NCBI GenBank assembly: GCA_964630755.1
Contig: CAZVYS010000001.1
Coordinates: 25,893 to 89,892, forward strand
DNA from: an uncultured Pseudomonadales bacterium
Lineage (GTDB): Bacteria; Patescibacteriota; Microgenomatia; UBA1400; CG1-02-47-37
Direction: 5' to 3'
Length of the DNA: 64,000 bases
Shown: positions 1-64,000 of the stretch, one piece after another
Layout of the letters: each line of letters begins with the position of its first letter
How positions within the stretch are numbered: the first letter of the stretch is position 1
Position numbers and translations under genes: made by a program
The notes under the pieces: generated by a model
The model's input: only the letters and a program-made list of their open reading frames with translations
The model's database searches: none
Told to the model about the DNA's origin: nothing

Positions 1-81
1 TTCGTGTTTTCTTAAAACCTTTAGATAGGTATCTGGGGTGATTTTTTCCAGCATAGTTAAAGCCTTAATTAAAGGTTTCAT
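1..81 (-). CDS. hypothetical protein, 5' end only (gene runs off the left edge; start ATG as reverse complement of 79-81)
   Basis: Reverse complement of 1-81 reads ATG AAA CCT TTA ATT AAG... (MKPLIKALTMLEKITPDTYLKVLRKHE) with no stop before the window edge. Divergent from the methyltransferase gene. Confidence 0.2.
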   Translation of the reverse strand, partial: MKPLIKALTMLEKITPDTYLKVLRKHE

Positions 82-90
82 TTTTTTCTG

Positions 91-858
91 GTGAATTTTT
101 GGGTTAAAATCAAACTTAGACATATGGATAAAAAGACAGCTGGTAAGCTAAATCAAATTAATCAAGATTTCTACTTAAAGGTTCAGGAGTATTTTAACAG
201 AACAAGGCAATATTACTGGCGAGGGTTTGAAAAATTACTTCCCTATTTAGCTAACCTTCAGGGAGACTCCCTAAAGGTTCTTGATGTAGCTTGTGGGAAT
301 GGCCGATTTGGAAAGTTTTTAGCAGAAAAGGAAAGAAAGATTAAATACACAGGAATTGATAATAATCAGTATTTGTTAGATCAGGCTCAAAAAGACTTAC
401 CAAAAGCTAAGTTAATAAAACAGGATATTTTTGACAAATGGCAAGTTAAAGATAAATATGAGGTAATTGTTTTATTGGGTATTTTGCACCACATTCCAGG
501 TTTTGAAAATAGAGTAAAAATATTATTAAGAGCTAAAAAGAAATTAAAGAAAAACGGAGTGTTAATTTTTAGTTTATGGAGATTTGATAAGTCAAGAAAA
601 TATACCAGAAGAGTAATTAACTGGGGAGAGTTTAATCAAAATAGTAAGATAAAGATAAATCTAGATGAGCTTGAAAAAGGTGACAAAATAATAGACTGGA
701 AAAGAGGAGCTACAGCTTATCGATATGTGCATGTAACTTCTAAAATAGAGTTGGCTAAAATGATTGATAGGCTTCAAATGACAAAAACAAAAGAATTTTT
801 AGCTGATGGTGAGGAGAACAAGGGAAATAAATACGTTATTTTAAAAGCGGCAGCTTAA
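91..858 (+). CDS. class I SAM-dependent methyltransferase
   Basis: Motif I VLDVACGNGRFG with downstream acidic and hydrophobic motifs. The likelier start is the ATG at 124 (MDKKTAGK). Carries an in-frame palindromic element at 254-278 encoding LQGDSLKV just before motif I. Confidence 0.65.
   Translation: MNFWVKIKLRHMDKKTAGKLNQINQDFYLKVQEYFNRTRQYYWRGFEKLLPYLANLQGDSLKVLDVACGNGRFGKFLAEKERKIKYTGIDNNQYLLDQAQKDLPKAKLIKQDIFDKWQVKDKYEVIVLLGILHHIPGFENRVKILLRAKKKLKKNGVLIFSLWRFDKSRKYTRRVINWGEFNQNSKIKINLDELEKGDKIIDWKRGATAYRYVHVTSKIELAKMIDRLQMTKTKEFLADGEENKGNKYVILKAAA
254..278. repeat. palindromic element copy A (ACCTTCAGGGAGACTCCCTAAAGGT), in-frame in the methyltransferase
   Basis: Imperfect palindrome with a GGAGACTCC core and CCTTCAGG / CCTAAAGG arms. 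Translated as N-LQGDSLKV-L. Confidence 0.7.
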
Positions 859-1306
859 ATGGTTTTTGAAGATATTTTTTATAATTATTAATCATATCTA
901 AGTGATCAAAGGCTATTTCTTTCGAATTTGGTAGATTGTTAAGGTTAAACCATTTAGCTTGTTTAATTTCATGATCAGGCTCTTTAATTTTTTTTAAAGG
1001 TTTTAGTAAATGAACAAAAGAAATGTTTTGACGATCTTCATTTTTTCGATCAGGATTATCAATAATTTGAAATAAATCAATTACTTTGGTTTGATAGCCG
1101 GTTTCTTCAAAAACTTCTCGTTTGGCAGCTTTTTTTACAGTTTCATCTCTTTCAACATAACCACCTGGTAGTGCCCATTTATTTGGCTCTAGATACTTAG
1201 AGCCTCGTTTGACTAATAGAATTTGGTTGTCTTTAGTAACCAAATTATCAACTACTACATGGCGAAGTAAAACTTTGTTCTGGTTTTCAAAATTACAGGT
1301 AATCAT
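836..1306 (-). CDS. NUDIX hydrolase
   Basis: Nudix box GGYVERDETVKKAAKREVFEETG (GX5EX7REUXEEXGU). Confidence 0.75.
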   Translation of the reverse strand: MITCNFENQNKVLLRHVVVDNLVTKDNQILLVKRGSKYLEPNKWALPGGYVERDETVKKAAKREVFEETGYQTKVIDLFQIIDNPDRKNEDRQNISFVHLLKPLKKIKEPDHEIKQAKWFNLNNLPNSKEIAFDHLDMINNYKKYLQKPFKLPLLK

Positions 1307-2103
1307 TAACTAATAATGGGTTTGACAATCTTGATTATTGATTTAGTTAAGTTTTTTGGACCAATAACTAAAGAGTGTTGATAGGATTTAATGTTAGGGT
1401 GATTAACATCCGGTGGTTTAGAAATAAATTGATAGTAAAGATTGGCTTCTTTGGCAAAGAGAATAATGGCGGCAATATCCCAGATGGCTAGTTTAGTAAA
1501 AATAGCACAGTCAACTCTATCTAGAACTATATTTATGCCGTTAAAAACACAACTACCAAAATAGCGTGGATAGGGAATTATTTTTTTTAACTTGTTGCTT
1601 ATTTCGTAACGCTCTTTATCAAATGATCCATGGGAATAAACTAGAAATTTTGCAGTTACAGAAGGCTTTGAAAGATGTTTTTGATTATTTAGATACAAAC
1701 CATGATTTTTTTTTGCATGAATTAATTCGTTTTGCATGGGAAGTGAGGCAATGGCATAAAGTGGTTGATTTTGATGCCATAAAGCTATCGAGGTGGCAAA
1801 AATAGGAATAGCTTGAGCAAAATTTGAGGTGCCATCGATTGGGTCGATGATCCAGTTATATTCTTTTACTTTTGGCTTGGTTTCTTCTCCAATAAATCCT
1901 GATTCTGGTAATAATTTAGCTAATTTATTCTTGATCATTTCCTCAACTTGATGGTCAACCTGGGTAACAATAGAAATAGAAGAATTTTTAGATTTTTTGT
2001 AAGAAATTTCTAGCTCAGTGTTAAATTTTTCAAGAATTAGTTTGTTGGTTTTTTTTAATAACGAGCAAAGTTCTTGATGAATGTGGTTTAAATCTGGTTT
2101 CAT
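1306..2103 (-). CDS. inositol monophosphatase family protein (IMPase / SuhB / CysQ-like)
   Basis: Metal-binding motif WIIDPIDGTSNF typical of the IMPase/FBPase family. Overlaps the NUDIX gene by 1 nt. Confidence 0.7.
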   Translation of the reverse strand: MKPDLNHIHQELCSLLKKTNKLILEKFNTELEISYKKSKNSSISIVTQVDHQVEEMIKNKLAKLLPESGFIGEETKPKVKEYNWIIDPIDGTSNFAQAIPIFATSIALWHQNQPLYAIASLPMQNELIHAKKNHGLYLNNQKHLSKPSVTAKFLVYSHGSFDKERYEISNKLKKIIPYPRYFGSCVFNGINIVLDRVDCAIFTKLAIWDIAAIILFAKEANLYYQFISKPPDVNHPNIKSYQHSLVIGPKNLTKSIIKIVKPIIS

Positions 2104-2120
2104 TTAGTTATGATATCACA

Positions 2121-3257
2121 CTATAATTTAATAGTTTCAGCTTGCAAGGTAATTTTGTTAATAACTTTGTCTATTGGATAATCTGATTCAATTTGTTTAA
2201 CTTTTTCTAAGTTAGCTCTCGTGGCTGGTTTTTTACTCACTAAACTACAACAATCTTTGTAGGGTTTAATTGCTTGTTTTTCTAGGTCAATATTCTTAAC
2301 TAAGTTAATAATATCTTTTTTATCCATACCGATAAGGGGCCTAAAGATAGGGATGCCAACAGATTCATCAACAGCAACAATGTTTTCCATGGTTTGGGAA
2401 GCCACTTGACCTAAAGAATCACCTAAAACTAAAGCCTGGTAGCCGTGTTTCTTGGCTAGGTTCTCCCCGACTTTAACCATCAGACGTCTAAAAACAACTA
2501 GTTCTTGTTTTTGGAGCTTAGAATCAATTTCTAAAGCTGTTATTTGAAATGGAGTGTATGAAGATAAAAATAGCTTTTGAGATTGAGTGTAACTTGACAG
2601 TTTATCAACAATGGATTTTATTTTTGAGTTTAAAACTTTTTTTTGATCGGCAAAGACATGAAAGTGTAAATAATCGACCTTGGCTCCCCTTTTGGACATT
2701 AAATAACTTGAGGCAATTGAGTCAAAACCACCAGATAACAAAGATAAGACTTTACCAGAGGTGCCAACTGGCAGGCCACCGGATCCAGAAATCTTTTTTG
2801 TGTACAAGTGAGTGAAATTTTTGTTAATTATGATAAAAATTTGAGTTTGAGGATTTTTTAGATTAACTTTTGATTTGGTTGCTTTTCTGACTGCCTCTCC
2901 TACCTTAATGGCTACATCTTGACTATTAAATGAAATGGTTTTATCAGCTCGTGTAACGCGAAGAGCAAAGCTTTTTGGTTTTGAAGCTAATTTTATAGCT
3001 TGCCTTGAAATTTCTTTTAAATTGGTTTTAGTTTCTTTTATATGAGCAAACCAGGCAATGCCAAATACATTTTGAAGTTTATTTATGCTTTGATTAATTA
3101 AACTAGATTTCACCTCTATAAATAACTGTTTTCTTCCCAGAGTGACAATAACTGGATTAATAGTCTGTTTAATGTTTCTGATAAGCTGATGTTCGAAGTC
3201 TTTTCGGTTGTGGCCTTTGAGACCAATTTCTGCGTACCGAACGAGAATTTTTGCCAT
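2121..3257 (-). CDS. thiI: tRNA 4-thiouridine(8) synthase ThiI
   Basis: N-terminal THUMP-like region plus PP-loop SGGFDS. Length and order are typical of ThiI. Confidence 0.8.
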   Translation of the reverse strand: MAKILVRYAEIGLKGHNRKDFEHQLIRNIKQTINPVIVTLGRKQLFIEVKSSLINQSINKLQNVFGIAWFAHIKETKTNLKEISRQAIKLASKPKSFALRVTRADKTISFNSQDVAIKVGEAVRKATKSKVNLKNPQTQIFIIINKNFTHLYTKKISGSGGLPVGTSGKVLSLLSGGFDSIASSYLMSKRGAKVDYLHFHVFADQKKVLNSKIKSIVDKLSSYTQSQKLFLSSYTPFQITALEIDSKLQKQELVVFRRLMVKVGENLAKKHGYQALVLGDSLGQVASQTMENIVAVDESVGIPIFRPLIGMDKKDIINLVKNIDLEKQAIKPYKDCCSLVSKKPATRANLEKVKQIESDYPIDKVINKITLQAETIKL

Positions 3258-3290
3258 ATAAGGGTATTTTATAATAAAATAGACAATAAT

Positions 3291-3359
3291 GCCGGATAGT
3301 AAAATGGCATTACAATTGGTTCTGGACCAATTATTCTAGGTTCGAGTCCTAGTCCGGCA
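3291..3359 (+). tRNA. tRNA, probable tRNA-Gln (anticodon CTG)
   Basis: Cloverleaf: acceptor GCCGGAT / (G)TCCGGC with discriminator A; D-arm GTAA-AATGGCA-TTAC containing GG; anticodon stem ATTGG/CCAAT with loop TTCTGGA (U33, anticodon CUG); short variable loop; T-arm CTAGG-TTCGAGT-CCTAG. The isotype is less certain than the tRNA call itself. Confidence 0.5.
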
Positions 3360-3373
3360 ACAGATCAGAAAAG

Positions 3374-4558
3374 TTATTTAAGTTGTTTTTTGGTGTAGAT
3401 CCAGATTCCGCCCAGGCCTGAAAGCAAAGCTATAAGGCTAACAAAGGCTCCGACTCCAGGAATAAGTTTTAGAAGATAAAGAGCTAGTAAGCCTAAAGAG
3501 AAAGTGACTTGAGGGCTGACTTTTTTCCAGTTTAAATACTTATCAAGAGTGAGGCCAATGGCCATGGCAGTAAATAATTTAGCTAAGCTAAGCTCAATAA
3601 TAAACACCATTGCTAAAATGGCGGCTAAAGGAAAACCTACTCCAGTAATGGCTAATAGCATTAACGCAGGAAAGGTTAATATGACTAAAACTAGTCCCCA
3701 ACCAAGACTTGATAGAAATTTTGATTTAATGTTACCGGCAATAGCTAGGGTTGGTTTTTTTAGTAACCAAAGTAAGACTAAGCCAACAATCAAACTAGAG
3801 AAAAAAGATATTACCTTAAATGCATACTTAGCATTAGACAAATTCTTGTTAAGATTCATTTTGAATTGCTTGTTATTCCATTCGTTTGACTTTGGAGTAT
3901 GGCGTTTTGTTTCACCTAAAATAACAGCCTGATCATCGATCTGAAGATCTTTTTCGGTAGCGTAGGTTAGGTTGCCATTAATAACTGTTTTGGGGCCAAA
4001 ACTTACATCTTCACCACCAATATAGGCTTCGCCGCCAACTGGAGCGTTGTGTTTAAAGTTACCGGCACCAACCATAAGGTTTCTTAAGACTGGAGCTTGA
4101 TTATCAAGCATTCCTGTGCCTGCCAGTAGAGAACCATTTATCTTAGATTGATCATCAACTTTAATAGAACCTGCGCCTACAAGCATGCCGTCACCAATAG
4201 TAGAATCTGTAACAGTTAAATCACCTGCACCAACGACTAAATCATCACCAATTTGACCGTTAATATAGACTTTTCCAGAACCAACGATTAGATCGCCGGT
4301 AATGCTGCCAGAAAAATTAACAACGCCGGCACCAACATAAACATCGCCATCAATAGTGCCAAAGATGTCGACTGTGTCGGCGGCAAGAAATAGATCGTCG
4401 GTGATAACCTCAGATTTTTCGATAACAATGCTGCCTTCGCCTTCTTTTTTAAGAATAACTTTTGCCTGAGTAGTAGAGGCAAAAATAAATAGACTGATAA
4501 ATAGAATAAGAATAATTTTTAGTTTTTTCATATAGATAAAATATACTCTATTTTCCAA
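3374..4558 (-). CDS. membrane protein with an N-terminal signal peptide, Gly-rich beta-helical (bactofilin-like) repeats and a C-terminal four-helix transmembrane domain
   Basis: Repeats of G-x-I/V-x-G-D-L-x-V-G-A-G (GDLIVGSGKVYINGQIGDDLVVGAGDLTV...) followed by about four hydrophobic helices. The likelier start is MKKLKIILILF. Confidence 0.35.
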   Translation of the reverse strand: MENRVYFIYMKKLKIILILFISLFIFASTTQAKVILKKEGEGSIVIEKSEVITDDLFLAADTVDIFGTIDGDVYVGAGVVNFSGSITGDLIVGSGKVYINGQIGDDLVVGAGDLTVTDSTIGDGMLVGAGSIKVDDQSKINGSLLAGTGMLDNQAPVLRNLMVGAGNFKHNAPVGGEAYIGGEDVSFGPKTVINGNLTYATEKDLQIDDQAVILGETKRHTPKSNEWNNKQFKMNLNKNLSNAKYAFKVISFFSSLIVGLVLLWLLKKPTLAIAGNIKSKFLSSLGWGLVLVILTFPALMLLAITGVGFPLAAILAMVFIIELSLAKLFTAMAIGLTLDKYLNWKKVSPQVTFSLGLLALYLLKLIPGVGAFVSLIALLSGLGGIWIYTKKQLK

Positions 4559-4593
4559 AGAATTTATAGATCTAGATATGATAATATCAACAT

Positions 4594-6378
4594 ATGAAGG
4601 AAATACGAAATATTCTATTGCAGATTCCTAAATTTAAGCGTCGATTCGCAATGTTTGTGGTGGCAGTGATTATTGCTCAAGGAGTGGCAATTCAATTAAT
4701 TCCCTTGGTTGACAGAGAAATAACTAGTTTAGTGGAAAAAGCCATAAAAGGTGAGGTGATTCCAGTTTCAAGTTTTTACCCCTATGCATTAATCGTGGCA
4801 CTAGCTTACCTAGTATTTCGCATATTTAATCGAATTTCTTACACTTTGACTAGTATTTTAAGAGAAGAGGTTTGGAATCATACTTTTAGAACTGGATTTG
4901 CCAAGGTTTTGTTTCATGACCTTGAATATATTACAGCTGATCGATCAGGAGGGCTTTTAAGTAAACTTGAACGAGCTTCGACTAGTTTTGCTAATTTATT
5001 TACCGAATCGGCGGCGGCTCTTTTTCGGAATCTTTCAAAGGCATTTGCTTCATTAATTATTATTTTTAGTATTTCATGGGAAATAGGCTTGGGTGTCTTG
5101 GGAACTATGATTACTTATTATATTGTTTACTGGTTTAGGTTTAAGCTTGATATTCCATATGCTGAAAAAAGAGACAAATTTGCTGATGATGAGTTTAGTC
5201 GAGTATGGGAGGTTATTCCTCAATCAAAAATCAGTAAGATTTTTACAAATGAAAAGAAAGAAATTAAAAATATTGCTTGGATTGGAGATGAGATTATTAA
5301 GATTATTAAAAAACGTGAACTTTTGTGGTCATATGCCAATATAGCTGAGTATCCGTTAGTAACTATTCCAACTATTGTTATTAAACTTTGGGCGGCTTGG
5401 ATGGCTATTAACGGCAGATTTGGCATTCCGACTTTTGTGCTTCTTTATTCGATGATTTCAATAGTTCAAGAGCCAATGTGGGTAATTAACTGGTTTATGT
5501 GGGAGATGCAAGATACTTTTAATAGAGCAAAAAAGTATCTGAAGATTCTTCGCTCAAAAGAAAAAGTTCTAGATCCAGTCAAGCCTGAACGAATAGCTAA
5601 TCCTTTTGGAGATATAAAATTTGAACAGGTCAGCTTTAGCTATTCTCAGGGCCAAAAAAATGTTTTTAAGAAGATAAATCTTAACTTTTCAGGTAAACAA
5701 TTTACAGCCTTAGTGGGAAAATCTGGAGCAGGAAAATCGACGATTACCAACATGATCTGTCGTTTCTTTGACGTTTCCGAAGGCAAGATAACTATTAGCG
5801 GACAGGATATTCGTAAGTTGGCTAAAAAAGATTTACGATCACATATTGGTTTTGTGACCCAAGAGTCCTTTGTTTTCTCTGGGACTGTGGCAGAAAACCT
5901 TCGATATGCAAAAGTTGATGCAACTGATGATGAAATTATGACTGCTATTAAGAAAGCTTATGCGTGGGAATTTATTAAGAACTTTAAAAAAGGCATTCAG
6001 ACCGAAATTGGAGAACGGGGAATAAAACTGTCAGGAGGACAACGTCAACGCTTGTCCATTGCTCGAACTATACTAAAAAATCCATCGATACTTATCTTAG
6101 ATGAAGCGACCAACTCTCTTGATTCTGAGTCTGAGATGGCTGTGCAGCAAGCTCTTGAAAATTTTATGAAAGATCGAACAGTGATTGTGGTGGCGCATCG
6201 TTTGTCTACTGTGCAAAATGCCGATAAGATTTATTTAATTGATGATGGTCAAGTTCAAGAAGAAGGCAACCATCAAGAACTTCTGAAGAAAAACGGAGTT
6301 TATAAAATGTTGTATGAAATTCAATCTGGTGGTTTTGAGAAAAATCGCAAGATTATGCAAGAGTATGAACTTTTATGA
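4594..6378 (+). CDS. ABC transporter, fused permease/ATP-binding protein (type I exporter, MsbA-like)
   Basis: N-terminal transmembrane domain; Walker A GKSGAGKST; signature LSGGQRQR; Walker B ILILDEAT; H-loop. Confidence 0.8.
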   Translation: MKEIRNILLQIPKFKRRFAMFVVAVIIAQGVAIQLIPLVDREITSLVEKAIKGEVIPVSSFYPYALIVALAYLVFRIFNRISYTLTSILREEVWNHTFRTGFAKVLFHDLEYITADRSGGLLSKLERASTSFANLFTESAAALFRNLSKAFASLIIIFSISWEIGLGVLGTMITYYIVYWFRFKLDIPYAEKRDKFADDEFSRVWEVIPQSKISKIFTNEKKEIKNIAWIGDEIIKIIKKRELLWSYANIAEYPLVTIPTIVIKLWAAWMAINGRFGIPTFVLLYSMISIVQEPMWVINWFMWEMQDTFNRAKKYLKILRSKEKVLDPVKPERIANPFGDIKFEQVSFSYSQGQKNVFKKINLNFSGKQFTALVGKSGAGKSTITNMICRFFDVSEGKITISGQDIRKLAKKDLRSHIGFVTQESFVFSGTVAENLRYAKVDATDDEIMTAIKKAYAWEFIKNFKKGIQTEIGERGIKLSGGQRQRLSIARTILKNPSILILDEATNSLDSESEMAVQQALENFMKDRTVIVVAHRLSTVQNADKIYLIDDGQVQEEGNHQELLKKNGVYKMLYEIQSGGFEKNRKIMQEYELL

Positions 6379-7475
6379 TAAAACTTGATCTTTCTGATCG
6401 AACAAATATGTTTTACTGGCAGACTAATCGTCGGATTTCTGCCAAAGTGATGAAAGAAATATTTTTAGATCGATCTAAAAGCTTTGATAAATCAGTAATA
6501 AAACCAGCAGTTGAGTATGGAATGCAAAAGGCTGGAAAAAGTAAAAAAGAATCAAAAGTTGTAGAAATTGGAGATTTAATAACAGATGGTTTGGTAAACA
6601 ATGTATTAAGAGTAAGAATTGCCGATGAAACTGAAGTGATTTTTCGAATGCATCCAAAAGGAGTTAAAAACGGATACTTCTGGGCAGAAAGTGTAGCGGC
6701 TTTTAAGGCTATAGAAAAAGGGGTGTCAACATATACTACTTATATTATTGTTGATGACAGAGAAAAGTTTGATTTTGATTTTATGATCATGGAAGCTTTA
6801 CCAGGTGAAACAATGAGAAATTTTACAAAATCAGGAGAAATTGAGTATCAGTGGGAAGAACAGTTAATTAGACAAACAGGGAAATATTTAGGCTTGATTC
6901 ATCAAGTGAAACCAAAGGGTTTTGGATTTTTTGATAATCAAGTGGCTAAAAAAGAACAAATATTGAAAGGGCAGTATAAAACTTTTAAAGAACATATCTT
7001 TGCAGCCTTAGATAATGATCTTGATAACTTAGAAAAGTTTAAAACTATTAAAAAAGGCCAAAAGAAAAAAATAAAAAAACTATTTGAAGATGGTAAAGAT
7101 TTAATGAATTGTAAGTCACCTGTCTTAATCCATAATGACGTAGCTGACTGGAATACTTTATCTAATGGCAAAAAAGTAACAGGTATTATTGACTGGGATG
7201 AAAGTGTATCTGGAGACCCGGTGATGGATTTTTCTGCTTATAGTTTGTTTTTTGGAGAACCTAGAATGAGTTGGTTTAAAGAAGGGTATAAGGAAACTAA
7301 TGACATACCAGATAACTTTGAAGATAAATTCCAGCTGTTTAAATTAAGGTATTTGGTATCAAAGCTTTGGTTAAGGGTAAGTATGGCTTCTGTTCATGAT
7401 TCACCAGGACTTCAGCGAAATATTAAACGTGGCTTTGAAGCTTTAGAGGAAGTATTTACTTATTTTAAGGTTTAG
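6375..7475 (+). CDS. phosphotransferase family protein (APH/ChoK/Kdo-kinase-like fold)
   Basis: Catalytic loop IHNDVADWN and IIDWDESVSGDP, matching the HxDxxxxN ... IDWE pattern of aminoglycoside/choline kinase-like enzymes. Overlaps the ABC gene by 4 nt. Confidence 0.55.
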   Translation: MIKLDLSDRTNMFYWQTNRRISAKVMKEIFLDRSKSFDKSVIKPAVEYGMQKAGKSKKESKVVEIGDLITDGLVNNVLRVRIADETEVIFRMHPKGVKNGYFWAESVAAFKAIEKGVSTYTTYIIVDDREKFDFDFMIMEALPGETMRNFTKSGEIEYQWEEQLIRQTGKYLGLIHQVKPKGFGFFDNQVAKKEQILKGQYKTFKEHIFAALDNDLDNLEKFKTIKKGQKKKIKKLFEDGKDLMNCKSPVLIHNDVADWNTLSNGKKVTGIIDWDESVSGDPVMDFSAYSLFFGEPRMSWFKEGYKETNDIPDNFEDKFQLFKLRYLVSKLWLRVSMASVHDSPGLQRNIKRGFEALEEVFTYFKV

Positions 7476-7481
7476 AGTGTC

Positions 7482-7985
7482 ATGAAAAATAACTATTCAT
7501 TGTGGGTAGTGCCACCTACAAAGATTAAGCAACAACTAGAAACTGTTATAAATCAGTTGAGTAATGAGTATAATGCGCCCAGATTTGAAGCTCATATGAC
7601 AATTTTAGGAGGATTTGATGAAGAAGAAAAAGAAATGCTTAATAAAGCGCGGCAAATAGCTAAAAAAATAAAACCATTTGTATTGAGCCTAGATAAAGTT
7701 TCTTGCAGTACAACCTATGTTCAAAATGTTTTAGTTAGAGTAACCGTAACCAAAGAAGTACTTGAAGCTAACATGGTGGCAAAAAAAGTAATGAAAAAAG
7801 AAAATGACATGTTTATGCCGCATATTAGCCTAATGTATGGGGATCATACTATGAAAGAAAGAGCTGAGATTGCTTTAAAAATTAATCTACCCAGAGAGAT
7901 ATCATTTGATGTAAGCAAACTGGTGGTAATGGAAACTGGAGCTAATATTGAAAAATGGAAGTGTTTAGACGAGATTTCATTCTGA
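7482..7985 (+). CDS. 2H phosphoesterase superfamily protein (LigT / cyclic phosphodiesterase-like)
   Basis: Two H-x-T/S-x motifs, HMTILGGF and HISLMYG, spaced as in 2'-5' RNA ligase / 2H enzymes. Confidence 0.5.
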   Translation: MKNNYSLWVVPPTKIKQQLETVINQLSNEYNAPRFEAHMTILGGFDEEEKEMLNKARQIAKKIKPFVLSLDKVSCSTTYVQNVLVRVTVTKEVLEANMVAKKVMKKENDMFMPHISLMYGDHTMKERAEIALKINLPREISFDVSKLVVMETGANIEKWKCLDEISF

Positions 7986-8003
7986 CAAGGCCGGGCCTTG
8001 TCA
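7983..8003. terminator. GC-rich perfect hairpin (TGACAAGGCC-G-GGCCTTGTCA) between convergent genes, probably a bidirectional terminator
   Basis: A 10-bp inverted repeat followed by ATTTAATT. Its AAGG/CCTT arms echo the dispersed palindromic element. Confidence 0.35.
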
Positions 8004-8004
8004 T

Positions 8005-8583
8005 TTAATTAGGGATGCAGTTTGGCCAAATGTAGGCTTGGTTAATCGATAAAACATAGGCAGCTGTTCTAGCTGATTCTTTGGCGTTGAAGCGTAAATC
8101 TGGGTTTATGTCTTTATTCATCAAGTTTCTGTAGTGGATCCAAGTGTTGGGAGAAAACTGAAACAAACCAGCATAAGATAAATGCTGAGAACTTGGGTTA
8201 AAATCAGATTCACAGACTGCAATGTGACGAAAAATATGAAGGTCAATATTGTATTCTTTTGCGTATTTTTCAAAAAAACCATGAATTTCTTCGGAGGTGA
8301 ACTCAGGTTGCGGAGATGGACTGGGCCCGGCATTCGCCGGGTAAAGTTTTTTAATATTCTCAGTAGTTTCAGGGGTATTCACCCCTGAGTTATTACTAGT
8401 AGTTTTTTGGACTTTTGGAGAAGGTATGGGTGATGGAGCGGGAAAGTATGATAAGTCAGGAGTGAAGGTAGAAACAGGGTCTAGAAATTCTTGATTTTCT
8501 AATAAATTTTGCTGACTAATAATAACTAAGGGAATAATTACAAAAATAACAAGCTTGAACCAAGATAATGGTTTTTTTAACAT
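8005..8583 (-). CDS. secreted protein with an Rpf-like transglycosylase domain
   Basis: N-terminal transmembrane/signal segment and a Pro/Ser-rich linker. The C-terminus reads CESDFNPSSQHLSYAGLFQFSPNTW...NC, matching the transglycosylase-like (resuscitation-promoting-factor type) CES...GLFQFS..TW motif. Confidence 0.5.
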   Translation of the reverse strand: MLKKPLSWFKLVIFVIIPLVIISQQNLLENQEFLDPVSTFTPDLSYFPAPSPIPSPKVQKTTSNNSGVNTPETTENIKKLYPANAGPSPSPQPEFTSEEIHGFFEKYAKEYNIDLHIFRHIAVCESDFNPSSQHLSYAGLFQFSPNTWIHYRNLMNKDINPDLRFNAKESARTAAYVLSINQAYIWPNCIPN

Positions 8584-8609
8584 ATTTTACAAAGAGCAGA
8601 GATTATCCC

Positions 8610-9113
8610 CTATTTTCTTTTGAGCTGAAAATAGATGAAGGTATGCCGATTTTCTTTTTGGAGCTGACTAGTTTTTGTTAATTTAAACTGAGATTGATAT
8701 TTAGGAAAGAAAACGTCAGCTTTGAAATTTCCTTTAACACGAGTAATATATAGTTTGTCAGTTAAGGGAAGTGCTAAGTTGTAGATTTGACCACCGCCGA
8801 TAATAAAAATCTCTTGATTATCTTTGGTTTGAGCTAGTTTAATAGCTTTTTTTAATGAATTAACAAAGTATACATTTTGCTTTGGAGCGGAATGATTTTT
8901 ACTTCTTGATATGACAATGTGATCTCGACCAGGTAAAACACGCCCCAGAGATTCAAAGGTTTTTCTGCCCATAATAATAGGGTGACCGATGGTAAGGCTC
9001 TTAAATCTTTTTAAGTCAGCTGAGATATGCCAAAGGAGTTGATTGGTTTTAGTACTACCGATACCGAGTTTGTCATCGTGGGCAACAATTATTGAGATAG
9101 TTGGTTTTTTCAT
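8610..9113 (-). CDS. folA: dihydrofolate reductase
   Basis: ISIIVAHDDKLGIG...LPWH..DLKRFK..T.GHPIIMGRKTFES is a canonical DHFR N-terminus. Lies immediately downstream of thyA with a 1-nt overlap. Confidence 0.85.
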   Translation of the reverse strand: MKKPTISIIVAHDDKLGIGSTKTNQLLWHISADLKRFKSLTIGHPIIMGRKTFESLGRVLPGRDHIVISRSKNHSAPKQNVYFVNSLKKAIKLAQTKDNQEIFIIGGGQIYNLALPLTDKLYITRVKGNFKADVFFPKYQSQFKLTKTSQLQKENRHTFIYFQLKRK

Positions 9114-10060
9114 TAAAATCCGCCAACAACAGTGATTTTACCTCTAATTGGTGGGTGGAATTGATAATTAGTTAACTTAAAGTCATTGAACTTAAAACGA
9201 TCAATGTCTTTGACTTTGGAGTTTAGTTTCATGGTTGGAAAAGGCAAAGGTTTTCGTTTAAGTTGCTCTTTGACTTGATCAAAGTGGTTTTCGTAGATAT
9301 GAGCATCGCCAAAAGTGTGGACAAACTCACCGGGTTTGTAGCCGGTAACATGAGCCAGTAGCAGAGTAAGCAGAGCGTAGGAAGCAATATTAAAAGGCAC
9401 CCCTAGAAACATGTCGGCTGATCGTTGGTAAAGGAGCAAGGAAAGTTTATCGCCGGTAATGTTGATGTGAAACATGGTGTGACAAGGGGCAATGACTGCA
9501 GATTTTTTTCTTGAAGAGGCCATCTCGTAAATGGAACCGGCGTTCCAGGCTGAGATAATGTAGTGTTTTTTTTGTGGTTTTTGCTTGATTTTATCTAAGG
9601 CCCATTTTAATTGATCAATAGTGCGACCAGATTCGGTAGGCCAGTTACGCCATTGAACTCCATAAACAGGACCAATGTCGCCCCACTTTTTCATAAAAGC
9701 TTTGTCTTTTTTAGCTTTATCAATAAAATCTTCTAGAGTTAATTTTGGCAACTTGCCTTGTTTCATTAGTTTTTTGTAGGGCTTGTAAGCCCAGTCATCC
9801 CAAATATGGACGTTGTTGTCAACTAAGTACTTGATGTTACTGGAGCCTGATAAAAACCAGATAAGTTCATGGGCAATGCCCCGCCAGAAGGTTTTTTTGG
9901 TAGTTAAGAGCGGAAAACCTTGAGAAAGATCAAAGCGTATTTGGCGACCAAAAACAGATTTTAATTTAACTCCAGTTGAATGAGACACTTTCCAGGCACC
10001 ATTATCTAAAATATCTTTTAATAAGTTTAGATATTGATGTTCTGGATGATTATTAGACAT
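9113..10060 (-). CDS. thyA: thymidylate synthase (ThyA)
   Basis: QYLNLLKDILDNG at the N-terminus, the active-site region ...IAPCHTMFH..., and the classic thyA-folA pairing. Confidence 0.9.
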   Translation of the reverse strand: MSNNHPEHQYLNLLKDILDNGAWKVSHSTGVKLKSVFGRQIRFDLSQGFPLLTTKKTFWRGIAHELIWFLSGSSNIKYLVDNNVHIWDDWAYKPYKKLMKQGKLPKLTLEDFIDKAKKDKAFMKKWGDIGPVYGVQWRNWPTESGRTIDQLKWALDKIKQKPQKKHYIISAWNAGSIYEMASSRKKSAVIAPCHTMFHINITGDKLSLLLYQRSADMFLGVPFNIASYALLTLLLAHVTGYKPGEFVHTFGDAHIYENHFDQVKEQLKRKPLPFPTMKLNSKVKDIDRFKFNDFKLTNYQFHPPIRGKITVVGGF

Positions 10061-10084
10061 AGGTAATTTTTACCTTTTATTTAA

Positions 10085-10903
10085 CTAATCTGCAAGAGGA
10101 ATTGAGTCTTTAAGGCTGAATTTTCCAACTTTAAGACGCTTGATGTTTAAAGCAAGGGCGGGAATATTTAGTTTTTGGCCAATGTTATTAGCTAACGAAC
10201 GCATATAAGTACCAGATGAGCAAGAAATCTTAAGAGTGGCAGTGGAAAAAGTATTAATGGAGTTTTGATTAAAGAATGCTTGCCAAGTCTTTTTAATTTG
10301 GGATTGTCGAAAGTCTCCTTTTACTAGTTTAATTGATTGAAGTATGTGCTTTTTGAGACTAATAGCAGAAATTCTGTTTATTGAAATTAGATTAATAGAG
10401 TTAATGGTGATTTTTCGAGTGGGAATTTTGATTTTATTTAGCTGATTAGTCCGAGCGTAATAGAAAAGCGGCCTACCTTTAACAGTTTTAGATGAATAGG
10501 GTGGATAAACTTGAACTTGAGGACCAATATAGCTTGGTAAAAGACCTTCAAGGTTGGACCTTGAAGGTTGGTGTCTCGAGAGTCTATTTGTTATAGGCTT
10601 AGAAAGCCTACCTTCAAGGTTGGACCTTGAAGGGTGAGAAGGTAGACCAAGAAAGTCGTAAGTGTCGGTGGAGACACCAAAGACAATTGTTAGCTGATAT
10701 GTTTTATCAAGATTAAGATATTGAGCTTTAAGCTTTTCAGTGGGATCAAGAATAATTAACAACACCCCCTCAGCTAAAGGGTCTAGCCGACCAGCATAGG
10801 TAAGTTTTTGATTTATTAGCTCAGGTTTTAGCTGTTGAAGCCTGTTAATGGCTTGAAGAGGCGTAAAACCTACAGGTTTATTTAAGTTGAAAATCTTTGC
10901 CAT
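10085..10903 (-). CDS. truB: tRNA pseudouridine(55) synthase TruB, with an approximately 90-nt in-frame insertion
   Basis: Catalytic motif AGRLDPLAEGVLLI (GxLDxxAxGVL). A PUA-like C-terminus is present. It carries a tandem palindromic-element insertion encoding PSRSNLEG twice. Confidence 0.8.
   Translation of the reverse strand: MAKIFNLNKPVGFTPLQAINRLQQLKPELINQKLTYAGRLDPLAEGVLLIILDPTEKLKAQYLNLDKTYQLTIVFGVSTDTYDFLGLPSHPSRSNLEGRLSKPITNRLSRHQPSRSNLEGLLPSYIGPQVQVYPPYSSKTVKGRPLFYYARTNQLNKIKIPTRKITINSINLISINRISAISLKKHILQSIKLVKGDFRQSQIKKTWQAFFNQNSINTFSTATLKISCSSGTYMRSLANNIGQKLNIPALALNIKRLKVGKFSLKDSIPLAD
10544..10634. repeat. tandem pair of palindromic elements (ACCTTCAAGGTTGGACCTTGAAGG, twice) with a palindromic spacer, inside truB
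   Basis: Copies at 10544-10568 and 10610-10634. The spacer contains CTCGAGAG and AGGCTTAGAAAGCCT palindromes. In-frame with no stop. Confidence 0.7.
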
Positions 10904-12570
10904 ATGAATAAATCCTTAAAAGTTAATTGGCCGTCATTATTAGTATCAAGGGGCAGTAAAGTTTTAAATTGAATTTGGGTAGAAGAAGAATTTAAGGTAG
11001 AGATAGTTTGACGAGGTAAATAAAATGGCTTTAGTAACACAAATCGGTAAATAGTTTCAGGGATGACGCTGTAAAGTTTAATTGGTTGACTAAGTTGGTT
11101 TTTAAGATTAACGGCCATTTCTTTAACTAAGGTTTGATCCTGGTTATAGATTAAAAGCTGGTAATCAGTCTCTGATCTATCTTTAATAAATAGTCGTTTA
11201 GCTTTGATGATCAAGCTTGGAGGGGGAATTACTTTAATGGTGTTACTGAATTCTTCCCCAAAAAGAGAAAGATTGGTTTGAAGTTGAAAATTAAGCTGAT
11301 ACTCCCCTGGTGTTTCTGGAGTAGTTAGATCAATAGTAAAAGTATGATCAGAAAAAGGTTTAGTTGATTCAAGTTTTGTAATTGTAATGTTATTAGTCGG
11401 AAAATCGCCGGTTGGTTTTAAGAAGAAATCTTGATTCCAAATAGATTGTCCAGTGTTTTTGAAAGTGGTCGAAAACCGATAAGTAGAAGAGTCAATTAAT
11501 TGACTGGGGATGTTTGACGAAATTAATTGACTATTATGAATTTGAACTGGTTGCCCAGAATTTTTTTCTAAGTTTTTAACTGCATAATAATGTGGGAAAA
11601 AATCATCGGTGTTTGGTTCTTGCCAAGCAAATTGACTAAAAGGTGGTTGAGGATAATTTAAAACAAAAGGAGTGATGGCCACTAGGTTTTTTTGATTCCA
11701 GATAGAAGTAAAGGCAGTGGTAAAAAAATCAGATAAGGCAGAGGTTTGATTGGTAGTTGCACCTAAAACTTTGCCTTGCTGGTGTATCCAGCCGGTTTCG
11801 GTTATAAAAATAGGCAAGTTTGATTTTAAGTTATATTTTGAAAGATAAGAAATTTCAGCTTGATAGCTTCTAAGACTACCAAATCCCTGACCGGAAACTG
11901 GGCCAGAAAATCCAGGATTAGGGTAAGAATGAGAATTCCAACCATCGAAAAGAGTAAAGATTTGATTATCTTCTTGATGCATTTGTCGCCAGTATTCAGT
12001 GGCTGTCATGGTTTGAGAAGAATTAGGGGCAGCAGTGTCAAAACCGGCTGGCAAGATAAAGTAATCTTTGGATGATTCTTTTAAAGCTGAGTGGAAAGCC
12101 TTGGTAATGGTGACATATTCTTGAGGATTGATATCTCCACCCCATTCTTTTTTATGATTTGGTTCATTAAATAAAACTAGGTAGCGATTTTGAATCACCC
12201 AGTTTAATGAATCAAGAAACTTAACCCAATTATCAATATCTTTAAGCTCTGGTTTGGCCCAATAATCAGAAACTGGCTTGGTGGCAATTCTAACAATTGG
12301 AATAAGTTTTAACTTTCGACATTGATCAAAAATTTTCTGCCATTTATCAAGATTTTGATCGTTTTGACGGATAACGAGAGTGACATAGCCCCATTGACCT
12401 TTTTGACTATTAACTAGTTTGGCGGCAGCTTCTAGGTCATCTATCTCTAAAACATGAATGCCGAATTTATTATTGCTAACTGATAGTGGATCAGAAACAG
12501 CTTTGATCGGCTTTACAAACCAAAAAAAGCAGATTACAAAAACCAGAAAAATACTAATAATTCGTTTCAT
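10882..12570 (-). CDS. secreted glycoside hydrolase, clan GH-A (GH5-like), with a C-terminal Ca-binding dockerin/EF-hand-like motif
   Basis: Signal peptide; LVLFNEPNH (acid/base Glu) and IFITETGW (nucleophile Glu) in the clan GH-A arrangement; C-terminal DTNNDGQLTFKD. Confidence 0.45.
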   Translation of the reverse strand: MKRIISIFLVFVICFFWFVKPIKAVSDPLSVSNNKFGIHVLEIDDLEAAAKLVNSQKGQWGYVTLVIRQNDQNLDKWQKIFDQCRKLKLIPIVRIATKPVSDYWAKPELKDIDNWVKFLDSLNWVIQNRYLVLFNEPNHKKEWGGDINPQEYVTITKAFHSALKESSKDYFILPAGFDTAAPNSSQTMTATEYWRQMHQEDNQIFTLFDGWNSHSYPNPGFSGPVSGQGFGSLRSYQAEISYLSKYNLKSNLPIFITETGWIHQQGKVLGATTNQTSALSDFFTTAFTSIWNQKNLVAITPFVLNYPQPPFSQFAWQEPNTDDFFPHYYAVKNLEKNSGQPVQIHNSQLISSNIPSQLIDSSTYRFSTTFKNTGQSIWNQDFFLKPTGDFPTNNITITKLESTKPFSDHTFTIDLTTPETPGEYQLNFQLQTNLSLFGEEFSNTIKVIPPPSLIIKAKRLFIKDRSETDYQLLIYNQDQTLVKEMAVNLKNQLSQPIKLYSVIPETIYRFVLLKPFYLPRQTISTLNSSSTQIQFKTLLPLDTNNDGQLTFKDLFIWQRFST

Positions 12571-12579
12571 GAATGGATA

Positions 12580-13380
12580 TTATACCTGTTTTGGAAATTT
12601 GGCTGTATAAGGATAATTAATCGGACCTAAGGGAATCCGATCTTGAGGATCATCTACAAATAAAACAATTGTTTTGCCCTTAGTGGCTTTTGGGTAATAA
12701 CCTAAGTCATGCATAACTTGAGGAGAACCGCCAAATTTTTTACCAGTCCATTTGGCTGGACCAGCATCGGCAATAACAGCAATAACAGCAGCGCCATTAC
12801 TAGGATTGATAACAATTACTTTTCGATATTTATACCAGCCTCTTAACTCTCTGAGGTCTTTTTTCCAGTTGGGTAAGTACAAAGTCTGAGCAGCAATATA
12901 ATATTGTTCCATTTGGATATCTTTTTTAGATAATGCGCTTTTATTACCTGCCCAAAAACCCCAAGCGGCTTTACCTGGCGCTACTCCGGCTTGAGGAAAA
13001 CTACGATTATTGGTTGAAGTATCACCAGGATAACGCATTAAGTGTTGCTCTAAGCCCATAAGGCCAATTTGGTGATTTAAACGATTGCCATCTAGGCTAG
13101 CAACAGCTTTGACTCCTAAAGTTTTCTTGATGCTATTTTCTAGTTTTTTTTCCTCTTTATTAGTTAAAACCCTTGAAGATTTAGGCAAGACTTTATTAAG
13201 AAGATCTAAAAGTAGTTTTTTTAGTTCTTGCGATGTAATCAATCCTAAGGGAGCACGAAGAGCAGCTGGTTTATCTGGTAAAGCTTTTAAGTTTTGAGAG
13301 CCAGAGGATAAGAGTAAGCTACCGGCTAAGGTGGCAGAAGTTAAAAACTTTTTTGTATCTTTAGATGATTTTTTGGGCAT
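12580..13380 (-). CDS. secreted protein, possibly an RlpA-like double-psi beta-barrel domain
   Basis: N-terminal signal-like segment. The C-terminal KVIVINPSNGAAVIAVIADAGPAKW...DLGY resembles the RlpA/expansin DPBB pattern V.V.N..NG.........D.GP. Weak. Confidence 0.3.
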   Translation of the reverse strand: MPKKSSKDTKKFLTSATLAGSLLLSSGSQNLKALPDKPAALRAPLGLITSQELKKLLLDLLNKVLPKSSRVLTNKEEKKLENSIKKTLGVKAVASLDGNRLNHQIGLMGLEQHLMRYPGDTSTNNRSFPQAGVAPGKAAWGFWAGNKSALSKKDIQMEQYYIAAQTLYLPNWKKDLRELRGWYKYRKVIVINPSNGAAVIAVIADAGPAKWTGKKFGGSPQVMHDLGYYPKATKGKTIVLFVDDPQDRIPLGPINYPYTAKFPKQV

Positions 13381-14833
13381 GTTTCAAGCGTTTAATGACT
13401 TCTTTTTGGCCTAAAATGCATAAAACGTCAAATAAAGGCGGTGTAGCTGATCTGCCAGTAACAGCTAAACGAATGGTCATAAAGGCGGGTCTTGGTTTGA
13501 AACCGCAGGTAGATTGCAATTCTTTTAAGGTTGATTCTATTTTCCCCACTGTCCAGGCGTTTAGCTTAACAAGAGTTGACTCAACTTGAGATAGAAATTT
13601 GGCAGTGGCCTTGGAATCGGCCTTGGATTCTTTGAAAATAGCTTTTATATCTATTTGAGGATCGGAAACAAAGTACTGAGTAAGGTATTCTAATTCTGAT
13701 AGTTTTTCGATTCTCTCTTTGATTAAAGGCCAGATAGTTTTTAGCTTCTGGTCTGATAAGCCTTGAGGTTGAAAATCTTTGAGGCGCTTAAACATCTCTT
13801 CGTTTGACAGCTTTTTAATCCACTGGGAATTAAGCCAGTTAAGTTTGTCAAGGTCAGCAATTGGCCCTTGAATATGCAAGTTTTTAAAATCAAAGTGTTT
13901 AGATAAATTTTCAAGATTAAAAACTTCTTTGCCTTGAGGATGATTCCAGGCTCGGGTGGCTAGAAAATTAATAACGGCTTCTTTGAGATAACCTTGGGTT
14001 TGATACCAAGAAACAGATGCATGGCCATGTCTTTTACTGAGCTTAGACCGATCTTTATTTCTTAAAAGAGGAGTGTGGATAAAAACAGGCATCTGCCATT
14101 TAAAATATTCATACAAAAGAACGTGTTTTGGAGCAGAACTTAGCCATTCTTCACCTCTAACCATATGAGTAATTTTCATTAAATGGTCATCGACTACTAC
14201 AGCTAAGTGATAAGTTGGAAAACCATCTGATTTAAGTAAAATTTGATCGTCAATCAGATTACTATCAAATTCAATTTGGCCTCTAAGAAGATCGTTGACT
14301 ACTATGGTTTTTTTTGCTGGAACTTTTAAACGAATAACAAAAGGGTTTGATTGAGATTTTATTTTGGTAGTTTTTGGATCGAGCTTTCGACATTTTTGAT
14401 CATACATTGGTGGTTTGTTTGTTTTTTGCAATTGTTTTCTAATCTGATCGATTCTAGTTTGCGAGCAAAAACAATAATAAGCCTTGTTATCTTTGATTAA
14501 TTGTTGAGCGTGTTTTTGGTATATTTTTAATCTTTCAGATTGCCGATAAGGACCAAAATCTCCACCGTGGTTTGAAGATTCATCTGGATTTAGGTCAAGC
14601 CAGCTTAAGCTATTAAAAATAGCCTTTTCAGAAGACTTTACTTGGCGCTTTTTATCAGTATCTTCGATGCGAACAATGAATGACCCTTGGTGTTTTTTGG
14701 CATAAACATAGTTAAACAATGCCTGAAATAAAGTGCCAATATGTGGGTCTCCAGTTGGTGAAGGAGCTAAACGAGTTCTAACCATAATTCTATTCATTGC
14801 TTGAATTGTATCAGAGGGACAAGTTATACTCAA
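13361..14833 (-). CDS. gltX: glutamyl-tRNA synthetase
   Basis: Class I HIGT motif (PSPTGDPHIGT), IEDTD, and KMSKS-like LSKRHG. The likelier start is MNRIMVRTR, about 14797. Confidence 0.85.
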   Translation of the reverse strand: MSITCPSDTIQAMNRIMVRTRLAPSPTGDPHIGTLFQALFNYVYAKKHQGSFIVRIEDTDKKRQVKSSEKAIFNSLSWLDLNPDESSNHGGDFGPYRQSERLKIYQKHAQQLIKDNKAYYCFCSQTRIDQIRKQLQKTNKPPMYDQKCRKLDPKTTKIKSQSNPFVIRLKVPAKKTIVVNDLLRGQIEFDSNLIDDQILLKSDGFPTYHLAVVVDDHLMKITHMVRGEEWLSSAPKHVLLYEYFKWQMPVFIHTPLLRNKDRSKLSKRHGHASVSWYQTQGYLKEAVINFLATRAWNHPQGKEVFNLENLSKHFDFKNLHIQGPIADLDKLNWLNSQWIKKLSNEEMFKRLKDFQPQGLSDQKLKTIWPLIKERIEKLSELEYLTQYFVSDPQIDIKAIFKESKADSKATAKFLSQVESTLVKLNAWTVGKIESTLKELQSTCGFKPRPAFMTIRLAVTGRSATPPLFDVLCILGQKEVIKRLKHAQKII

Positions 14834-15913
14834 AGAGCTATGGCGACTCTGACTGAAACTGCAGTTAATGCTAGAAAAGCGATTAAAGTGGGTGGATTAC
14901 TTATCGGAGTTTTTTTATTTTTTAAATTTAGTGTTTTTGTTTATGATAATTTTTTGAAAGTAGTTAAACCAGCTCCACTAAAAGCTCCAGCAGCAGAGTT
15001 TGGAAAACTACCATCAATTAATTTTCCTGAAAAACTTCATCCAGAATTAACTTTAAGATTGGAAACTCCTACGGGGGGAACTCCTGATCTTGGAGATCGA
15101 ACAACGGTCTATTTAATGCCGACTTCTCGATCTTATTTTGGAGCTCTTGATAAAGCTAAGGAAACAGCTAAGAAAATGAATTTTAGAAATAATCCAAAAG
15201 AAATTACTGAAAGAAGATATTCATGGGAATCAAGTGATTTCCTGCCAAGCACTTTAGAAATGGATATAGTAACTGGCTCTTTTTCATTAAAACGAAATTG
15301 GCAAGCAGATCCAACCATATTATCTGATAAACAATTGCCTGGGAAAGAACAGGCAGTGGTTGAAACCAAAAACTTTTTAAGACAGGCGGGTTTGATGAAT
15401 AATGAGCTTGAAAATGCAAAGATAGAGATTTCCTACTTAACTTTTTCAGCTGGTCAATATCTTGAAGCAGTTAGTTTATCAGAAGCTGATTTTGTTCAAG
15501 CTGATTTATTTAGGGCAGATATAGAAGAAAAGCCTTTGTTAACTCAAACTCCAGAAAAAGGAATCGTGAGTATTATTTTTTCAGGATCAAGAGAAGCAGA
15601 AAAACGAGTAATCAAGGCTGAGTTTAACTACAATCAAGTAGATATTAATCAAATTGGTGCTTATCCAATTAAAGCAGCCAGTCAGGCATGGCGAGAGCTA
15701 CAAACCAGACAAGGCTATATTGCTAGTATTGGGGAAAACGCAGGTGGAGTAGTAGCAATTAGAAGAATCTACTTAGGATACTTTGATGCTGAAGTATCTC
15801 AAGGATTTTTGTTGCCGATTATTGTTTTTGAAGGAGATAATGGTTTTTTTGGATTTGTGCAAGCAGTTACAGATGACTGGCTTCAGACAAATCCTGCCAT
15901 TGATGATTTGTAA
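14801..15913 (+). CDS. hypothetical membrane-anchored protein (single N-terminal transmembrane helix, large extracytoplasmic domain)
   Basis: IKVGGLLIGVFLFFKFSVFVY transmembrane segment. No recognisable catalytic motif. The likelier start is near 14840 (MATLTE). Confidence 0.3.
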   Translation: MNCIRGTSYTQRAMATLTETAVNARKAIKVGGLLIGVFLFFKFSVFVYDNFLKVVKPAPLKAPAAEFGKLPSINFPEKLHPELTLRLETPTGGTPDLGDRTTVYLMPTSRSYFGALDKAKETAKKMNFRNNPKEITERRYSWESSDFLPSTLEMDIVTGSFSLKRNWQADPTILSDKQLPGKEQAVVETKNFLRQAGLMNNELENAKIEISYLTFSAGQYLEAVSLSEADFVQADLFRADIEEKPLLTQTPEKGIVSIIFSGSREAEKRVIKAEFNYNQVDINQIGAYPIKAASQAWRELQTRQGYIASIGENAGGVVAIRRIYLGYFDAEVSQGFLLPIIVFEGDNGFFGFVQAVTDDWLQTNPAIDDL

Positions 15914-16862
15914 AAGCCCAGTTTATAAGAAGAGAGCTTTCTTGAAATCGATCAAGACTTCCTAGAATAACGGTAATAATCTCTTTATCCCCTCTTTTTG
16001 TGTAAGTAACTAAACACTCACCAGCCAACTCTGTCCAGCCGGTTTTGACACCTTTTAATCCCTTAATAGCACCTAATAGCTGATTAATGGTTTCTAGCTC
16101 ATGAGTAATAGTGTTGTCAACATTGTAAACAGTAATGTTTTGGGTGTTAACAATTTTTCTAAAAATGGGGTTTTCCATAGCATGGGCAGCTAGTAAACTT
16201 AAGTCATGAACTGTGGTGTAATGACCATAATTATCTAAACCAGTGGGGTTTTGAAATTGAGTATCAGTAAGATTAAGTTCAGTTAGTTTATGATTCATGG
16301 CCTTGACAAAACCAGCCTCTTTTTGTGGATGATAATTAGCTAAGGCTGCAGCGGCGTCATTTCCAGATTGAACTAGTAAACCGTAAAGTAAGTTTTCAAC
16401 GGTAATTTCCTCATGAAACTCTAACTCCATTGATTGACCTTCGGTGACTAAAGAATCAATCTTCACAACATCGTCAAGATCAAAAACTTCTAAAGCAATT
16501 AGGGCAGTCATGATTTTGGTGGTAGAAGCTGGCAAGAGTTTTAAATCTTGATTTTTATTAAAAAGCATTGCTTTGGAATTAACATCAACTACAATAGCTG
16601 AACGGGCAGTTATGTACGGAGCTAATATGCCCGTATGATTAACTGGATATTCTGAAGTGGAACTAGATTGGATATTTATTGGCCTAACTAAAGGACTTGA
16701 TTGATCAATGTTAAGGTTAAGATAATAGTTTTTGGCAGGAATAAAGATAAGAACAAAGATAGCTAAGATAAGATTAAGCTTAAGATAAGGAGTTTTTTTG
16801 ACAAAGGCTATGAATTTGTCCATGGAATTAGTTAACAAATTCACCCAGTTTTGGATTAACAA
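15867..16862 (-). CDS. D-alanyl-D-alanine carboxypeptidase (serine-type, PBP5/DacA-like)
   Basis: SxxK (ASTTKIM), SxN (VQSGNDAA) and KTG (KTGWT) motifs at the expected spacing; N-terminal transmembrane anchor. Confidence 0.75.
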   Translation of the reverse strand: MLIQNWVNLLTNSMDKFIAFVKKTPYLKLNLILAIFVLIFIPAKNYYLNLNIDQSSPLVRPINIQSSSTSEYPVNHTGILAPYITARSAIVVDVNSKAMLFNKNQDLKLLPASTTKIMTALIALEVFDLDDVVKIDSLVTEGQSMELEFHEEITVENLLYGLLVQSGNDAAAALANYHPQKEAGFVKAMNHKLTELNLTDTQFQNPTGLDNYGHYTTVHDLSLLAAHAMENPIFRKIVNTQNITVYNVDNTITHELETINQLLGAIKGLKGVKTGWTELAGECLVTYTKRGDKEIITVILGSLDRFQESSLLINWAFTNHQWQDLSEASHL

Positions 16863-18768
16863 GATCGATAAAATCCTGATAGTTCATTTTAATAGATTTT
16901 TCGTGTAGGCCAGCGTTAAATACTATTTTTTTATTTTTCCCGAGTTTTTTATCGACAAAAACCGATACATCGAATAAATTCCCAAATGGTGGAACTGAGC
17001 CAATCTTTAAACCAGTAAGGTTAGTAACTTCAGTTTCTGTGGCCATTCTTAAATCTTTGACGTTAAAGGCTTTTTTAAAGGCTTTTGAATCTACTTTAGT
17101 GGCAGCGGATAAGACTAGCATGATTGGTTTTTTGTCGGCCATCATAACAAGAGCTTTAGCGCCTTGTTTGATCTTGGTTCCTCGAACTTTTGCAGCTTCA
17201 AGGCTTGTAAAAACTGGCTGGTGCTCAAAAGTTTTGTATTTAAGTTGATGCTTATCAAGTAAATTTATGATTTTTTGGTTAACTTCAAGGCCCTTGGGGC
17301 TTAACTTCTGGCCAATGGTTTTAATATGTAGTTCAATTAACTGCTCAGTATCTGGTAGACTAGGGGCATCAACCACAGCTGTTTGACCGGAAGAAATGGC
17401 CGGAAAAGCCATGACTTCGCGGATGCTTTTTTCACCTAAAATAACCATTAAAAAGCGGTCAAGCCCTGGAGCAATACCACCATGGGGTGGAACACCGTGC
17501 TTGAAAGCGGTTAGCATGTGCTCGAATTTTTGTTTTTGTTTTTGGGTAAAACCAATTAATTCAAAGACTTTTTCTTGAACTTTTGGATCATGGATCCTAA
17601 TGGAACCACCACCGACTTCATAACCATTTAAGACCAGGTCATGCTGAAGGCCACGAACTTTTAATGGATTTGTTTTTAGTAATTTTAGGTCATCTTGATG
17701 AGGAGAAGTAAACATGTGATGACTTGGAGCAAATTCAGCTTTACCTGATCCATGGAAAAAATCTTCCTCTGATTGTTTGTTAAATAAAGGAAAGTCAATA
17801 ATCCAAGCAAAAGCTAGCTCGTCTTTATCTTTTTTGTTTTTCCGAAGATCAGGTTTATCTGAACCATATTTGGCTTGCGCTTCAGCATGAGAAATTCTTG
17901 GCCAAGGAGATTTTGAGATCTTTTTTTCTGGAAAGATTTCTTTAATTAATTTAGTAAATAAATCCTCTGTTAATTTTAAGATGTCGTCTTGAGTTACAAA
18001 AGACATTTCTAGATCAAGCTGAGTAAACTCACCATAAGCTCGATCTGCTCGCGGGTCTTCGTCACGGAAGCATCTTGCAATCTGAAAATATCTTTCAAAG
18101 CCAGCTACCATCAGTAATTGTTTGTACTGTTGTGGACTTTGGGGTAAAGCGTAAAAATTACCGGGTTGTAAGCGTGATGGAACTAAAAAATCTCGAGCTC
18201 CTTCTGGAGTAGTTTTGGTAAGAATTGGAGTTTCGATTTCAACAAAATCTTTGTTAGTTAAAAAATCTCGGATAAATTTAAATACCTTGGATCGAATTTT
18301 CATGTTTTGGTTCATTCTAGGTCTTCGAAGATCAAGATAACGGTATTTTTGTCGGATTTTTTCTTCTATGTTCAAACCATCAGTGTCTATAGGTAGTGGC
18401 ATTTCTTTTGATTTGGTTAAAACTTTAATTTTTTCAGCCTTGATTTCGACTGTGCCAGTTTTAAGTTTAGGGTTAGTGTAACCTTTGCCTCTTTTAACTA
18501 CCTTGCCTTGAACTTCGACAACATACTCTGGTTTTAGCTCGATTTTTAGATTTTCAACAACTACTTGGATTAGACCAGATCGATCGCGAAGATCAAAAAA
18601 GACAATCTTGCCATGTCCCCTAATAGAATTAACCCAACCCTTGAGGGTGACTGACTTGTTATTTTGGGTGGCGGTTTCAAGGGCGAGTGTTCTTTTCATG
18701 TATTTGATTGTATCGGTAAATCTAAGGGTTGACAAGAATAGATAGTTTGATAAGATAACTAGATGCAA
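16828..18768 (-). CDS. aspS: aspartyl-tRNA synthetase (no GAD insertion) fused to a C-terminal YbaK/ProX-like aminoacyl-tRNA trans-editing domain
   Basis: OB-fold N-terminus; class II motif 2 FRDEDPRADRAYGEFTQLD; motif 3 GGIAPGLDRFLMV; AspRS-specific QSPQQYKQLLMV. The last approximately 160 aa (KTFEHQPVFTSLEAAKVRG...LVLSAATKVDSKAF...LRMATETEVTNLTGLKIGSVPPFG...) match the tRNA_edit (YbaK) fold. The track start is TTG; the likelier start is the ATG at 18699 (MKRTLALE). Confidence 0.8.
   Translation of the reverse strand: MHLVILSNYLFLSTLRFTDTIKYMKRTLALETATQNNKSVTLKGWVNSIRGHGKIVFFDLRDRSGLIQVVVENLKIELKPEYVVEVQGKVVKRGKGYTNPKLKTGTVEIKAEKIKVLTKSKEMPLPIDTDGLNIEEKIRQKYRYLDLRRPRMNQNMKIRSKVFKFIRDFLTNKDFVEIETPILTKTTPEGARDFLVPSRLQPGNFYALPQSPQQYKQLLMVAGFERYFQIARCFRDEDPRADRAYGEFTQLDLEMSFVTQDDILKLTEDLFTKLIKEIFPEKKISKSPWPRISHAEAQAKYGSDKPDLRKNKKDKDELAFAWIIDFPLFNKQSEEDFFHGSGKAEFAPSHHMFTSPHQDDLKLLKTNPLKVRGLQHDLVLNGYEVGGGSIRIHDPKVQEKVFELIGFTQKQKQKFEHMLTAFKHGVPPHGGIAPGLDRFLMVILGEKSIREVMAFPAISSGQTAVVDAPSLPDTEQLIELHIKTIGQKLSPKGLEVNQKIINLLDKHQLKYKTFEHQPVFTSLEAAKVRGTKIKQGAKALVMMADKKPIMLVLSAATKVDSKAFKKAFNVKDLRMATETEVTNLTGLKIGSVPPFGNLFDVSVFVDKKLGKNKKIVFNAGLHEKSIKMNYQDFIDLVNPKLGEFVN
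18706..18757. promoter_or_regulatory. overlapping divergent sigma70-like promoters sharing one -35 hexamer
   Basis: + strand: TTGACA (18729-18734), 16-nt spacer, TAAGAT (18751-18756). - strand: TTGTCA (reverse complement of 18730-18735), 17-nt spacer, TACAAT (reverse complement of 18706-18711), then 6 nt to the aspS ATG (18699), so aspS may be leaderless. Confidence 0.35.
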
Positions 18769-18887
18769 AAAAACATTTTATTTAACCGCCTTATTATTAC
18801 GGACCGAATTGAGTCTATCCTTTTTGGAATTCTCAGCAACTTAGGTCGGGAGGCAGTTAAGTAAAGTTTTAATAAATAAATTACTAA

Positions 18888-18913
18888 GCACCTCCCACTC
18901 GGGAGGTTTTTTT
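18888..18913 (+). terminator. Rho-independent terminator (CCTCCC-ACTC-GGGAGG followed by T7) directly upstream of the small ORF's ribosome-binding site
   Basis: A 6-bp GC stem plus TTTTTTT. The identical GGGAGG at 18848-18853 could form an alternative antiterminator pairing with CCTCCC. Confidence 0.6.
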
Positions 18914-18939
18914 ATGCACCAAAGGGGGTGAAAGAAAAT

Positions 18940-19128
18940 ATGAAAAATGTAGAATCGAGAACAAAAATTTCTCCATATACGTTTAATGGAGTTGAATTTC
19001 GTGATCCTGGGAATGGCCCTTTAGATCCAGGTGATGGAGGAAGTGACGAGGGCCCAATCTCTCCAGGTGATACAGGTGCACCAGGTGTCGTATATCAAAC
19101 GGAGCGTGCTTCTCAAGCTCGTAATTAA
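18940..19128 (+). CDS. small hypothetical protein (63 aa) with a Gly/Pro/Asp-rich repetitive tail
   Basis: Strong Shine-Dalgarno AAAGGGGGTG 9 nt upstream of the ATG. Internal peptide repeat GPLDPGDGG / GPISPGDTG. The track start is a GTG at 18928. No signal peptide. Confidence 0.35.
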   Translation: MKNVESRTKISPYTFNGVEFRDPGNGPLDPGDGGSDEGPISPGDTGAPGVVYQTERASQARN

Positions 19129-19144
19129 TACTTAAATATATACT

Positions 19145-19171
19145 AGCCTACGAGGAGAGTCCTTGTAGGCT
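19145..19171. repeat. palindromic element copy (AGCCTACGAGGAGAGTCCTTGTAGGCT) abutting the recJ stop codon
   Basis: Inverted repeat with a GGAGAGTCC core; overlaps the TAA of recJ (19171-19173). Confidence 0.6.
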
Positions 19172-20856
19172 TAGGTCATGAGAACTGTTTTGACTTTTAG
19201 TTGGAGGGATTTTTGGTTGTTCCAGACGTTTTTATCGAGAGTGTAGACAAGATCAATTGGTTGATTTTCTGATAAGTCTTTGGCTAGATAGCCGTGGTTA
19301 AAAGCAATGGCATTTACCTTCAAGGAGTCTCCCTGTAGGCTTAATTTAAGATGTTTTTGGTCTTGGCCGACGGTGCGAAAACTAGCTAAAGAGACTTTTT
19401 TAGAAATAAAGACTGGCCGAGGATTGCCAAAACCAAAGGGGCGTAGTTTTTCAAGGTCATCATATAATTCCCAGTTAATGTCAGAAAGATTAAGCTCTAG
19501 GTCAACCTCTAGGATTGGAGTGAGTTGTCTTTCTGTTAGTTGCTTTTCAGCTAAAGCAGTTAATTTTTTCTTCACTTTTTCAAGATTTTGATTTGCAACC
19601 GTAAAGCCAGCAGCCATTGGGTGACCGCCGTGTTCAAGTAAGTCTTTTTCAATAGATCTAATATTTTTAATGGCATTAAAGCCTTTAATCGACCTAATTG
19701 AAGCTTTGGAAGTGTTTTTGCCAAGAGCGACTACAATGCTAGGTCGATGATATTTTTCAGCCAAGCGACTGGCAACTAGACCAACTAAACCTTCATGAAA
19801 AGTTTTGTCTGCTACGAAAATGAGCTTTGGCATTTGATTTTGATTTAGCTTGGAGACTTTGTTGGTAATGTTTTTGGCATGAAAGTACATATCTAGAGTT
19901 TGGGTTTGACGAGTCTGATTGGTAAGGTTCACGGTTTGGGCTAGTTTTTTAGCCTTGTTATTATCGGTGGTGCAAAGTAACCTCAATGAATCTAGGGCAT
20001 GAGATAAACGCCCCATGGCGTTAAGCCGAGGACCAATAACAAAACTGGCCTGATAGGCTTCAAGGTCTTGGAGTTTAAAACCAGCTTCATCAGCTAGAGC
20101 AATTAGACCGGGTCTTTTAGAACTTTGAAGTTTTTTTAAACCAAATTTAGCAATAGAGCGATTTATACCCACTAAAGGCATCATGTCAGCAATAGAACCA
20201 AGGGCAACTAAACTTAAGTGTTGAGGGATATTTTTAAGAAGCTTTGAAATCTGCCAAGCAACGCCAACGCCAGCTAGCTTAGTAGAGTGAACGATGGAGT
20301 GAGCTTTGGGAAGTTTATTACCCTTTGGTTGATGGTGGTCAGAGATAATAACTTCAATGCCTAGTCTATTGGCATAATCCACTCCTTTAAAGGCCGAGAT
20401 ACCGTTGTCAACGGTGATGATAAGATCGGGCTTTTTCTTTTTTAAAGAAATAATCTCGTCAATGCCCTGAGGAGATAAACCGCGGATTTTATCATCTCGG
20501 GGTGGAATATATGGTAAAGCATTAGCTTTTAATTGATAAAGTGTTTCCCACAAAACAGCGGTGGCGGTTACTCCATCAGCGTCAAAATCTCCGTAAATAA
20601 AGATCAGTTCTTTATTTTTAATAGCTTTTTTAATTCTTGTAACTGCTTTTTTGAGTTGAGTTGAATTAATTTCTAAGTCTTTAGGGGAAAAGTTGATTGG
20701 ATTTTCTGGGCTTAAAAATTGGTTTTGGAGTTTTTTGGATATAAGACCTCTGTTAATTAATAAAGCCTGGATGATTTCCTGGCGGCGTTTATTGAGACTT
20801 TTAGTTTTTAGTTTAGATTTTATTTTTATCTTTTTATCCATAAGAGATATAATCAT
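19171..20856 (-). CDS. recJ: single-stranded-DNA-specific exonuclease RecJ
   Basis: DHH family motifs (GDFDADGVT, ...IISDHH) and a DHHA1-like C-terminal region. Carries an in-frame palindromic element near the C-terminus (LSLQGDSLKVNAI). Confidence 0.8.
   Translation of the reverse strand: MIISLMDKKIKIKSKLKTKSLNKRRQEIIQALLINRGLISKKLQNQFLSPENPINFSPKDLEINSTQLKKAVTRIKKAIKNKELIFIYGDFDADGVTATAVLWETLYQLKANALPYIPPRDDKIRGLSPQGIDEIISLKKKKPDLIITVDNGISAFKGVDYANRLGIEVIISDHHQPKGNKLPKAHSIVHSTKLAGVGVAWQISKLLKNIPQHLSLVALGSIADMMPLVGINRSIAKFGLKKLQSSKRPGLIALADEAGFKLQDLEAYQASFVIGPRLNAMGRLSHALDSLRLLCTTDNNKAKKLAQTVNLTNQTRQTQTLDMYFHAKNITNKVSKLNQNQMPKLIFVADKTFHEGLVGLVASRLAEKYHRPSIVVALGKNTSKASIRSIKGFNAIKNIRSIEKDLLEHGGHPMAAGFTVANQNLEKVKKKLTALAEKQLTERQLTPILEVDLELNLSDINWELYDDLEKLRPFGFGNPRPVFISKKVSLASFRTVGQDQKHLKLSLQGDSLKVNAIAFNHGYLAKDLSENQPIDLVYTLDKNVWNNQKSLQLKVKTVLMT
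19316..19341. repeat. palindromic element copy (ACCTTCAAGGAGTCTCCCTGTAGGCT), in-frame in recJ
   Basis: GGAGTCTCC core; encodes LQGDSLKV on the minus strand. Confidence 0.7.
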
Positions 20857-20886
20857 AACAGATAATAATACAAATATTTAAGAAAA

Positions 20887-21615
20887 ATGAATTTACGTCT
20901 GAAAAATTATAAGAAAATTAGAACTCCGTTTGTATTTTTAGATGAAACTGGATCAATAAACTCAAAAGCAGAAAGATTTTTTGGAATTGGAATGATTAAG
21001 TGCATGCAGCCATTTTTTTTAGACTCAAGCATTAGATACATTAGGCAAAAATATAAGCTTTATGATGAAATAAAGTGGAATACTATTTCTAAAGCAAAAA
21101 TGGCTGTTTTAAAAGAAATAATTAAAACTATTTTTGAAACTCCAGGAATTTATTTTTCTTCCTTAATTATTAATAAAGATGATGTTAATTTTGAAATTGA
21201 GTTTAATAATAATCCATATTTAGCATATCAAAAATTTTCAGAAGAGTTGCTAAAAAATAGTATTAGTCAAACAGAAATATTAACGGTTTTAGCTGATTAT
21301 ATTGATACGCCTAAATCAGTTAGGTATGAAGTAATGGTAAAACATCAAGTTAATCAAGCACTAGATCGACTAGCAATCGGGGGCATACATAGAGTAGATT
21401 CAAAAGGGGTAAATTTAATTCAAATAACTGATTTATTTTTAGGAGCCGTAGTGTATAACTATAAAATTGACAATAAATTAGTAACTGGAGACAAGAATAA
21501 AATAAAAATACTACAATATATTCAGTCAGGGTTAAAGATTAAATCTTTAGGTCAATCTATAAACGTAAAAGGGTTTAAAGTATTTGAATACAATAAAAAA
21601 GGGCCATCATCCTAA
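20887..21615 (+). CDS. hypothetical protein, DUF3800-like
   Basis: The N-terminus TPFVFLDETGSINS resembles the DUF3800 (Y)IDESG start. No other motif recognised. Confidence 0.3.
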   Translation: MNLRLKNYKKIRTPFVFLDETGSINSKAERFFGIGMIKCMQPFFLDSSIRYIRQKYKLYDEIKWNTISKAKMAVLKEIIKTIFETPGIYFSSLIINKDDVNFEIEFNNNPYLAYQKFSEELLKNSISQTEILTVLADYIDTPKSVRYEVMVKHQVNQALDRLAIGGIHRVDSKGVNLIQITDLFLGAVVYNYKIDNKLVTGDKNKIKILQYIQSGLKIKSLGQSINVKGFKVFEYNKKGPSS

Positions 21616-21667
21616 CGGTTGACGCCCTATTATTAAATTATATAACAAAAAGCCTGAATGTCAAAAA

Positions 21668-23041
21668 ATGAAAATTAAGCTTCCAGGGCCAGTAAAAAAA
21701 GTAATTAAAGTGGTAGAAAAAGCAGGCTTTGAAATATATATAGTTGGAGGGGCGGTTAGAGATATATTAACTGGTAAAGAAGTTAAAGATTGGGACCTAA
21801 CCACAAATGCAAAGCCTGAAGAGATAACTAAGTTATTTAAAGACTCGTTTTATGATAATGATTTTGGCACAGTGGGGATAGCTGAAAAGCACTTGGGAGG
21901 TAAGGATGAGGGAGTTTTAGAGATTACTACCTTTCGAACTGAATCAAGTTATTCTGACTCTAGACGCCCTGATAAAGTTAAGTGGGGTAAAAGTTTAGAT
22001 GAGGATTTAACTAGACGAGATTTTACTATCAATGCCATGGCAATAAAAATCTCCAGCCTACAAGGATCATCCTTAAAGGTTGAGATAATCGACCCATTTA
22101 AAGGACAAAAGGATTTAGAAAAAAGATTAATTAGGGCGGTTGGTGACCCAGATAAGCGGTTTAAAGAAGATGCTTTAAGAATGATGAGGGCGATTAGAAT
22201 CGCAGCAGAACTTGGTTTTACCATTGAAGCTAAGACCTTAAAAGCGATTAGCACGGATGCTAGATTACTAAAAAAAATTGCCAAAGAAAGGGTTCGAGAT
22301 GAGTTGCTTAAGATTATTGTTTCAAAATTTCCTAAAGATGGAGTGACTTTGTTATATACCAGCGGACTACTACAATTTATTATTCCAGAGTTAATTGAAA
22401 CTCGAGAAGTTGAACAAGCTGGGCATCATACTAAAGATGTATGGAACCATAGTTTAGACGCGATGGCTAACTGTCCTTCGCCTGATCCAATTATTCGCCT
22501 TGCTACCCTACTCCATGATGTTGGCAAACCAAGGTCAAAAAGAAATCGAGGTAAAGGCAAAGAAATTACTTTTTACAATCATGAAGTGATTGGGGCCAGG
22601 ATGGTAAAAGATATTGCCAGGAGACTAAAGATGAGTAAAAAAGAAATAGACTTACTCTGGTTACTGGTGCGCTGGCATATGTTTGCTTATGAACCCAAGA
22701 TGACAGACAAAGCGATTCGAAGATTTATTAAACGAGTCTCGTTAGAAAATATTAATAAAATGATGATGCTTAGGATTGGAGACCGGATTGGCGGGGGTAG
22801 TAAAGCTACTTCCTGGAGATTAAGAGAATTACAACAACGAATTGGTGAAGTGCTTTATACGCCGATGCAGATAAAAGACTTAAAAGTATCTGGTCACGAT
22901 GTAATGAAGATAAAAAAAATTAAAGGTGGGCCAGAGATTGGAAAAATTTTAGAAAAGCTGTTTGATGAAGTAATGGAAGATAGTAGCAAAAACAACAGAA
23001 AGTATCTTTTAAAACGGATTAAAGAAATAAATCCAAAATAA
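21668..23041 (+). CDS. cca: tRNA nucleotidyltransferase (CCA-adding enzyme / poly(A) polymerase family) with an HD domain
   Basis: IVGGAVRDILTG...DWDLTT polymerase-beta head motif; HD domain (LLHDVGK). In-frame palindromic element encoding SSLQGSSLKVEI. Confidence 0.75.
   Translation: MKIKLPGPVKKVIKVVEKAGFEIYIVGGAVRDILTGKEVKDWDLTTNAKPEEITKLFKDSFYDNDFGTVGIAEKHLGGKDEGVLEITTFRTESSYSDSRRPDKVKWGKSLDEDLTRRDFTINAMAIKISSLQGSSLKVEIIDPFKGQKDLEKRLIRAVGDPDKRFKEDALRMMRAIRIAAELGFTIEAKTLKAISTDARLLKKIAKERVRDELLKIIVSKFPKDGVTLLYTSGLLQFIIPELIETREVEQAGHHTKDVWNHSLDAMANCPSPDPIIRLATLLHDVGKPRSKRNRGKGKEITFYNHEVIGARMVKDIARRLKMSKKEIDLLWLLVRWHMFAYEPKMTDKAIRRFIKRVSLENINKMMMLRIGDRIGGGSKATSWRLRELQQRIGEVLYTPMQIKDLKVSGHDVMKIKKIKGGPEIGKILEKLFDEVMEDSSKNNRKYLLKRIKEINPK
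22055..22080. repeat. palindromic element copy (AGCCTACAAGGATCATCCTTAAAGGT), in-frame in cca
   Basis: CCTACAAGG / CCTTAAAGG arms with a GGATCATCC core. Confidence 0.65.
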
Positions 23042-23048
23042 AAAAAGT

Positions 23049-23103
23049 GCCAAGTGAAGAATGGGTTTAAGATTAAAAATCTTAAAAACAAGCTCCACTT
23101 GGC
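23049..23103. terminator. nested hairpin between the convergent cca and secF genes (outer stem GCCAAGTG/CACTTGGC, inner TTTAAGATT/AATCTTAAA)
   Basis: Inverted repeats in the 88-nt convergent intergenic region; plausibly a bidirectional terminator. Confidence 0.3.
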
Positions 23104-23129
23104 TTACTTCTAACTTGGAGAATAATTAT

Positions 23130-24018
23130 CTAGTTATTTCTTTTCTTAGACTTAAACTCTTCCCATAAGACCAGTAAAGGGGCGGCGGTGAAGGTTGAGG
23201 AATAAGTGCCGGAGATAGTACCGATTAGTAAGGCAAAAATAAACCATTTGGTGGTCTCGCCACCTAGTAAGTAAAGCGAGAGTAACATAAAGATAATAGT
23301 TAAGGAATTATTGACTGATCGACCTAGAGTTTCGGTGACGGCCTTGTTAACTAGGTCTGTATAAGGCATCTTAGTATGAAGAGATTGAGATTCTCTGATC
23401 CGATCATAAACTACGATGGTGTCATGAACTGAAAAAGAAAGAATAGTTAAAACAGCGGTTACAAATAAGGCGTCAACTTCAATCCCTTGAGTGGCGCCTA
23501 GAAAACTAAAAACTCCGATTAAGATAAAAGTATCATGAAGCATGGCTAGGATAGCACAAACGCCGTATTTTTTATCTTTGAACCTGAATGTCACATATAA
23601 AAGAATAAAGCCGGCTGCCAAACTAACGCCAATCAAGGTTTTTCTAATTAATTCTTTACCTAGAGTAGGCCCTAAGGTTGAAAAGCTAATCTCCTGAGTA
23701 TCTCCTAAAGAAGTAGTTAGTTCTTGTTGCAAGGTTTTATTTTTGGTTTGATCGAATTCTTGGGCTTTAATAATAAAGGTGTTTTCTCCTGTGCTTTGAA
23801 CGCTATGTAGATCAATTATTTTTTTAGATATGTCTTCAACTTGATCGACTGTGATGTCTTCAACTTGAGTAGGCTTGATGTTTAATTCAAGTAAAGTGCC
23901 ACCAGTAAAGTCTACGGCTGGTTTTAATCCATAATTAACTAGATAAAAGGCGCTCGGAATTAAAAAAAACAAGGAGATTATAAAATAAACTAGTTTGTAT
24001 TTCATGAAGTTAATCATA
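23130..24018 (-). CDS. secF: protein translocase subunit SecF
   Basis: SecF membrane topology and motifs. The likelier start is the ATG at 24018 (MINFMKYKLVY) with AGGA 7 nt upstream. The track ORF (to 24104) reads through the palindromic elements. Confidence 0.8.
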
Positions 24019-24021
24019 TGA

Positions 24022-25434
24022 TTATCCTGTAGGGAGACTCCTTCCAGTTTTGCTGTCCCGATTTGGCCGTTGGCCAGATCTCCTGTCAAGGAGTCTCCCT
24101 CCAACTCTCATTAGAGATCTAGTTACTATGACTCCTGTAAACAAACTAATAATCACTCCAATAAACAAAGTTAAGGCAAAGCCTTTGACCATTCCAGAAG
24201 TATTTAGAAAGTTAAAGTTAAAAGGATTAATTAAGACTAAGCTTGTAATGATTGTGGCAAGATTGGCATCTTTGATTGAGTCCCAAGCTCGACCAAAACC
24301 CAATTCTAAAGAAACAGCAAAAGACCGACCAGCTCTTAACTCTTCTTTGAGTCTTTCAAAAATTAAGATATTTGAGTCAACGGCCATGCCGACTGACAAA
24401 ATAAAACCGGCAATGCCTGGTAAAGTTAAGGTAACTGGAATTAATTTATAAATAGTTAAAGTAATCAAACCATAAATTAATAAAGCAATATTAGCTAACA
24501 TTCCGTTTAGTCCGTATAGCAAAACCATAAAAAGCATAACTAAGCCTAAACCAATGGCTCCAGCAGTGATTGATTTAGTGATTGAGGCTTCTCCCAAGGT
24601 AGCGGAAATGTTTTTTTGTTCAACAACCTTAATAGGAACTGGTAAAGCCCCAGCGTTAAGCATGATAGATAATTCTGAAGCGGTTTCGGGGGTAAAGTTG
24701 CCAGAAATGACGGCTCGACCATCAAGAATTGGCTCGTTAACCATGGGTGAAGTAACTAAACGGTTATCTAGGAAAATAGCGACTGGTCGGTTTAAATTAC
24801 GAGAGGTAATGTCGGCAAATTGCTTTTTGCCTTCTTCTGAAAACTCTAAAGCAACTACTGGTTGATTGGCGGCTGATTGACCCTGAGAAAATTGGACTGA
24901 GGCTTTTTTTAGATCTTTGCCAGTCAAGCCGGTAGAAGTAAAGTTGAAAATACGGGTAAAAGCTGATGGGCTAGCGTAATTAACTTCAGCTGAATCAGTA
25001 GCAGTATCTTCCCTGAAATCTAACTGGGCAGTTTGACCGATTAAGTTAATAGCCGTAGATATATCCTGAATTCCAGGAAGCTCAACAATAATCCGGTATG
25101 AATCATCATGAATAGAAGTTTGTATTGATGGCTCTGACACCCCGTAGAGATCAACCCGGCGAGAGATAATTTCTTTTGAAGAGTTAATAGCATCAGGGAT
25201 ATCTTCTTTTTGAAGTGAGGACATATCTGCCTCTAAAACTAGATGAGTACCACCTTGAAGATCAAGTCCTTTTTTTAATTCAAGAGTTCGAGAGTTAATG
25301 GTAATTTTGGGAATATTAAAGTTTATTTCTCGATTTTTAATCTTAAAATTGACTGGAATAGCAGGAAGGTTGAGATAAAGGCAGACTAAAACTAGAAGTA
25401 TAATAAACCACAATCGGCGGACAGAATTTTTCAT
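24022..25434 (-). CDS. secD: protein translocase subunit SecD (C-terminal approximately 25 aa derived from palindromic elements)
   Basis: SecD periplasmic domain plus six C-terminal transmembrane helices. The C-terminal tail ...RRSGQRPNRDSKTGRSLPTG is encoded by the repeat block. Confidence 0.8.
   Translation of the reverse strand: MKNSVRRLWFIILLVLVCLYLNLPAIPVNFKIKNREINFNIPKITINSRTLELKKGLDLQGGTHLVLEADMSSLQKEDIPDAINSSKEIISRRVDLYGVSEPSIQTSIHDDSYRIIVELPGIQDISTAINLIGQTAQLDFREDTATDSAEVNYASPSAFTRIFNFTSTGLTGKDLKKASVQFSQGQSAANQPVVALEFSEEGKKQFADITSRNLNRPVAIFLDNRLVTSPMVNEPILDGRAVISGNFTPETASELSIMLNAGALPVPIKVVEQKNISATLGEASITKSITAGAIGLGLVMLFMVLLYGLNGMLANIALLIYGLITLTIYKLIPVTLTLPGIAGFILSVGMAVDSNILIFERLKEELRAGRSFAVSLELGFGRAWDSIKDANLATIITSLVLINPFNFNFLNTSGMVKGFALTLFIGVIISLFTGVIVTRSLMRVGGRLLDRRSGQRPNRDSKTGRSLPTG
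24026..24104. repeat. composite of two palindromic element copies (CCTGTAGGGAGACTCCTTCCAG and CCTGTCAAGGAGTCTCCCTCCAA) around a GGCCGTTGGCC palindrome, at the secD/secF junction
   Basis: GGAGACTCC / GGAGTCTCC cores. The whole block is in-frame with secD and forms its last approximately 25 codons. Confidence 0.7.
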
Positions 25435-25619
25435 TTTTCCGAAATAGAGCTTTCCAAAGACAACTGTTTAGCGCCCTTAAAAGTATAAATTACTTGACCA
25501 GTGTCTAGCTTAGTTTTAACTTTCACATTATCTCCAATTTTAATGCCAACTGATTTAACAAATTTTGACGGGACAGTAACGCCGACTGAGTTGCCGACCT
25601 TCATGACCTTATTTAACAT
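25431..25619 (-). CDS. AbrB/MazE/SpoVT-family small DNA-binding protein (swapped-hairpin)
   Basis: MKVGNSVGVTVPSKFVKSVGIKIGDNVKV matches the AbrB/MazE KxGNSxxVxIPK...GD.V core. Stop overlaps the secD start (ATGA-type coupling). Confidence 0.5.
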   Translation of the reverse strand: MLNKVMKVGNSVGVTVPSKFVKSVGIKIGDNVKVKTKLDTGQVIYTFKGAKQLSLESSISEK

Positions 25620-25635
25620 ATGTAAACGCTATTCA

Positions 25636-25700
25636 TTAAGGTCCGGCCTTTAAGCTAAAGCTTCAAGAACAGACCTTGCTCCTTTCAGGAGACCATCTCC
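25636..25700. repeat. cluster of short palindromes (TTAAGGTCCGGCCTTTAA, CTCCTTTCAGGAG, GGAGACCATCTCC), possibly degenerate element copies or a terminator
   Basis: Inverted repeats seen directly. The arms and core resemble the dispersed element. Overlaps the last codons of the 25685-26269 gene. Confidence 0.3.
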
Positions 25701-26269
25701 TCTTCATCGCCTATAAGCATGACTCGACCTGATGAAAGAATTTTTTGTAAAAACGGGTCTCTTCTAGATTTACGGAACTCGAATTCTTCTAAAGTCATTG
25801 GAGCATAATTAATTTCTTTTTCTCGTTTTGATTCTGCTCTTCGCACTAGTTTATTTAGCTCACTAACGACAACGCTACCGACTAATAATAAATCGATATC
25901 GTCGTCTGCTTTTCGAGGCATTTGACGAGCATAACGACCGGCTAACATGGCAAATTTTACATTTCCAAGTTTATTTTTATGCTTGATAATGTCCGCGCCT
26001 AAACCTGTGGTTTTTGCAACTAAACTAATTAATTCTTGATAAAAAGGATAAGTTTTAATAAAAAAGTAATAAAGCCGATTGGCTCGAGGCTCTTTTTTAA
26101 CCATGCCTCTTTCTTCCATTCTTTTTAGTTCTCTTCTAACAGCGTTTATTTCTTCGTTAGTTTTTCTAACTAACTCACGAACGTAATAAATTTCTGAAGG
26201 ATCTTTAAGAAAAACTTGAATTAATTTAACTCTAACCTTTGAGACAAATAAATCTTTCAGGCTGGCCAT
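25685..26269 (-). CDS. winged-helix domain fused to a minimal nucleotidyltransferase (MNT-like) domain
   Basis: N-terminal HTH-like YYVRELVRKTNEEINAVRRELKRMEERG; C-terminal LAGRYARQMPRKADDDIDLLLVG, matching the GSxARG...DhDhhh nucleotidyltransferase signature. Confidence 0.4.
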   Translation of the reverse strand: MASLKDLFVSKVRVKLIQVFLKDPSEIYYVRELVRKTNEEINAVRRELKRMEERGMVKKEPRANRLYYFFIKTYPFYQELISLVAKTTGLGADIIKHKNKLGNVKFAMLAGRYARQMPRKADDDIDLLLVGSVVVSELNKLVRRAESKREKEINYAPMTLEEFEFRKSRRDPFLQKILSSGRVMLIGDEEEMVS

Positions 26270-26299
26270 AGGCCTCCTTTTAGGCAGGAAACAATATTG

Positions 26300-27496
26300 T
26301 TAATAACTAACTTTCGTTCCAGTAGGCAGACCAGAAATCCAGATTTTACCTGGGTTAAACTGAACCTCTTTGCCTTTTGAATCATAAAAGACAGTTTTTC
26401 TTAGACGGCTGACTTTACTAAAGGTTCCAGTTTCGACTTGACCATTTTTGATAATCAAGGCCTTGCCTTTACCAATGGTGCCATACAATAAATGGACATT
26501 GCCTGGATAACCATCGTTAGCTGACCTTTCAGTCATAAACTGAATAACTAAGTTTTTGGTAGTTAACTGTTGATCGACATTTAAGTCCATATGGGGCTTC
26601 CCACCATTGAGGCGCTTATAAAGATTGTTTTCTTTGTCATATTGCCAGCTAACTTCGTACATGGCATCATCCCAAAAATTATAATCTATAGATTGAGTGT
26701 CCTCTCTATCAGCAAAGTCTGGTTCTTTTTTTGAAAAACTCCAACTAACGTAACCGTCGATCCATTCTTCTTCATCTGGATCAAGATTGGTGTAGTCTCT
26801 TTTTTTACCAGCTTGCCAAAGTTTTTCTGTGGTACTGTACATGGTATGTTCGGTGGCGACTGTGCGCCCAAGTCTTTCATAATCACGCCAAAAAGTAGGA
26901 TAGCCAATTGAAAATTGATTTAGATCATTAGCGCCTGACCAGCCATAATCTGAAATTTGGCCAAGGGCATTAGCTGGTCCTGGAGTGTTGGCGCCACCAA
27001 CGTGGGCATATAATGGAACGTTGTATTCAGAAGCCCAGTCTAAAAAGTAAGTACGAGCACTTCTGACTGGACCAAGGATAGATTCATAGGCGGCTGCTTG
27101 ACAGTAATATATCGCCATAAAGCGAGTGATGCCGCCTTCGGCAACTGCTTCGTAAACAATGTCAGCGTCTGAAATGCCAGATTGAGGCCTTGATTCTTCA
27201 TGGTTCTCGATCATGACGGCGAGTGGACGACGAGATTCCCAAATAGATTTCTCTGCTTTGGTAAATTTGGCTCCGTTTAATGGACAAGATTCTGATTGTG
27301 AACCAGTGATATCAATAAGGGCTTTTCTGTTAGAATTCTCGTCGCTTTCCTGATCTTGTTTTCCACTTGGTAAAGGAGAAGTGAAGATAGTGCCACTGCC
27401 ATAAGCAGAAAAGACAGCGTAAGATAATCCAGTGGATAATAAATAAATACCTAAGCTTAATAGTATTAAAAGAGCTTTTTTCTTTTTGTTTTCCAT
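26300..27496 (-). CDS. secreted protein of unknown function (signal peptide; possibly a YerB/DUF3048-like lipoprotein family)
   Basis: N-terminal hydrophobic signal, no catalytic motif recognised. The family assignment is only a recollection. Confidence 0.3.
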   Translation of the reverse strand: MENKKKKALLILLSLGIYLLSTGLSYAVFSAYGSGTIFTSPLPSGKQDQESDENSNRKALIDITGSQSESCPLNGAKFTKAEKSIWESRRPLAVMIENHEESRPQSGISDADIVYEAVAEGGITRFMAIYYCQAAAYESILGPVRSARTYFLDWASEYNVPLYAHVGGANTPGPANALGQISDYGWSGANDLNQFSIGYPTFWRDYERLGRTVATEHTMYSTTEKLWQAGKKRDYTNLDPDEEEWIDGYVSWSFSKKEPDFADREDTQSIDYNFWDDAMYEVSWQYDKENNLYKRLNGGKPHMDLNVDQQLTTKNLVIQFMTERSANDGYPGNVHLLYGTIGKGKALIIKNGQVETGTFSKVSRLRKTVFYDSKGKEVQFNPGKIWISGLPTGTKVSY

Positions 27497-27512
27497 ATGA
27501 ATCCTTAATTAT

Positions 27513-27995
27513 TTATTTGGCATTTTTAATAGCTTTTTTTTCTTCTTCTGATAATTTAGAGCCTTCGGGTTGGCCGTTTCTAATTGTTTTGGCGTAAAAC
27601 CGAGTAGTGTCTCTTGAGTGTAATGAGCTTAGCACAAAACCAGTATCTTTTTCATCTAGTAAACTTAAACTAAAGCTTTGATCGCCTCCTGTTTGAGGAA
27701 AGGGATTAAAACGAACAAAGCCTATTTTTTGGATATGGGCTTCCATGCCTTTACGAGCTTTTTTTAGAGCCGCAGTTAAATTTGTTAAATCTTTTTGGTT
27801 AAGATCAACTTTGTTTAAAATCTCAGTTAAGACTGTTTTTAAGTCTTTTTTGGTAATATTTTTTGTTAACTTTTTATAATGAACAATCGAGCGGATTAGA
27901 AAAATAGTTAAAACGACTATCCACAATAATAGTCCCAAAACAACCCATTGAATGATATTGGAATCGAGTACCATATGTTTTCGATTTTGATGCAT
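27513..27995 (-). CDS. hypothetical membrane-anchored protein (N-terminal transmembrane helix, coiled-coil-like remainder)
   Basis: VVLGLLLWIVVLTIFLI transmembrane segment. No conserved motif recognised. Confidence 0.3.
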   Translation of the reverse strand: MHQNRKHMVLDSNIIQWVVLGLLLWIVVLTIFLIRSIVHYKKLTKNITKKDLKTVLTEILNKVDLNQKDLTNLTAALKKARKGMEAHIQKIGFVRFNPFPQTGGDQSFSLSLLDEKDTGFVLSSLHSRDTTRFYAKTIRNGQPEGSKLSEEEKKAIKNAK

Positions 27996-28231
27996 TTATT
28001 GAGATTTGTCAACGGGATACAAACAGATATAATAATCTTATGACAAAAAGACGAACTAAGAAGCAAAAAATCAAAGCAAGAGAGAGAAAACATATTTACA
28101 AATATAAGCCAGAAGAAAAAATAACTCGGGTTCAAGAGAATGGAACAAAAAAACTAATAATTAAAGATCTATTAAAAACTGTGTCAGTGACAATAATATT
28201 AATTGGATTGCTGATGGGAATATTTATTTTC

Positions 28232-29314
28232 TTAAACTAGCAATTTGCCGGCTTTAAGAATTGGCTTGTGATTTACTAAGACGACCGAGCTGCTGGATTT
28301 CATTGATTTGACTAAGTCCCAATGAATAGCGGACTGATTGATGCCACCACCTTGTTTTTCAGGAAAAGCGCTTCCTAAGGCCATATGAATAGTGCCACTA
28401 ATTTTTTCATCAAATAAGGTATTTAACATCGGTTTTGTGATACCTGGATTGGCGCCAATGGCAAATTCGCCTAAACGTTTGGCGCCAGGATCGGTTTTTA
28501 GGGCGGCATGAAGATATTTTTCCCCAATTTCTGAAGAGGCTTTAACTACTTTTCCTTTTTTAAAAGTAAGACTAACTCCCTTAACCACATGGCCAGATCT
28601 TAAAGAAGGTATGTCAAAGAAAACTTGACCTTCGGCGCTCTGATCATTTGGAGCCCCAAAGACTTCGCCATCTGGCATGTTGTGAGTACCTGAACAGGCT
28701 TCAAAATACCTGTTAGTAAAACTTAGCTTGAGTTGTGTTTTGAATCCTAAAACCTCAACTATTTTGGCATTGTCTAGAGTTTTTTTGAGATTAGTCAGCT
28801 TTTGGCTAATTTTTTTCCAATCTTGCAAACAGGCTTTAAAGTATAAATCCTCTAATTCAGTTAAAGACATGTTGGCAGTTTGAGCCATAGATAAACTGGG
28901 AAATTCGGTTAAAACCCAAGGTTTTTTTAGAATTATCTTTCTAAGAGGTGGGTTAACCACTTTTGAGCGAGTCATTAATCTTTGAGGATCAATATTAGCT
29001 AAAGTGCGATTGTTTTTGGTTGAGTATAAACGAATAATTTTATCAGCCCATTTATAAAGAAAAATGGCAATTTCTGGTTTGTTAGTTAATTGAGAAAGAT
29101 TTGCGTTTTTGAAAAAGAAAAAATCAAGGTCTTGATTGTCATATATTATGTGAGGATAAGCACCTTTGGTTAAAGATAGTTTGTAGACTTCCTTGACTAA
29201 AGGCCATGAAGCCTGATTGGCGTTAATTAAAACTTTATCGCTTTTTTTTACTTTAACAGAATAGTCAACTAGTATTTTTGCTAACTTTTTAACTTTTGGA
29301 TCAGTCATAGTCAT
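28232..29314 (-). CDS. aminopeptidase, M29 (AmpS/PepS) family
   Basis: The N-terminus LAKILVDYSVKVKKSDKVLI and overall length match thermophilic-type M29 aminopeptidases. Moderate. Confidence 0.5.
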   Translation of the reverse strand: MTMTDPKVKKLAKILVDYSVKVKKSDKVLINANQASWPLVKEVYKLSLTKGAYPHIIYDNQDLDFFFFKNANLSQLTNKPEIAIFLYKWADKIIRLYSTKNNRTLANIDPQRLMTRSKVVNPPLRKIILKKPWVLTEFPSLSMAQTANMSLTELEDLYFKACLQDWKKISQKLTNLKKTLDNAKIVEVLGFKTQLKLSFTNRYFEACSGTHNMPDGEVFGAPNDQSAEGQVFFDIPSLRSGHVVKGVSLTFKKGKVVKASSEIGEKYLHAALKTDPGAKRLGEFAIGANPGITKPMLNTLFDEKISGTIHMALGSAFPEKQGGGINQSAIHWDLVKSMKSSSSVVLVNHKPILKAGKLLV

Positions 29315-29903
29315 GTATTTTAAAGTAATTGACTAGTTTTTTAAAGGCTCTGGCTCGATGGCTAACTTGATTTTTCTTAGAATCTGGTATTTCAGCAAAG
29401 GTTTTATTTAGATCTTTTGATAGAAAAATTGAGTCATAGCCAAAACCATGATTGCCTTTTTCATGTAAAGAGATGTAGCCACGAGAAATACCAGTAAAGG
29501 TTTTGATCTTGTTACTAGATGGATCAAATAAAGCTAAGGTGCATTTAAATTGAGCGGTTCGTTGAGGCTTTGGAACTACTTTAAGTAATTGAAGTATATG
29601 GTTTCTTGCTTGTTGATGACCATGCTTTGCGAATCGATGAGAATGAACTCCAGGTTGACCATTAAGATGGTCTACCATTAAGCCAGAATCATCAGCTAGA
29701 GTTAGAGATTTTGCAATTTGTCCAAAGCCAACTGCTTTTAAAACAGCATTTTGTTTAAATGATTTACCGGTTTCTTTAATGTTGAAGGTTTTTGGGATTG
29801 ATGAAATCTGATCAAGATTGACAATCTTGAAGTTAAGGTTGCTCAGTAGAGACTTGAATTCTTTTAATTTATGCTGATTCCTAGTGGCAATAAGTAGTTT
29901 CAT
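29301..29903 (-). CDS. rdgB: non-canonical purine NTP pyrophosphatase (RdgB/HAM1)
   Basis: MKLLIATRNQHKLKEF start and (F)GYDSIF... motifs typical of the Ham1 family. Confidence 0.8.
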   Translation of the reverse strand: MKLLIATRNQHKLKEFKSLLSNLNFKIVNLDQISSIPKTFNIKETGKSFKQNAVLKAVGFGQIAKSLTLADDSGLMVDHLNGQPGVHSHRFAKHGHQQARNHILQLLKVVPKPQRTAQFKCTLALFDPSSNKIKTFTGISRGYISLHEKGNHGFGYDSIFLSKDLNKTFAEIPDSKKNQVSHRARAFKKLVNYFKIHDYD

Positions 29904-30543
29904 TAAACATAAGCTAACTCAAAAAGGTTGGAAACACAAGGTAAGATTAAGTTATAATAAATCTATGCTCGAAACTGATGGAAAATGGAAAATAGTGGCA
30001 ATGTTAAAAATGGCTTCTTTGGGGCTGGTGGTAGTGGTGGCAATATTAGTTTTTTTTACTTTTAGAAAAAATGCTCAAATTAATCAAGCTCAACCAAAAA
30101 CTGGCTTTGCTAGTTTAATTACTGATGGAGCTGACGGAGCTATTTTAACCATTCCTTATCAACAAACCTTGTATAAGCATTTTGGAAATGCAATAAATCC
30201 TCAGGTTAATTTACCGGTTAAAACAATTACCGGTTATAAAGAGTTTGAGTTTTTAATTGATTCTGGAGCAGTAGTGTCGGCACTGCCTAATACTTTGGCT
30301 GAAGATTTGGGAGTAGATCTAACAGATCTACCAAGAATTACGATTGAAGGATTTGCTGGACAAAAAACATTTGCTTATAAAGGAGAGTTTGTAGTTAAGA
30401 TTGGTGATGAAGAATCGATTATTCCGGTAGTTTTTTCAGAAAACTCTCAGGCTAATAATATCTTGGGAAGAATTGGGTTTTTTGATCAATTTAATATTGA
30501 GTTTAATGCTGAGTCTCAACAAATAACAATTAGTCATAAGTAA
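29884..30543 (+). CDS. membrane-anchored retropepsin-like aspartic protease (clan AA)
   Basis: N-terminal transmembrane helix, then FEFLIDSGAVVSALP (D-S/T-G-A active site) and a C-terminal ILGRIGFFDQF dimerisation-like segment. Confidence 0.5.
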   Translation: MAISSFIKHKLTQKGWKHKVRLSYNKSMLETDGKWKIVAMLKMASLGLVVVVAILVFFTFRKNAQINQAQPKTGFASLITDGADGAILTIPYQQTLYKHFGNAINPQVNLPVKTITGYKEFEFLIDSGAVVSALPNTLAEDLGVDLTDLPRITIEGFAGQKTFAYKGEFVVKIGDEESIIPVVFSENSQANNILGRIGFFDQFNIEFNAESQQITISHK

Positions 30544-30544
30544 T

Positions 30545-31363
30545 ATGAGAAAAAGAAAAAAAATTCTTCACTGGTTTTATAAGCTTTCCTGGAAAAAACT
30601 AATGGGCGTTTCGATGCTAGCATTAACAGCTGCAGTCCTACCAACTGCCTTAAATGTAGCTTTAAATCCAACTCGAACTAGATCTGAGGCAGCTTTGTTG
30701 CCTCAAACTCAACCAATATCGACGGAGTTTGAAGTGCCAACTGGACCACCTGCTATCTATTTAGTGGATCATTTCTTTGGAAAACCTGGTGATGCTGTCT
30801 TAGTTCACGGAGAAAATTTAGGTGGCTTGCATGAAAACTCATGGGTTAGTTTAGCAGGAGAAAAAATAGCGATAGATAATTTGGTTAGCTGGACGGGGAG
30901 TTATATTGAATTTAAGGTGCCTGATACGGCTAAGTCTGGAAGGGTTGAAGTAAGTATTCTGGGTAAACAAGCAAACTGGAGTGGGATGTTTTTTGTAACA
31001 GATGTAAAAACCAAAGCAGAATTAAGATTAGCAGATGGTTATTTGAAGGCAAGCGAAATTCAGGGAGGAAAAAATTTATTAGTATGGTTTTTGATAATTA
31101 GAGGTGAGGGCGAAGTGACAATTACACCAGTTAATAAAGTTAAGGCTACTACTAAAGAAATTGATTTGCCAATTGGGAAAGTTTACCAAGTGAATATTGA
31201 CTTAAATAGTGAATTAACTAACGCTTCTAAAGACAGTTTGGTTAATTTGGTAAAAGTAGATAAAAGTGAGGATGTGTTAGTCGGAATTGCTCGAGGTGAA
31301 CTAGAAAATGGCAAAGGCGAACTAGTCCCCTTGCAGGCTCATCCTTTATACGTTAGCTTTTGA
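30545..31363 (+). CDS. hypothetical exported protein with an IPT/TIG-like Ig domain
   Basis: Signal/transmembrane N-terminus. PAIYLVDHFFGKPGDAVLVHGENLG...IEFKVPDTAKSGRVEV resembles IPT/TIG. Confidence 0.3.
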   Translation: MRKRKKILHWFYKLSWKKLMGVSMLALTAAVLPTALNVALNPTRTRSEAALLPQTQPISTEFEVPTGPPAIYLVDHFFGKPGDAVLVHGENLGGLHENSWVSLAGEKIAIDNLVSWTGSYIEFKVPDTAKSGRVEVSILGKQANWSGMFFVTDVKTKAELRLADGYLKASEIQGGKNLLVWFLIIRGEGEVTITPVNKVKATTKEIDLPIGKVYQVNIDLNSELTNASKDSLVNLVKVDKSEDVLVGIARGELENGKGELVPLQAHPLYVSF

Positions 31364-31369
31364 AGCTAG

Positions 31370-31849
31370 ATGCTAAAAATAAAGCCAGAAAAACAAAACA
31401 CTTCTTATAGTTGTGGGCCGGTATCTTTGAAAATGATTCTTAACTATTATGGAGTTAATCGATCAGAAAAAAGCTTAATAAAACTAGCTAGCGCTAGAAA
31501 AGGATATGGATGTGATCCTGATGATTTAGTGCAAGCGGCTGAAAAACTTGGCTTTAAGGCAATATATAAACAAAACAGTTCAATCAAAGAAATAAAACAC
31601 TATTTAAGTAAAAAAATACCAGTAATCGTAGACTGGTTTTCACCAACTGCCTTGGGTCATTATTCTGTGGTTGTTGGTCTTGATAGGAAAAATTTAATTT
31701 ATGCTGACCCTCAATTTGGAAGAATTAAGAAAATGAAAGTTGATCAATTTGAAAATAGATGGTTTGAACTAGACGATTATCCGCCAAAAAATCAAGCCAA
31801 ATTTGCTTTGAGGGAAATAGTAGTGGTATTTCCGAAGTTAGAAAATTAA
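31370..31849 (+). CDS. peptidase C39-like domain protein (stand-alone)
   Basis: SYSCGPVSLKMILNYYG (catalytic Cys), a downstream GHYSVVVG (His) and D, as in bacteriocin-processing C39 peptidase domains. Confidence 0.5.
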   Translation: MLKIKPEKQNTSYSCGPVSLKMILNYYGVNRSEKSLIKLASARKGYGCDPDDLVQAAEKLGFKAIYKQNSSIKEIKHYLSKKIPVIVDWFSPTALGHYSVVVGLDRKNLIYADPQFGRIKKMKVDQFENRWFELDDYPPKNQAKFALREIVVVFPKLEN

Positions 31850-32575
31850 AACAACTAGGCCTAAGATAAGGCAGTAAAACCCAAAGTAATGAAGCTTACC
31901 TTTAATAACAAAACGCTTGAGCATCTTTAAGGCAATTAGGCCAGAGATAAAGGCAGTGGTAAAGCCAGTTAGTAAGATTGGAAATTGTGATGAAGGGAAA
32001 TTGCTAATTTTATTTAACTGCAGTATTTGGGCGCCAAAAATGGCTGGCAAACTAAGCAAAAAAGAGAAATTAAAGGCTTTTGCTGGCGAAAGACCTAGAT
32101 GCATACCAGTAATAATGGTGCTACCAGATCTTGAGATGCCGGGGATAATGGCTAGGGCTTGAGAAAAACCGATTAAAAAAGAGTTTTTATAATTTAACTT
32201 TATTTTTGGGGCTTTTCTTATTAATTTGGTTGAAAAAAGGAAAGCACTTGTGACAAGTAGAGCAAAACCGACTATTCTGAGAGAGCTAAATAATTGTTCC
32301 ATCTTGGAGTTTAGTAATAATCCAAACACAGCAGCTGGAAGACTAGCTAAAATGATTAGCTTTATCTTTTTTATAGTGATCTTAGTTAAACTTTCAAAGA
32401 CAACAATGATGACTGCCAAAGAAGTACCAAGATGCACTAAGACATCAAAAAAGATAGGGGCTTTTGACAATTGGAATAAGTGTTGAGCAATAACTAAATG
32501 GCCTGAACTAGAAATCGGCAAAAACTCGGTTAAGCCTTGAATCAGGCCTAATAAAAAACTTTGATAAAAAGTCAT
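31838..32575 (-). CDS. uppP: undecaprenyl-diphosphatase (BacA/UppP)
   Basis: N-terminal GLTEFLPISSSGHL motif and 8-transmembrane topology. Confidence 0.85.
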   Translation of the reverse strand: MTFYQSFLLGLIQGLTEFLPISSSGHLVIAQHLFQLSKAPIFFDVLVHLGTSLAVIIVVFESLTKITIKKIKLIILASLPAAVFGLLLNSKMEQLFSSLRIVGFALLVTSAFLFSTKLIRKAPKIKLNYKNSFLIGFSQALAIIPGISRSGSTIITGMHLGLSPAKAFNFSFLLSLPAIFGAQILQLNKISNFPSSQFPILLTGFTTAFISGLIALKMLKRFVIKGKLHYFGFYCLILGLVVLIF

Positions 32576-32579
32576 TTAG

Positions 32580-33284
32580 TTATTTTGCCTTTTGTTGTTT
32601 TTGATACCAATCCATTAATAGTTTTGAAACTAGATCTTTAGCGCCTAAGCCAATGCTTAGACCAATGCCAAGAGTTAAAGTAGCGATTACTCCAATAAAT
32701 AAAGTATTAATTAGACTTTGAGCAATACCAAGTTCGTTAATAGCGGCAAGGCTGGTAACGATAACTACTAAATAACTAGCAATTTTGCTTAATAGCCGAC
32801 TGGTTCTTTTATCAACTTGATTAACAGTGCCTTTAACTAAGTTTTCAACTAAACCGGCTAATAATACTCCAACAGATAAGACCAATACAGCTGAAATTAT
32901 GTTGGGTAAATATCCTAGCAGCGAACTTAAAACACCAGAAACGGTAGTTAAGCCTAAAACGTTAGCCGCTGCCATAAAGAAAACTATGATTACTAACCAA
33001 CGGACTATTTGACCGATAAATTCTTCAGCTTTAACTCGGACTTCAGCTTTTTTGAGATATGAATCTAAACCACCTTTTCTTAGTAACTTATCTAACTTAA
33101 TAGCGCTTAAGATTTTAACAATTAAAGCTTTGCTCCATTTTGCTAAAACTAGTCCAAAAAAGAAAATAACAAGAGCTCCTAAGAAACTGGGAAGAAAACC
33201 AAAAAAACCGCTGAGGACATTAGCGCCAGCAATTAAAACGGCTTCTTGCCAGTTCGAAACGGCTCCAAATGAATATGAGGGCAT
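32580..33284 (-). CDS. polytopic membrane protein with conserved transmembrane-helix repeats (MscS N-terminal-like)
   Basis: Multiple hydrophobic helices; repeated Gly-rich transmembrane segments. Shine-Dalgarno GGAGGTG upstream. Confidence 0.3.
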   Translation of the reverse strand: MPSYSFGAVSNWQEAVLIAGANVLSGFFGFLPSFLGALVIFFFGLVLAKWSKALIVKILSAIKLDKLLRKGGLDSYLKKAEVRVKAEEFIGQIVRWLVIIVFFMAAANVLGLTTVSGVLSSLLGYLPNIISAVLVLSVGVLLAGLVENLVKGTVNQVDKRTSRLLSKIASYLVVIVTSLAAINELGIAQSLINTLFIGVIATLTLGIGLSIGLGAKDLVSKLLMDWYQKQQKAK

Positions 33285-33358
33285 ATTATTTCACCTCCCT
33301 TCTATTAGTTTTATTATGTAAAGAGGAGGCCAAGAAGTCAAATGAAGTTGATTTTTCT

Positions 33359-33367
33359 TGGTATAAT
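33359..33367 (+). promoter_or_regulatory. extended -10 promoter (TGGTATAAT) for rnpB
   Basis: TGnTATAAT match, 6-7 nt upstream of the predicted RNase P RNA 5' end. Confidence 0.45.
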
Positions 33368-33373
33368 ATAAGG

Positions 33374-33758
33374 GCTAGGAAGTGTGGTGATGCTCCGATG
33401 TAACTTCGGAGAGGAAAGTCCAGACTGCAGAAAGCAGAGTGTCCCGATATAACGTCGGGAGGAAGGAGCCGCGCTTTAGGGTTCTTTGACAGTGAAGCCA
33501 CAGAGACGAGATCTCCGATGACCTAATCGGTAACGGAGATGTGAAACGTTTAATATCACAGTTGGTATTGAAATCACTCCGATGTTACATCGGAGGGTGG
33601 TAATTCTCCTTGCAGCAACTTCCGAATGATCCCTCACTAGGTGCTTTCACGAGCCTGCCAACAGGCAGACAGGGATCAAAGTTTGAAGGCCTAGATAGAT
33701 GTCACCTCAATCCTGATTAAATCAGGACGAGACAAAATCTGGCTTACAGCTTCCTAGC
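33374..33758 (+). ncRNA. rnpB: RNase P RNA (bacterial type A-like)
   Basis: P4 core GAGGAAAGUCC; ...CAGUGAAGCCACAGAGA... (the P9/P10 AGUGNAACAGARA region); GGUAACGGAGAUGUGAAACG (compare GGUAAGGGUGAAAGGGUG); a 9-bp P1 between GCUAGGAAG (33374-33382) and CUUCCUAGC (33750-33758). Length is 385 nt in a 460-nt non-coding gap. Confidence 0.6.
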
Positions 33759-34760
33759 AAACAAAAGCACTCTTTTTAGAGTGTTTTTGTTTATTATTAT
33801 GGAAATCAACAACAAGGCAGCAAAACTAATAAACACTGGCGTTAACGGCACCTCTGATAAATCAAAGTTGGCTAGATGAACTAAAACTGGATGAGATAAG
33901 TAAATTAAATATGAATGTTTTCCAAACCAGGAAATAATCTTATTATTTAAAGATTTTATTTGTGAATTCAGGAAAAATGAAATAAAACCAAACGAGTATA
34001 ATAACTGAGGTATTTTGGCAAATCGAATAGCTAGAACAATGTTTTTTGAAAATTGCAAATACTGATGAGTGTCAATAATTGAAAGAATTAAACCGATAAT
34101 TAGTAGTAGTAAGCTGATTTTTTTTGAGATAAAAGACTTTACTCTGGCAAGATAAATTCCAAGAATAAAATAAAAGATCCAGGTTAGAAAAATTGTGTTT
34201 TGGATTTGATCTGAAGGTGGATTTTGAGAAAAAGAAAAATAACTATATAAGCCAAGTTGAGCAATTAAACTGGCCATTAAAGTTAATTTTAACTTAGATA
34301 GTGATAGTTTATGGATAAAAGGAAAGAGTAAATATAACTGCAAGATAACAGAGACAAAATAGAGATGATAATCAGCCCAACCTAATAGCAATATTTTCCA
34401 AACAGGACCTGTTTCAAGAACTTTCCACCAAGGGTCAATATATTCTGATAAAAAAAGGTAATAAGCTGACCAAATTAAGTATAAGGGCAATATTTTAGTA
34501 AGACGGGATTGGTAGAACTTTAATAGTTTAATTTTTTGGTTTAAATATTTTAAACTTAATCCGAAGCCTGAAAGAAAAATAAAGATTGGAACACAGAAAC
34601 GTAAAGCTTGATTAACTGAAATAAAAAGTAAATTGGTCGGATAGGTAAAAACAGCTTGAGGGGGTACAAAGGTAAGTAAATGAAGGCCAATAACAGCCAA
34701 GATGGCTAAGCCTTTTAACTGAAGTGAAATATCCTTATCTTTATTGAGAATAGTTGACAT
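33744..34760 (-). CDS. acyltransferase family 3 (OafA-like) integral membrane protein
   Basis: About 10 transmembrane helices. The N-terminal LKGLAILAVIGLHL is typical of Acyl_transf_3. Confidence 0.5.
   Translation of the reverse strand: MSTILNKDKDISLQLKGLAILAVIGLHLLTFVPPQAVFTYPTNLLFISVNQALRFCVPIFIFLSGFGLSLKYLNQKIKLLKFYQSRLTKILPLYLIWSAYYLFLSEYIDPWWKVLETGPVWKILLLGWADYHLYFVSVILQLYLLFPFIHKLSLSKLKLTLMASLIAQLGLYSYFSFSQNPPSDQIQNTIFLTWIFYFILGIYLARVKSFISKKISLLLLIIGLILSIIDTHQYLQFSKNIVLAIRFAKIPQLLYSFGFISFFLNSQIKSLNNKIISWFGKHSYLIYLSHPVLVHLANFDLSEVPLTPVFISFAALLLISIIINKNTLKRVLLFARKL
33767..33793 (+). terminator. Rho-independent terminator (GCACTC-TTTTTA-GAGTG followed by TTTTTGTTT) after rnpB
   Basis: Stem-loop plus T-run on the + strand. 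Overlaps the 3' end of the convergent acyltransferase CDS. Confidence 0.5.
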
Positions 34761-35737
34761 TACTTTTTATAATGCCGATGATATAAATCGTTAATAATTA
34801 TCTCGATAAACAAAACAGAAGGGACAGATAGGATAGCGCCAGGAATACCAGCTGTCTTGAAACCAATTAATAAGGAAATAATAATTACTAATGGGCTTAA
34901 ACCAACGGCCTTGGACATAATTTTAGGAACAATAAAATTATTCTCGAGTTGTTGAATAAGAAAATATAAAGCAAAAACAGCTAAGGCCAAAACCGGAGAA
35001 GTGCCTAAGGCCACTAATACAGCTGGAATCATTGAGACAGTCGGGCCAATATTAGGAATAATTTCAAGCATGCCAGCAAGAAAAGCTAAAGGAACGGCAA
35101 ACTCAACTCCTAAAAAGGTTAAGCCAAGGTATGACATCATGCCAACTATTAGCATTAAAGCTAGTTGGCCTCGCATCCAAGAACCTAGTTTGCTCTCAAG
35201 TTTTTCGATTAAATCTTCTGCGTGTTTTTCTGTTCCATTGTTTCCGAGCATAAAAACAAGATATTTATGAAGATTTTTTCTTTCCATAATTAAGTAAAAA
35301 ACTATAACCATAAAAGTAAAAAGGCCAGCCACATTAGCAAAGGTGCTAACAGCAATTTTTAAAATCTGTTCTGGAAGGGCATTAAGGTGAGAATTAAAGA
35401 TAGAGACGTCGAAACGACCCTGGCTTAGATTGGCAATATCTTGAGGTAAGCGGGTGATAAACTTGGTTGTTTGTTCGACTAATGGAGGAACAAGAGAAGC
35501 AATGCCGTAACTAATACCAGTCCAAATAAGTATATAAATAAGTAAAATACTTAACCCTCTTGGAACTTTAAGCTTTTCTAGCTTATCAACAATCGGGCTT
35601 AAGGCAGACATAAAAATAATCGCAATAAATATTAGCAACAATATGTTTCTGATTTGAAATAAAAACCACAAAAATATTAAAAAGAAGGCAGTAAAAATAA
35701 TGGTTTTGTGAGAGATTTCGATTTTGGCTGGCTTCAT
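34760..35737 (-). CDS. AI-2E family transporter (PerM/UPF0118-like)
   Basis: An approximately 325-aa polytopic membrane protein with the N-terminal pattern ...LLLIFIAIIFMSALSPIVDKLEKLKVPRGLSILLIYI characteristic of AI-2E. Confidence 0.5.
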   Translation of the reverse strand: MKPAKIEISHKTIIFTAFFLIFLWFLFQIRNILLLIFIAIIFMSALSPIVDKLEKLKVPRGLSILLIYILIWTGISYGIASLVPPLVEQTTKFITRLPQDIANLSQGRFDVSIFNSHLNALPEQILKIAVSTFANVAGLFTFMVIVFYLIMERKNLHKYLVFMLGNNGTEKHAEDLIEKLESKLGSWMRGQLALMLIVGMMSYLGLTFLGVEFAVPLAFLAGMLEIIPNIGPTVSMIPAVLVALGTSPVLALAVFALYFLIQQLENNFIVPKIMSKAVGLSPLVIIISLLIGFKTAGIPGAILSVPSVLFIEIIINDLYHRHYKK

Positions 35738-35740
35738 ATA

Positions 35741-36688
35741 CTATTTAGTATACCAAGACTTTAGTTGAGTGACTACTATTTGAGGATAGTTATGACTATT
35801 GATATTAAACCATTTAATGTAGGGTTTTTTATGAAACCAAGTTATTTGGCGACGAAGATATTGTTTTTCAGCTGTTGTCCAGGATTTAATAACTTTATCT
35901 ATGTTAATATTTTTCTTAAAATAAGGCTGCCATTGTTTATATCCCATGGCTGACATAGACGGTAAATTCCAAGAATAGCCAGCTTTGATTAGTGATTCAA
36001 CTTCTGCTTTGGAATTAGCGCTAATTCTATCAAGAACTCTTTTCTCAACTCTATTATCTAAGTTTTTTTTATTAGCAGTTAAACCAACCCAAAATTGATC
36101 AGATTCTGCAAGATTCAGTCTTTTTGTTTTCTTAACCTTCAAGGTCGGACCCTTAAGGTTAATTTCGATAGCCCGAATTAGTCGACGTGGATTATGTTGA
36201 TCAGAATGATTCATTTTTTGATATTTATCAAAATCTAGTTTTTTTAGTTTTTTTTGAAGACTGAGAACATTTAATTTACTTAACTGCTGGCGTAAAACTT
36301 GGTTAGCAGGAATGGCAATGGTGTTTAGTGGTTTTGTTAAAGCCTGAAGATACAAACCAGTACCGCCAACAAGAATAGGCAATTCTCTGGCAGTCCAAAT
36401 CTTTTTAATTCTAGGGATAGCAAAGTTTATAAAATGAGCGACAGAAAAATCCTGATTTGGTTTAACTAAATCGTAACCCCAGACTTTAATTTTTTTGATT
36501 AAATAATGTCCATCTTTATATTGTTTAGCTTTTTGAGGTAAATCTTTGCCTGTGCCAATATCCATTCCTTTATAAACTTGACGAGAATCAGCTGAGATAA
36601 TCTGACCTGAAAAGATCTTACTTAATTTTAAAGCCAAATTGGTTTTGCCAGTGGCAGTTGAACCACAAATAATTAGAAGTTTTTTCAT
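35741..36688 (-). CDS. miaA: tRNA dimethylallyltransferase MiaA (with an in-frame palindromic element)
   Basis: P-loop LLIICGSTATGKT, DSRQVYKGMDIGT. The element encodes INLKGPTLKVKK. Confidence 0.8.
   Translation of the reverse strand: MKKLLIICGSTATGKTNLALKLSKIFSGQIISADSRQVYKGMDIGTGKDLPQKAKQYKDGHYLIKKIKVWGYDLVKPNQDFSVAHFINFAIPRIKKIWTARELPILVGGTGLYLQALTKPLNTIAIPANQVLRQQLSKLNVLSLQKKLKKLDFDKYQKMNHSDQHNPRRLIRAIEINLKGPTLKVKKTKRLNLAESDQFWVGLTANKKNLDNRVEKRVLDRISANSKAEVESLIKAGYSWNLPSMSAMGYKQWQPYFKKNINIDKVIKSWTTAEKQYLRRQITWFHKKPYIKWFNINSHNYPQIVVTQLKSWYTK
36133..36159. repeat. palindromic element copy (AACCTTCAAGGTCGGACCCTTAAGGTT), in-frame in miaA
   Basis: CCTTCAAGG / CCTTAAGG arms with a GGTCGGACC core. 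Confidence 0.65.
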
Positions 36689-37827
36689 TTGATTACTTTT
36701 GGTCTTGCCCTAAGATATTTTTTATTAATTAATTTTTCTAAAATATCCCAACGGCGTTTTTTTTCTTTTGGCGGAACGTTATCAGGATAGTGCTTGCTGG
36801 CGAAAGTGTGAGGTCGAGGAGAATACTGAGCTACAAAAGCAACCTTAAAATCAACTTTTCGAGCAAGCTTAACAGTGTCCTGAAAATCTTTTTCAGTTTC
36901 GCCTGGAAAACCGACAATAATATCTGTGCCGATTTCTGCTTTTGGAATTTTTATTCTAATTTTATTAATTAGTGCAAGGTATTGTTTTCGAGTATAACCT
37001 CTGTTCATCTTTTTTAATATTTTGTTTGATCCTGATTGAACTGGTAGATAGATAAATCGATCAATTCGATTATTTCTGGCGATACAGTTGATTAATTGAT
37101 CAGAAAAATCCCAAGGGTTAGAGGTTAAAAATCTTAGTTTTTTAATTTGTTTAAACTCAAGAATTTTTTCTAATAGCTTGACAAAAGGCGGTTTAGCTTT
37201 AAAAGTTTTATATTGTGATTGATTGGTGGGTAATTTTATTTTATTGCCATCCATTAATATTTTTCTTAAACCAATGCCAAGTTTTTCTAATCCGTATGAA
37301 TTAACGTTTTGACCAACTAGAGTAATTTCAAAATAGCCTTTTTCTACTAAATTTTCCACTTCTTCTAAAATATCTCTCATGGGCCTTGATACTTCTCTCC
37401 CTCTTGAAAAAGGAACTATACAGTAGGTGCAAAATGAATTACAGCCATTACTGATCGGTATCCAGGCATGGTGCTTATCGCGCCTGATAGCTTCTTGATT
37501 AAAACCAACTTCGTCTATCGGTAAGATTTCGTCAACAAAAGGAAGCATTTTAAGTAGTTTTTCTTCACCATGATGAATCATGCAACCAGTTAAAATAATT
37601 TTAGGCTTTTGCTTGTTCTTTAAGTTCTCTTTTAAGTTGTAGAGAAAACCAACAGCTTTGTCTTCAGCTCTTTGCCTGACACTGCAGGTGTTAATTACAA
37701 TCTCGTCTGCCTTGGCAGCTGATTTTGCTTTCTTAAACCCCCTGCTCTGGTAATCACCAGCAATCCGCTCTGAGTCGGCTTTGTTCATTTGGCAGCCAAA
37801 AGTATGAATATAGTATTTTTTCGACAT
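36685..37827 (-). CDS. miaB: tRNA-i6A37 methylthiotransferase MiaB (radical SAM)
   Basis: N-terminal MTTase domain (FGCQMN), radical SAM C-x3-C-x2-C (CNSFCTYCIVP) and a TRAM-like C-terminus. Adjacent to miaA. Confidence 0.75.
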   Translation of the reverse strand: MSKKYYIHTFGCQMNKADSERIAGDYQSRGFKKAKSAAKADEIVINTCSVRQRAEDKAVGFLYNLKENLKNKQKPKIILTGCMIHHGEEKLLKMLPFVDEILPIDEVGFNQEAIRRDKHHAWIPISNGCNSFCTYCIVPFSRGREVSRPMRDILEEVENLVEKGYFEITLVGQNVNSYGLEKLGIGLRKILMDGNKIKLPTNQSQYKTFKAKPPFVKLLEKILEFKQIKKLRFLTSNPWDFSDQLINCIARNNRIDRFIYLPVQSGSNKILKKMNRGYTRKQYLALINKIRIKIPKAEIGTDIIVGFPGETEKDFQDTVKLARKVDFKVAFVAQYSPRPHTFASKHYPDNVPPKEKKRRWDILEKLINKKYLRARPKVIK

Positions 37828-37886
37828 GAGATATTTTAACAGATAAAATATCTATTCCTATCACACTCCCGGAATGTGATAGTTTA

Positions 37887-38693
37887 TTACGAAGAGGCAG
37901 AAGAGTATTTAGTTAGAGCGAGTTGCCAAAACTTAATTGAGATATAAAAAACGATAATTGAGGCAAAAAATGAGGCTATAATAGCTGGAAGTGTAAGTAA
38001 ACCCAATAACACTTTGGCGGGAATAGTAAATACCAGAGAAATTGGTATCACAAAAGTTAAAAAGGCACGAATAAAATTAAGATAAATATCGACAGGAACA
38101 CGACCCATAGAAGCTAGATCACGGAAAATCCAGATAGTATGATCTACTTCTGTAGTTAAAACGCCAATAGCAGCAACAATTATATGGATGGCGGTAATGG
38201 TAAAAAATGAAGCCAGGCCCAAAAATAGAAAATAGAGAATATTAGATGAAGGGAAATGAAAGGTTTTAATAATAAGCATCACAATAACCAGAATTAAGAT
38301 GGGTAAATCAAGAAAGTCAGTGTGTTTAGTTAAAGCGTTAAATAAAGGGCTGATGGGTTTAATGAGCTTATAATCAAAAGTGCCAGTGATAATATCTTGC
38401 CGAAACCAATAAATACCTCTAAAGAAAAATTGAGCTAGCAAGTCAAAAAGATTGAAAACTAAAAAGAAAATAACTAACTGGTCAAAGGTGTAACCAGAAA
38501 CTAAGGTGAGCCTGGTTTTTAAGATTAATAAAAACCAAAGAAAAAAAGTAAAACGAATTAACTTACCAGTTAAAAATAAAAATGATGACAAACGAGTGCT
38601 TAATAGGCTTTGTAAAGACATCAAGCTATGCTTAGTCCAATAAAGCCAGTAAATTCTTAATCTTTTTAACATTTTAACGACCATAAGCACCAT
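37887..38693 (-). CDS. ABC-2 family transporter permease (type Y, paralog of 40540-41328)
   Basis: Six-transmembrane protein; shares the C-terminal ...(K)YSSASS motif with 40540-41328. Confidence 0.5.
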   Translation of the reverse strand: MVLMVVKMLKRLRIYWLYWTKHSLMSLQSLLSTRLSSFLFLTGKLIRFTFFLWFLLILKTRLTLVSGYTFDQLVIFFLVFNLFDLLAQFFFRGIYWFRQDIITGTFDYKLIKPISPLFNALTKHTDFLDLPILILVIVMLIIKTFHFPSSNILYFLFLGLASFFTITAIHIIVAAIGVLTTEVDHTIWIFRDLASMGRVPVDIYLNFIRAFLTFVIPISLVFTIPAKVLLGLLTLPAIIASFFASIIVFYISIKFWQLALTKYSSASS

Positions 38694-39471
38694 AAGTTTT
38701 TAGGCCCTTTTTCCAAATTAAACGAGAAAGTTTATAAAGCACGGCAATCCAAATCAACATAATCAATAGAGTGGCGTAGATTTGAACTGGATTTAGCCGA
38801 CCTAAATAGATTTGAACTGGATAAAAAACTAAATAAGCTGGAGGGAGGTAGCGGATGATATTAAAAGCTGCAGTTGGCAAAATATCTAATGGGAATAGTC
38901 CGCCAGCAATAAATTCAATAATCATAAAGACAAAAAACCGCAATGGCCAGCCGTTGTGTTCTGGATACCAAAAGGCAAAACTACTAACTATAAAACTAAA
39001 AAGAAAGTACATGATGATGGCCAAGATAGTTGCGAGAATAAACGTAGATATTAATAGCCAGCTTCTCTGAAGAACTAAAGGAGGTTTAATGATTAAGATA
39101 AAAATGAAAAGTTCTACAGATAAAAATAAAATATTCAATAGTTTATCTGCTAAGTCCCGACTGAGCCAACTTTTTAGGTAGTTAATTGGTTTAACTAGAT
39201 AGTTGTTAAGATCACCATTGGCGATTTCGGCGCCAACATAAGTGCTACGAGATGAAAATACAAAAGTCCTTAAAACTGAAGTGCCGATAATATAAGTTAA
39301 CATTATTGATTTGGAGTAATCAAAAATTTCACTTTGATTAGTAAAAATGGCTATCCAAAGAAAGTAAACAGCAAAAAACTGCAAAACAGTTCTGACCCGC
39401 CACATGATGAAGTTAAGTCGGTAAACAAATGCATCCTGCCAGCTTATTCTGAAAATCTGAAAATATTTCAT
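38674..39471 (-). CDS. ABC-2 family transporter permease (type X, paralog of 41329-42129)
   Basis: Six-transmembrane protein similar in length and profile to 41329-42129. Confidence 0.5.
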   Translation of the reverse strand: MKYFQIFRISWQDAFVYRLNFIMWRVRTVLQFFAVYFLWIAIFTNQSEIFDYSKSIMLTYIIGTSVLRTFVFSSRSTYVGAEIANGDLNNYLVKPINYLKSWLSRDLADKLLNILFLSVELFIFILIIKPPLVLQRSWLLISTFILATILAIIMYFLFSFIVSSFAFWYPEHNGWPLRFFVFMIIEFIAGGLFPLDILPTAAFNIIRYLPPAYLVFYPVQIYLGRLNPVQIYATLLIMLIWIAVLYKLSRLIWKKGLKTYGAYGR

Positions 39472-39519
39472 AAGTCAAGGCTCCGAACTGACATAAAGTT
39501 ACGGAACCTTAGGTTATTT

Positions 39520-40509
39520 TTAGGACAAATCACGACCAGTAAAAACTTCACGAATTATATCTTCGATCGAAGACTCAAGAATATTTAAGTCGGCAACAGG
39601 GAATTTTTCTAATAGTTTAGCGGCGACTGGATTGACTGATCGTCTTTTAACTGAAAAAACAACCTGGTGAGGATCATATTGTTTAATTTTAGCGGCTTTG
39701 ATAATACTAAATTGTTTTTTTTCAACAACTTTTGAAAAAGTGACTTCTAGAATTTTTCGATCTGCGTATTTTTTAATAATTTCGTCTAATGCGCCGTCGA
39801 AAAAGATTTTACCTTTATCAATGATAATGACGCGGTCACATAATTCTTTGACATCATCCATATAGTGAGAAGTTAAAATGATAGTAGCTTTGAATTTTTG
39901 ATTGTATTCTTTAATAAAATCTCTGATCTTTTTTTGCATGACTACATCTAGACCAATAGTTGGCTCATCTAAAAATAAAACTTTTGGGGAATGAAGTAAG
40001 GCGGCAACAAGTTCGCATTTCATTCTCTGGCCAAGAGATAGTTTTCTAACCTGGACCTTGATAATGTCTTTTAGGTCAAGCATTTTGACTAAGTTTTTTA
40101 AGGTGTGGTCAAATTTCTTTTGAGGAACTTCGTAGATTTCTTTATTAAGAATAAAAGAGTCTAAGGCAGGCAGGTCCCACCAGAGTTGGTTTTTCTGGCC
40201 CATGACTAAAGAAAACTGCTTTTGAAATTCAGGCTTTCGATCAAAAGGAGTGTAATTTAAAACACTAACTTCACCAGCAGTTGGATATAAAAGACCTGAT
40301 AATACTTTTAAGGTAGTTGTTTTACCAGCGCCATTTGGACCAATAAAACCAACTAACTCCCCTTCTTTAATAGAAAAAGAAATATCATTAACAGCCTTAA
40401 CGTCTTCGTATTTTCGATTAAATAAAGATTTTAAAGAACCTTTTAAACCAGGTTCTTTTTGATAAACTTGGTAGTATTTTTTTAAGTTTTTAACTATGAT
40501 TAAAGACAT
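39520..40509 (-). CDS. ABC transporter ATP-binding protein
   Basis: Walker A GPNGAGKTT, signature LSLGQRMK, Walker B LFLDEPT, plus a C-terminal extension. Confidence 0.8.
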   Translation of the reverse strand: MSLIIVKNLKKYYQVYQKEPGLKGSLKSLFNRKYEDVKAVNDISFSIKEGELVGFIGPNGAGKTTTLKVLSGLLYPTAGEVSVLNYTPFDRKPEFQKQFSLVMGQKNQLWWDLPALDSFILNKEIYEVPQKKFDHTLKNLVKMLDLKDIIKVQVRKLSLGQRMKCELVAALLHSPKVLFLDEPTIGLDVVMQKKIRDFIKEYNQKFKATIILTSHYMDDVKELCDRVIIIDKGKIFFDGALDEIIKKYADRKILEVTFSKVVEKKQFSIIKAAKIKQYDPHQVVFSVKRRSVNPVAAKLLEKFPVADLNILESSIEDIIREVFTGRDLS

Positions 40510-40539
40510 AAAGCTATTTTAGCATGATTATTAGCATGA

Positions 40540-41328
40540 TTATGACGAGGCTGAGGTGTATGATTTTAAACAAAATCTCCAAGTCTTGTTTGATAAAAAA
40601 AGTAGAACAATTGAGATAAAAACTGCGTAAACCACCAACCAGCTTGATGGGCTAGAAACAATCACCTGAGTCGGAATAGTAGTAACAAAAGCTAAAGGGA
40701 ATATGAAAGTAAGTAAAAATTTAAATGCTTTTCCAGAGATATTTAAAGGTATGCGGCAAAGTTGATGAAAGGGTCTAAATAAATGGTGGATGTTATCTAC
40801 TCGACCCCACTTAAAAATTGGCATAAGAGATATAAACCAGAGCGAGTAAGTAATGGCTAAACCAGTGAATAACAAGATAATAAACTGAAATATTTGCAAA
40901 AATGAGATAGGTAAAAAATAGGATCTGATTAAGTAAATAATAATGACGATCATAGAGATATTGCTAAAAAAAGGGGCAAATGAAAATCGCCTTAAGGAAA
41001 TGTAAAACTGAGATGAAATTGGCTTAGTGAGAATGTAATCAAGCTTCCCAGTATTAACAATAGAAGTAAGGTCCCAAAAATTTAATTCAAAAAAACTATC
41101 AAAAATTCTATCGATTAGAAAATATATAGCAGTTAATAATAACATTGATTCTAGGGTCCAACCGTTAATAGAGTCAAGATGCTTATAGATAAATATAAAG
41201 GTTATAAAAACTACAAAAGCCCAAAGAAGGCCAACAAAATTTTGAAGTAAAAAATGTCCCCTAAATTCCATTTCTCTAGCAAGGCAGTTACGGAAAAATG
41301 ATATGTATAATTTAAGATAACGCTTCAT
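40540..41328 (-). CDS. ABC-2 family transporter permease (type Y)
   Basis: Six-transmembrane protein; ends ...SYTSASS. Confidence 0.5.
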   Translation of the reverse strand: MKRYLKLYISFFRNCLAREMEFRGHFLLQNFVGLLWAFVVFITFIFIYKHLDSINGWTLESMLLLTAIYFLIDRIFDSFFELNFWDLTSIVNTGKLDYILTKPISSQFYISLRRFSFAPFFSNISMIVIIIYLIRSYFLPISFLQIFQFIILLFTGLAITYSLWFISLMPIFKWGRVDNIHHLFRPFHQLCRIPLNISGKAFKFLLTFIFPLAFVTTIPTQVIVSSPSSWLVVYAVFISIVLLFLSNKTWRFCLKSYTSASS

Positions 41329-42129
41329 TTATCCCCCAAAGACATCGTAAGCCTTAAAGCCTTTTTTTAATACTAATTTATAAATCAGGTAAAAAACCAA
41401 ACACCAAATTAATTGGATTAGTAATCCAAGGCCGATGTGTGATAGTTGAGTAATTTTATTTAACATCAAAGATAAAGGGAAAAATAACATGTATTTAAAA
41501 GGCAAAAGATTAACTAGCTTTAAAAAAGTTGATGGAAATAAATCCAAAGGAATTAGTTCGCCACTAAAAAAGCTTGCCAGAATCTGATAAAAGAAAAACA
41601 GCCAACCAGATTCTAAAAACCAAACTGAAGATAAACCTAATGACATTTTAATGAAAAAATTGAGGAAAAAAGCAAAAAATAAACTAATCATAAAAGATAA
41701 AATATTAACAAAATTGAGACTGTAGTTTTCCCAGTAAGATTTGAAAAGCAAAAAGAAGATGAGGAAAATTGGAGCTAGAAAGATAATTCTGACTATTCGC
41801 CAAGAAATGGCGTCAGCGATTTTTTTAACGGTAATGCTAAATGGTTTGGTTAGATAGTTTGAAAAAACACCAGATTTAATTTCGTCTGACAAATGGTATT
41901 GCGGATGCGTGTCAACTAAATTATTAATAAACATAATGCCTAGATAGTAAATAATCATGCCTGAAGCAGAATAGCTACCAATTAGAGGTTTAGTTTGAAA
42001 AGCAGCTAGCCAAAAAATTAAAGAAACAGCAGCTGGGCCAATATCGTTTAACATCCAGATAAAACCAGTAGCTCGATAAATTAGAGCGTCAGAAATAGAA
42101 ATAGAGAAAAATGACCAAAACTTTTTCAT
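41329..42129 (-). CDS. ABC-2 family transporter permease (type X)
   Basis: Six-transmembrane protein. Confidence 0.5.
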   Translation of the reverse strand: MKKFWSFFSISISDALIYRATGFIWMLNDIGPAAVSLIFWLAAFQTKPLIGSYSASGMIIYYLGIMFINNLVDTHPQYHLSDEIKSGVFSNYLTKPFSITVKKIADAISWRIVRIIFLAPIFLIFFLLFKSYWENYSLNFVNILSFMISLFFAFFLNFFIKMSLGLSSVWFLESGWLFFFYQILASFFSGELIPLDLFPSTFLKLVNLLPFKYMLFFPLSLMLNKITQLSHIGLGLLIQLIWCLVFYLIYKLVLKKGFKAYDVFGG

Positions 42130-42158
42130 TATGAAATTGTAACACGGAGAAGAAAAGC

Positions 42159-42434
42159 TTATTTCTTGACTAAGCGTTTAAGAGTTTTACCAACCACAAA
42201 ACGAACTACTCGATGACCTTTGATGATTAAGTCTTCACCAGTTTGAGGATTTCGACCTTTTTTATCTTTTACTTTAGTAACTTTAAAAGTACCAAAGCCA
42301 GAAAGAACTACTTTTTCACCCTTGTTGATTTGCCTAATAGTTTCGTCTAAAAAAGCATCAATTGATTCTCGGGCGGCTTTTTTAGTTAAATGAGCCTTTT
42401 TAGCAACAATTTCAATAATTTCAGCTTTTGTCAT
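42159..42434 (-). CDS. hup: DNA-binding protein HU
   Basis: A 91-aa protein whose ...GFGTFKV...R.GRNPQTGE...I.. reads as a canonical HU/IHF fold. Confidence 0.85.
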   Translation of the reverse strand: MTKAEIIEIVAKKAHLTKKAARESIDAFLDETIRQINKGEKVVLSGFGTFKVTKVKDKKGRNPQTGEDLIIKGHRVVRFVVGKTLKRLVKK

Positions 42435-42498
42435 AATAAAATGATAATAGCTGATATATCAGCCTAAATCAAGTAGCAATTTAAGTATTTAAAGTGTA

Positions 42499-44040
42499 TC
42501 AGTTGGCCACAGATTCTGTACGCAATTCTCGAATAACCGTAATTTTAATCTGGCCAGGAAAAGCCTTGACATCTTCTTTAACCTTATTTTTAATGTCATT
42601 GGCTAGCTTGGTAGCAGCGTCATCATCAATTTGATCTGGCTTTACTATAACTCTGACTTCACGTCCAGCTTGAATAGCAAAAGCAGAGTCAACGCCGTCA
42701 AAGGAATTAGCAATTTCTTCTAGTTGAGTCATACGCTGAAGATAACCTTCATGGTCATCATAGCGAGCACCTGGGCGAGAACCAGAAATAGCATCTGCAA
42801 TATAGACCAGTTTTGATTCAACTGAAGAAAAAGGTTTGTCTTCATGATGTTGCTCGACACAGTCAATCACAGCTTTTGGAATATTGAATTTTTTTAAGAA
42901 CTTCACCCCAAGTTCAACGTGAGTGCCTTCTTCATCATCAATTACCTTGCCAATATCGTGAAGCAGACAGCCTAAACGAACAATATTGCTGTCAGCGCCT
43001 ATTTCATGAGCTAATTTAATGCCAATTTTGGTTTCTTCAAGAGTATGAGTAATCATGCTTTGGCCGTAAGAAAATCGATATTTAAATCGACCAAGCATGT
43101 CCATAATTTCGCGAGGAAGATTGAAAACTTTAATAGCATGGCAAAGCTTTTCTCCTTCTTGGCTCATAATACGATTAATATCTTTAGTTACCTGTTTTAC
43201 CACCTCTTCGATACGAGAAGGTTGAATACGACCATCAGCCATTAATTTTTCCAATGCAACCCTAGCAATTTCTCTTCTGACAGAATTAAAACAAGACAAT
43301 CGAATAATACCTTCTTCGTCTAAGTCGACTTCGACTCCAGTGACTTTTTCAAAAGTACGAATATTTCTACCCTCACGGCCAATAACTCGACCCTTCATAT
43401 CTTCGTCAGCAACTTTGACAATAGAAACTGTGTATTCAGCTACATAATCAGTAGCACCATGCCGCATGGCTTCAACAAGTATTTCTTTAACTTTGTCCTG
43501 AGCTTCTGATTTGGCTTTTTCTTCAGCATCTTTAATAATTTGAGCAATATCTCTCGTCATCCGTTTTTGATAGGCTTTGAGGATTAAATCCTGAGCTTCT
43601 TGTTTTGTTAGTTTTGCGATATTCTCTAATTGAGTAAGTTGTTTTTGCTTAAGAACTTCTACATTTTTTTGTTCTTTTTGAATATGTTTTTGAAGGCCAG
43701 AAACACTTTTTTCGCGTTGCTCAACTGCTCCTAAACGATGGTCAAGCTTTAATGCTTCTTTCTGAACTCTATCTTTAAGTCTTTGAGTTTGTTGAATAAT
43801 TTCTTGAGATTGTTTGTCAGCTTGACGCTTGGCTTCAAAAGCTTTGTTTTTAGCTTCAAGAATAATTTCTTGAGCTTTGGCATGAGCTTGGGCCTGGGCT
43901 GCAGCTAGTTGCTGTTTTGATGGAACAACTTTTATTGATTGTGTTTGAGCGGGCTTTTTGACAGGTGAGGCGGATTTACTCTTGGTAGTATCAGTAGCTT
44001 TCCCAGCCATTAAATTTGAGAAACGAGATAAAAACGACAT
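42499..44040 (-). CDS. rny: ribonuclease Y
   Basis: Coiled-coil N-terminus, KH domain (GRVIGREGRNIR), HD domain (HTLEE...LLHDIGK). Length and order are typical of RNase Y. Confidence 0.8.
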   Translation of the reverse strand: MSFLSRFSNLMAGKATDTTKSKSASPVKKPAQTQSIKVVPSKQQLAAAQAQAHAKAQEIILEAKNKAFEAKRQADKQSQEIIQQTQRLKDRVQKEALKLDHRLGAVEQREKSVSGLQKHIQKEQKNVEVLKQKQLTQLENIAKLTKQEAQDLILKAYQKRMTRDIAQIIKDAEEKAKSEAQDKVKEILVEAMRHGATDYVAEYTVSIVKVADEDMKGRVIGREGRNIRTFEKVTGVEVDLDEEGIIRLSCFNSVRREIARVALEKLMADGRIQPSRIEEVVKQVTKDINRIMSQEGEKLCHAIKVFNLPREIMDMLGRFKYRFSYGQSMITHTLEETKIGIKLAHEIGADSNIVRLGCLLHDIGKVIDDEEGTHVELGVKFLKKFNIPKAVIDCVEQHHEDKPFSSVESKLVYIADAISGSRPGARYDDHEGYLQRMTQLEEIANSFDGVDSAFAIQAGREVRVIVKPDQIDDDAATKLANDIKNKVKEDVKAFPGQIKITVIRELRTESVAN

Positions 44041-44228
44041 ATATTATCCTTTTATGATATTTAGCAGATCCGATGTAGCTTCGGATAACTACAACTATAT
44101 TTAATGAATTGGGGTAAACAGCGAGATTACTCGCCCATTGAAGAGCTTGAGGTATTTATAAAATTAGGTTGATATAACAACATTAAATTTAACAATATCA
44201 CTATTTATCCAATACTAGTATTTTACGC

Positions 44229-44678
44229 CTATAGATTTAATCCGTCAATGCTTAAGTTAATAGAGTTAGAAGAAAAACCTCTAGAGTAGAGGTATTGATA
44301 GGCCTTTTGTTTATCTGTAAATTTTTTTAATTTTAATAGTTTTTTAGCTAGAGCTCGTTCTTGATCTATTGACAATAAAACTGAGTCGATATTCGATTGA
44401 TCAACTCCTTTTTGAATTAACTCACTTTTTAAGGCAAGGTTGCCTTTGGGTCGATGACTTGATCTTTGCTCAACCCACCAAGCAGCAAACTTTTGGTCAT
44501 TAAGCATGTCAAGTTCGATAAAATAATCAATCACTTCGTTTAAAAGACTAGCTGATGGTTTGAATTTTTTTAGTTTGAGTTTGATCTCAGCAATGCTTTG
44601 CGGCCGGAAAGATAAAATCTTGAGAGTTTTATTAATCAGTTTTTGGCGGACGGCCGCGTTGTTTTTTGGAGGTATCAT
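44229..44678 (-). CDS. recX: recombination regulator RecX
   Basis: Small helical-repeat protein immediately downstream of recA and overlapping it, with a RecX-like repeat pattern. Confidence 0.55.
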
Positions 44679-45675
44679 TGTTAGTTTGATTTTTAACTTT
44701 TTGCCAGATTTGGGTTTCGATTTTTTTAGATACTTTAGGATTATCAGCTAAATAGATTCTAGCAGCTTCTTTGCCTTGACCAATAACTTTTCCTTTGTAT
44801 TTATAAAAACTGCCGGATTTTTCAATAATATTATGTTCAACCCCAAGATCAATCAGGCCACCTAGTTTACTGATCCCAGAAACATTAAGAATGTCAAACT
44901 CGGCTTTTCTAAAAGGAGGGGCTACTTTGTTTTTAACTACTTTAACTCTGTGGCGAGAGCCAATGATAGTGTCACCATCTTGGATGTTGCCGATCTTACG
45001 ACAGTCTAAGCGAATTGATGAATAAAACTTTAAAGCTTTGCCACCAGAAGTGGTTTCTGGATTGCCGAACATAACGCCAATTTTCATTCTTAACTGGTTA
45101 GTAAAAATGACGACAGCTTTTGATTTTGCGATAGCTGAGGTTAGTTTTCTCATGGCTTGACTCATAAGTCTGGCTTGAACGCCGATCATGGCATCACCCA
45201 TTTCGCCCTCGATCTCAGCCTTAGGCACTAAGGCAGCTACTGAATCAACACAGATAACATCTACTGCTCCAGAGCGGATTAAGGTCTCGGTGATTTCTAG
45301 AGCTTGCTCGCCGGTGTCTGGTTGAGAAATAATTAAGTCATCAAGGTTAACACCAATAGTTTCGGCGCGTTGAGGATCAAGAGCATGCTCGGCGTCAATA
45401 AAAGCAACTGTGCCCCCCTGTTTTTGAGCTTCAGCAATAACATGAAGGCAAAGGGTGGTTTTGCCACTTGCCTCTGGACCATAGATTTCAGAAATACGAC
45501 CACGAGGTAGACCACCAATACCCAGAGCAATATCTAGGGTAATTGAGCCAGTTGGAATAACAGCTACTTTTTGATGCTGATGATCGCCAAGCTTCATGAT
45601 TGAACCTTTACCATATTCTTTTTCTATTTGCTCCATAGCCACTTTAATTGCTTGAAGTTTAGGGTCTTTGGACAT
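44632..45675 (-). CDS. recA: recombinase RecA
   Basis: Walker [10 protein letters not shown] and the conserved RecA core ([27 protein letters not shown]). Confidence 0.9.
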
Positions 45676-45754
45676 AAATACCTTTCATTTGAGGGCAGAA
45701 GAAATAAATTACTATTATCAGCATAACAAAGATGTTAATAATTGCAAGTCAAAT

Positions 45755-46030
45755 TCATATTCCGTTAAAACTAATTTTTAACTCTCCACCAAATATATTA
45801 GCCAAGCGTTTTAAAAAGGAGACTGAAGTGGTAGTTTGAGCATTTTCAACACGGGAAATAACAGATTGTTGAGTTTTAAGTTTATTGGCTAGTTGTTTTT
45901 GAGTAAGTTGATGCTTTAAGCGAGCTTTGATAACAACTCTGGCGATTTCATATTCTACACGACTCTCTTTGAGAGCTTTTTTAAATTTTGGATTATTAAG
46001 AAGTTGTTTTTTGTGGGTTTGCCAATCCAT
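45755..46030 (-). CDS. XRE-family HTH protein (HigA-like antitoxin)
   Basis: HTH LTQKQLANKLKTQQSVISRVEN. Lies directly downstream of a Gp49/HigB-like toxin gene. Confidence 0.6.
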   Translation of the reverse strand: MDWQTHKKQLLNNPKFKKALKESRVEYEIARVVIKARLKHQLTQKQLANKLKTQQSVISRVENAQTTTSVSFLKRLANIFGGELKISFNGI

Positions 46031-46064
46031 ATGATGATATCATATCACAATATTGTGATATTAG

Positions 46065-46403
46065 TCAATTGAATATTTTTAATCTGTTTAAGGCAATTTT
46101 AATTTCTTTTTTAGGAATTTTTTGAGATTTTTTTACAAAAGCGTGAAGCATTAGAAAAATCTTCTTTGTCTGAGTAAGATAGAAAAAACGAATAGATTTT
46201 TTGCCAAGAATCCTTAATTCCCTTATAGGCGTATTTCTAATTTTTTTGACATAGGGTTGATTTAATTTTAGATTAAATTCAATCAATAACTCAAAAGTGT
46301 CGTGAACCTTAGCTTGAAGACTAACTGGTAAATCTTCGATAAAATCTTTAACTGGAATTTTTCCTGAAGACTTTTGATAATATTTTATTCTCCATTTGGA
46401 CAT
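46065..46403 (-). CDS. type II toxin, RelE/ParE superfamily (HigB / phage Gp49-like, DUF891)
   Basis: The C-terminal FFYLTQTKKIFLMLHAFVKKSQKIPKKEIKIALNRLK matches the Gp49-like pattern ...iyrifya.d.kkivvLlhgFiKKtqktpkkeie.a. Toxin-first order followed by an XRE antitoxin. Confidence 0.55.
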   Translation of the reverse strand: MSKWRIKYYQKSSGKIPVKDFIEDLPVSLQAKVHDTFELLIEFNLKLNQPYVKKIRNTPIRELRILGKKSIRFFYLTQTKKIFLMLHAFVKKSQKIPKKEIKIALNRLKIFN

Positions 46404-46462
46404 TAAATAATTAAATCAAATAAAACCCGAAGATGTCAAGAGTAAAAAATAGTATGATAAAA

Positions 46463-46533
46463 TTAATAAAAACGGGGATTAGTTTAATGGTAGAATACGC
46501 GGCTGGGGGTCGTGTGGCTTGAGTTCGATTCTC
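46463..46533 (+). tRNA. tRNA-Pro (anticodon GGG)
   Basis: Acceptor CGGGGAT/ATCCCCG with the C1:G72 pair and A73 (ProRS identity). D-loop AATGGTA (G18G19). Anticodon loop CUGGGGG (U33, GGG, G37). T-arm TTGAG-TTCGATT-CTCAA. Followed by a hairpin and TTCTTT. Confidence 0.75.
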
Positions 46534-46546
46534 AAATCCCCGACAT

Positions 46547-47212
46547 TTAGGTTGATATATCAGCCTTCTTTAAGAAGCTAATTAAATGCAAAAGATTGTC
46601 AATATAATAGTCTGCGTTGGTTGGTTGGTAATTATTAGGTAAGTTTTGAGTTAAGCAGATAGTAGTTATTTTACTGGCTTTTGCAGCATTAATGCCTGTT
46701 TGAGAATCTTCTAAAATATAAGAAGTTTGAGGATTAGCATTTAGTTTTTTTAAGGCATAAAGATAGCCGTCGGGATGAGGTTTGGATTTAAGCTGAGGGG
46801 TGTCGTTGACGGAAACAGTAACTGAAAACTGATTGGCAAACGGCAATCTAGCTAAAACTTTTTGAATCCATATTCGCCGCGAGGAAGACACAATGCCCAA
46901 TTTATATTGATTATTAGTTAAATAATTGACTAGCTTTTTTAAGTTAGGTGTAATTGGAGCCGTAGCATAAATCTCTTGAGCTTGCTGGTCATACCTTTTG
47001 ATAAATTGGTTTTTGGTACCTTTATACCCATACTCTTTTGCCCAATTGAAAATTGAGTTAAGATCACTGCCATAGGCTTTTTTTAATAAAAGCTTGGCTT
47101 TATTGGCGTTTAAGATTGAAGTGTAATATTTTAATTCTTTGGCTTGCCAGATTTTCTCACTATTAACAATAACTCCGTCCATGTCAAATAAAAAAACTTT
47201 GTTTTTTGTCAT
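46547..47212 (-). CDS. HAD-superfamily hydrolase (beta-phosphoglucomutase-like subfamily IA)
   Basis: Motif I VFLFDMDGVIVNSE (DxDGV), then motif II/III spacing. Confidence 0.6.
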   Translation of the reverse strand: MTKNKVFLFDMDGVIVNSEKIWQAKELKYYTSILNANKAKLLLKKAYGSDLNSIFNWAKEYGYKGTKNQFIKRYDQQAQEIYATAPITPNLKKLVNYLTNNQYKLGIVSSSRRIWIQKVLARLPFANQFSVTVSVNDTPQLKSKPHPDGYLYALKKLNANPQTSYILEDSQTGINAAKASKITTICLTQNLPNNYQPTNADYYIDNLLHLISFLKKADIST

Positions 47213-47216
47213 AAAT

Positions 47217-47987
47217 TTAGCTAGTTAAACAGAAAAAGCTACCGACAGGTGAAAACTCTTTTATGTGAACCTTTTGGTTATAAAAAACCGAGGCAGAGCC
47301 ACCATCTAGATTAAGAGCGTGTATAATTGGAGTCTTTAATTGGCTAGCAATAGCTATAACAATCTTGGGAGTATCGGCTAATAAGGGACCTAAAAATAAA
47401 GAGTCTGGTGAGGTAATAACCATGAAAAGCAAACTGCCATCTTTAGTTTGAGCAGCAATTATTCGTCGACGGAGTTGATCGTTACGGATTTTTAATGACA
47501 AGGGTTGAGAGTTTTGAACTAAGATTGGGCCAGATTGAAAACCAAGCTTAGAATCATCTTTTAAATAAGAGCTTATTGATAATCGATTGTTATTAACTGA
47601 TAAAAAACCGTTGAATAATTGACTGGTGATAGGTTTTGAGATTTCAGTTTTTTCAGAAACTAACCAACCTAAGGGCTTATAATCCTCTGAGTAAAATCCA
47701 GCGTTAACTAAGACTGAACAGTTATGTTTATCAATTAAATCTATTGAAGCTAGTTGATCTTTAAAATTGGGTAATAGTTTGAGTTTCTCAAATTGATCAA
47801 TGATAAGATGAGAGAAATAGTAAGTAGCACCATTGATAATAATGGGGTCAAGTTTTTCTCGGGTTAGATTTTCTTTTATTGCTGGTGAGGGAAGCGGTTT
47901 TTGAGTAATAGCTGGCTCGCGCTCGAGATAATAAAAAACAACTAAGCCTAAAATGGGAATAATTAAAAAAAGAAATAGTTTTTTCAT
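47217..47987 (-). CDS. secreted phosphodiester glycosidase-like (NAGPA domain) protein
   Basis: Signal peptide. The C-terminal ALNLDGGSASVFY resembles the conserved NLDGGGS of the phosphodiester glycosidase / DUF2233 family. Confidence 0.4.
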   Translation of the reverse strand: MKKLFLFLIIPILGLVVFYYLEREPAITQKPLPSPAIKENLTREKLDPIIINGATYYFSHLIIDQFEKLKLLPNFKDQLASIDLIDKHNCSVLVNAGFYSEDYKPLGWLVSEKTEISKPITSQLFNGFLSVNNNRLSISSYLKDDSKLGFQSGPILVQNSQPLSLKIRNDQLRRRIIAAQTKDGSLLFMVITSPDSLFLGPLLADTPKIVIAIASQLKTPIIHALNLDGGSASVFYNQKVHIKEFSPVGSFFCLTS

Positions 47988-49006
47988 AATTTAAAAGCGT
48001 TTAGTAATCTTCTAACTTCTGACGGCTTTGAGGCTTTCATTAACTGAACTCTTAAAACTAAGGCATTGTCAAAACCTTTTATATATATTTTAAAGAATCT
48101 TTTCAAACTATGGAATGATTTTAAATTATTATTGGTTTGTTCAAAAAGCTTGAGGTGACTTAATAAAAGGTTAATTTTTTGTTTAGGGGTTTTTGAGTTG
48201 ATGGTTTGATTAGGATTAAAAATATATGGATCAAGCAAAACTCCCCTGCCGATCATGATGCCATCTAAAGAGTGTTTTTTAATCATGCTTTTTGCTTCTA
48301 AAAGGCTTTTAATATCACCATTACCGATGATTTTGGTTTTGGGGCTAAGCTTGTCTCTTAAAATAATAATTTTTTTTAGTTCCTGCCAATGAGGTTTTAC
48401 CTCTGACAGTTCTTTTTTGGTACGAAGATGAATGGTTAGAGCATCTAGGTTCAAAGAGAGTAAAAAGCCAAGCCATTCTTCAGTTTGAATCGAGTTAAAA
48501 CCTAATCTGGTTTTGACTGAAACGGGAGTTTTTTGATTGGCTCCAATTTGGGTGGCTTTGATAATTTCTTTAGCTATTTTAGGAGCGTTGATTAAAGCAG
48601 CGCCAGCGCCTTTTTTGATGACCGCTTTAACTGGACAGCCAAGATTAATATCTATGCCGTCAAAACCAAGTTTGCAGAGGAGCTTAGCTGTTTGTTCAAA
48701 TAATTCTGGGGTGGTACCCCAAATTTGGGCAATGAGCGGTTTTTGCTTTTTTTGATATTGAAGACGTCTAATAGAAGCAGTTTTGTCGTGAGAGAAAATG
48801 GCCTTGACATGAGTAAATTCGGTAAACATAAGATCTGGTTTGCCTAGATCACACAAAAGCGACCTAAATACTTCGTCAGTGACTCCATCCATAGGAGCAA
48901 GACATATGATTGGTTTTTTTAACTCTTGCCAAATATTTATCATACTGAGATTATATAATAGACAGACATGGCAAAAGATAAATATACAGCAGTTTGGGTA
49001 TCGCAT
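47984..49006 (-). CDS. dus: tRNA-dihydrouridine synthase
   Basis: ICLAPMDGVTDEVFR (the FMN-binding Dus motif) and a TIM-barrel pattern. The likelier start is MINIWQEL. Confidence 0.75.
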   Translation of the reverse strand: MRYPNCCIFIFCHVCLLYNLSMINIWQELKKPIICLAPMDGVTDEVFRSLLCDLGKPDLMFTEFTHVKAIFSHDKTASIRRLQYQKKQKPLIAQIWGTTPELFEQTAKLLCKLGFDGIDINLGCPVKAVIKKGAGAALINAPKIAKEIIKATQIGANQKTPVSVKTRLGFNSIQTEEWLGFLLSLNLDALTIHLRTKKELSEVKPHWQELKKIIILRDKLSPKTKIIGNGDIKSLLEAKSMIKKHSLDGIMIGRGVLLDPYIFNPNQTINSKTPKQKINLLLSHLKLFEQTNNNLKSFHSLKRFFKIYIKGFDNALVLRVQLMKASKPSEVRRLLNAFKL

Positions 49007-49828
49007 TCGTCAATTTCTGATTGGCTAGTGTGTCCTCGGGCCTACTTTCTTAAAAACGTTTACAAAGATCCAAAAACTGGGCGAAAGATATCCTTGGTTA
49101 GTCCGCCGTTAACTTTAGGAAAGGTAGTTCATGAAGTAGTGGAAGGATTATCGGTTTTGCCTCTTGAAAAGAGATTTAACGAACCTCTTTTGGCGAAGTT
49201 TGAAGAAAAGTGGCAACAAGTGAGCGGTAGGGCAGGAGGTTTTTTTAGCAAAGATGTGGAAATGAAGTATAAACAGCGAGGCCAAGAAATGCTAAAGAGA
49301 ATTACTAGAAATCCTGGGCCTCTAAATCGTCTGGCAGTAAAAATCCAGATGGAATTGCCTTATTATTGGCTTTCTGAAAAAGATAATATTATACTTTGCG
49401 GCATGATTGACTGGCTTGAGTATCTTGAAAAAGAAGACGCTGTTGCTATTATTGATTTTAAGACTGGTAAAAAAAGAGAGAAGAAAGGTTCTTTGCAGCT
49501 GCCTATTTACTACTTGTTGGCGACAGAAACTCAAAAAAGAGCAGTTAAGAAAGCTAGTTACTGGTATGTTTCTTTAGCTGATAAACCAGTTGAGCAAAAA
49601 TTACCAGATGCTGCAAAGTCCCGAGAAAAAATCTTAAAGATAGCAAAAGAGATTAAGTTGGCTCGACAACTAGAGAGATTTAAGTGTCCGAATAATGGTT
49701 GTCGAGCTTGTGAACCGTTTGAGGACGTTATTAATGGTAAGGCAGAATTAGTGGGAACGGATAATATTAATCGTGATGTATATATTTATTTAAAAAACGA
49801 AGATCAAACTGAAGGGGAAATATTGTGA
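48968..49828 (+). CDS. PD-(D/E)XK nuclease, Cas4/RecB-like (DUF83), with a putative Fe-S cysteine cluster
   Basis: N-terminal Cys (CPRAYFL); core motif GMIDWLEY...AIIDFKTGKK (the D...ExK pattern); C-terminal CPNNGCRAC cysteines as in Cas4 / AddB 4Fe-4S nucleases. Confidence 0.5.
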   Translation: MAKDKYTAVWVSHSSISDWLVCPRAYFLKNVYKDPKTGRKISLVSPPLTLGKVVHEVVEGLSVLPLEKRFNEPLLAKFEEKWQQVSGRAGGFFSKDVEMKYKQRGQEMLKRITRNPGPLNRLAVKIQMELPYYWLSEKDNIILCGMIDWLEYLEKEDAVAIIDFKTGKKREKKGSLQLPIYYLLATETQKRAVKKASYWYVSLADKPVEQKLPDAAKSREKILKIAKEIKLARQLERFKCPNNGCRACEPFEDVINGKAELVGTDNINRDVYIYLKNEDQTEGEIL

Positions 49829-50154
49829 CAGATAAGAGGGGCAAAGTTTTAAGGTGGGTGGGTAAGATTCCTAAAGGCAAGGTGTCTACATACGGTCGGA
49901 TTGCAAAACTAGCAAAAGTTAAAAGTGCCAGGCCAGTTGGTAACTGGCTGCACACTCATGGTAAACCAATCAGTATTGTCCCCTGTCATCGGGTGGTAAA
50001 TGCTCAAGGCAAGCTTGCTTTAAATTTTGGAGCTAAAGGTGGGATAAAAACTCAAAAAAAACGATTAGAAAATGAAGAGGTTAAGGTGGAAAACTATAAA
50101 GTAGATCTAGATAAATATTTATGGAAGCCTACAGGGAGTCTATTTGAAAGTTAG
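49825..50154 (+). CDS. ogt: methylated-DNA--protein-cysteine methyltransferase (Ogt/MGMT DNA-binding domain)
   Basis: VSTYGRIAKL...PCHRVVNAQGKL, with the PCHRV active-site motif. Start overlaps the upstream nuclease gene by 4 nt. Confidence 0.7.
   Translation: MTDKRGKVLRWVGKIPKGKVSTYGRIAKLAKVKSARPVGNWLHTHGKPISIVPCHRVVNAQGKLALNFGAKGGIKTQKKRLENEEVKVENYKVDLDKYLWKPTGSLFES
50128..50150. repeat. degenerate palindromic element copy (CCTACAGGGAGTCTATTTGAAAG) in the last codons of ogt
   Basis: Left arm and core match the family (CCTACAGGGAGTCT); the right arm is decayed. Confidence 0.3.
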
Positions 50155-50594
50155 CGTTTAGGACTTTGCTTCTGCCTTCTGGCTTTGCCGCCTTTACCAG
50201 CTTGGCGACGTTGTCTTTTTCGTGGATCACGAGTAAGCAAACCTTTTTTTCTTAATAAAGGCTTAAATTTTTCCTCATCAGCTTTAACTAGGGATCTTGA
50301 GATGCCGTGGATAACAGCCTCAAGTTGGCTATTTTTACCAGAACCAACGACTTTAACAGTCACGTGATATTTTCCTAAAACGCTACAAACATTAAACGGT
50401 TGGTCAAATAATATTTGGTTAATTTTGCCAGGAAAATATTTAGAAACTGCTTGATCATTAACTAGAGAGTCGCCTTTTTTTCTAAACAATCGAATTCTAG
50501 CAATAGCTTTTCTTCTTCGACCAACTGCATGAATATAGTTTGCTTTAGGCATTTTTCTCCTTTTTAAGTTTGTCTTGATAGATATGTTGATCAT
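50151..50594 (-). CDS. rpsI: 30S ribosomal protein S9
   Basis: GRRRKAIARIRL... and the C-terminal ...GLLTRDPRK...KR. The likelier start is MPKANYIHAVG (about 50552). Confidence 0.85.
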   Translation of the reverse strand: MINISIKTNLKRRKMPKANYIHAVGRRRKAIARIRLFRKKGDSLVNDQAVSKYFPGKINQILFDQPFNVCSVLGKYHVTVKVVGSGKNSQLEAVIHGISRSLVKADEEKFKPLLRKKGLLTRDPRKRQRRQAGKGGKARRQKQSPKR

Positions 50595-50973
50595 CTTTAA
50601 AAACTTTTAAACGATTAAGCCTCATGTCTCGAAGTTTGTTTTTAGGCAACATGTTTTTTACAGCTGAAAAGATAATTTTTCTTGAATCCTTTTTTAATTG
50701 CTCTTCAAAAGTAATCTGTTTTAAACCGCTAGGATAGTTAGAATGACGGTAATATATTTTTTGTTTTTGTTTTCTACCAGTAACCTGGACTTTATCGCTG
50801 TTAATGACAACTACATAGTCACCACAGTCTAGATGAGAAGTAAAGTAAGGTTTGTTTTTGCCGATTAAGAATTGCGCTATGCTGGTGGCAATCCGACCCA
50901 AGACTTGATCTTTTACATCAACAAGGTGCCAAGCGCGTTTAATATCTTTAGGAGTGGTTGAGTAGGTTTTCAT
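50545..50973 (-). CDS. rplM: 50S ribosomal protein L13
   Basis: MKTYSTTPKDIKRAWHLVDVKDQVLGRIAT is a canonical L13 N-terminus. Confidence 0.9.
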   Translation of the reverse strand: MKTYSTTPKDIKRAWHLVDVKDQVLGRIATSIAQFLIGKNKPYFTSHLDCGDYVVVINSDKVQVTGRKQKQKIYYRHSNYPSGLKQITFEEQLKKDSRKIIFSAVKNMLPKNKLRDMRLNRLKVFKDDQHIYQDKLKKEKNA

Positions 50974-50974
50974 G

Positions 50975-51376
50975 TTATTTTTTCTTGGGTTTAGTTGGAG
51001 CGGGCTTATCTACTAACTCGACTCTGGCCATCATGGTATTGTCACCGCGTCTCTTGCCAATTCTTGTTACTCGAGTGAAACCAGAGGTGCGTTTCTTAGT
51101 TCGAGGGGCAAGTTCATCAAATAGCTTATGAACTGCCTTTTTATCAGGCAGAAAAGATAAAACTTGTCTCCGTGAAGACAAAGAACCAAGTTTAGCCTTA
51201 GTCATTAACTTGTCAACCAAGCCCCTAACAGCTTTGGCCTTAGCTTCAGTGGTTTTGATTTGCTCGTTTAAAATCAAGCCCTTAATAAGATCCTTAAACA
51301 AGGCCTTACGCTGCTTGATATTTCGACTCAGTTTTTTACCTTTTTTACGATGACGCATATTACTTAACAATAACAT
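50975..51376 (-). CDS. rplQ: 50S ribosomal protein L17
   Basis: MRHRKKGKKLSRN start. The likely true start is at 51358. Confidence 0.85.
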   Translation of the reverse strand: MLLLSNMRHRKKGKKLSRNIKQRKALFKDLIKGLILNEQIKTTEAKAKAVRGLVDKLMTKAKLGSLSSRRQVLSFLPDKKAVHKLFDELAPRTKKRTSGFTRVTRIGKRRGDNTMMARVELVDKPAPTKPKKK

Positions 51377-52274
51377 CCTTTTCTTTTAGCTTATCAAGAA
51401 TAATGTCAATTGACTTTCCGCCTAGATTTTTTACTTTAGAGATGTCAGCTTTTGAAGCAACGCTTAAGTCTTTGACTGTTGCGTAGCCGCCTTTTCTAAG
51501 GGCGTTAGCTATCCTGGTAGGAAGATCAAGTTCTTCAACTGAAAGCTTTAATGACTCATTTTCTTCTAGTTCGTCAACTTTCTCTTCAGCTTCTGGTTCA
51601 AAAGTTGGGTCGATTACTTGTGTAAACGAATCAATTAAGATTTTAGCTGCCTTTTCTAGGGCCTTTTGAGGCTTAATGGTACCATCTGTAAAAATCTCAA
51701 TAATTAGTTTATCTAGTTCAGTGCGTCGACCAACACGAGCTGACTCTACCTTGTAGTTGACTCGAACTACTGGAGAAAAAGTGGCATCTAGAATAATTTG
51801 GCCAAGTTTTTTAGCAGATCGGTTTTTGGCTGATAAATATCCATAACCTTGACTAACTTCTAGTTTAACATCTAACTTTGATTTTTTATTAGCTAAGGTT
51901 GCTAATACTAAGTCTTTATTAACTACCTTGACATTGGCGGGGACTTTTAGATCAGAAGCCTTGACTTTTTTAGGACCAGTGGCGTTTAAACTAATCTTAA
52001 CAGGCTCTTCACCAGTGTAACTTAAACGAACTTGTTTAAGATTTAAAAGAAGCTCGACAACATCTTCTTTCATGCCTTGTAGTGTCGTAAACTGATGAGT
52101 AACGCCACCAATGGTAGCGCTGGTTATAGCTGCACCTGGCAAACTGGCTAATAATACTCTTCTTAGAGAATTGCCGATTGTTAAACCGTATCCTGGTTCT
52201 AATGGAGAAAGTTCAAATTTCCCATAGTCTTTTGTTTCGGCAAGGCAGGCGGTTTTAAAATTATTTTTTATCAT
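51360..52274 (-). CDS. rpoA: DNA-directed RNA polymerase subunit alpha
   Basis: N-terminal domain LEPGYGLTIGNSLRRVLLASLPGAAIT and a C-terminal alpha-CTD. Confidence 0.9.
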   Translation of the reverse strand: MIKNNFKTACLAETKDYGKFELSPLEPGYGLTIGNSLRRVLLASLPGAAITSATIGGVTHQFTTLQGMKEDVVELLLNLKQVRLSYTGEEPVKISLNATGPKKVKASDLKVPANVKVVNKDLVLATLANKKSKLDVKLEVSQGYGYLSAKNRSAKKLGQIILDATFSPVVRVNYKVESARVGRRTELDKLIIEIFTDGTIKPQKALEKAAKILIDSFTQVIDPTFEPEAEEKVDELEENESLKLSVEELDLPTRIANALRKGGYATVKDLSVASKADISKVKNLGGKSIDIILDKLKEKDVIVK

Positions 52275-52315
52275 ATATTACCTTTCTTTCTGACTATTAA
52301 TCAGAGTAAATTAGG

Positions 52316-52924
52316 TTAACGTGAGTAAAACTCAACAATTAATTGTTCTTGAATGTTAATGTCGATTTCATCGCGATCTGGCAAGCGTTCATATTTACTA
52401 GCTACTGCTTTCCTTTTTAAATATTTTGGAGTATGAACGTCTTTTTTTTGAAGAAGCTCAGCTATTTTTAGATTTTTAACTATCTTTTCGGATAAACTAA
52501 TTACTTGACCAGGTTTAACCAAGTATGAAGGGATAGTTAGTTTTTTGCCATCTACCTTAATGTGTCCATGAGTAACCATTTGACGAGCAGCTGGTCTTGT
52601 TTGAGCAAAACCTGATCTGAAAATTAAATTATCAAGGCGAGATTCTAGTAATTGAAGTAGTTTAGTGCCAGTGGCTGCTTTTTCTAATCTCGCAGTGTCA
52701 TAGTAACGACGAAATTGTTTTTCTAGTACTCCGTAAGTTGCTTTTAGCTTTTGTTTTTCTTTGAGTTGAAGGCCATAGTCTGATAATCGACGCTGTCTTT
52801 TCTTGCCATGGGCGCCAGGAGGATAAGGTTTTCGAGCTAAAACTTTGTCTAGTTGTTTAGACCCAAAAATATTTTCATTGAAACGCCTAACTAGCTTGCC
52901 TTTGGGAGATGTTGGTCTTGCCAT
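52316..52924 (-). CDS. rpsD: 30S ribosomal protein S4
   Basis: MARPTSPKGKLVRRF start and an S4 domain. Confidence 0.9.
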   Translation of the reverse strand: MARPTSPKGKLVRRFNENIFGSKQLDKVLARKPYPPGAHGKKRQRRLSDYGLQLKEKQKLKATYGVLEKQFRRYYDTARLEKAATGTKLLQLLESRLDNLIFRSGFAQTRPAARQMVTHGHIKVDGKKLTIPSYLVKPGQVISLSEKIVKNLKIAELLQKKDVHTPKYLKRKAVASKYERLPDRDEIDINIQEQLIVEFYSR

Positions 52925-52927
52925 AAA

Positions 52928-53341
52928 TTAACCTCTGCGTCTCTTTTTTGGCCGACAACCATTATGGGGCATTGGAGTAATGTCGGCTATTTGAGTAATT
53001 TTTAATCCACTACTTCTAATAACTCCAAGGGCAGCATCACGCCCTGAACCGGGACCTTTAATATAAACTTCAGCTTGAGACAAACCTTTTTCCTTTGCTT
53101 TCTTGATGACGGCATCAATAGCAGTCGTGGCTGCAAAAGGAGTTGATTTACGAGAACCCTTGAAGCCTGAAGCTCCAGTTGATCCCCACACAATAACATC
53201 TCCTTGATTATTTGTAATAGATACTAAAGTATTATTAAAAGTGGCAGTAATAAAGATCTTGCCATTACTGAGACTTGCTTTTTGAGGTTGAACTTTAGTT
53301 GGTTTAGCTTTTGAATTAGTCATGTTATTTTTTAGATGCAT
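52928..53341 (-). CDS. rpsK: 30S ribosomal protein S11
   Basis: IFITATFNNTLVSITNNQGDV... and the C-terminal ...PHNGCRPKKRRR. The likelier start is MTNSK (about 53323). Confidence 0.9.
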   Translation of the reverse strand: MHLKNNMTNSKAKPTKVQPQKASLSNGKIFITATFNNTLVSITNNQGDVIVWGSTGASGFKGSRKSTPFAATTAIDAVIKKAKEKGLSQAEVYIKGPGSGRDAALGVIRSSGLKITQIADITPMPHNGCRPKKRRRG

Positions 53342-53726
53342 CTGCTATTTTTTGAGCATCTTCTTTTTTAAGAGCACCAACAGTCATACGCTTGCCTCGT
53401 TTAGTACGAGCATTGTGCCGAGTACGTTGGCCTCTACTTGGTAACTTGGCAGTATGACGTATACCTCTGTATGTCCCGATCTGCTTAAGCCTTTTAATAT
53501 TCTCAGTAATAATTTTTCTTAATGGACCCTCTGTAGGAATAGTGTCAATGGCTTTTTGAAGTCTCATAATTTCATCTGAACTTAGATCTTTAGCTCGTTT
53601 GTTACTGTCAACATTAGCAAGCTTCAAAATCTTTGAAACATTTTGACGACCAATACCGAAAATGTAGGTAAGGGCAATCTCGGTTCGTTTATGTGGAGGA
53701 ATATCGATTCCAGAAATTCTTGGCAT
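53325..53726 (-). CDS. rpsM: 30S ribosomal protein S13
   Basis: MPRISGIDIPPHKRTEIALTYIFGIGR. Confidence 0.9.
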   Translation of the reverse strand: MPRISGIDIPPHKRTEIALTYIFGIGRQNVSKILKLANVDSNKRAKDLSSDEIMRLQKAIDTIPTEGPLRKIITENIKRLKQIGTYRGIRHTAKLPSRGQRTRHNARTKRGKRMTVGALKKEDAQKIADASKK

Positions 53727-53753
53727 AGAAAATTTAACCTTGTCGCTGTTTGT

Positions 53754-53847
53754 GGCGAGGGTTTGTGCAAATTACATAAACCCGACCTTTTCGGCGGACT
53801 ATTTTACATTTTAGGCAGCGTTTTTTAACTGAGGCTTGTACCTTCAT
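53754..53847 (-). CDS. rpmJ: 50S ribosomal protein L36
   Basis: Missed by the ORF track as too short. The minus strand translates to [37 protein letters not shown], with the L36 Cys/His zinc ribbon. Confidence 0.85.
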
Positions 53848-53908
53848 AGACAGAAAAAATCAAGGAGCTAGTTAATAACTATCTCCTTTTTTTATATTTC
53901 AAATTTTA

Positions 53909-54130
53909 TTATTTTAGCCGGTAAGTTATCCGACCCTTAGTTTTGTCGTAAGGAGTCTGTTCAATCTTAACTTGATCACCAGGTAAAACTCGAATACGAT
54001 ACATGCGCATTTTGCCAGCAAGGTGACAAAGGATGGTTTTATCTGAATTGTTAAGCTTAACTTTAAAGGTAGCGTTAGGAAGAGCTTCCTCTACAACCCC
54101 TTCGACTTGAACTACATCGTTAGTAGACAT
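53909..54130 (-). CDS. infA: translation initiation factor IF-1
   Basis: [20 protein letters not shown]...[30 protein letters not shown]. Confidence 0.9.
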
Positions 54131-54152
54131 TGATTAAGATATTATACCAAAA

Positions 54153-54917
54153 TTACTCAGTTAATGCCACTGGCCCGTTTTTAGTAATGGCGACAGTGTG
54201 TTCAAACATAGCTGCGTCTTTTTGGTCTTTTGTAATAATGGTCCAGTTATCTTTAGGGTCAGTTATGGTTTTATGATTACCAGCCATGTAAATAGCTTCA
54301 ATAGCAATAACTAAGCCTGGTTCTATTATTGGTGTTTGAGTAATTGGTTTGTCTATAAAGCAGGGAATGGCTGGAGATTCGTGAAGATTCTTTCCTAAAC
54401 CATGACCAGTTAGATTACGGGCAACGTTATAGCCATATTTTTCAATTGAAATTTGCATTGCTTGAGAAATATGACCAATTCGGTTGCCGGGCTTAGCTTG
54501 ACTAATAGCTTGTTTAAGAGCCTTTTGGCCAGCAATTAGTAGTTTTTGTTTTTTGGGATACTTGTCTTCTTGGCCAGCAATGAAACTAACTGCTGAATCT
54601 GTGTGAAAACCTTTAAAATACAGGCCAATATCTATAGTAACTATGTCTCCTTGTTTAATGACTTTTTTATCAGGTACTCCATGAACTAAACCGTGATTAA
54701 GATTGATACAGGTAGCCCAGCTGTAACCTGGAACAAGGGAAAAACTAGGTTGACCACCGGACTCACTAATCAAGCTTAAGGCTTTTCCTTCGATTAAGTT
54801 AAGTTTAACTCCAGGCTTAGCCATGGACTTTAAGTAGTTTCGAATATGTTTTAGTTTTTGGCCACCAACTTTCATGATGGCAATTTCTGAAGCAGACTTA
54901 AGATTAATTTGGGTCAT
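54153..54917 (-). CDS. map: methionine aminopeptidase, type I
   Basis: Pita-bread fold metal ligands (D...D...H...E...E pattern; GHGLGKNLHESP). Confidence 0.85.
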   Translation of the reverse strand: MTQINLKSASEIAIMKVGGQKLKHIRNYLKSMAKPGVKLNLIEGKALSLISESGGQPSFSLVPGYSWATCINLNHGLVHGVPDKKVIKQGDIVTIDIGLYFKGFHTDSAVSFIAGQEDKYPKKQKLLIAGQKALKQAISQAKPGNRIGHISQAMQISIEKYGYNVARNLTGHGLGKNLHESPAIPCFIDKPITQTPIIEPGLVIAIEAIYMAGNHKTITDPKDNWTIITKDQKDAAMFEHTVAITKNGPVALTE

Positions 54918-55483
54918 TTTTTCAAAAGCTTAATTTCTGCTAAAACTTGGTCAAGTTCATGGTGTAAATGTTCTTGAGTTTGATGGTTTATAATTAAAAA
55001 ATCGCTAATTGCAATTGGCCCACCTTTGTGAGAATAAACAATTTCTCTAATATCTCGTTTCCTGGCTTCGTCTCTTGATAGTGGACGAATGGATCTATTA
55101 GCCAGTCTTTGGTAACGAATATTAGGTTTAGCAAAAATACAGACAAGAAAAAAATTATTGTATTTATTAAAAAGATATTCATATTCCTCCCAGGAATAAA
55201 GACCATCGAGAATAACAACTGAAGATTTTTTTAAGGCTTTGTCAATTCGTGGTTTGATTTTTTTTGCATAAGCAGCCATGCCTAGTTTTTTTCTTAGATT
55301 TTCACGATATTGACTCTCGTTTTTTTCAGTTAAGGGTAGCCCAAGATTCTTTAATCCAAGATCTGTTTGATCGCCAAATCTTAAAACTGGAAAACCTTTT
55401 AAAGAAAAATGCTCACTAGCTACAGATTTTCCAGAACCAGCCATGCCAACTAAAGCAATAATAGAGGTTGGTTTATGATCCAT
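54914..55483 (-). CDS. P-loop nucleoside/nucleotide kinase-like protein inserted between adk and map (CoaE- or archaeal Cmk-like)
   Basis: Walker A IALVGMAGSGKSVA, a lid-like region and a DxxxR pattern. About 189 aa; overlaps map by 4 nt. Confidence 0.4.
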   Translation of the reverse strand: MDHKPTSIIALVGMAGSGKSVASEHFSLKGFPVLRFGDQTDLGLKNLGLPLTEKNESQYRENLRKKLGMAAYAKKIKPRIDKALKKSSVVILDGLYSWEEYEYLFNKYNNFFLVCIFAKPNIRYQRLANRSIRPLSRDEARKRDIREIVYSHKGGPIAISDFLIINHQTQEHLHHELDQVLAEIKLLKK

Positions 55484-56051
55484 TATTTATGGCCTTATAA
55501 ATGTCTTGATGAATGCTATCAATCGTTTGCTCGCCGTTAATTTTAGTTAATAATAATTTTTCTTGAAAATAAGCTAATACATCGGCTTCTTGCTTTTGAT
55601 AAATACGAAGACGTGACTGAATTTTTTCATCTGAGTCATGTAAGGTGCCATCTGGGCTTAATCGCTTTCTTTTCTTTAGTCTTTTGACAGATTCAATCTC
55701 TGATACGTCTAGATAAAAAACATAGTCAATTTTCTTGCCATATTTATCAAGTTTTTCGGTTAAAAATAAAGCTTGAGTGTGGTTCCTTGGAAAACCATCG
55801 ATAACAAAACCAGATTCAACATCTGGTTCTTTTAAGCGAACTTTCCATAAAACAAACATTTCTGAGTCGGCAACGTAATGACCTTTATCTAAAGCTTCGC
55901 GACAAATATCTCCCATAATGCCCTGGTCTTTTTTGGCATAAAATCTGACTAAGTTGCCTGAATTTAAAAAAGGGAGCTTAAGTTTTTCGGCCAACATTTT
56001 TCCCTGAGTGGATTTTCCAGATCCTTCTGGCCCGTAAAGAACAATAAACAT
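55473..56051 (-). CDS. adk: adenylate kinase (short form)
   Basis: MFIVLYGPEGSGKSTQ P-loop plus NMP-binding and LID remnants. Position after secY. Confidence 0.8.
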   Translation of the reverse strand: MFIVLYGPEGSGKSTQGKMLAEKLKLPFLNSGNLVRFYAKKDQGIMGDICREALDKGHYVADSEMFVLWKVRLKEPDVESGFVIDGFPRNHTQALFLTEKLDKYGKKIDYVFYLDVSEIESVKRLKKRKRLSPDGTLHDSDEKIQSRLRIYQKQEADVLAYFQEKLLLTKINGEQTIDSIHQDIYKAINNGS

Positions 56052-56103
56052 AATACTATTGTAAAGGTTACTGACTAATCTTTAAAGTTTCTTCACCTTA
56101 AAT

Positions 56104-57387
56104 TTATTTAATAAAACTGTCATAGTTTCTCATAATCAATTGAGCTTCTAATCCTTTGCTGACTTCTAGAATAACTGAAACGACGATTAAAATTCCTGTG
56201 CCACCAATAGTTAAGGTGGTAATGCCAGTAGCTAATCTAGCTAGTGAAGGCAAGATAGCAATTAAGCCTAAAAAGAGGGCGCCAGCCAAAGTAATACGAT
56301 TAAGCACGTAAGATAAGTAATCGGCAGTGGGTTTTCCAGGTCGAATACCAGGAATAAAGCCGCCATATTTTTTAATATCTTGTGAAATTTTATCTGGATT
56401 AAAAGTAACAGCAGTATAAAAATAAGTAAAGCCAAGAACTAAGAAAAAATAAATAAAGTGATAAGGGGGTTGATTGGGATCAAAAATATTGACTAATTTT
56501 GAGGCAAAAGAAACAATCCTTGGATTATTCAGCTGCATTAACCAACGACCGACAACAGAAGGCATGATTACTAAAGAAACAGCAAAAATAATAGGAATTA
56601 CGCCAGCCTGATTAACTCTTAACGGTAGATGAGTTGACTGACCACCAGAAACAGATTGGCCTCGAACGCGCCTGGCATAGCGAACAGTGATTTGACGAGT
56701 GGCTTCGTTAACATAAACAATACCAGCAATAACAAACAAGCTAAGAATTAAGAAAGTTAAGATGCTGGTGAAATTTAAAGTTTGACTGATTGAGCTAGTT
56801 TGCAACAAAGAAATAGGAAGCCTACCAACAATGCCAGCAAAGATTAAAAGAGAAATTCCGTTACCAATTCCGTATTCTGTTAATAATTCACCAAACCACA
56901 TTAAAAGAATTGTTCCCGCCACCATGGTGGCTACTATACTTATGATGGTGAAAGGATTAGTGAAGCTAATGATTTGTTGAGTTCGTAATAAAGTTATCAT
57001 GCCAATCGATTGAACTGTGGCTAAAGGAACAGCCAAAATACGTGTCCACTGGTTAAGTTTTTCTCGACCAATTTGACCTTCTTTTTGCATTTCTTCAAGT
57101 TTAGGGAAAATAATCGTTAAGAGTTGAAAAACAATTGAGGCGTTAATGTAAGGGGTTAATCCTAGGGCCATGATAGAAAAATTAGCTAAGGTGCCACCAG
57201 AAAAAATATCTAGTAAGCCTAAAAGTTGGTTTGAACCGAAAAGTTGTTTTAAAGCATTTAAGTCAACGCCTGGAACGGGAATATGAGCGATAAATCTAAA
57301 AATTACAAAAATGGCTAAAGTAATAAGAAACTTTTTTCGTAAGTCTTTGATCTTAAAAACATTGATTGCTGATTGAAGCAGTTTCAT
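56104..57387 (-). CDS. secY: preprotein translocase subunit SecY
   Basis: Ten transmembrane helices; conserved SecY motifs; position after rplO. Confidence 0.9.
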
Positions 57388-57894
57388 TTATTTTTTAGCT
57401 GGCTTGTCTCTTTTGGCAGGAGTTTTTTTGACTGGTTTTTTAGTTGGTGGTAGAGCCACTTTTCCGCCGGCTTTTTTTATTTTAGCTGCTGCTGATTTAC
57501 TGGTAGGCAAAGCTACTTTAACAGGATGTTTTAGTTCGCCGTCACCTAAGATTTTAACCGGGTGATTTTCTGCTTCTTTGGGAAGCAAGTTGTGTTTAAT
57601 TAAAATTTTATGATCAACTGTAGAGTTTTTAGGAAGCAGATTTAAGTGCTTTAGATTTAAGATAATCGGTTTAGCTTTATAAGATTTATTTTTTAATTTT
57701 CCTCTTAGCATTGGCATTCTTCTAATTAAAGATTTACGCATTGGAGTTCCTTCAAAATAAAGTTTAACTTTGCTTCTAGCTTTTTGCCCTTTTGCCCCTC
57801 GACCACTTGTGTGACCACCTTTGCCTGAACTATATCCACGACCAACTCGTTTTTTTGACTTGGTAGTTGTTTTTGTTTGTTTTGATAAAACCAT
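57388..57894 (-). CDS. rplO: 50S ribosomal protein L15 with a Lys/Ala/Pro-rich C-terminal extension
   Basis: KRVGRGYSSGKGGHTSGRGAKGQKARS core plus an approximately 35-aa tail (...AAAKIKKAGGKVALPPTKKPVKKTPAKRDKPAKK). Confidence 0.85.
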   Translation of the reverse strand: MVLSKQTKTTTKSKKRVGRGYSSGKGGHTSGRGAKGQKARSKVKLYFEGTPMRKSLIRRMPMLRGKLKNKSYKAKPIILNLKHLNLLPKNSTVDHKILIKHNLLPKEAENHPVKILGDGELKHPVKVALPTSKSAAAKIKKAGGKVALPPTKKPVKKTPAKRDKPAKK

Positions 57895-57902
57895 AACTCT
57901 CC

Positions 57903-58364
57903 TTAATCTGATTTAAGTTGTTTTAAAGCTCTGATAGTACAGTATACGTTTGAAGCTTGATTTTTGGTACCCAATACCTTACTTGAGACATCTTTTATTC
58001 CAGCGGCTTCCATCACGGCTCGAACAGCTCCACCGGCAATCACTCCAGATCCAACTGGAGCTGGCTTTAGTAAAACTTTGGCTGCACCAAACTTTACTTT
58101 GATATCGTGAGGAATAGTTGTGTTTTTCATGGGAACGCGAAACATGTTTTTTTTAGCTCTTCTAACACCTTTTTTAATAGAAGATAAAACATCTGGTGCT
58201 TTTCCTAAACCAACACCAACTTTGCCTTTCTTGTCCCCAACTACCATTAAGACAGAAAAGCCAATCTGATTGCCACCTTTGGTTTTTTTACTAACCCGAT
58301 TAACCTGAATGACTTTTTCATCAAATTCTTTTTCTCTTCGCGGATCTCTTGATCTATTATTCAT
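57903..58364 (-). CDS. rpsE: 30S ribosomal protein S5
   Basis: S5 dsRBD and C-terminal domain. Abuts rplO directly, with no L30 gene between. Confidence 0.9.
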   Translation of the reverse strand: MNNRSRDPRREKEFDEKVIQVNRVSKKTKGGNQIGFSVLMVVGDKKGKVGVGLGKAPDVLSSIKKGVRRAKKNMFRVPMKNTTIPHDIKVKFGAAKVLLKPAPVGSGVIAGGAVRAVMEAAGIKDVSSKVLGTKNQASNVYCTIRALKQLKSD

Positions 58365-58365
58365 A

Positions 58366-58716
58366 TTAAAACTTTAGGCCTACCTTTCTTGAGGCTTCGG
58401 CCAAAGCTTTAACTCGGCCATGATATTTATAAGGTCCACGATCAAAAACAACTTTGGTGATTTTTTTGAGCTTGGCGGCTTTAGCTATGTTTTCACCAAC
58501 CAATTTTGCAGTATCAAGTTTATTCTTGCCTTTAGTCTTTAATTTAAGACTAGAAAATGATGCCAAGGTAATTTGCTTTTGATCGTTGATTATTTGGGCA
58601 GAGATTTGTTTTGTAGATCGATACACAGATAATCTAGGTCGCTCTGATGTGCCTTTGATGACTGAGCGAACTCTAGCTTTTCTTTTGGCTGACTTTGATG
58701 AGTATTGATTAATCAT
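58366..58716 (-). CDS. rplR: 50S ribosomal protein L18
   Basis: Conserved L18 family pattern and operon position. Confidence 0.85.
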
Positions 58717-58717
58717 A

Positions 58718-59269
58718 CTAAGCTCCTTCGGCAGCTTTGGCAGCCTTTCCTGGTTTAAGCTTCACTTCTTCGCCTTGATATCTGACTCCTTTACCTTTGT
58801 AAGAATCTGGTGGCTTAGATTGTCTGATTTTCGCAGCAACTTCTCCAACTAATTGTTTGTCTACTCCAGAAATAACAATGGTTGTTTGGTTGGTGACTTC
58901 AAGCTTAATTCCTTCAGGCGGATCAAAAACAACAGGGTGAGAAAATCCTAAAGTCATTTCGATTCCCTGGCCTTTTGCAGAAACTCTGAAACCAGTGCCG
59001 TGTAGTTCTAGGGTTTTTTGATAGCCTTGAGTTACTCCTATGATCATGTTTTGAATTAAACTTCTTATTAAGCCATGGAAAGCTTTTGTTTGACGTTGGT
59101 TATCAGTAACAGTAACAAATACCTGGCTATCTTTTACTTCTAACTTCAGACCTTTTGGTATATCTTGAGATAATTGTTGATTGTCTTTTTTAACAATTAT
59201 CTTATTGTCAGTCTTGGTAACTGTAACATTATCTGGAATAGTGATCGGTTTTTTTCCAATTCTAGACAT
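58718..59269 (-). CDS. rplF: 50S ribosomal protein L6
   Basis: [17 protein letters not shown] start and a duplicated L6 domain. Confidence 0.9.
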
Positions 59270-59270
59270 A

Positions 59271-59663
59271 TTAGGTTATTTTTAGGATTAGTTCTCCGCC
59301 TAATTTTTGATTAAAAGCGTCTTTGCCTGTCATTAAGCCTTTGGAGGTCGATAAAATTAAAATCCCTCGACCACGCATTAGTTTTGGGAGTTGATTTAGA
59401 TTAGCATAAACTCTGACACCAGGTTTACTGATTCTATCAATGGTAGTGATAGCAGGAACATTTTTTTTATATTTTAAAGCAATTTCTAAGATAAAATGTG
59501 GCTTTTTGCCTGTTTTTTGATAATCTTTTAAGTAGTTGTTTTTAATGATTAACTTAACAATGGCCTCTTTGGTAACTGAATAAGGAACAGAAACATTTTT
59601 ATGCTTGGCGGCGATTGCGTTACGGATTCTGGTAAGTAAATCTGCGATAGGATCAGTAGTCAT
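59271..59663 (-). CDS. rpsH: 30S ribosomal protein S8
   Basis: MTTDPIADLLTRIRNA start. Confidence 0.9.
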   Translation of the reverse strand: MTTDPIADLLTRIRNAIAAKHKNVSVPYSVTKEAIVKLIIKNNYLKDYQKTGKKPHFILEIALKYKKNVPAITTIDRISKPGVRVYANLNQLPKLMRGRGILILSTSKGLMTGKDAFNQKLGGELILKIT

Positions 59664-59670
59664 AATAAAC

Positions 59671-59856
59671 TCACCAGCTTGCCTTGGTGACTCCAGGTAA
59701 TTCGCCCTTATGAGCTAATTTTCTAAAACACATACGACATAAGCCAAAATGCCTCATATATGATCGAGGTCGACCACACAATTGGCAACGATTTTTTATT
59801 CTAGATGAAAATTTAGGTTTTCTCAATTTTCTTGCAAAATATTTTACTTTAGCCAT
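59671..59856 (-). CDS. rpsZ: 30S ribosomal protein S14 type Z (zinc-binding)
   Basis: A 61-aa protein with [22 protein letters not shown] (a C-x2-C...C-x2-C ribbon). Confidence 0.9.
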
Positions 59857-59880
59857 ATTGTAAGGTAAAGGTTACGAACA

Positions 59881-60447
59881 TTACGGGAAGTTACGTAACC
59901 TTTCGTTATTTTTAGTAAACGGCATGCCTAATAACTCAAGTAGCCTTAAAGCTTTCTGGTTATTACTAGTATTAGTAACAATAGTAACTTCAAGACCACG
60001 AACAGCGTCGATTGTATCATAATCAACCTCATGAAAGACAATTTGTTCTTTAAATCCGATTGAATAATTACCACGACCGTCAAAAGAGTTTTTTGAAATC
60101 CCTTGAAAATCTCGAACACGAGGAAAAACAATAGAGATAAGTTTATCTAAAAAAGCATACATTCGCTCGCCTCTTAAAGTGGCTTTGGCACCAATGGGGT
60201 CATTTTTCCGAGTTTTAAAAGCGGCTTCAGCAATTCTGGCTTTAGTGATAACGGCTTTTTGACCGGCAATTAAACTTAGCCAATCGCTTACTTTTTTAGC
60301 TACTCCTTTGTCGCCAGCGCCATCTTTAAGACCTAAGTTGATAACAATTTTCGTAATTCTAGGCACGGCTAGAGCTTGCTTTACATTTAATTCTTTTTTT
60401 AAAGCTGGAATGATTTCTTTTTGGTATTTTTGTTTTAGTCTGTTCAT
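59881..60447 (-). CDS. rplE: 50S ribosomal protein L5
   Basis: MNRLKQKYQKEIIPALKKEL start and the L5 fold. Confidence 0.9.
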   Translation of the reverse strand: MNRLKQKYQKEIIPALKKELNVKQALAVPRITKIVINLGLKDGAGDKGVAKKVSDWLSLIAGQKAVITKARIAEAAFKTRKNDPIGAKATLRGERMYAFLDKLISIVFPRVRDFQGISKNSFDGRGNYSIGFKEQIVFHEVDYDTIDAVRGLEVTIVTNTSNNQKALRLLELLGMPFTKNNERLRNFP

Positions 60448-60455
60448 AGATATGG

Positions 60456-60791
60456 TTATTTCTTCTTCTTTGTACTAGCTGAAGTGTCGATTGGTTTTTG
60501 ACATTTTTTGCAGATTCTAACCTTTTTCTTGGCTTGACCCTCAAATCCAATGCGAGTAGGCTCCTTACATTGAGGGCAGACTAAGGAAACTTTACTGATG
60601 TTTAAGGGTTTGGTGATATCAATAATGCCGCCGGGTTTATTTTGATCCTGGGCTTTAACATGCTTTTTGTACTGATTAACGCCAGCAACAATGACAGAGT
60701 TTGATTTTGGGATTATTTTTTCGATTTTGCCAGTTCGACCTCGATCTTTACCAGTGATTACTTTGATAGTGTCATTAACTCTAAGCTTCAT
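60456..60791 (-). CDS. rplX: 50S ribosomal protein L24 with a Cys4 zinc-ribbon-like C-terminal region
   Basis: KOW motif (VITGKDRGRTGKI) and a C-terminal CPQCKEPTRIGFEGQAKKKVRICKKCQ. Confidence 0.85.
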   Translation of the reverse strand: MKLRVNDTIKVITGKDRGRTGKIEKIIPKSNSVIVAGVNQYKKHVKAQDQNKPGGIIDITKPLNISKVSLVCPQCKEPTRIGFEGQAKKKVRICKKCQKPIDTSASTKKKK

Positions 60792-60794
60792 AAA

Positions 60795-61169
60795 TTATAG
60801 TACCTCCGGAGCCTGAGAGGCCAAAGCATTATATCCCAAGGCTTTAATTTCTCTAGCAATGGGGCCAAAAACACGAGTGCCTTTTGGCTCTTTGTTTTTA
60901 ACGTTTTCTAGAATGACTGCGGCATTGTCGTCGAAGCGAACATATGAGCCGTCTTTTCTACGATGTTCTTTTCTCGTTCTAACAATAACAGCCTTAACCA
61001 TCTCGCCTGATTTTACTGCAGCGTGAGGGTTGCTTTGAATAACTGAAGCGGTGACTAGATCACCAATACGACCAAAGCGTCGTTTAGAACCACCATGGAC
61101 TAATATAACTCGAAGCTTCTTGCCTCCAGAGTTATCAGCGACCTTGAGTGTTGATCTTAGTTGAATCAT
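60795..61169 (-). CDS. rplN: 50S ribosomal protein L14
   Basis: MIQLRSTLKVADNSGGKKL start. Confidence 0.9.
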   Translation of the reverse strand: MIQLRSTLKVADNSGGKKLRVILVHGGSKRRFGRIGDLVTASVIQSNPHAAVKSGEMVKAVIVRTRKEHRRKDGSYVRFDDNAAVILENVKNKEPKGTRVFGPIAREIKALGYNALASQAPEVL

Positions 61170-61390
61170 TTACCCACGACCTCCCAGCGTTTTTTCTTAC
61201 TGACTGGCTTGCATTCTTGAATAATTACTTTGTCACCTGCTTCGAGCTTTATTTTAGGATTATGGCATAAATAATTTTTTCTTTTAGTAATAGTTTTTTT
61301 ATACATTGGATGAGTCCAGCGACGGACTACTTGCACTTTGGCAGTTTTGTTCATTTTGGTGTTTATAACTACACCGGTTAGTTGTTTCAT
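61166..61390 (-). CDS. rpsQ: 30S ribosomal protein S17
   Basis: OB-fold S17 pattern (GVVINTKMNKTAKVQVVRR). Confidence 0.85.
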   Translation of the reverse strand: MKQLTGVVINTKMNKTAKVQVVRRWTHPMYKKTITKRKNYLCHNPKIKLEAGDKVIIQECKPVSKKKRWEVVGK

Positions 61391-61398
61391 AATATCCT

Positions 61399-61596
61399 TT
61401 AAGGTTTAGCCTTGCTTATCAAAGTCTTAATAAGAGCAATCTTGTAACGAGCTTTTTTAAGTTTACTAGTATCTTTAAGTTTATTGACTTTTAAGTCTAG
61501 TCTTAGCTTATTTTGATCTAAAATAGCTTGAGCTAGATCTTTTTTTAACTCAGTGGTGGATTTTCCTATTAGGATTTTTTTATCTTTTAATTTCAT
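61399..61596 (-). CDS. rpmC: 50S ribosomal protein L29
   Basis: A 65-aa helical protein in the operon slot between L16 and S17. Confidence 0.8.
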   Translation of the reverse strand: MKLKDKKILIGKSTTELKKDLAQAILDQNKLRLDLKVNKLKDTSKLKKARYKIALIKTLISKAKP

Positions 61597-61598
61597 AG

Positions 61599-62006
61599 TT
61601 AACGTCTTTTTGAAAATTTAACTTTAAAGCCAAATTTTTGACCGGCTCGACGAAAAGCCTCTTTAGCTATATCTTTTTGGACTCCTGCTAGTTCAAAAAT
61701 GACTCGACCGGGTTTAACCACACAAACATAGCCTTCGACTTCGCCTTTGCCCCCTCCCATTCGGACACCGGCTCCTTTTTTGGTATAAGTTTTGTCTGGG
61801 AAAACCCTGATCCAGAGCTTACCAGTTCTTTTGGTGTAATGGGTAATGGCTTTTCTGGCAGCTTCGATTTGACGAGCTGATAACCAACCACGGCCAACGG
61901 CCTTAAGGCCAAAATCTCCAAAAGAAACTTTTGAACCAGCGGTGGCTATACCCCTCATAGTGCCTCTAAAATGCTTTCTATATTTTTGACGTTTTGGTTG
62001 CAACAT
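61599..62006 (-). CDS. rplP: 50S ribosomal protein L16
   Basis: [15 protein letters not shown] start. Confidence 0.9.
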
Positions 62007-62007
62007 A

Positions 62008-62664
62008 TTACTTTAATTCTTTTTCTCCTTTGTAAATCCAGATTTTAATACCAACGTAGCCAAATTTAGTTAAAGCTGGTGACTCAAAATAATCTATATC
62101 TGATCTGATGGTGCTTAAAGGAACACTGCCCTTTGAGTATTTTTCGGTTCTTGAGATTTCAGCTCCGTTAATGCGGCCGGCAAGAACAATCTTAACTCCT
62201 TTGGCGCCAGCGTTCATAATTCTTTCTAGTGCTTGACTGACTGCTCGACGATGAGGATAACGCTTGATTAGCTGGTCAGCGATTCTAAGGCCAACCAACC
62301 TAGCTGAAAGGTCAGGTTTTTTTACTTCGACTACGCTTAGTTCAAATTTTGGTGGTTTTCCAGACTTAGGATCTTTAACTAGTTTTTGACTAATAAGTTT
62401 TTTTAGCTCTTCTAATCCAGAACCGCCTCGACCAATGACCACACCTGGTCTGGAGACATGTAAAGTAATGGTAATATTATTGATTGATCGATCTATTTGA
62501 ACTTGAGTAATACCGGCTAGTTGTAACTTATCAAATAAAAATTCTCGAAGCTTAATGTCTTCTAGCAACAAGTGTTTGTAATCCTGAGAGTTAGCAAACC
62601 AGTTGCTTGACCAGGAATACAAGCTGCCGATACGAAATCCTTTTGGATTAACTTTTTGTCCCAT
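62008..62664 (-). CDS. rpsC: 30S ribosomal protein S3 (the track ORF extends to 62793 through the L22 overlap)
   Basis: [13 protein letters not shown] start plus KH and S3-C domains. The likely true start is the ATG at 62664. Confidence 0.85.
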
Positions 62665-62665
62665 A

Positions 62666-63127
62666 TTAAGTTTTGTTAAGATTACGAACTTTTTTGGGAG
62701 TTCGCAACCTTGCGTTATTTTTAGTTTTCTTGATTGGTTTTTTTGATGTAGTTTTTGTTGATTTTGGTTTTTTAGTTTTCGGTTTTTTAGCAAGCTTAGA
62801 CTTTAAAATGATTTTAATATGGCTGGTTCGTTTTAAAATAGAGTGAGCTCGACCGCGAGAAACTGGCCTAAAACGCTTATAAGTAGCGCCTTCGTTAACT
62901 TCAATTGATTGAATTAGAAGCGAATCTTTTGATAAATTGTGATTATTGACTGCATTAGCTTGAGCTTGCTTTAGGGTTTTAAGCATTGCAGTAGCGGCTC
63001 GCTTTCTAAGATGAGTTAGGGTAATAATGGCTTCTGGAACAGACATTTGGCGGACTAAATCGGCCACCAGTCTAATTTTCCTGGGGCTAGTGCGGATGTA
63101 TTTTCGCTCAGCTTTAATTTGTTTCAT
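62666..63127 (-). CDS. rplV: 50S ribosomal protein L22 with a Lys-rich C-terminal extension
   Basis: L22 core (AERKYIRTSPRKIRLVADLVR) plus a basic tail. Confidence 0.85.
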   Translation of the reverse strand: MKQIKAERKYIRTSPRKIRLVADLVRQMSVPEAIITLTHLRKRAATAMLKTLKQAQANAVNNHNLSKDSLLIQSIEVNEGATYKRFRPVSRGRAHSILKRTSHIKIILKSKLAKKPKTKKPKSTKTTSKKPIKKTKNNARLRTPKKVRNLNKT

Positions 63128-63174
63128 ATTAGATTGAGCAGGTCCGACGTCACGTCGGACAACTGCCGCTATAT

Positions 63175-63459
63175 TTAGGTTTTTGTAATTGTCCTTTTAA
63201 CCATTTTGCCATGTCCTTTAAAGGTTCTAGTTGGAGCAAATTCTCCTAAGCGATGCCCAACCATGGCTTCGTTAACAAAAACCTCGATAAATTTTTTGCC
63301 ATTATGAACTTCAAAGGTGTGACCAACAAACTCAGGAGCAATTTGGCTAGCTCTTGACCAAGTTTTGATTGGTTGTTTTTTACCAGTGACTTTAAGTTTG
63401 TCGATTTTCTTTAACAATCTTTCGTCAACAAATGGTCCTTTTTTACTACTTCTACTCAT
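63175..63459 (-). CDS. rpsS: 30S ribosomal protein S19
   Basis: [19 protein letters not shown] start. Confidence 0.9.
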
Positions 63460-63460
63460 A

Positions 63461-64000
63461 TTATTTCTTTCTTCTATCCTTGAGGATAAATTTAGTAGAA
63501 TATTTTTTTGGTTTTCTGGTCTTTTTACCCAAGGTTTTTTTACCCCAAGGGCTTAAAGGAGAAGGCATGCCAATTCCAGATCGACCTTCACCACCACCGT
63601 GGGGGTGAGCACCTGGATGCTGTGCAACGCCTCGAACAGACGGCCTGAAGCCTAAATGACGCTTTCGGCCGGCTTTACCAAGCTTGATGTTTTTGACATC
63701 TGGGTTGCCGACCTCGCCAATGGTAGCATAACACTCTAGAGAAACCAAACGGATTTCATTAGAAGGTAGTTTAACAGTGGCTTTTTTTTCTTTGGCCTGA
63801 AGAATGGCGGCAGTACCAGCACTGCGCACCAACTGTCCACCTTTACCAGGAGTAAGCTCGAGATTGTGAATCAAGCTACCTACAGGAATAGATTTTAATG
63901 GAAGGGCGTTTCCTGGTTTGATAGGAGCTTTACTTGAAGCCAAAATTGGTTGATTTAATTTTAAACCTTTTGGAGCCAATATGTATCTTTTATCTCCATC
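63461..64000 (-). CDS. rplB: 50S ribosomal protein L2 (C-terminal part; the 5' end lies beyond the window)
   Basis: ...[20 protein letters not shown]... is the conserved L2 C-terminal domain. No start codon within the window. Confidence 0.85.

Follow-up and report, generated by a model that had tools for sequence, protein, structure and literature searches.

The window, by which we mean the whole 64-kb stretch of DNA analysed here, carries genes for a class I SAM methyltransferase, TruB, RecJ, the CCA-adding enzyme, SecD and SecF, MiaA and Ogt, in or beside which lie copies of a short palindrome of 23-27 nt (Table 1). Clean copies follow the pattern A-CCTWCARGG-N5-CCYTGWAGG-T and number seven in the window, where ~0.03 are expected by chance; their 23-nt cores start at positions 255, 10545, 10611, 19147, 19317, 22057, and 36136, and six of the seven are intragenic. 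With the pattern CCTNNARGG-N5-CCYTNNAGG and at most one mismatch, eight matches were found in the window against 0.03 expected, a number reached by none of 100 dinucleotide-preserving shuffles, and a palindrome-aware scan returned seven clean copies (~1.1 per 10 kb) and none in shuffled sequence. In decayed form, the window also holds two doublets and one half copy. The original prediction had listed palindromes by coordinate, and at all of these places the sequences it gave are present. Its proposal of a dispersed family also holds beyond the window, given that a repeat-pattern scan located the palindrome in many related Microgenomates-type genomes of the Candidate Phyla Radiation (CPR); an Rfam search yielded no family matching it. 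Because the loci in these genomes were collected by the repeat pattern, they form a biased sample, in which numbers of copies per genome are extrapolations.

Table 1. Palindromic elements and related features in the window and on contig L167 of the same genome
Position	Strand	Feature	Peptide or remark
254..278	.	Clean copy ACCTTCAGGGAGACTCCCTAAAGGT, class I SAM methyltransferase	NLQGDSLKV
7983..8003	.	Perfect hairpin TGACAAGG-CCGGG-CCTTGTCA	Between convergent genes; z -6.4
10544..10568	.	Perfect copy in truB	QPSRSNLEG
10610..10634	.	Second truB copy	HPSRSNLEG
19145..19171	.	Intergenic copy AGCCTACGAGGAGAGTCCTTGTAGGCT	First base is the last base of the recJ stop codon
19316..19341	.	Copy in recJ	SLQGDSLKV
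22055..22080	.	Copy in the CCA-adding enzyme gene	SLQGSSLKV
24022..24108	-	REPIN-like doublet, secD/secF junction	Two decayed inverted copies and a spacer hairpin
25633..25682	.	Two adjacent decayed copies, intergenic	Upstream of a small AbrB/MazE-like gene
36131..36162	.	Copy in miaA; palindrome extends to TTAACCTT...AAGGTTAA	NLKGPTLKV
50128..50150	+	Possible decayed copy, ogt	Left 14 nt intact, right arm degraded; weak
L167 737-1384		RAYT-like gene of the window's own genome	Between rpsG and fusA
L167 714, 909, 1213, 1401		Copies around and inside the RAYT-like gene	All with ATCAT centre

Each element corresponds to a REP-like DNA hairpin whose stem has 11 bp and whose loop has 3 nt, and folding predicts strong DNA hairpins for the clean copies, for example in the methyltransferase gene (-7.5 kcal/mol, z -2.9), at the first truB site (-11 kcal/mol, z -4.7), and at the recJ stop codon (-10.1 kcal/mol, z -5.3). 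The loop-closing pair, positions 10 and 14, is Watson-Crick in 111 of 141 copies versus 48 expected, with three pair types represented. Many copies share a single fixed A.A (T.T) mismatch at stem position 4/20 that gives the hairpin a polarity. The tetranucleotide G(T/A)AG sits within the outer stem, on the 3' side of the hairpin strand, and in symmetric copies occurs on both strands; an unpaired 5' GTAG tag beside the hairpin was not found. At orthologous sites, the loop flips between TTGGA and TCCAA, changing the encoded residues from SN to LD or from W to P, and some changes in the arms are compensatory (G4-C20, G7-C17).

On either strand, the element offers two stop-free frames, encoding LQGxxLK or P(S/T)RxxLEG, and one frame with TGA or TAG. 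The peptides and frames originally reported are as described, with (N/S)L(Q/K)Gxx-LKV in the methyltransferase, RecJ, the CCA enzyme, and MiaA, and PSRSNLEG twice in TruB. At the pattern-collected loci, 103 of 174 copies (~60%) fall within ORFs of 100 aa or longer, where 52 are in phase 2, 48 in phase 0, and 3 in phase 1, a usage that agrees with where the TGA and TAG stops fall. That intragenic copies are in frame and free of stops is correct as an observation, but as a special property of the element it amounts to survivorship, with two stop-free frames available per strand. Judging from the sequence, intragenic copies would, if translated, add 8-9 amino acids to tolerant loops. The recurrence of the LQGxSLKV peptide in several enzymes and many RecJ orthologs could also be read as a protein-level motif, spread by convergent selection or domain shuffling, with DNA palindromy as its by-product; this reading is effectively refuted by the use of two reading frames, which turn one DNA sequence into unrelated peptides, and by the ~40% of copies outside long ORFs, and it also conflicts with the covariation of the centre at the nucleotide level and with the residue-altering loop flips.

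The methyltransferase peptide directly precedes motif I (VLDVACGNG), in the C-terminal domain of RecJ the peptide is the tip of a beta-hairpin, and the MiaA copy is located in a hypervariable linker after RRLIRAIEI. The truB copies, 66 nt apart and with equal (direct) loop orientation, together extend a hypervariable TruB loop. In another CPR lineage, a second palindrome family of ~105 nt occupies this same TruB loop.

The copy at the end of recJ had been likened to a terminator hairpin, but it lacks a downstream T tract and hence does not qualify as a canonical intrinsic terminator; it is kept in place in one related genome (L061) and in another (L005) stands behind an inserted toxin-antitoxin pair. 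As to the decayed copies originally proposed, those at the secD/secF junction (24026 and 24082) are real and the 25.6-kb site is a decayed doublet, whereas only the left half is recognizable at 50128. The 87-nt secD/secF segment is predicted to fold as a single long hairpin pairing both copies (-19.6 kcal/mol, z -4.7) and takes the place of the SecD C-terminal tail; L005 is without this segment, and its secD and secF overlap. The 25.6-kb doublet falls within ~50 nt of intergenic DNA missing from L005, the spacer measuring ~80 nt here versus ~30 nt there. The possible copy in ogt encodes the final residues, PTGSLFES, of a C-terminal extension past the Pfam domain, does not fold as a hairpin, and is individually weak because matches with three mismatches are expected ~4 times by chance. 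Among the suggested half sites, those at 20387 and 17296 found no support; the one at 7983-8003 is a strong hairpin whose kinship to the family is uncertain because the two have only the inner CAAGG/CCTTG in common.

Three sites filled here, in the CCA gene, at the secD/secF junction, and in the 25.6-kb spacer, are empty in close relatives. The CCA copy is absent from the L005 and L061 orthologs (~79% amino acid identity) and thus qualifies as a lineage-specific insertion; comparison of the filled and empty CCA sites revealed no visible target-site duplication. Miniature elements of the MITE type, which have terminal inverted repeats and target-site duplications and derive from DDE insertion sequences, were rejected on this ground and because the gene associated with the family is a Y1, not a DDE, transposase. 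The RecJ site, in turn, has a copy in six orthologs (57-100% identity), and for RecJ, TruB, and RAYT alike, orthologs with as little as ~52-60% identity have a copy at the corresponding position; many insertions are accordingly old and were passed on vertically, not recent, and movement may be rare or extinct. Ortholog alignment thus bears out a lineage-specific insertion for CCA but not for RecJ and TruB, where distant orthologs hold old copies at the same sites. The sequences examined gave no sign of transposase activity, of an excision product, or of a very recent insertion.

Clusters of four copies mark a gene for a Y1/HUH transposase of 215-230 aa in related genomes. At least 16 loci (L069, L008, L038, L105, and L119 among the repeat-flanked genes) share a layout of one copy in the 5' flank, two in-frame internal copies, and one copy in the 3' flank. 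A CRISPR array, consisting of regularly spaced direct repeats with unique spacers, was rejected as an explanation of the clusters of 3-4 copies, which are irregularly spaced (~190, 300, and 200 nt) in and around one protein gene. The protein encoded at L069 171-872 has the HUH motif NHYHIL and the tyrosine motif YIHRNP, scores 36.5 bits against Pfam Y1_Tnp (cut-off 23), and has REP_Tyr_transpos as its only NCBIfam match, at 36.9 bits and thus below the cut-off of 80. Its AF2 model (pLDDT 79) finds its best PDB fold match in 4ER8, the E. coli REP-associated tyrosine transposase (RAYT) in complex with a REP hairpin (E 2e-5, TM 0.62 on target), closely followed by IS608 and ISDra2 TnpA structures, and the two peptides encoded by internal repeats are the model's sole low-confidence internal segments. 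Homologs number 2740, nearly all from Patescibacteria, and some carry the JGI name RayT. The internal copies are nearly universal in their clade. Insertion polymorphism is also seen at the RAYT locus, with site A missing in L043 and site B in L112.

No RAYT-like gene lies inside the 64-kb window. Contig L167, 100% identical to window positions 62422-64000, places one, together with four further copies of the repeat, ~6 kb past the window end. The search for such a transposase elsewhere in the genome, proposed in the original prediction, was thus successful: copies flank and interrupt one in at least 16 genomes, and one is also present in the genome of the window. The centre of the copy in the window's CCA gene, ATCAT, is that of the copies at its own genome's RAYT, and across genomes 17 of 40 dispersed copies have the same centre as the copies at their own RAYT locus, against 3.5 expected and with 0 of 2000 permutations reaching 17. 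The 23-mer of the first truB copy is also present at dnaE|RAYT|gatB loci of related genomes. In one MAG (PFUC01; L050 and L074) two RAYTs occur, and each is accompanied by a repeat variant of its own; L132 and L133 contain a RAYT paralog without repeats, located between secF and cca.

The transposase gene and its flanking hairpins might instead be an ordinary autonomous insertion sequence of the IS200/IS605 type, with solitary hairpins as orphan ends (PATE-like remnants). Asymmetric copies flank the gene in direct orientation, like left and right ends (27 A/A versus 0 genuine T/T), the fold matches IS608 and ISDra2 TnpA too, and the gene's location varies among lineages (dnaE|gatB or rpsG|fusA). 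We consider this very unlikely, however, as each gene type occupies one locus per genome in the data examined rather than being multicopy, dnaE|RAYT|gatB synteny is kept across 73-100% identical orthologs, and the protein is longer than IS200 TnpA (~130-150 aa), with RAYTs as its best NCBIfam and PDB matches; furthermore, no tnpB adjoins the gene at the dnaE|gatB and rpsG|fusA loci examined, and solitary 23-27-nt copies far exceed the gene in number.

Another reading takes the hairpins for host-selected DNA or mRNA signals (pausing, processing, stabilizing, or protein-binding), with the Y1 protein as a domesticated partner or unrelated. It draws on the deep occupancy and compensatory arm changes of the RecJ, TruB, and RAYT sites, on the near universality of the internal RAYT copies, and on the second truB copy, which with its 5' flank forms 30 consecutive identical columns between the window and L005 in an alignment that is otherwise ~70% identical. 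Yet the genes that carry the copies have no relation to one another, the insertions fall in hypervariable loops or at gene ends, many copies show clear signs of decay, and those in CCA, secD/secF, and the spacer are absent in close relatives with nothing in replacement; the recJ copy, with 16 of 23 positions identical to L005, diverges about as much as its surroundings, and neither a T tract at the gene-end copy nor an Rfam match points to a signal. A host signal is thus improbable.

The interpretation that we favour, at a probability of roughly 0.8, is that the elements are REP-type palindromic DNA repeats belonging to a RAYT-like Y1 (HUH) tyrosine transposase, the catalysis, strand choice, and current activity of which we infer. 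A single-stranded copy would fold into the stem and loop described above, the 4/20 mismatch supplying polarity; by analogy with E. coli TnpA(REP) and IS200/IS605, the transposase would bind the hairpin on one strand, its catalytic tyrosine would cut beside the hairpin, and rejoining elsewhere would leave no target duplication. In gene-dense genomes of 0.6-1 Mb, most insertions would fall in genes, and the survivors would be those that leave the reading frame intact, are themselves read in either of the stop-free frames, and lie in tolerant loops or linkers, where the intact ORFs suggest that they are translated. Fixed copies would then be inherited vertically over long periods and either decay or retain palindromy by compensatory change or homogenization. 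The sub-threshold NCBIfam score, the position of the tetranucleotide in the stem, and the direct orientation of the flanking copies count against this interpretation. The occasional compensatory arm changes, the 30-column truB identity between genomes that otherwise diverge by ~25%, and the loop flip at a fixed site also lend some colour to the rather doubtful idea that the hairpins and the two in-gene copies are more than tolerated parasites and owe their maintenance to selection or to active RAYT-dependent homogenization; if so, the system would serve the host or regulate the transposase, for example through autoregulation via hairpins in the transposase gene or controlled remodelling of protein loops. 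In the same vein, the second palindrome family in the TruB loop would hint that CPR proteins evolve quite generally by in-frame insertion of palindromes.

GTAG-type REP and REPIN elements with RAYTs were reportedly described by Nunvar in 2010 and by Bertels and Rainey in 2011. The CPR elements resemble REP/RAYT systems in being short imperfect palindromes with a 2-3-nt loop and many copies, in the one-per-locus Y1/HUH transposase gene flanked by its own repeat variant, in the match between repeat variants and the local RAYT within a genome, in long vertical persistence, and in doublets (REPINs) that form larger hairpins, here the secD/secF segment and the 25.6-kb doublet. They differ in their CPR/Patescibacteria host, in the ~60% of copies within ORFs, as opposed to the extragenic location of REPs, in being palindromic to their ends with G(T/A)AG in the stem where REPs have a free 5' GTAG, in flanking copies that are direct rather than inverted as at textbook REP/RAYT loci, in the two in-frame copies inside the transposase gene, and in a protein under the curated RAYT score cut-off. 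With IS200/IS605 and PATEs they share the Y1 HUH fold, directly oriented end hairpins, probable recognition of hairpins on one strand, and the lack of target-site duplication, but the gene appears to be single, is without TnpB, and encodes a longer protein, and it is hairpins on their own, rather than paired IS ends, that are dispersed.

According to Ogata and colleagues in 2000, Rickettsia palindromic elements (RPEs) are said to be inserted in frame in housekeeping genes and translated at tolerated surface positions; RPE-1 is ~100-150 bp long, and we know of no transposase for it. The present elements are likewise palindromic repeats in frame within functional genes, but are 23-27 nt long, occur in a CPR lineage, and have CCTWCARGG-type arms and a candidate transposase. 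A CGTC tag marks the short elements RPE-4 and RPE-6 (PMC3733652). The kinship to REP/BIME and Rickettsia elements that had been proposed is supported by the RAYT-like gene, the doublets, and the in-frame genic insertions, and the idea of a mobile palindrome tolerated in coding sequence by the dispersed family, the filled and empty sites, and the associated gene. In a literature search, no paper linking REP or RAYT to CPR was found, in line with the original remark on novelty; outside CPR, intragenic REPs are known occasionally in other phyla, including in truB of S. maltophilia (Di Nocera 2013, PMC3733652), and are therefore not a new category.

On the interpretation favoured here, REP/RAYT systems would extend to the Candidate Phyla Radiation. 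In these very compact genomes, the repeats are mostly genic and would add 8-9 residues to RecJ, TruB, MiaA, the CCA-adding enzyme, and the transposase itself. In-frame palindromes, long known from Rickettsia without a mobilizing enzyme, would gain a candidate enzyme and testable hairpin substrates. In practical terms, the repeats break metagenome assemblies and yield spurious "conserved motifs" in CPR proteins, and they are usable as lineage markers.

The sequences listed in the original prediction are present at every one of its coordinates in the window (35.5% G+C, gene-dense coding DNA), where the palindrome is in excess of chance. The pattern CCTNNARGG-N5-CCYTNNAGG, allowing at most one mismatch, has 8 matches against 0.03 expected, and a palindrome scan requiring fixed CCT/GG/CC/AGG positions and complementarity at no fewer than 9 of the 11 pairs recovered 7 copies, with none in shuffled sequences. 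The host genes are also those originally named, namely a class I methyltransferase, TruB, MiaA, and an Ogt-like protein, along with RecJ, the CCA-adding enzyme, and SecD/SecF, as seen in the Pfam tables. As proposed, the peptide (N/S)L(Q/K)GxxLKV represents one frame of the methyltransferase, RecJ, CCA, and MiaA copies, with the two TruB copies using a different frame that yields PSRSNLEG. A DNA-uptake sequence was considered and rejected, given that the 9-mer CCTTCAAGG occurs in the window solely as palindrome arms and never alone, as was an intrinsic terminator, the T tract being absent after the copy 3' of recJ. Rfam searches at the gathering threshold yielded two tRNAs only and no known RNA family for the copies.

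Assignment of the decayed copy at 50128 is uncertain. The hairpin between two convergent genes (see the table), previously suggested to be a related site, has the inner CAAGG/CCTTG in common with the family and nothing else; its kinship is uncertain, and it could be a terminator or else a family member that has diverged. Window positions 36200-64000, the final 28 kb, which contain the ribosomal-protein operon, lack a clean copy, and four copies cluster at a transposase gene just beyond; this absence is consistent with poor tolerance of insertions by highly conserved genes.

Copies of the palindrome and associated features (window coordinates unless a contig or locus is named)
Feature	Location	Setting	Description
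Clean copy	254-278	methyltransferase gene	
Clean copies	10544-10568, 10610-10634	truB	
Clean copy	19145-19171	recJ stop	
Clean copy	19316-19341	recJ	
Clean copy	22055-22080	cca	
Clean copy	36131-36162	miaA	
Decayed copies	24022-24108	secD/secF junction	
Decayed copies	25633-25682	spacer	
Possible decayed copy	50128-50150	ogt 3' end	
Hairpin	7983-8003	between two convergent genes	TGACAAGG-CCGGG-CCTTGTCA, perfect 9 bp, z -6.4
RAYT-like Y1_Tnp gene	L167 737-1384	~6.1-6.8 kb past window position 64000, opposite strand, between rpsG and fusA	215 aa
Paralogous Y1_Tnp gene	L132 7951-8631, L133 7947-8636	secF-cca interval	226-229 aa
Spacer	23042-23129	secF-cca interval	88 nt
DUF3800 gene	20887-21615	between recJ and cca	
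PhdYeFM/ParE toxin-antitoxin pair	L005 11711-12222	3' of recJ, ahead of the conserved palindrome	
truB with a different palindrome	L163 2649-3551	JACREK010000177.1, Gottesmanbacteria	~105 nt, in-frame

The unit can be written A-CCT-W-CARGG-N-(NNN)-N'-CCYTG-W-AGG-T, that is, a 3-nt loop on an 11-bp stem, with palindromy often reaching the centre. Pairing was measured in 141 copies retrieved from public genomes by means of a pattern in which the five bases at the centre were unconstrained. A Watson-Crick pair closes the loop (positions 10-14) in 111 of them compared to 48 expected, with T-A, A-T, and C-G types all represented, and positions 11-13 are paired in 79 (50 expected); the correlation at positions 4/20 is weak (91 vs 76), and many copies have an A.A (or T.T) mismatch fixed at this position, so that the hairpin acquires a polarity. 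Folded as single-stranded DNA, the clean copies reach -7 to -11 kcal/mol (z-scores -2.9 to -5.3); folding is weaker for the RecJ and CCA copies, which have two mismatches in the arms.

Scanning one genome per species for the exact pattern identified at least 117 loci, and those listed come mostly from Beckwithbacteria, Collierbacteria, Microgenomates, and unnamed Patescibacteria metagenome-assembled genomes (MAGs), with a few evident chance matches in unrelated phyla. These loci are 8-kb windows picked by pattern match; in unbiased syntenic loci outside our window, copy density is about 0-1 per 10 kb by extrapolation, and the estimate of 60-100 copies in each genome is likewise extrapolated. 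MAGs labelled "uncultured Pseudomonadales" or "Gammaproteobacteria" (L132, which is CAYICL010000001.1, and other TPA MAGs among L010-L120) are syntenic with the window from the Candidate Phyla Radiation (CPR), and have in common with it gene order, repeats, the transposase, and RecJ at 57% identity, so that the record labels look wrong.

Among the loci listed, every one with 3-4 copies inside ~700 nt contains one gene of 215-230 aa. A CRISPR-like array was rejected for these clusters, which are irregularly spaced and frame a single Y1 transposase gene, and tblastn detected homologs of this transposase at 16 copy clusters. The layout is constant, with one copy just 5' of the start codon, two in-frame internal copies encoding LQGxTLKV and P[ST]RxxLEG, and one copy just 3' of the stop. 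The product encoded at one such locus (L069) possesses the HUH motif NHYHIL and the tyrosine motif YIHRNP, and matches Pfam Y1_Tnp above threshold; its sole NCBIfam match, "REP-associated tyrosine transposase" (RAYT), falls under the cut-off of that model. A database search returned 2740 homologs, nearly throughout from Patescibacteria, annotated as "transposase" and sometimes, by JGI, as "RayT". Searching PDB by sequence alone yielded no match for the transposase, and a profile search gave weak ISDra2 matches only; a fold search with the AlphaFold model (pLDDT 79), in which low confidence in the interior of the chain is confined to the two element peptides, placed PDB entry 4ER8, the E. coli RAYT with a bound REP hairpin, first, followed by the TnpA proteins of IS608 and ISDra2.

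The suggestion that a RAYT might be found elsewhere in this genome was borne out by a RAYT-like gene, not within the window, where tblastn found none, but on the overlapping contig L167, which is 100% identical to window positions 62422-64000 and continues 7.5 kb further. The gene there has the four-copy layout, with CCTACAGGG-ATGAT/ATCAT-CCYTGAAGG on the coding strand, and its ATCAT centre recurs in the CCA copy of the window. It lies antisense inside the str operon, flanked by the genes for S7 and EF-G, an unusual site for a transposase gene. Both TruB copies of the window have the centre TTGGA/TCCAA, which marks a second RAYT type located in the dnaE-gatB interval of related genomes, as well as in metagenomes belonging to the same series of samples. 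Across 15 MAGs, 17 of 40 dispersed copies have the centre of their own RAYT-locus copies, compared to 3.5 when centres are permuted, with 17 attained in 0 of 2000 permutations, and this matching is the pairing of repeat variant with transposase expected for REP/RAYT systems. A paralogous Y1_Tnp gene without flanking or internal copies is present between secF and cca in two relatives (L132 and L133) and truncated in L134; the same interval holds only a short spacer in the window and a 187-aa ORF in L005, which was considered as a degenerate transposase and, on examination, proved unrelated.

Comparison of orthologous sites demonstrates both lineage-specific insertions and old shared sites. In cca, two orthologs ~79% identical to that of the window (L005 and L061) are short of 4 and 8 codons precisely at the element, and no target duplication is visible between filled and empty sites. 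At the secD/secF junction, compared at the protein level given that a MAFFT DNA alignment was uninformative, the genes overlap in L005, and the extra 87 nt in the window rewrite the SecD tail; the 25.6-kb spacer contains ~50 extra nt, comprising two decayed copies, that are absent from L005. Among RAYT orthologs, L043 lacks the copy at site A and L112 the one at site B, and L050 and L058 have site B in the third reading frame. The RecJ site is filled in six orthologs with readable DNA (57-100% identity), with arm changes in part compensatory (G4-C20, G7-C17) and in part mismatching, and at this position other RecJ orthologs either have lost 7 residues or show unrelated ones; in the RecJ model (pLDDT 94), the element forms the tip of a beta-hairpin. 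The copy 3' of the recJ stop is conserved in relatives. Gene content near recJ varies among relatives; the neighbouring DUF3800 gene is missing from L005, where a toxin-antitoxin pair is inserted downstream of recJ.

In TruB orthologs with 53% identity or more, one loop contains between one and three peptides derived from the element; among CPR TruBs of greater distance, both the length and the sequence of this loop are hypervariable, and the MiaA copy occupies a similar hypervariable linker. The same TruB loop in L163 holds a different palindrome, GTCATTGCGAGGAGTGAA...TTCAGTCGCTCGCAATGAC, which encodes ..SVIARSES...LPRSFSVARND.. (VIAR and (P/A)RND being mutual reverse-complement translations), folds at -28.4 kcal/mol with DNA parameters, and is also found in the proteins P0402, P0422, P0439, and P0442; it constitutes a second family of translated palindromes in CPR, of RPE size. 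The original prediction held that the same peptide in distant orthologs would mark an ancestral motif. Such sharing does occur at some sites, and the mobile-element reading stands nonetheless, given the polymorphism of other sites and the fact that what is shared is the palindrome in the DNA and not the peptide alone.

Across the fetched loci and the window, 103 of 174 copies lie inside ORFs of at least 100 aa, defined as stop-to-stop frames and not by a gene caller; of these 103, 52 use the LQG frame, 48 the PSR frame, and 3 the third frame. GAAG-type right arms place TGA in the third frame and GTAG-type right arms place TAG in the LQG frame, which leaves two open frames per strand. The in-frame bias is thus survivorship, through open frames, frame-preserving length, and tolerant position, and not targeting.

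A REP/RAYT-type system is the best-supported reading of these observations. The Y1 transposase, presumably catalytically active by homology, would recognise the hairpin formed by single-stranded DNA, moving or copying it without target duplication. Unlike in textbook REPs, the G(T/A)AG of the CPR element sits within the stem, the majority of copies are intragenic, and the transposase gene itself carries two copies. Asymmetric copies around the RAYT gene have one polarity relative to it (27 A/A vs 0 genuine T/T), so that the flanks are direct, as in IS200/IS605, and not inverted as in textbook REPs. Two patterns are not accounted for by simple decay. Between the window and L005, 30 consecutive columns covering the second truB copy together with its 5' flank are identical in an alignment otherwise ~70% identical, and at orthologous sites with identical arms the 5-nt centre occurs in either orientation, TTGGA or TCCAA (RAYT loci L069, L125, L129, and L151; TruB site 2, window 10544-10568 vs the protein P0396), altering the encoded residues from SN to LD and from W to P. 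These patterns suggest re-insertion, arm-to-arm recombination, template switching, or homogenisation.

Intragenic REPs with GTAG and CGTC tags have been described, among others in truB and in genes for DNA repair, and were argued to sit in loops and to be neutral; the same study found REPs in Proteobacteria, Cyanobacteria, Chloroflexi, and the PVC group (Di Nocera et al. 2013, PMC3733652). In the literature searched, no paper links REP or RAYT to CPR/Patescibacteria. The existence of a REP/RAYT-like system in CPR is well supported and, with intragenic REPs already known from other phyla, it represents a variant of a known phenomenon.

Follow-up and report, generated by a model that had tools for sequence, protein, structure and literature searches.

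Probable REP-type repeats translated within truB of a CPR bacterium, and a Y1 transposase linked to the same hairpin in relatives

Rickettsia palindromic elements (RPEs), reportedly described by Ogata and colleagues in 2000, resemble the element analysed here in being selfish palindromic DNA that lies in frame and is translated within essential genes of a reduced genome. RPE-1 is about 100–150 bp long, compared with 25 nt for the unit described below, whose host, an ultra-small bacterium of the candidate phyla radiation (CPR), is of an unrelated lineage, and we know of no transposase associated with RPEs.

Intragenic REPs carrying a GTAG or CGTC tag are also known, more than half of them as dimers or groups that encode 20–30 aa (Di Nocera et al. 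2013, PMC3733652). The gene truB is among their hosts, with a dimer at amino acids 164–190 in Erythrobacter litoralis and single copies in S. alaskensis and S. maltophilia, and the same paper recalls that R. conorii truB is interrupted by RPE-1 (PMC3733652). REP/RAYT systems, REPtrons and REPINs are well described (Nunvar 2010, PMC2817692; Bertels and Rainey 2011, PMC3116915), and BIMEs are made up of REPs that alternate in orientation and are joined by defined linker motifs (PMC2817692). Intragenic REP dimers, including those in truB, have been known since 2013; no papers on REP/RAYT in CPR were found in the searched literature.

We analysed a stretch of 64,000 nt with a G+C content of 35.5 % (the window), in which two copies of a short hairpin lie within truB. 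The doublet is most likely made up of translated copies of a REP-type element that is linked to a transposase in relatives, a reading to which we assign a probability of roughly 0.8. Like the REPs of Di Nocera et al. (PMC3733652), the hairpins are short palindromes in frame within genes, form a dimer in truB, one of the hosts shared with those REPs, and are linked to a tyrosine transposase. They differ in lacking the GTAG or CGTC tag, in being perfect, 25 nt long and resident in a low-GC CPR genome, in occupying another site of TruB, in having about half of their copies inside ORFs rather than a small minority, and in persisting at an identical codon among orthologs that share about 55 % of their residues.

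The doublet and the protein that carries it

The gene and the parts of the doublet are located in the window as follows.

10085–10903, minus strand: truB ORF (272 aa), tRNA pseudouridine-55 synthase, host of the repeats, assigned by its TruB_N match and structure model
10544–10568, no strand: REP copy 1, the further downstream of the two in truB, ACCTTCAAGGT-TGG-ACCTTGAAGGT, with an 11-bp stem and a 3-nt loop; encodes P113–G120 (PSRSNLEG), the start of helix 115–125
10569–10609, minus strand: unique spacer, encodes RLSKPITNRLSRHQ; contains CTCGAG and most of the 7-bp hairpin at 10594–10610
10610–10633, no strand: REP copy 2, the further upstream of the two in truB, matching copy 1 at all 24 nt, with a 10-bp stem at 10611–10633; encodes P91–G98 (PSRSNLEG) in a low-confidence loop

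The sequence ACCTTCAAGGTTGGACCTTGAAGG was found exactly at 10544–10567 and 10610–10633, with no matches in shuffled sequence, so the two near-identical copies recognized in an earlier note on this DNA are real. Their starts are 66 nt, or 22 codons, apart. The spacer between the 24-mers had been described as palindromic and 41 nt long; its length is 42 nt, and the palindromic character holds in the form of CTCGAG and the 7-bp hairpin TAGGCTT-aga-AAGCCTA at 10594–10610. The peptide HPSRSNLEGRLSKPITNRLSRHQPSRSNLEGLL had been read correctly from the 272-aa ORF on the minus strand, and the reading of the segment as a double palindromic element that looks foreign, translated in the frame of an essential and otherwise conserved gene, is supported.

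The doublet region folds as RNA at −41.7 kcal/mol (z = −5.8), with separate hairpins in the minimum-free-energy structure and the loops of both copies in the same orientation. With separate hairpins, loops in one orientation and a unique spacer, the doublet is not a REPIN. It resembles a BIME in combining two REPs with a short linker, but BIMEs are extragenic; the truB unit is coding throughout, its copies are in direct orientation and its spacer is unique. No repeat of the spacer was detected outside truB in any fetched locus except on contigs of the same organism, and no composite of REP, spacer and REP was found elsewhere in the fetched loci.

The truB ORF matches TruB_N in Pfam (E=3.4e-25) and TruB in NCBIfam (E=5.8e-37, below the equivalog cut-off), and the GRLDP motif, which holds the catalytic Asp, is invariant. 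The AlphaFold2 model, built with 120 orthologs, has a mean pLDDT of 93; its best Foldseek match is E. coli TruB (1k8w, E=8.5e-19), with T. maritima TruB also among the best, and both catalytic domain and fold are those of TruB. The earlier note had located the element between a catalytic and a PUA region. A Pfam search of the window TruB returned the catalytic TruB_N domain only and detected no C-terminal PUA domain, and the repeat site lies inside TruB_N, between the GxxTDTxDxxG motif and the helix preceding YPPYSS.

In the model, pLDDT is about 54 for residues 91–110, a segment made up of the upstream repeat and the greater part of the spacer, while the downstream repeat, P113–G120, opens the confident helix 115–125 with pLDDT above 90. 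The expectation of a solvent-exposed loop probably holds for one part only: the upstream copy and the spacer form a loop of low model confidence that is presumably flexible and exposed, and the downstream copy sits in a confident helix. The stretch from DxxDxxG to YPPY is 46 aa long in the window compared with mostly 29–34 aa among 105 CPR orthologs, and 29 aa in ortholog P0010. By sequence comparison the net gain is about 14–17 aa, in place of the 30 or so suggested at first, and the downstream copy occupies the native helix start.

Elsewhere in the protein, as in its CPR relatives, residues ~180–213 form two extra helices, 180–193 and 200–213, with an invariant GDFRQ motif, and we know of no counterpart to them in E. 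coli or T. maritima TruB. A TruB of ~255–270 aa lacking the PUA domain is common to the window and its CPR relatives.

Several other candidates for the truB segment were considered and rejected. An intrinsic terminator received no flag in a terminator scan, and a conserved U-tract following the hairpin is absent in the orthologs. A T-arm mimic for TruB autoregulation was discarded on reading the sequence, in which no T-loop-like stem-loop fits. Tandem duplication of a 66-nt unit was likewise set aside, the shared part being the 24-nt hairpin only. At gathering thresholds Rfam gave no match for the doublet, its only hits being two tRNAs.

A dispersed hairpin family and its Y1 transposase

The family unit is ACCTTCAAGGT-NNN-ACCTTGAAGGT, 25 nt with an 11-bp stem and a 3-nt loop. 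Allowing up to three mismatches, the window holds seven copies or remnants against an expectation of 0, five of them outside truB. The density is modest, about one per 9 kb, and below that of classical REPs (more than 100 copies per genome). The copies outside truB are the following.

255–277, no strand: decayed REP-like hairpin CCTTCAGGGagactCCCTAAAGG in a methyltransferase ORF (91–858, plus strand); peptide NLQGDSLKV, just before motif I
19147–19169, no strand: REP-like hairpin CCTACGAGGagagtCCTTGTAGG in the short intergenic stretch directly 3' of recJ, from the hairpin scan
19317–19339, no strand: decayed REP-like hairpin in recJ (19171–20856, minus strand), in the OB-fold beta-hairpin; peptide LSLQGDSLKV
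22057–22079, no strand: decayed REP-like hairpin in a putative CCA-adding enzyme (cca) ORF (21668–23041, plus strand), named from reading the translation (TINAM..DPF motif region); peptide SSLQGSSLKV
36136–36158, no strand: decayed REP-like hairpin in miaA (35741–36688, minus strand); peptide NLKGPTLKV

The recJ site is occupied by a REP or a remnant at the same position in three of the four orthologs examined (L115, L125 and L126); the fourth, L127, is too diverged for detection by DNA scan. Three of the five host genes in the window, truB included, act on tRNA, which may simply follow from the set of genes that a reduced genome retains. The window also contains a G+C-rich perfect hairpin at 7983–8003, TGACAAGGC-cgg-GCCTTGTCA, directly 3' of an ORF at 8005–8583 (minus strand), which is probably a terminator unrelated to the REP family.

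Beyond the window, the pattern CCTTCAAGGN5CCTTGAAGG was found at 114 or more loci of species-representative genomes, many of them from Ca. Beckwithbacteria, Collierbacteria and other CPR, and in some cases the pattern search returned matches on several contigs of a single MAG. The exact 24-mer was present at 15 further loci in metagenomes, and one 442-kb contig carried at least five exact copies. Compensatory arm changes are strongly enriched among the variant hairpins: fully paired arms were observed in 5 of 25 variant copies against 2 % under the null, in 13 of 21 against 6 % and in 3 of 18 against 0.1 %.

The family shares with REPs, which are 20–40 nt long, the short stem-loop palindrome and the dispersal, and departs from them in location and in the tag. 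Six of the seven window copies lie in ORFs, and among 50 copies in CPR loci, 25 were inside long ORFs, seven over a 3' end, two over a 5' end and 16 seemingly intergenic, counts that are approximate owing to the duplication of some loci between collections. Two of the three reading frames of the hairpin are open on either strand (PSRxxLEG and LQGxxLKV), and the third contains TGA. Among 24 unique oriented copies there was no GTAG or CGTC tag, conserved flank or target site; the only positions conserved next to the hairpin were A at −1 and T at +1, which extend the stem. GTAG occurs only in some variant arms, CCTTGTAGG.

The hairpin was also found in TPA assemblies of 40–51 % G+C labelled 'uncultured Pseudomonadales' (L002, L006, L014, L016, L022–L024, L026 and L031, and further L035, L036, L039, L044, L046, L047, L049, L052, L061, L064, L072, L076 and L077), whose proteins showed weak similarity to those of the window. 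Either the label of these MAGs is doubtful or the system spans phyla. In five of them (L023, L024, L052, L076 and L077) the transposase described next is ~50–58 % identical to that of Beckwithbacteria.

In relatives, the hairpin family is tied to an IS200/RAYT-like Y1 tyrosine transposase of the HUH type. In the Beckwithbacteria locus L027 (34 % G+C, with the TTGGA centre seen in the window), four hairpins surround and penetrate a 233-aa ORF at 171–872 on the minus strand. The two that flank the ORF have opposite loop orientation and two further hairpins lie inside it. The encoded protein matches Pfam Y1_Tnp (E=5.9e-9, 36.5 bits, passing the cut-off of 23); its sole NCBIfam match is the REP-associated tyrosine transposase NF047646 (E=3.1e-9, 36.9 bits against a cut-off of 80), and it contains the HUH (NHYHIL) and YIHRNP motifs. 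Homologs of this transposase were present in 17 of the 114 loci, which had been fetched by the hairpin pattern alone, and in L027 and 16 other loci a Y1 HUH gene is flanked by inverted REPs, as in a REPtron. The HUH (PNHxH) and YIHRNP motifs are invariant among the homologs. In a single-sequence search against the PDB the L027 transposase found no match, while a profile of 12 homologs matched ISDra2 TnpA (2xm3, E=0.006) across the HUH and tyrosine motifs; solved RAYT structures showed no sequence match to the transposase, the profile included. No transposase gene was found in the 64-kb window itself.

The hairpins hold conserved positions at the transposase loci, namely at the gene start, ~180 and ~500 nt inside the gene and just beyond its 3' end. 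Their central bases are identical within one locus, and this per-locus repeat flavour suggests co-evolution with the transposase. The arrangement resembles REP/RAYT systems in that a hairpin family accompanies a single Y1 transposase gene flanked by repeats in the CPR relatives; it differs in that the transposase is divergent, the repeats are mostly intragenic and some lie inside the transposase ORF, which is unusual for REPtrons. Two internal hairpins of the transposase ORF were seen in L027, L017, L021, L023, L024, L032, L052, L065, L073, L075, L076, L077, L099 and L103, and are translated as DLQGxxLKV and PSRxxLEG. In some transposase orthologs the second internal site instead reads TFKDSPCKL, a product of the third frame in which TGC replaces TGA. 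In L131, the hairpins at 4529, 4736 and 5247 around one transposase locus share a single variant arm, CCTTGTAGG, which creates GTAG, suggesting that copies within one locus have been homogenized.

Retention and decay in truB orthologs

The nine closest truB orthologs, at 53–58 % identity, show the synteny truB-thyA-folA; the protein database held no truB relatives between 58 and 100 % identity. In all nine the hairpin stands at an identical codon and in an identical frame (CAA CCT TCA AGG TCC RAC CTT GAA GGT), just before (V/I/L)LPxFIG, with loops that vary between cca, ccg, tgg and acaga. The motif is absent from orthologs below ~50 % identity. For pairs of identical residues, restricted to amino acids with at least four codons, the codon was identical in 167 of 191 cases (87 %) within the hairpin compared with 1393 of 3768 (37 %) in the rest of the gene, which indicates that the truB hairpin is maintained at the nucleotide level.

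The upstream copy is less uniform. The window has it intact, P0002, P0005 and P0007 have it in slightly decayed form and P0010 lacks it; P0004 and P0009 have a variant, CCTGCAAGG…, that is compensated apart from a single mismatch or G-T pair remaining in its other arm. In each of P0003, P0007 and P0008 one copy is split by a loop insertion of ~21 nt, upstream in P0003 and downstream in P0007. Ortholog P0002 has in common with the window both the 66-nt period and a homologous spacer (KPIT..S.HQ), in which the middle hairpin is not conserved. It follows from the shared period and spacer that the doublet is old, and the notion of a recent insertion had to be given up, the hairpin standing at the same codon in every close ortholog. 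In P0006 (L124:1304) the loop of the orthologous hairpin is flipped, tgg in place of cca, with the stem intact, which would fit either an arm-to-arm inversion or a re-insertion the other way round.

In P0010, which has a single hairpin, the linker has the canonical length of 23 residues from G to G, by our own count on T. maritima and E. coli TruB. What the downstream copy encodes is therefore the normal start of the helix and not extra sequence, and in the alignment its peptide falls on that native start (consensus LE..L..F.G).

The contrast in codon identity across orthologs that are only ~55 % identical would also be expected if the hairpin were a functional nucleic-acid element of truB, acting in mRNA stability, translation pausing or protein binding, with its dispersed likeness secondary. 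The stable fold (z = −5.8) and the concentration of decay in the upstream copy point the same way. Yet this hairpin is also seen in unrelated genes, between genes and, in many genomes, around a transposase gene, its loop and central bases differ among the orthologs, up to the flipped loop of P0006, and there is neither an Rfam match at gathering thresholds nor a conserved U-tract or terminator flag. We consider this explanation unlikely.

Selection could instead have acted on the protein, the doublet being a native linker with a protein-level repeat (PSRSNLEG twice) that arose by tandem duplication and was retained for TruB function. Such a linker would fit the downstream peptide, which aligns with the native helix start and is confidently modelled, and the sharing of the peptide by close orthologs. 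At the DNA level the fit is lost: the 24-nt hairpin alone is duplicated, the 42-nt spacer matches neither flank, the copies are identical in DNA and their codon usage is frozen far beyond amino-acid need. The same 23–25 nt moreover appear in other genes in a different frame (LQG..LKV), and the motif is absent in more distant orthologs, so that we regard a native linker as highly improbable. The earlier note had proposed that identical strains and homologs of equivalent length would mark a native linker; strains are indeed identical and close homologs share the element, but the nucleotide-level evidence and the dispersed copies identify it as a repeat element.

A degenerate CRISPR-like unit or array remnant captured in the gene, suggested by the superficial geometry of two 24-nt repeats on either side of a unique 42-nt spacer, deserves next to no credence, and the earlier note had likewise seen the likeness as one at first sight. 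An array has three or more regular direct repeats in non-coding DNA, whereas here two perfect palindromes lie in an intact ORF, singletons occur in other genes, a Y1 transposase accompanies the family and none of the fetched loci showed an array of the repeat. Palindromes and repeats can cause misassembly, but an assembly or chimera artefact is hardly conceivable here, because four independent metagenome assemblies from different samples agree on this DNA at 99.9–100 % identity, the frame is intact and orthologs share the feature.

Origin and upkeep of the truB copies

If the doublet derives from a REP-type element, as we prefer to read it, the linker of truB that joins the TDTxD motif to the next helix would have received a hairpin copy in the ancestor of the clade. 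The second copy and the unique 42-nt spacer would have been acquired afterwards, before the lineages of the window and P0002 parted. Survival of the copies would be favoured by two of the three frames being open on either strand and by a site that tolerates extra residues. As has been proposed for REP/RAYT, the Y1 transposase may mobilize the hairpins in the form of single-stranded DNA, or may formerly have done so. We infer this mobilization, the order of events and the mechanism of maintenance. No empty truB site was found among close relatives, and since the 25-nt unit is not a multiple of three, the insertion event itself cannot be reconstructed.

The hairpins may be kept up by re-copying or gene conversion from other genomic copies, possibly dependent on the transposase, or by selection on the hairpin. 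Conversion is favoured, though not settled, because the repeat flavour is shared within each transposase locus and the three L131 copies have the same variant arm. That the downstream copy is perfectly conserved could be due to a role of the hairpin within truB instead of repeat dynamics.

A broader proposal, which we offer tentatively as possible but doubtful, is that REP hairpins are long-lived residents at orthologous intragenic sites, held there through concerted evolution by transposase-dependent re-copying. Coding sequence of essential genes, such as the start of a TruB helix, would then be continually rewritten from a mobile template, and the element would be co-opted within genes as protein-coding material or as a nucleic-acid signal.

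With the REP-type reading, an odd repeat in an essential gene is explained as ordinary selfish DNA, and its domain assignment has been corrected. A REP/Y1-transposase system is present in Microgenomates-group CPR bacteria, and the peptides PSRSNLEG and LQGxxLKV can serve as annotation markers of repeat-derived segments. The codon-frozen hairpins in the orthologs offer a tractable case for REP maintenance.

The same linker is lengthened in many CPR TruB orthologs that are more distantly related, with extra peptides, for example VIARSE…TKQS…RLPRS…ARND and CHPRECGDPG, that are typical of other palindromic repeats. The truB linker at L144:6275–6377 contains a 103-nt element with perfect 13-nt terminal inverted repeats, ACGTCATTGCGAG…CTCGCAATGACGT, and a folding energy of −44 kcal/mol, and that at L145:6363–6479 contains a hairpin with 30-nt arms, both elements being unrelated to the window hairpin. 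The truB linker thus looks like a recurrent permissive hotspot.

Follow-up and report, generated by a model that had tools for sequence, protein, structure and literature searches.

A candidate leader-peptide transcription attenuator ahead of an orphan small-protein gene in an uncultured Patescibacteria genome

In an uncultured Patescibacteria genome, the interval between aspS and recJ contains a compact unit, divergent from aspS, to which we give a little more credence than doubt as a ribosome-mediated (leader-peptide) transcription attenuator, predicted to gate a small orphan protein gene (ORF2). Leader-peptide transcription attenuation is a well-known kind of switch. We regard the ribosome-mediated mechanism as the most likely because a leader open reading frame (ORF1) was found in the unit. 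Direct observation, in a window of 64 kb (the whole stretch of DNA analysed, 64,000 nt) and in related contigs, covers the sequence elements and how they are conserved, the alternative pairings, and where this leader ORF lies. A first-pass annotation of the same window had listed many of these elements, all of which are present in the sequence barring small coordinate slips, and had left three options open; the one supported here, by conservation of both pairing and layout, is an attenuating leader of a regulated small-protein gene.

Promoters, terminator and start contexts at the aspS-recJ site

The features of the site, in window coordinates, are the following.

18697-18735, minus strand: predicted leaderless aspS promoter and start (-35 TTGTCA 18735-18730, 17 nt, -10 TACAAT 18712-18707, ATG 18699-18697)
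18729-18756, plus strand: promoter of the unit (-35 TTGACA 18729-18734, 16 nt, -10 TAAGAT 18751-18756)
18763-18864, plus strand: leader ORF of 33 codons (MQKNILFNRLIITDRIESILFGILSNLGREAVK), ATG 6 nt past the -10
18785-18792, plus strand: segment 1 (ACCGCCTT), 5' strand of the long-range stem P1 (RNAalifold columns 23-30 with 88-95)
18816-18831, plus strand: internal hairpin UCC-U5-GGA inside P1 (RNAalifold columns 54-59 with 64-69)
18845-18857, plus strand: segment 2, GTCGGGAGGCAGT (GGGAGG 18848-18853), able to pair with segment 1 or segment 3
18890-18913, plus strand: segments 3 and 4, intrinsic terminator (A-CCTCCC 18890-18896, loop ACTC, GGGAGG-T 18901-18907, T7 18907-18913)
18924-19128, plus strand: Shine-Dalgarno sequence and ORF2 (GGGGGTG 18924-18930, ATG 18940, stop at 19128; 62 aa)
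19145-19171, unstranded: 12-bp hairpin (inverted repeat) abutting the recJ stop codon, here also closing the plus-strand unit

The perfect TTGACA reported earlier for the plus strand can be read directly in the sequence, and a TG at 18748-18749 gives this promoter an extended -10; both it and the aspS promoter scored 10/12 in the promoter scan. Their -35 hexamers overlap back to back, as had been proposed, and TTGACA and the aspS -10 (ATTGTA on the plus strand) are invariant in the window and in the two closest lineages fetched, L023 and L024. These two have TATTAT as the plus-strand -10, 17-18 nt past the -35, against TAAGAT in the window. The earlier description of aspS as leaderless held for the layout, since in most relatives the -10 box stands 5-7 nt before the ATG (for example in L007, L008, L014 and L015, with TACAAT, 6-7 nt and ATG also in L033, L035 and L036), but the ATG follows the -10 by 7 nt and not 6. 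Judged by start contexts, leaderless translation is common in this organism and most genes have no Shine-Dalgarno sequence: a strong -10 box lies 5-9 nt upstream of 15 of 69 gene starts versus 3.1% of all ATG triplets (p = 2e-9), and any Shine-Dalgarno-like tetramer is present at only 19 of the 69.

No other canonical intrinsic terminator in the 64 kb is as clean as this one, which has a hairpin energy of -12.6 kcal/mol; its sequence elements had been correctly located in the first pass, with a start (18888) that is 2-3 nt early. Its stem is invariant in L023, L024 and L037, where only the loop varies. GGGAGG occurs 12 times in the window on both strands, with 3 occurrences at this locus, and by our own estimate the chance of a same-strand GGGAGG within 60 nt upstream of the terminator is about 0.6%. 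Further downstream, the hairpin at 19145-19171 is kept in L023 with a compensatory A-U to G-C change and also stands directly after recJ in L033; because L033 does not have the unit, we rejected this hairpin as a piece of an inserted cassette and regard it as an ancestral recJ 3' hairpin. A mobile element or paralogous repeat was rejected too, BLAST and the covariance model finding no second copy in the window. T-box or Asp-tRNA sensing, considered from the aspS neighbour, was likewise discarded: the unit is divergent, would control ORF2 and matches no T-box model.

Leader ORF and alternative folds of the leader RNA

The stop codon of the leader ORF, TAA (18862-18864), lies 14 nt past the first G of segment 2. 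This ORF was absent from the first-pass annotation. In L023 and L024 the frame is likewise open (32 and 31 aa, respectively), with all indels being multiples of three; across the three lineages the ORF has 31-33 codons. Its start coincides with the predicted 5' end of the transcript or lies a few bases from it, and its stop falls within the upstream GGGAGG or just past it, 11-14 nt downstream of the first G of segment 2. In the window it probably starts leaderless; in L023 and L024 the ATG lies 13 nt past the -10, which would leave a 5' UTR of about 6 nt without a Shine-Dalgarno sequence and not a strictly leaderless start. We infer that the leader ORF is translated, the open frame being the sole sign of translation. 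The peptide sequence is not conserved among the window, L023 and L024, and substitutions are spread evenly over codon positions (12/13/14, 14/14/15 and 9/5/10). In this three-lineage comparison ORF1 has no codon-position bias and no amino-acid-level purifying selection, which makes a functional protein unlikely.

None of the three leader peptides contains a run of any amino acid, and neither regulatory codons nor a defined motif for stalling were seen. Such runs define only the amino-acid subclass of leader-peptide attenuators. The antibiotic or translation-stress subclass needs no such run (PMC4191407). Because the peptide has no run, a general translation-stress or stalling signal is favoured as the putative trigger over a single amino acid. 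It is very unlikely, in our assessment, that the element is an amino-acid-specific attenuator from the aromatic (Phe/Trp) leader family, sensing one tRNA such as Phe, Trp or Arg. The window does have the arms and a ...REV(A)K-stop ending in common with the aromatic leader of L031 (MKRQAWFYFTFTFPNREVK), but the REV ending is forced, because CGG-GAG-GTG falls within the conserved RNA arm. RFWIL and RVWIF occur in L023 and L024, respectively, a few codons ahead of segment 2, and each of the three Arg codons belongs to the less used CGN class; yet no tandem run occurs, the W of L023 and L024 is a G in the window, and the Ile/Leu/Val share in L023 is at background by our own count. The weak match of the window to Phe_leader (RF01859; 22.3 bits, E = 0.33) is far under the gathering score of 55 and is driven by the ATG and the terminator, and L023 and L024 gave no match to this family at E up to 1. 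Moreover, the downstream gene is neither an amino-acid nor a tRNA gene.

The second GGGAGG, at 18848-18853, can indeed pair with the CCTCCC arm of the terminator, as noted in the first pass, and this pairing is conserved in L023 and L024, where GTCGGGAGG within segment 2 is identical to that of the window. The resulting 2:3 antiterminator helix has 6 bp in the window and 8 bp in L023 and L024, with about -13 to -17.5 kcal/mol, equal to or above the strength of the terminator. A comparison of the stems at the recJ-aspS spacer of relatives, which had been proposed earlier, thus found the pairing conserved, but the 2:3 helix gives no covariation evidence because it is invariant. For P1, RNAalifold found two pairs (26/92 and 23/95) changed on both sides in a compensatory manner, with a covariation term of about zero over the three independent homologues; single-sequence folds agree with P1, which in the window extends outward from 18775. 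Inside P1 the TCC..TTTGGA(T)T block is conserved in the three-lineage alignment, and the UCC-U5-GGA hairpin is a candidate RNA polymerase pause hairpin. The fold z-score is -3.6 in the window and -3.6 to -4.9 over the three sequences.

Constrained folding gave 1:2 plus the terminator when the leader was unmasked, the 2:3 antiterminator when the first 52-73 nt were masked, and the terminator again when masking extended through the stop codon. Masking the 5' part of the leader switched the minimum-energy fold in all three sequences, which bears out the terminator/antiterminator alternative proposed in the first pass. The unit thus has an intrinsic terminator between its promoter and the putatively regulated gene (18890-18913), a 2:3 antiterminator and a 1:2 anti-antiterminator that are mutually exclusive and switch in the constrained folds, and a short ORF, of predicted translation, that overlaps segment 1, ends at segment 2 and is conserved in position.

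An OFF riboswitch would fit as well, with the antiterminator strand and the 3' strand of P1 overlapping. Such an overlap is a classic expression-platform design. We weighed a factor-dependent attenuator, in which P1 (18785-18857) would close a domain of about 75 nt that binds a ligand, protein or RNA and the leader ORF would be incidental; binding would stabilise P1, sequester segment 2 and let the terminator form. The unconstrained leader peptide sequence, the conserved ACCG and UCC-loop-GGA hairpin inside P1, and a leader far better conserved than the gene that it would control all agree with this possibility, which we nevertheless hold to be unlikely. The P1 interior differs much between the window and L023/L024, with broken pairs; an AUG at or near the 5' end would be translated where leaderless messages initiate, and the ribosome would in any case open up the 5' strand of P1. 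Furthermore, the open frame and stop position are kept in the three lineages and in all the analogous loci described below. The idea of a known riboswitch or RNA family, to be checked by an Rfam scan, found no match at gathering score: the whole window contained two tRNAs only, a permissive scan of 18600-19300 gave nothing above 22 bits, and matches there and in the related loci were sub-threshold and terminator-driven, with no other Rfam match even at E = 10.

In the ribosome-mediated attenuator that we favour, transcription would start at about 18763, from a -35 overlapping that of the divergent leaderless aspS, and the transcript would open with the AUG of the 33-codon leader ORF. This AUG should be translated leaderless in this organism, most of whose genes have no Shine-Dalgarno sequence. 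Four segments would then compete: 1 (18785-18792), 2 (GGGAGG 18848-18853), 3 (CCUCCC 18891-18896) and 4 (GGGAGG 18901-18906, followed by U7). With no ribosome on the leader, 1:2 and 3:4 would form and transcription would stop at about 18913, giving a 150-nt RNA. A ribosome reaching the stop codon would cover segment 2, so that 3:4 forms and transcription terminates again. A ribosome stalled earlier would hold segment 1 and free segment 2 for pairing with segment 3, blocking the terminator, and the polymerase would enter ORF2, to be translated from its own Shine-Dalgarno sequence. That stalling is the trigger, and what causes it, we infer from the sequence.

Relatives, analogous loci and known attenuators

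The unit recurs at the recJ-aspS site in L023 and L024, where RecJ has 79% and 77% identity, respectively, to the protein of the window. Promoter, leader, terminator, ribosome-binding site and start codon have 63-78% DNA identity in the three lineages, and the terminator, Shine-Dalgarno sequence and ATG are invariant in L023 and L024, as are the -35, the aspS -10 and GTCGGGAGG. These three are the only independent homologues of the unit. GTDB species representatives reached through AspRS (the closest 70-78% identical) did not have it, tblastn with both peptides against GTDB representatives returned nothing, RecJ relatives at 57-61% identity had other cargo or nothing at the site, and an arm-pattern scan of viral contigs gave no match. 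Strain-level variants were nearly identical, the informative changes being a neutral terminator-loop change and loss of an ATG after the T-run. This ATG belongs to a five-codon mini-ORF (MHQRG) after the terminator, which we rejected as functional because its ATG is lost in most L023-type contigs.

A pattern search found four analogous loci on other metagenomic contigs (L028, L029, L031 and L032), in which TCGGGAGG is followed by CACCTCCC, a 4-nt loop, and GGGAGG with a T-run; since the pattern required the shared arm sequences, arm identity is by construction and homology with the window leader is not established. In these loci a short ORF starts 4-11 nt past a -10 box and stops -6 to +27 nt from segment 2, and its peptide matches the downstream gene. 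SPSESSS precedes a gene named in the source record as a HAD-IB family phosphatase / phosphoserine-phosphatase-like hydrolase, on the contig of L028, the only one of these contigs labelled Patescibacteria in its NCBI record; YWFYF-type peptides precede aroB, a prephenate-dehydratase-like gene and pheS. A covariance model built from the three homologues scored the analogous loci at 32-43 bits. They differ from the window in that segment 1 immediately adjoins segment 2, whereas about 60 nt separate the two in the window, in that their peptides carry regulatory runs, and in that their downstream genes are amino-acid-related or pheS and not an orphan; in L032 the terminator's 3' arm also serves as a Shine-Dalgarno sequence. 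The serine- and aromatic-type elements suggest that the same design may serve ordinary amino-acid genes.

Classical attenuators (trpL, pheL/pheM, hisL, leuL, ilv; RF01859) have the same four-segment 1:2, 2:3, 3:4 design as the window, with a leader ORF that spans segment 1 and ends at segment 2, and a gene directly after the terminator. The window differs from them in having no regulatory codon run, in a leader ORF without a Shine-Dalgarno sequence that starts at or near the transcript 5' end, in the distance between segments 1 and 2, which encloses extra hairpins, and in a target that is an orphan 62-aa protein instead of a biosynthetic or tRNA synthetase gene. Leaderless upstream ORFs have precedents: Deinococcus deserti has 14 predicted leaderless leader-peptide attenuators (PMC4007540), and in mycobacteria polycysteine leaderless short ORFs were described as cysteine-responsive attenuators of operonic expression (bioRxiv 10.1101/834739). 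There, as predicted for the window, the upstream ORF lies at the transcription start, ahead of a Shine-Dalgarno-led main gene, in an organism where leaderless translation is common; in contrast, those peptides are enriched in an amino acid relevant to the downstream gene, and the window comes from another phylum, Patescibacteria. The bmrB-bmrCD leader-peptide attenuator of B. subtilis works without the need for an amino-acid run (PMC4191407), and other stress- or antibiotic-sensing leaders are those of msrD (PMC10314930) and hflXr (PMC6310831) and the upstream ORF of E. coli topAI-yjhQ (PMC12121999). All four, like the window, have no amino-acid run and combine a terminator with alternative stem-loops within or after the leader ORF. 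In them stalling, and not one tRNA, is the trigger, as we propose for the window, but they control resistance, transporter and toxin-antitoxin genes with experimental support, whereas for the window the inducing condition is wholly hypothetical and the predicted target, a small protein, is hypervariable and uncharacterised.

The small-protein gene and the possible meaning of its control

As described in the first pass, a Shine-Dalgarno sequence right after the T-run is followed by an ORF of 63 codons (62 aa plus stop) with GP(L/I)(D/S)PGD(G/T)G repeats. The product is acidic and rich in Gly, Pro and Asp, and the GPLDPGDGG / GPISPGDTG repeat stems from a 36-nt tandem DNA duplication (19015-19040 and 19051-19076). 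In relatives the small ORF is conserved as an ORF and not as a sequence: over the three lineages it has 62-69 codons, keeps position, length and codon-position GC pattern (about 0.6 / 0.5 / 0.2 in each), and would be open by chance in shuffled sequence with a probability of 0.006-0.018 per lineage, while DNA identity is only 41-48% and the three products have no BLASTP similarity to one another. The search for homologues called for in the first pass found none by sequence; a word-indexed search, with ORF2 alone and with a three-sequence profile, returned only those three proteins. An exhaustive HMMER search pointed to a 13-residue PYTWNGVEF motif that is repeated in large surface proteins with T9SS sorting domains, but the match is short and neither the L023 nor the L024 product has the motif, so we did not accept it as homology. 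No Pfam or PADLOC profile matched ORF2 or the small genes beside it, and AlphaFold on the three-sequence alignment predicted no fold and no secondary structure (pLDDT 55).

The spacing of T-run, Shine-Dalgarno sequence and ATG is fixed in the three lineages, with the Shine-Dalgarno within 11 nt of the T-run. Because this leaves no room for a separate ORF2 promoter, a free-standing small RNA becomes less likely. The unit could still be a small RNA of about 150 nt or a small-protein gene (ORF1), with ORF2 served by constitutive low read-through of a leaky terminator and the 2:3 pairing non-regulatory, since a strong promoter followed by a perfect terminator would give a discrete 150-nt product with a stable, conserved structure. 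Weak, terminator-driven Rfam resemblance to LhrC, LLnc147 and RsaE is compatible with this, and attenuator-released RNAs can act in trans, as does rnTrpL (PMC6614838). We consider it distinctly unlikely, given the position of ORF2 just past the T-run in all three lineages, a 2:3 helix at least as strong as the terminator, three GGGAGG/CCTCCC copies inside 60 nt versus 12 in the whole window, and the lack of amino-acid-level purifying selection in ORF1.

In the small genomes of Patescibacteria, or the Candidate Phyla Radiation, few regulators can be recognised, and to our knowledge almost nothing is known of gene control in this group. A full-text literature search found no paper joining Patescibacteria with leader peptides, terminators or leaderless translation. 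The unit suggests that these bacteria may use classical attenuation logic with a leaderless upstream ORF. The regulatory leader also appears to be much better conserved than the ORF2 protein, which would mean that ORF2 evolves fast and yet that its expression matters. Should ribosome stalling in general be the trigger, the element would sense translation stress in a compact and portable form. As a bolder and rather improbable reading, Patescibacteria would have a translation-state sensor inducing a hypervariable small protein, or the P1 domain would be a new clade-restricted riboswitch class; such a sensor is undescribed within the papers that we could search. In the sensor case, a leaderless ORF without amino-acid specificity would turn ribosome stalling, for example from starvation in a host-dependent organism or from attack by a ribosome-targeting toxin or antibiotic, into read-through, and the induced protein would be acidic, disordered and under diversifying or very relaxed selection. 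Either the sensor or the riboswitch, if true, would give a first handle on conditional regulation in uncultured reduced genomes.

The plus-strand unit and its small gene

In the window, which has a G+C content of about 36%, the 471-bp spacer between aspS and recJ carries a plus-strand unit of promoter, leader, terminator and small gene (ORF2). The nearest relatives of the AspRS and RecJ encoded here are in metagenome-assembled genomes of Patescibacteria (Microgenomates/Shapirobacteria-like). Every element named by the first-pass annotation was found on direct reading of the sequence:

16828-18699, minus strand: aspS, flanking the unit
18735-18730 (-35 TTGTCA) and 18712-18707 (-10 TACAAT), minus strand: aspS promoter, 17-nt spacing, 10/12 in promoter scan
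18729-18734 (-35 TTGACA) and 18751-18756 (-10 TAAGAT), plus strand: promoter of the unit, 16-nt spacing, upstream TG, 10/12 in promoter scan
18890-18913, plus strand: intrinsic terminator ACCTCCC-ACTC-GGGAGGT then T7, from sequence reading
18924-18930 and 18940-19128, plus strand: Shine-Dalgarno and 62-aa frame of ORF2
19171-20856, minus strand: recJ, flanking the unit

The -35 hexamers of aspS and of the unit overlap back to back, and the aspS ATG does lie just behind its -10, at a distance of 7 nt rather than the 6 nt first proposed; this leaderless layout of aspS is kept in relatives. The terminator is the cleanest canonical intrinsic terminator within the 64-kb window. GGGAGG occurs 12 times on the two strands of the window, close to chance expectation, and three of these copies fall in 18848-18906.

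Species representatives found through AspRS, at 56-78% identity, lacked the unit, and recJ directly adjoins aspS in the related loci L007, L008 and L033. It was present in the closest RecJ relatives, L023 (79%) and L024/L025/L030 (77%), which have the antisense small gene with its ATG about 240 bp from that of aspS, as in the window. In the DNA alignment, TTGACA, the aspS -10, ACCG, a UCC-loop-GGA hairpin, GTCGGGAGG, AAGCACCTCCCAC..GGGAGGTTTTTT and the Shine-Dalgarno and ATG of ORF2 were invariant, and identity was 63-78% over promoter and leader versus only 41-48% over ORF2.

The GP(L/I)(D/S)PGD(G/T)G repeat described earlier for ORF2 is borne out and is caused by a 36-nt tandem duplication. 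Searches for ORF2 homologues and protein families returned neither, structure prediction gave no fold, and BLASTP detected no similarity among the products of the window, L023 and L024, even at E = 100. Despite this lack of mutual similarity, the frame is open over 62-69 codons in each lineage (shuffled-sequence chance 0.006-0.018 each) and GC at codon positions 1, 2 and 3 is about 0.6, 0.5 and 0.2 in all three, a coding-type pattern, which argues that ORF2 is a genuine gene undergoing very rapid evolution. A five-codon mini-ORF (18914-18931, ATG CAC CAA AGG GGG TGA) starts right behind the T-run and ends inside the ORF2 Shine-Dalgarno. L023 has it, L024 does not, and its ATG is ATA in five of the six L023-type contigs (L039-L043, the sixth, L038, being the L023 contig itself), so we set it aside as probably non-functional.

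History and surroundings of the recJ-aspS site

The hairpin at 19145-19171 has a counterpart directly 3' of recJ in L033, and there it is followed at once by the near-palindromic -35 (TTGTCAA) that the aspS promoter shares with the window. It is the ancestral recJ 3' hairpin; the unit therefore fills the gap from this hairpin to the aspS -35, with the -35 reused in the opposite direction. The absence of the unit from L033 would reflect either a loss in that lineage or a gain in the window's clade. Weak copies of the recJ 3' palindrome AGCCTACGAGGAGAGTCCTTGTAGGCT, with 5-7 mismatches in 27 nt, lie within recJ (19315-19341) and within the CCA-adding enzyme gene (cca, 22055-22081), and may be due to chance.

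The spacer is a hot spot whose content varies across relatives (L006, L007, L008, L023, L024, L027, L033, L035 and L036): it holds nothing, a Phd/ParE toxin-antitoxin pair, or an orphan gene of 122, 203 or 81 aa; the 122-aa gene is in the L023 spacer and its 3' end is also found in L027. The L006 spacer (2380-3990) is 1.6 kb long and ORF-poor (longest ORF at most 132 aa), has a G+C of 0.45-0.49, above its flanks, and matched nothing in Rfam at a cut-off as loose as E = 0.1. Assemblies often break here, with L002 and L003 beginning at window position 18856, L005 at 18826, and both L026 and L027 stopping shortly past recJ.

Two neighbouring features also vary. The window AspRS has a C-terminal PF04073 tRNA_edit (YbaK/ProX-like) domain (about 16828-17300, minus strand), a fusion present in L023 and absent in L024, L033, L035 and L036; GTDB relatives align to residues 1 to about 465 only. 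A DUF3800 gene (20887-21615, plus strand) sits between recJ and cca in the window, and looks like a separate insertion since the two genes lie side by side, in divergent orientation, in L023, L024, L026 and L027.

A leader ORF and alternative RNA folds

The leader contains a 33-codon ORF overlooked in the first-pass annotation, with its ATG at 18763, 6 nt past the -10, its stop TAA at 18862-18864, just 3' of the upstream GGGAGG, and the peptide MQKNILFNRLIITDRIESILFGILSNLGREAVK. Of 69 crude gene starts in the window, only 19 have a Shine-Dalgarno-like tetramer of any kind. A strong -10 box lies 5-9 nt 5' of the start codon in 15 of the 69, versus 3.1% when every ATG triplet is counted (p = 2e-9), examples being 12570, 14797, 29965, 40509, 42129, 48968 and 56051. 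Leaderless initiation would thus be common in this genome, and the 5'-terminal AUG of the leader ORF should therefore be translated; leaderless mRNA appears to be the normal form for operon-first genes in this organism.

The frame is also open in L023 (MTYLKQFSHFLIKNRLAEIRFWILKGSREVAK) and L024 (MKTQQLTHFIKTDRLAEVRVWIFLKGSREVA), where the ATG lies 13 nt past the -10 (TATTAT), a distance at which the transcript would begin not strictly with AUG but with a very short 5' untranslated region that lacks a Shine-Dalgarno. Among the three sequences all indels are multiples of three, substitutions are spread evenly over the codon positions, the stop falls 11-14 nt past the first G of segment 2 of the leader RNA, and no repeated amino acid was found in the peptides. 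Judged from this alignment, conservation extends to the presence and position of the leader ORF but not to its peptide sequence.

Four arms (segments 1-4) of the leader RNA can pair as 1:2 (stem P1), 2:3 (antiterminator) or 3:4 (terminator). Segment 1 (alignment columns 23-30, window 18785-18792) pairs long-range with segment 2 in the GGGAGG region, and RNAalifold and the three single-sequence folds concur on the 1:2 stem plus terminator (z-scores -3.6 to -4.9). At pair 26/92 the window has G-C where L023 and L024 have A-U, and pair 23/95 has also changed on both sides. The 2:3 helix has six invariant pairs, with two more in L023 and L024. Its energy of -13 to -17.5 kcal/mol makes it no less stable than the terminator hairpin, which has -12.6 kcal/mol. 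In constrained folding, all three sequences formed 1:2 and the terminator with no ribosome, formed 2:3 and no terminator when the first 52-73 nt were masked to mimic a ribosome within the leader ORF, and formed the terminator when masked through the stop codon.

The best-supported reading, which we favour with moderate confidence, is a ribosome-mediated attenuator; the attenuation idea of the first-pass annotation is supported and sharpened. If a ribosome stalls early within the leader ORF, segment 2 would be free for the antiterminator; a ribosome at the stop codon, or none, would give the terminator. Because its Shine-Dalgarno comes at most 11 nt behind the T-run, ORF2 would be expressed only by read-through. 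We infer that the leader is translated, that stalling is what triggers read-through, and what the signal would be; the identical helices could possibly also serve a riboswitch or a switch that depends on a protein, and a leaky terminator behind a small RNA is another possible account of the terminator-capped transcript.

Similar elements and known parallels

Scanning metagenomic contigs for TCGGGAGG, N25-50, CACCTCCC, N4, GGGAGGTTT picked up the L024 lineage plus four further contigs, whose arm sequences are fixed by the search pattern; their upstream ORFs and peptides are not. In each of the four, a short ORF starts a few nt past a -10 box and ends at -6 to +27 nt relative to segment 2, and its peptide content fits the downstream genes:

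L028, about 9953-10089: SPSESSS in a Ser-rich peptide; NCBI record labelled Patescibacteria
L029, 3387-3520 and 2852-2945: aromatic-rich peptides
L031, 2451-2561: aromatic-rich peptide
L032, 10358-10489 and 4708-4836: aromatic-rich peptides

The gene behind the L028 element is named in source records as a HAD-IB family phosphatase / phosphoserine-phosphatase-like hydrolase. The aromatic-type elements, with peptides MKKLVLKAWYNYYFTSR, MKRQAWFYFTFTFPNREVK, MKNNRSYWFYFTFTS, MNQQTQSYWFYFTS..., lie 3' of rplT and 5' of aroB, a prephenate-dehydratase-like gene and pheS; these flanking genes were identified by reading translations, and the L032 record names L20 and 3-dehydroquinate synthase. Elements of the four contigs scored 29-41 bits against Rfam Phe_leader, under its gathering score of 55, and 32-43 bits against a covariance model of the three homologues. 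These patterns suggest that L028, L029, L031 and L032 hold unannotated, predicted leader-peptide attenuators, and that, in one Patescibacteria contig or more, the same arm design serves ribosome-mediated attenuation with upstream ORFs whose 5' leader is very short or absent.

In L032 the terminator 3' arm (GGGAGG) lies 7 nt 5' of the aroB ATG and so probably doubles as its Shine-Dalgarno. This contig (Ga0137403_10002231) has 35% G+C and its proteins are named 'Methylomirabilota bacterium' in NCBI; Methylomirabilota is a G+C-rich phylum, and a binning error may therefore lie behind the name. L023 has a second terminator-like element (6074-6201, minus strand; CTCCC-ATGA-GGGAG-T8), which lies immediately against the ATG at the start of the 122-aa gene 3' of ORF2 and scored 27.6 bits (E = 0.002) with the covariance model.

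Since the window leader peptide has no regulatory run, its closest functional parallels are attenuators of the bmrB-bmrCD type, which sense translation stress (PMC4191407). The leaderless start of its leader ORF has parallels in Deinococcus deserti, among predicted leader peptides (PMC4007540), and in mycobacteria, among leaderless short ORFs (bioRxiv 10.1101/834739). A full-text literature search found no published attenuators in Patescibacteria; the locus would add to this phylum an unannotated example of a known regulatory class, with an orphan, hypervariable gene as its target.
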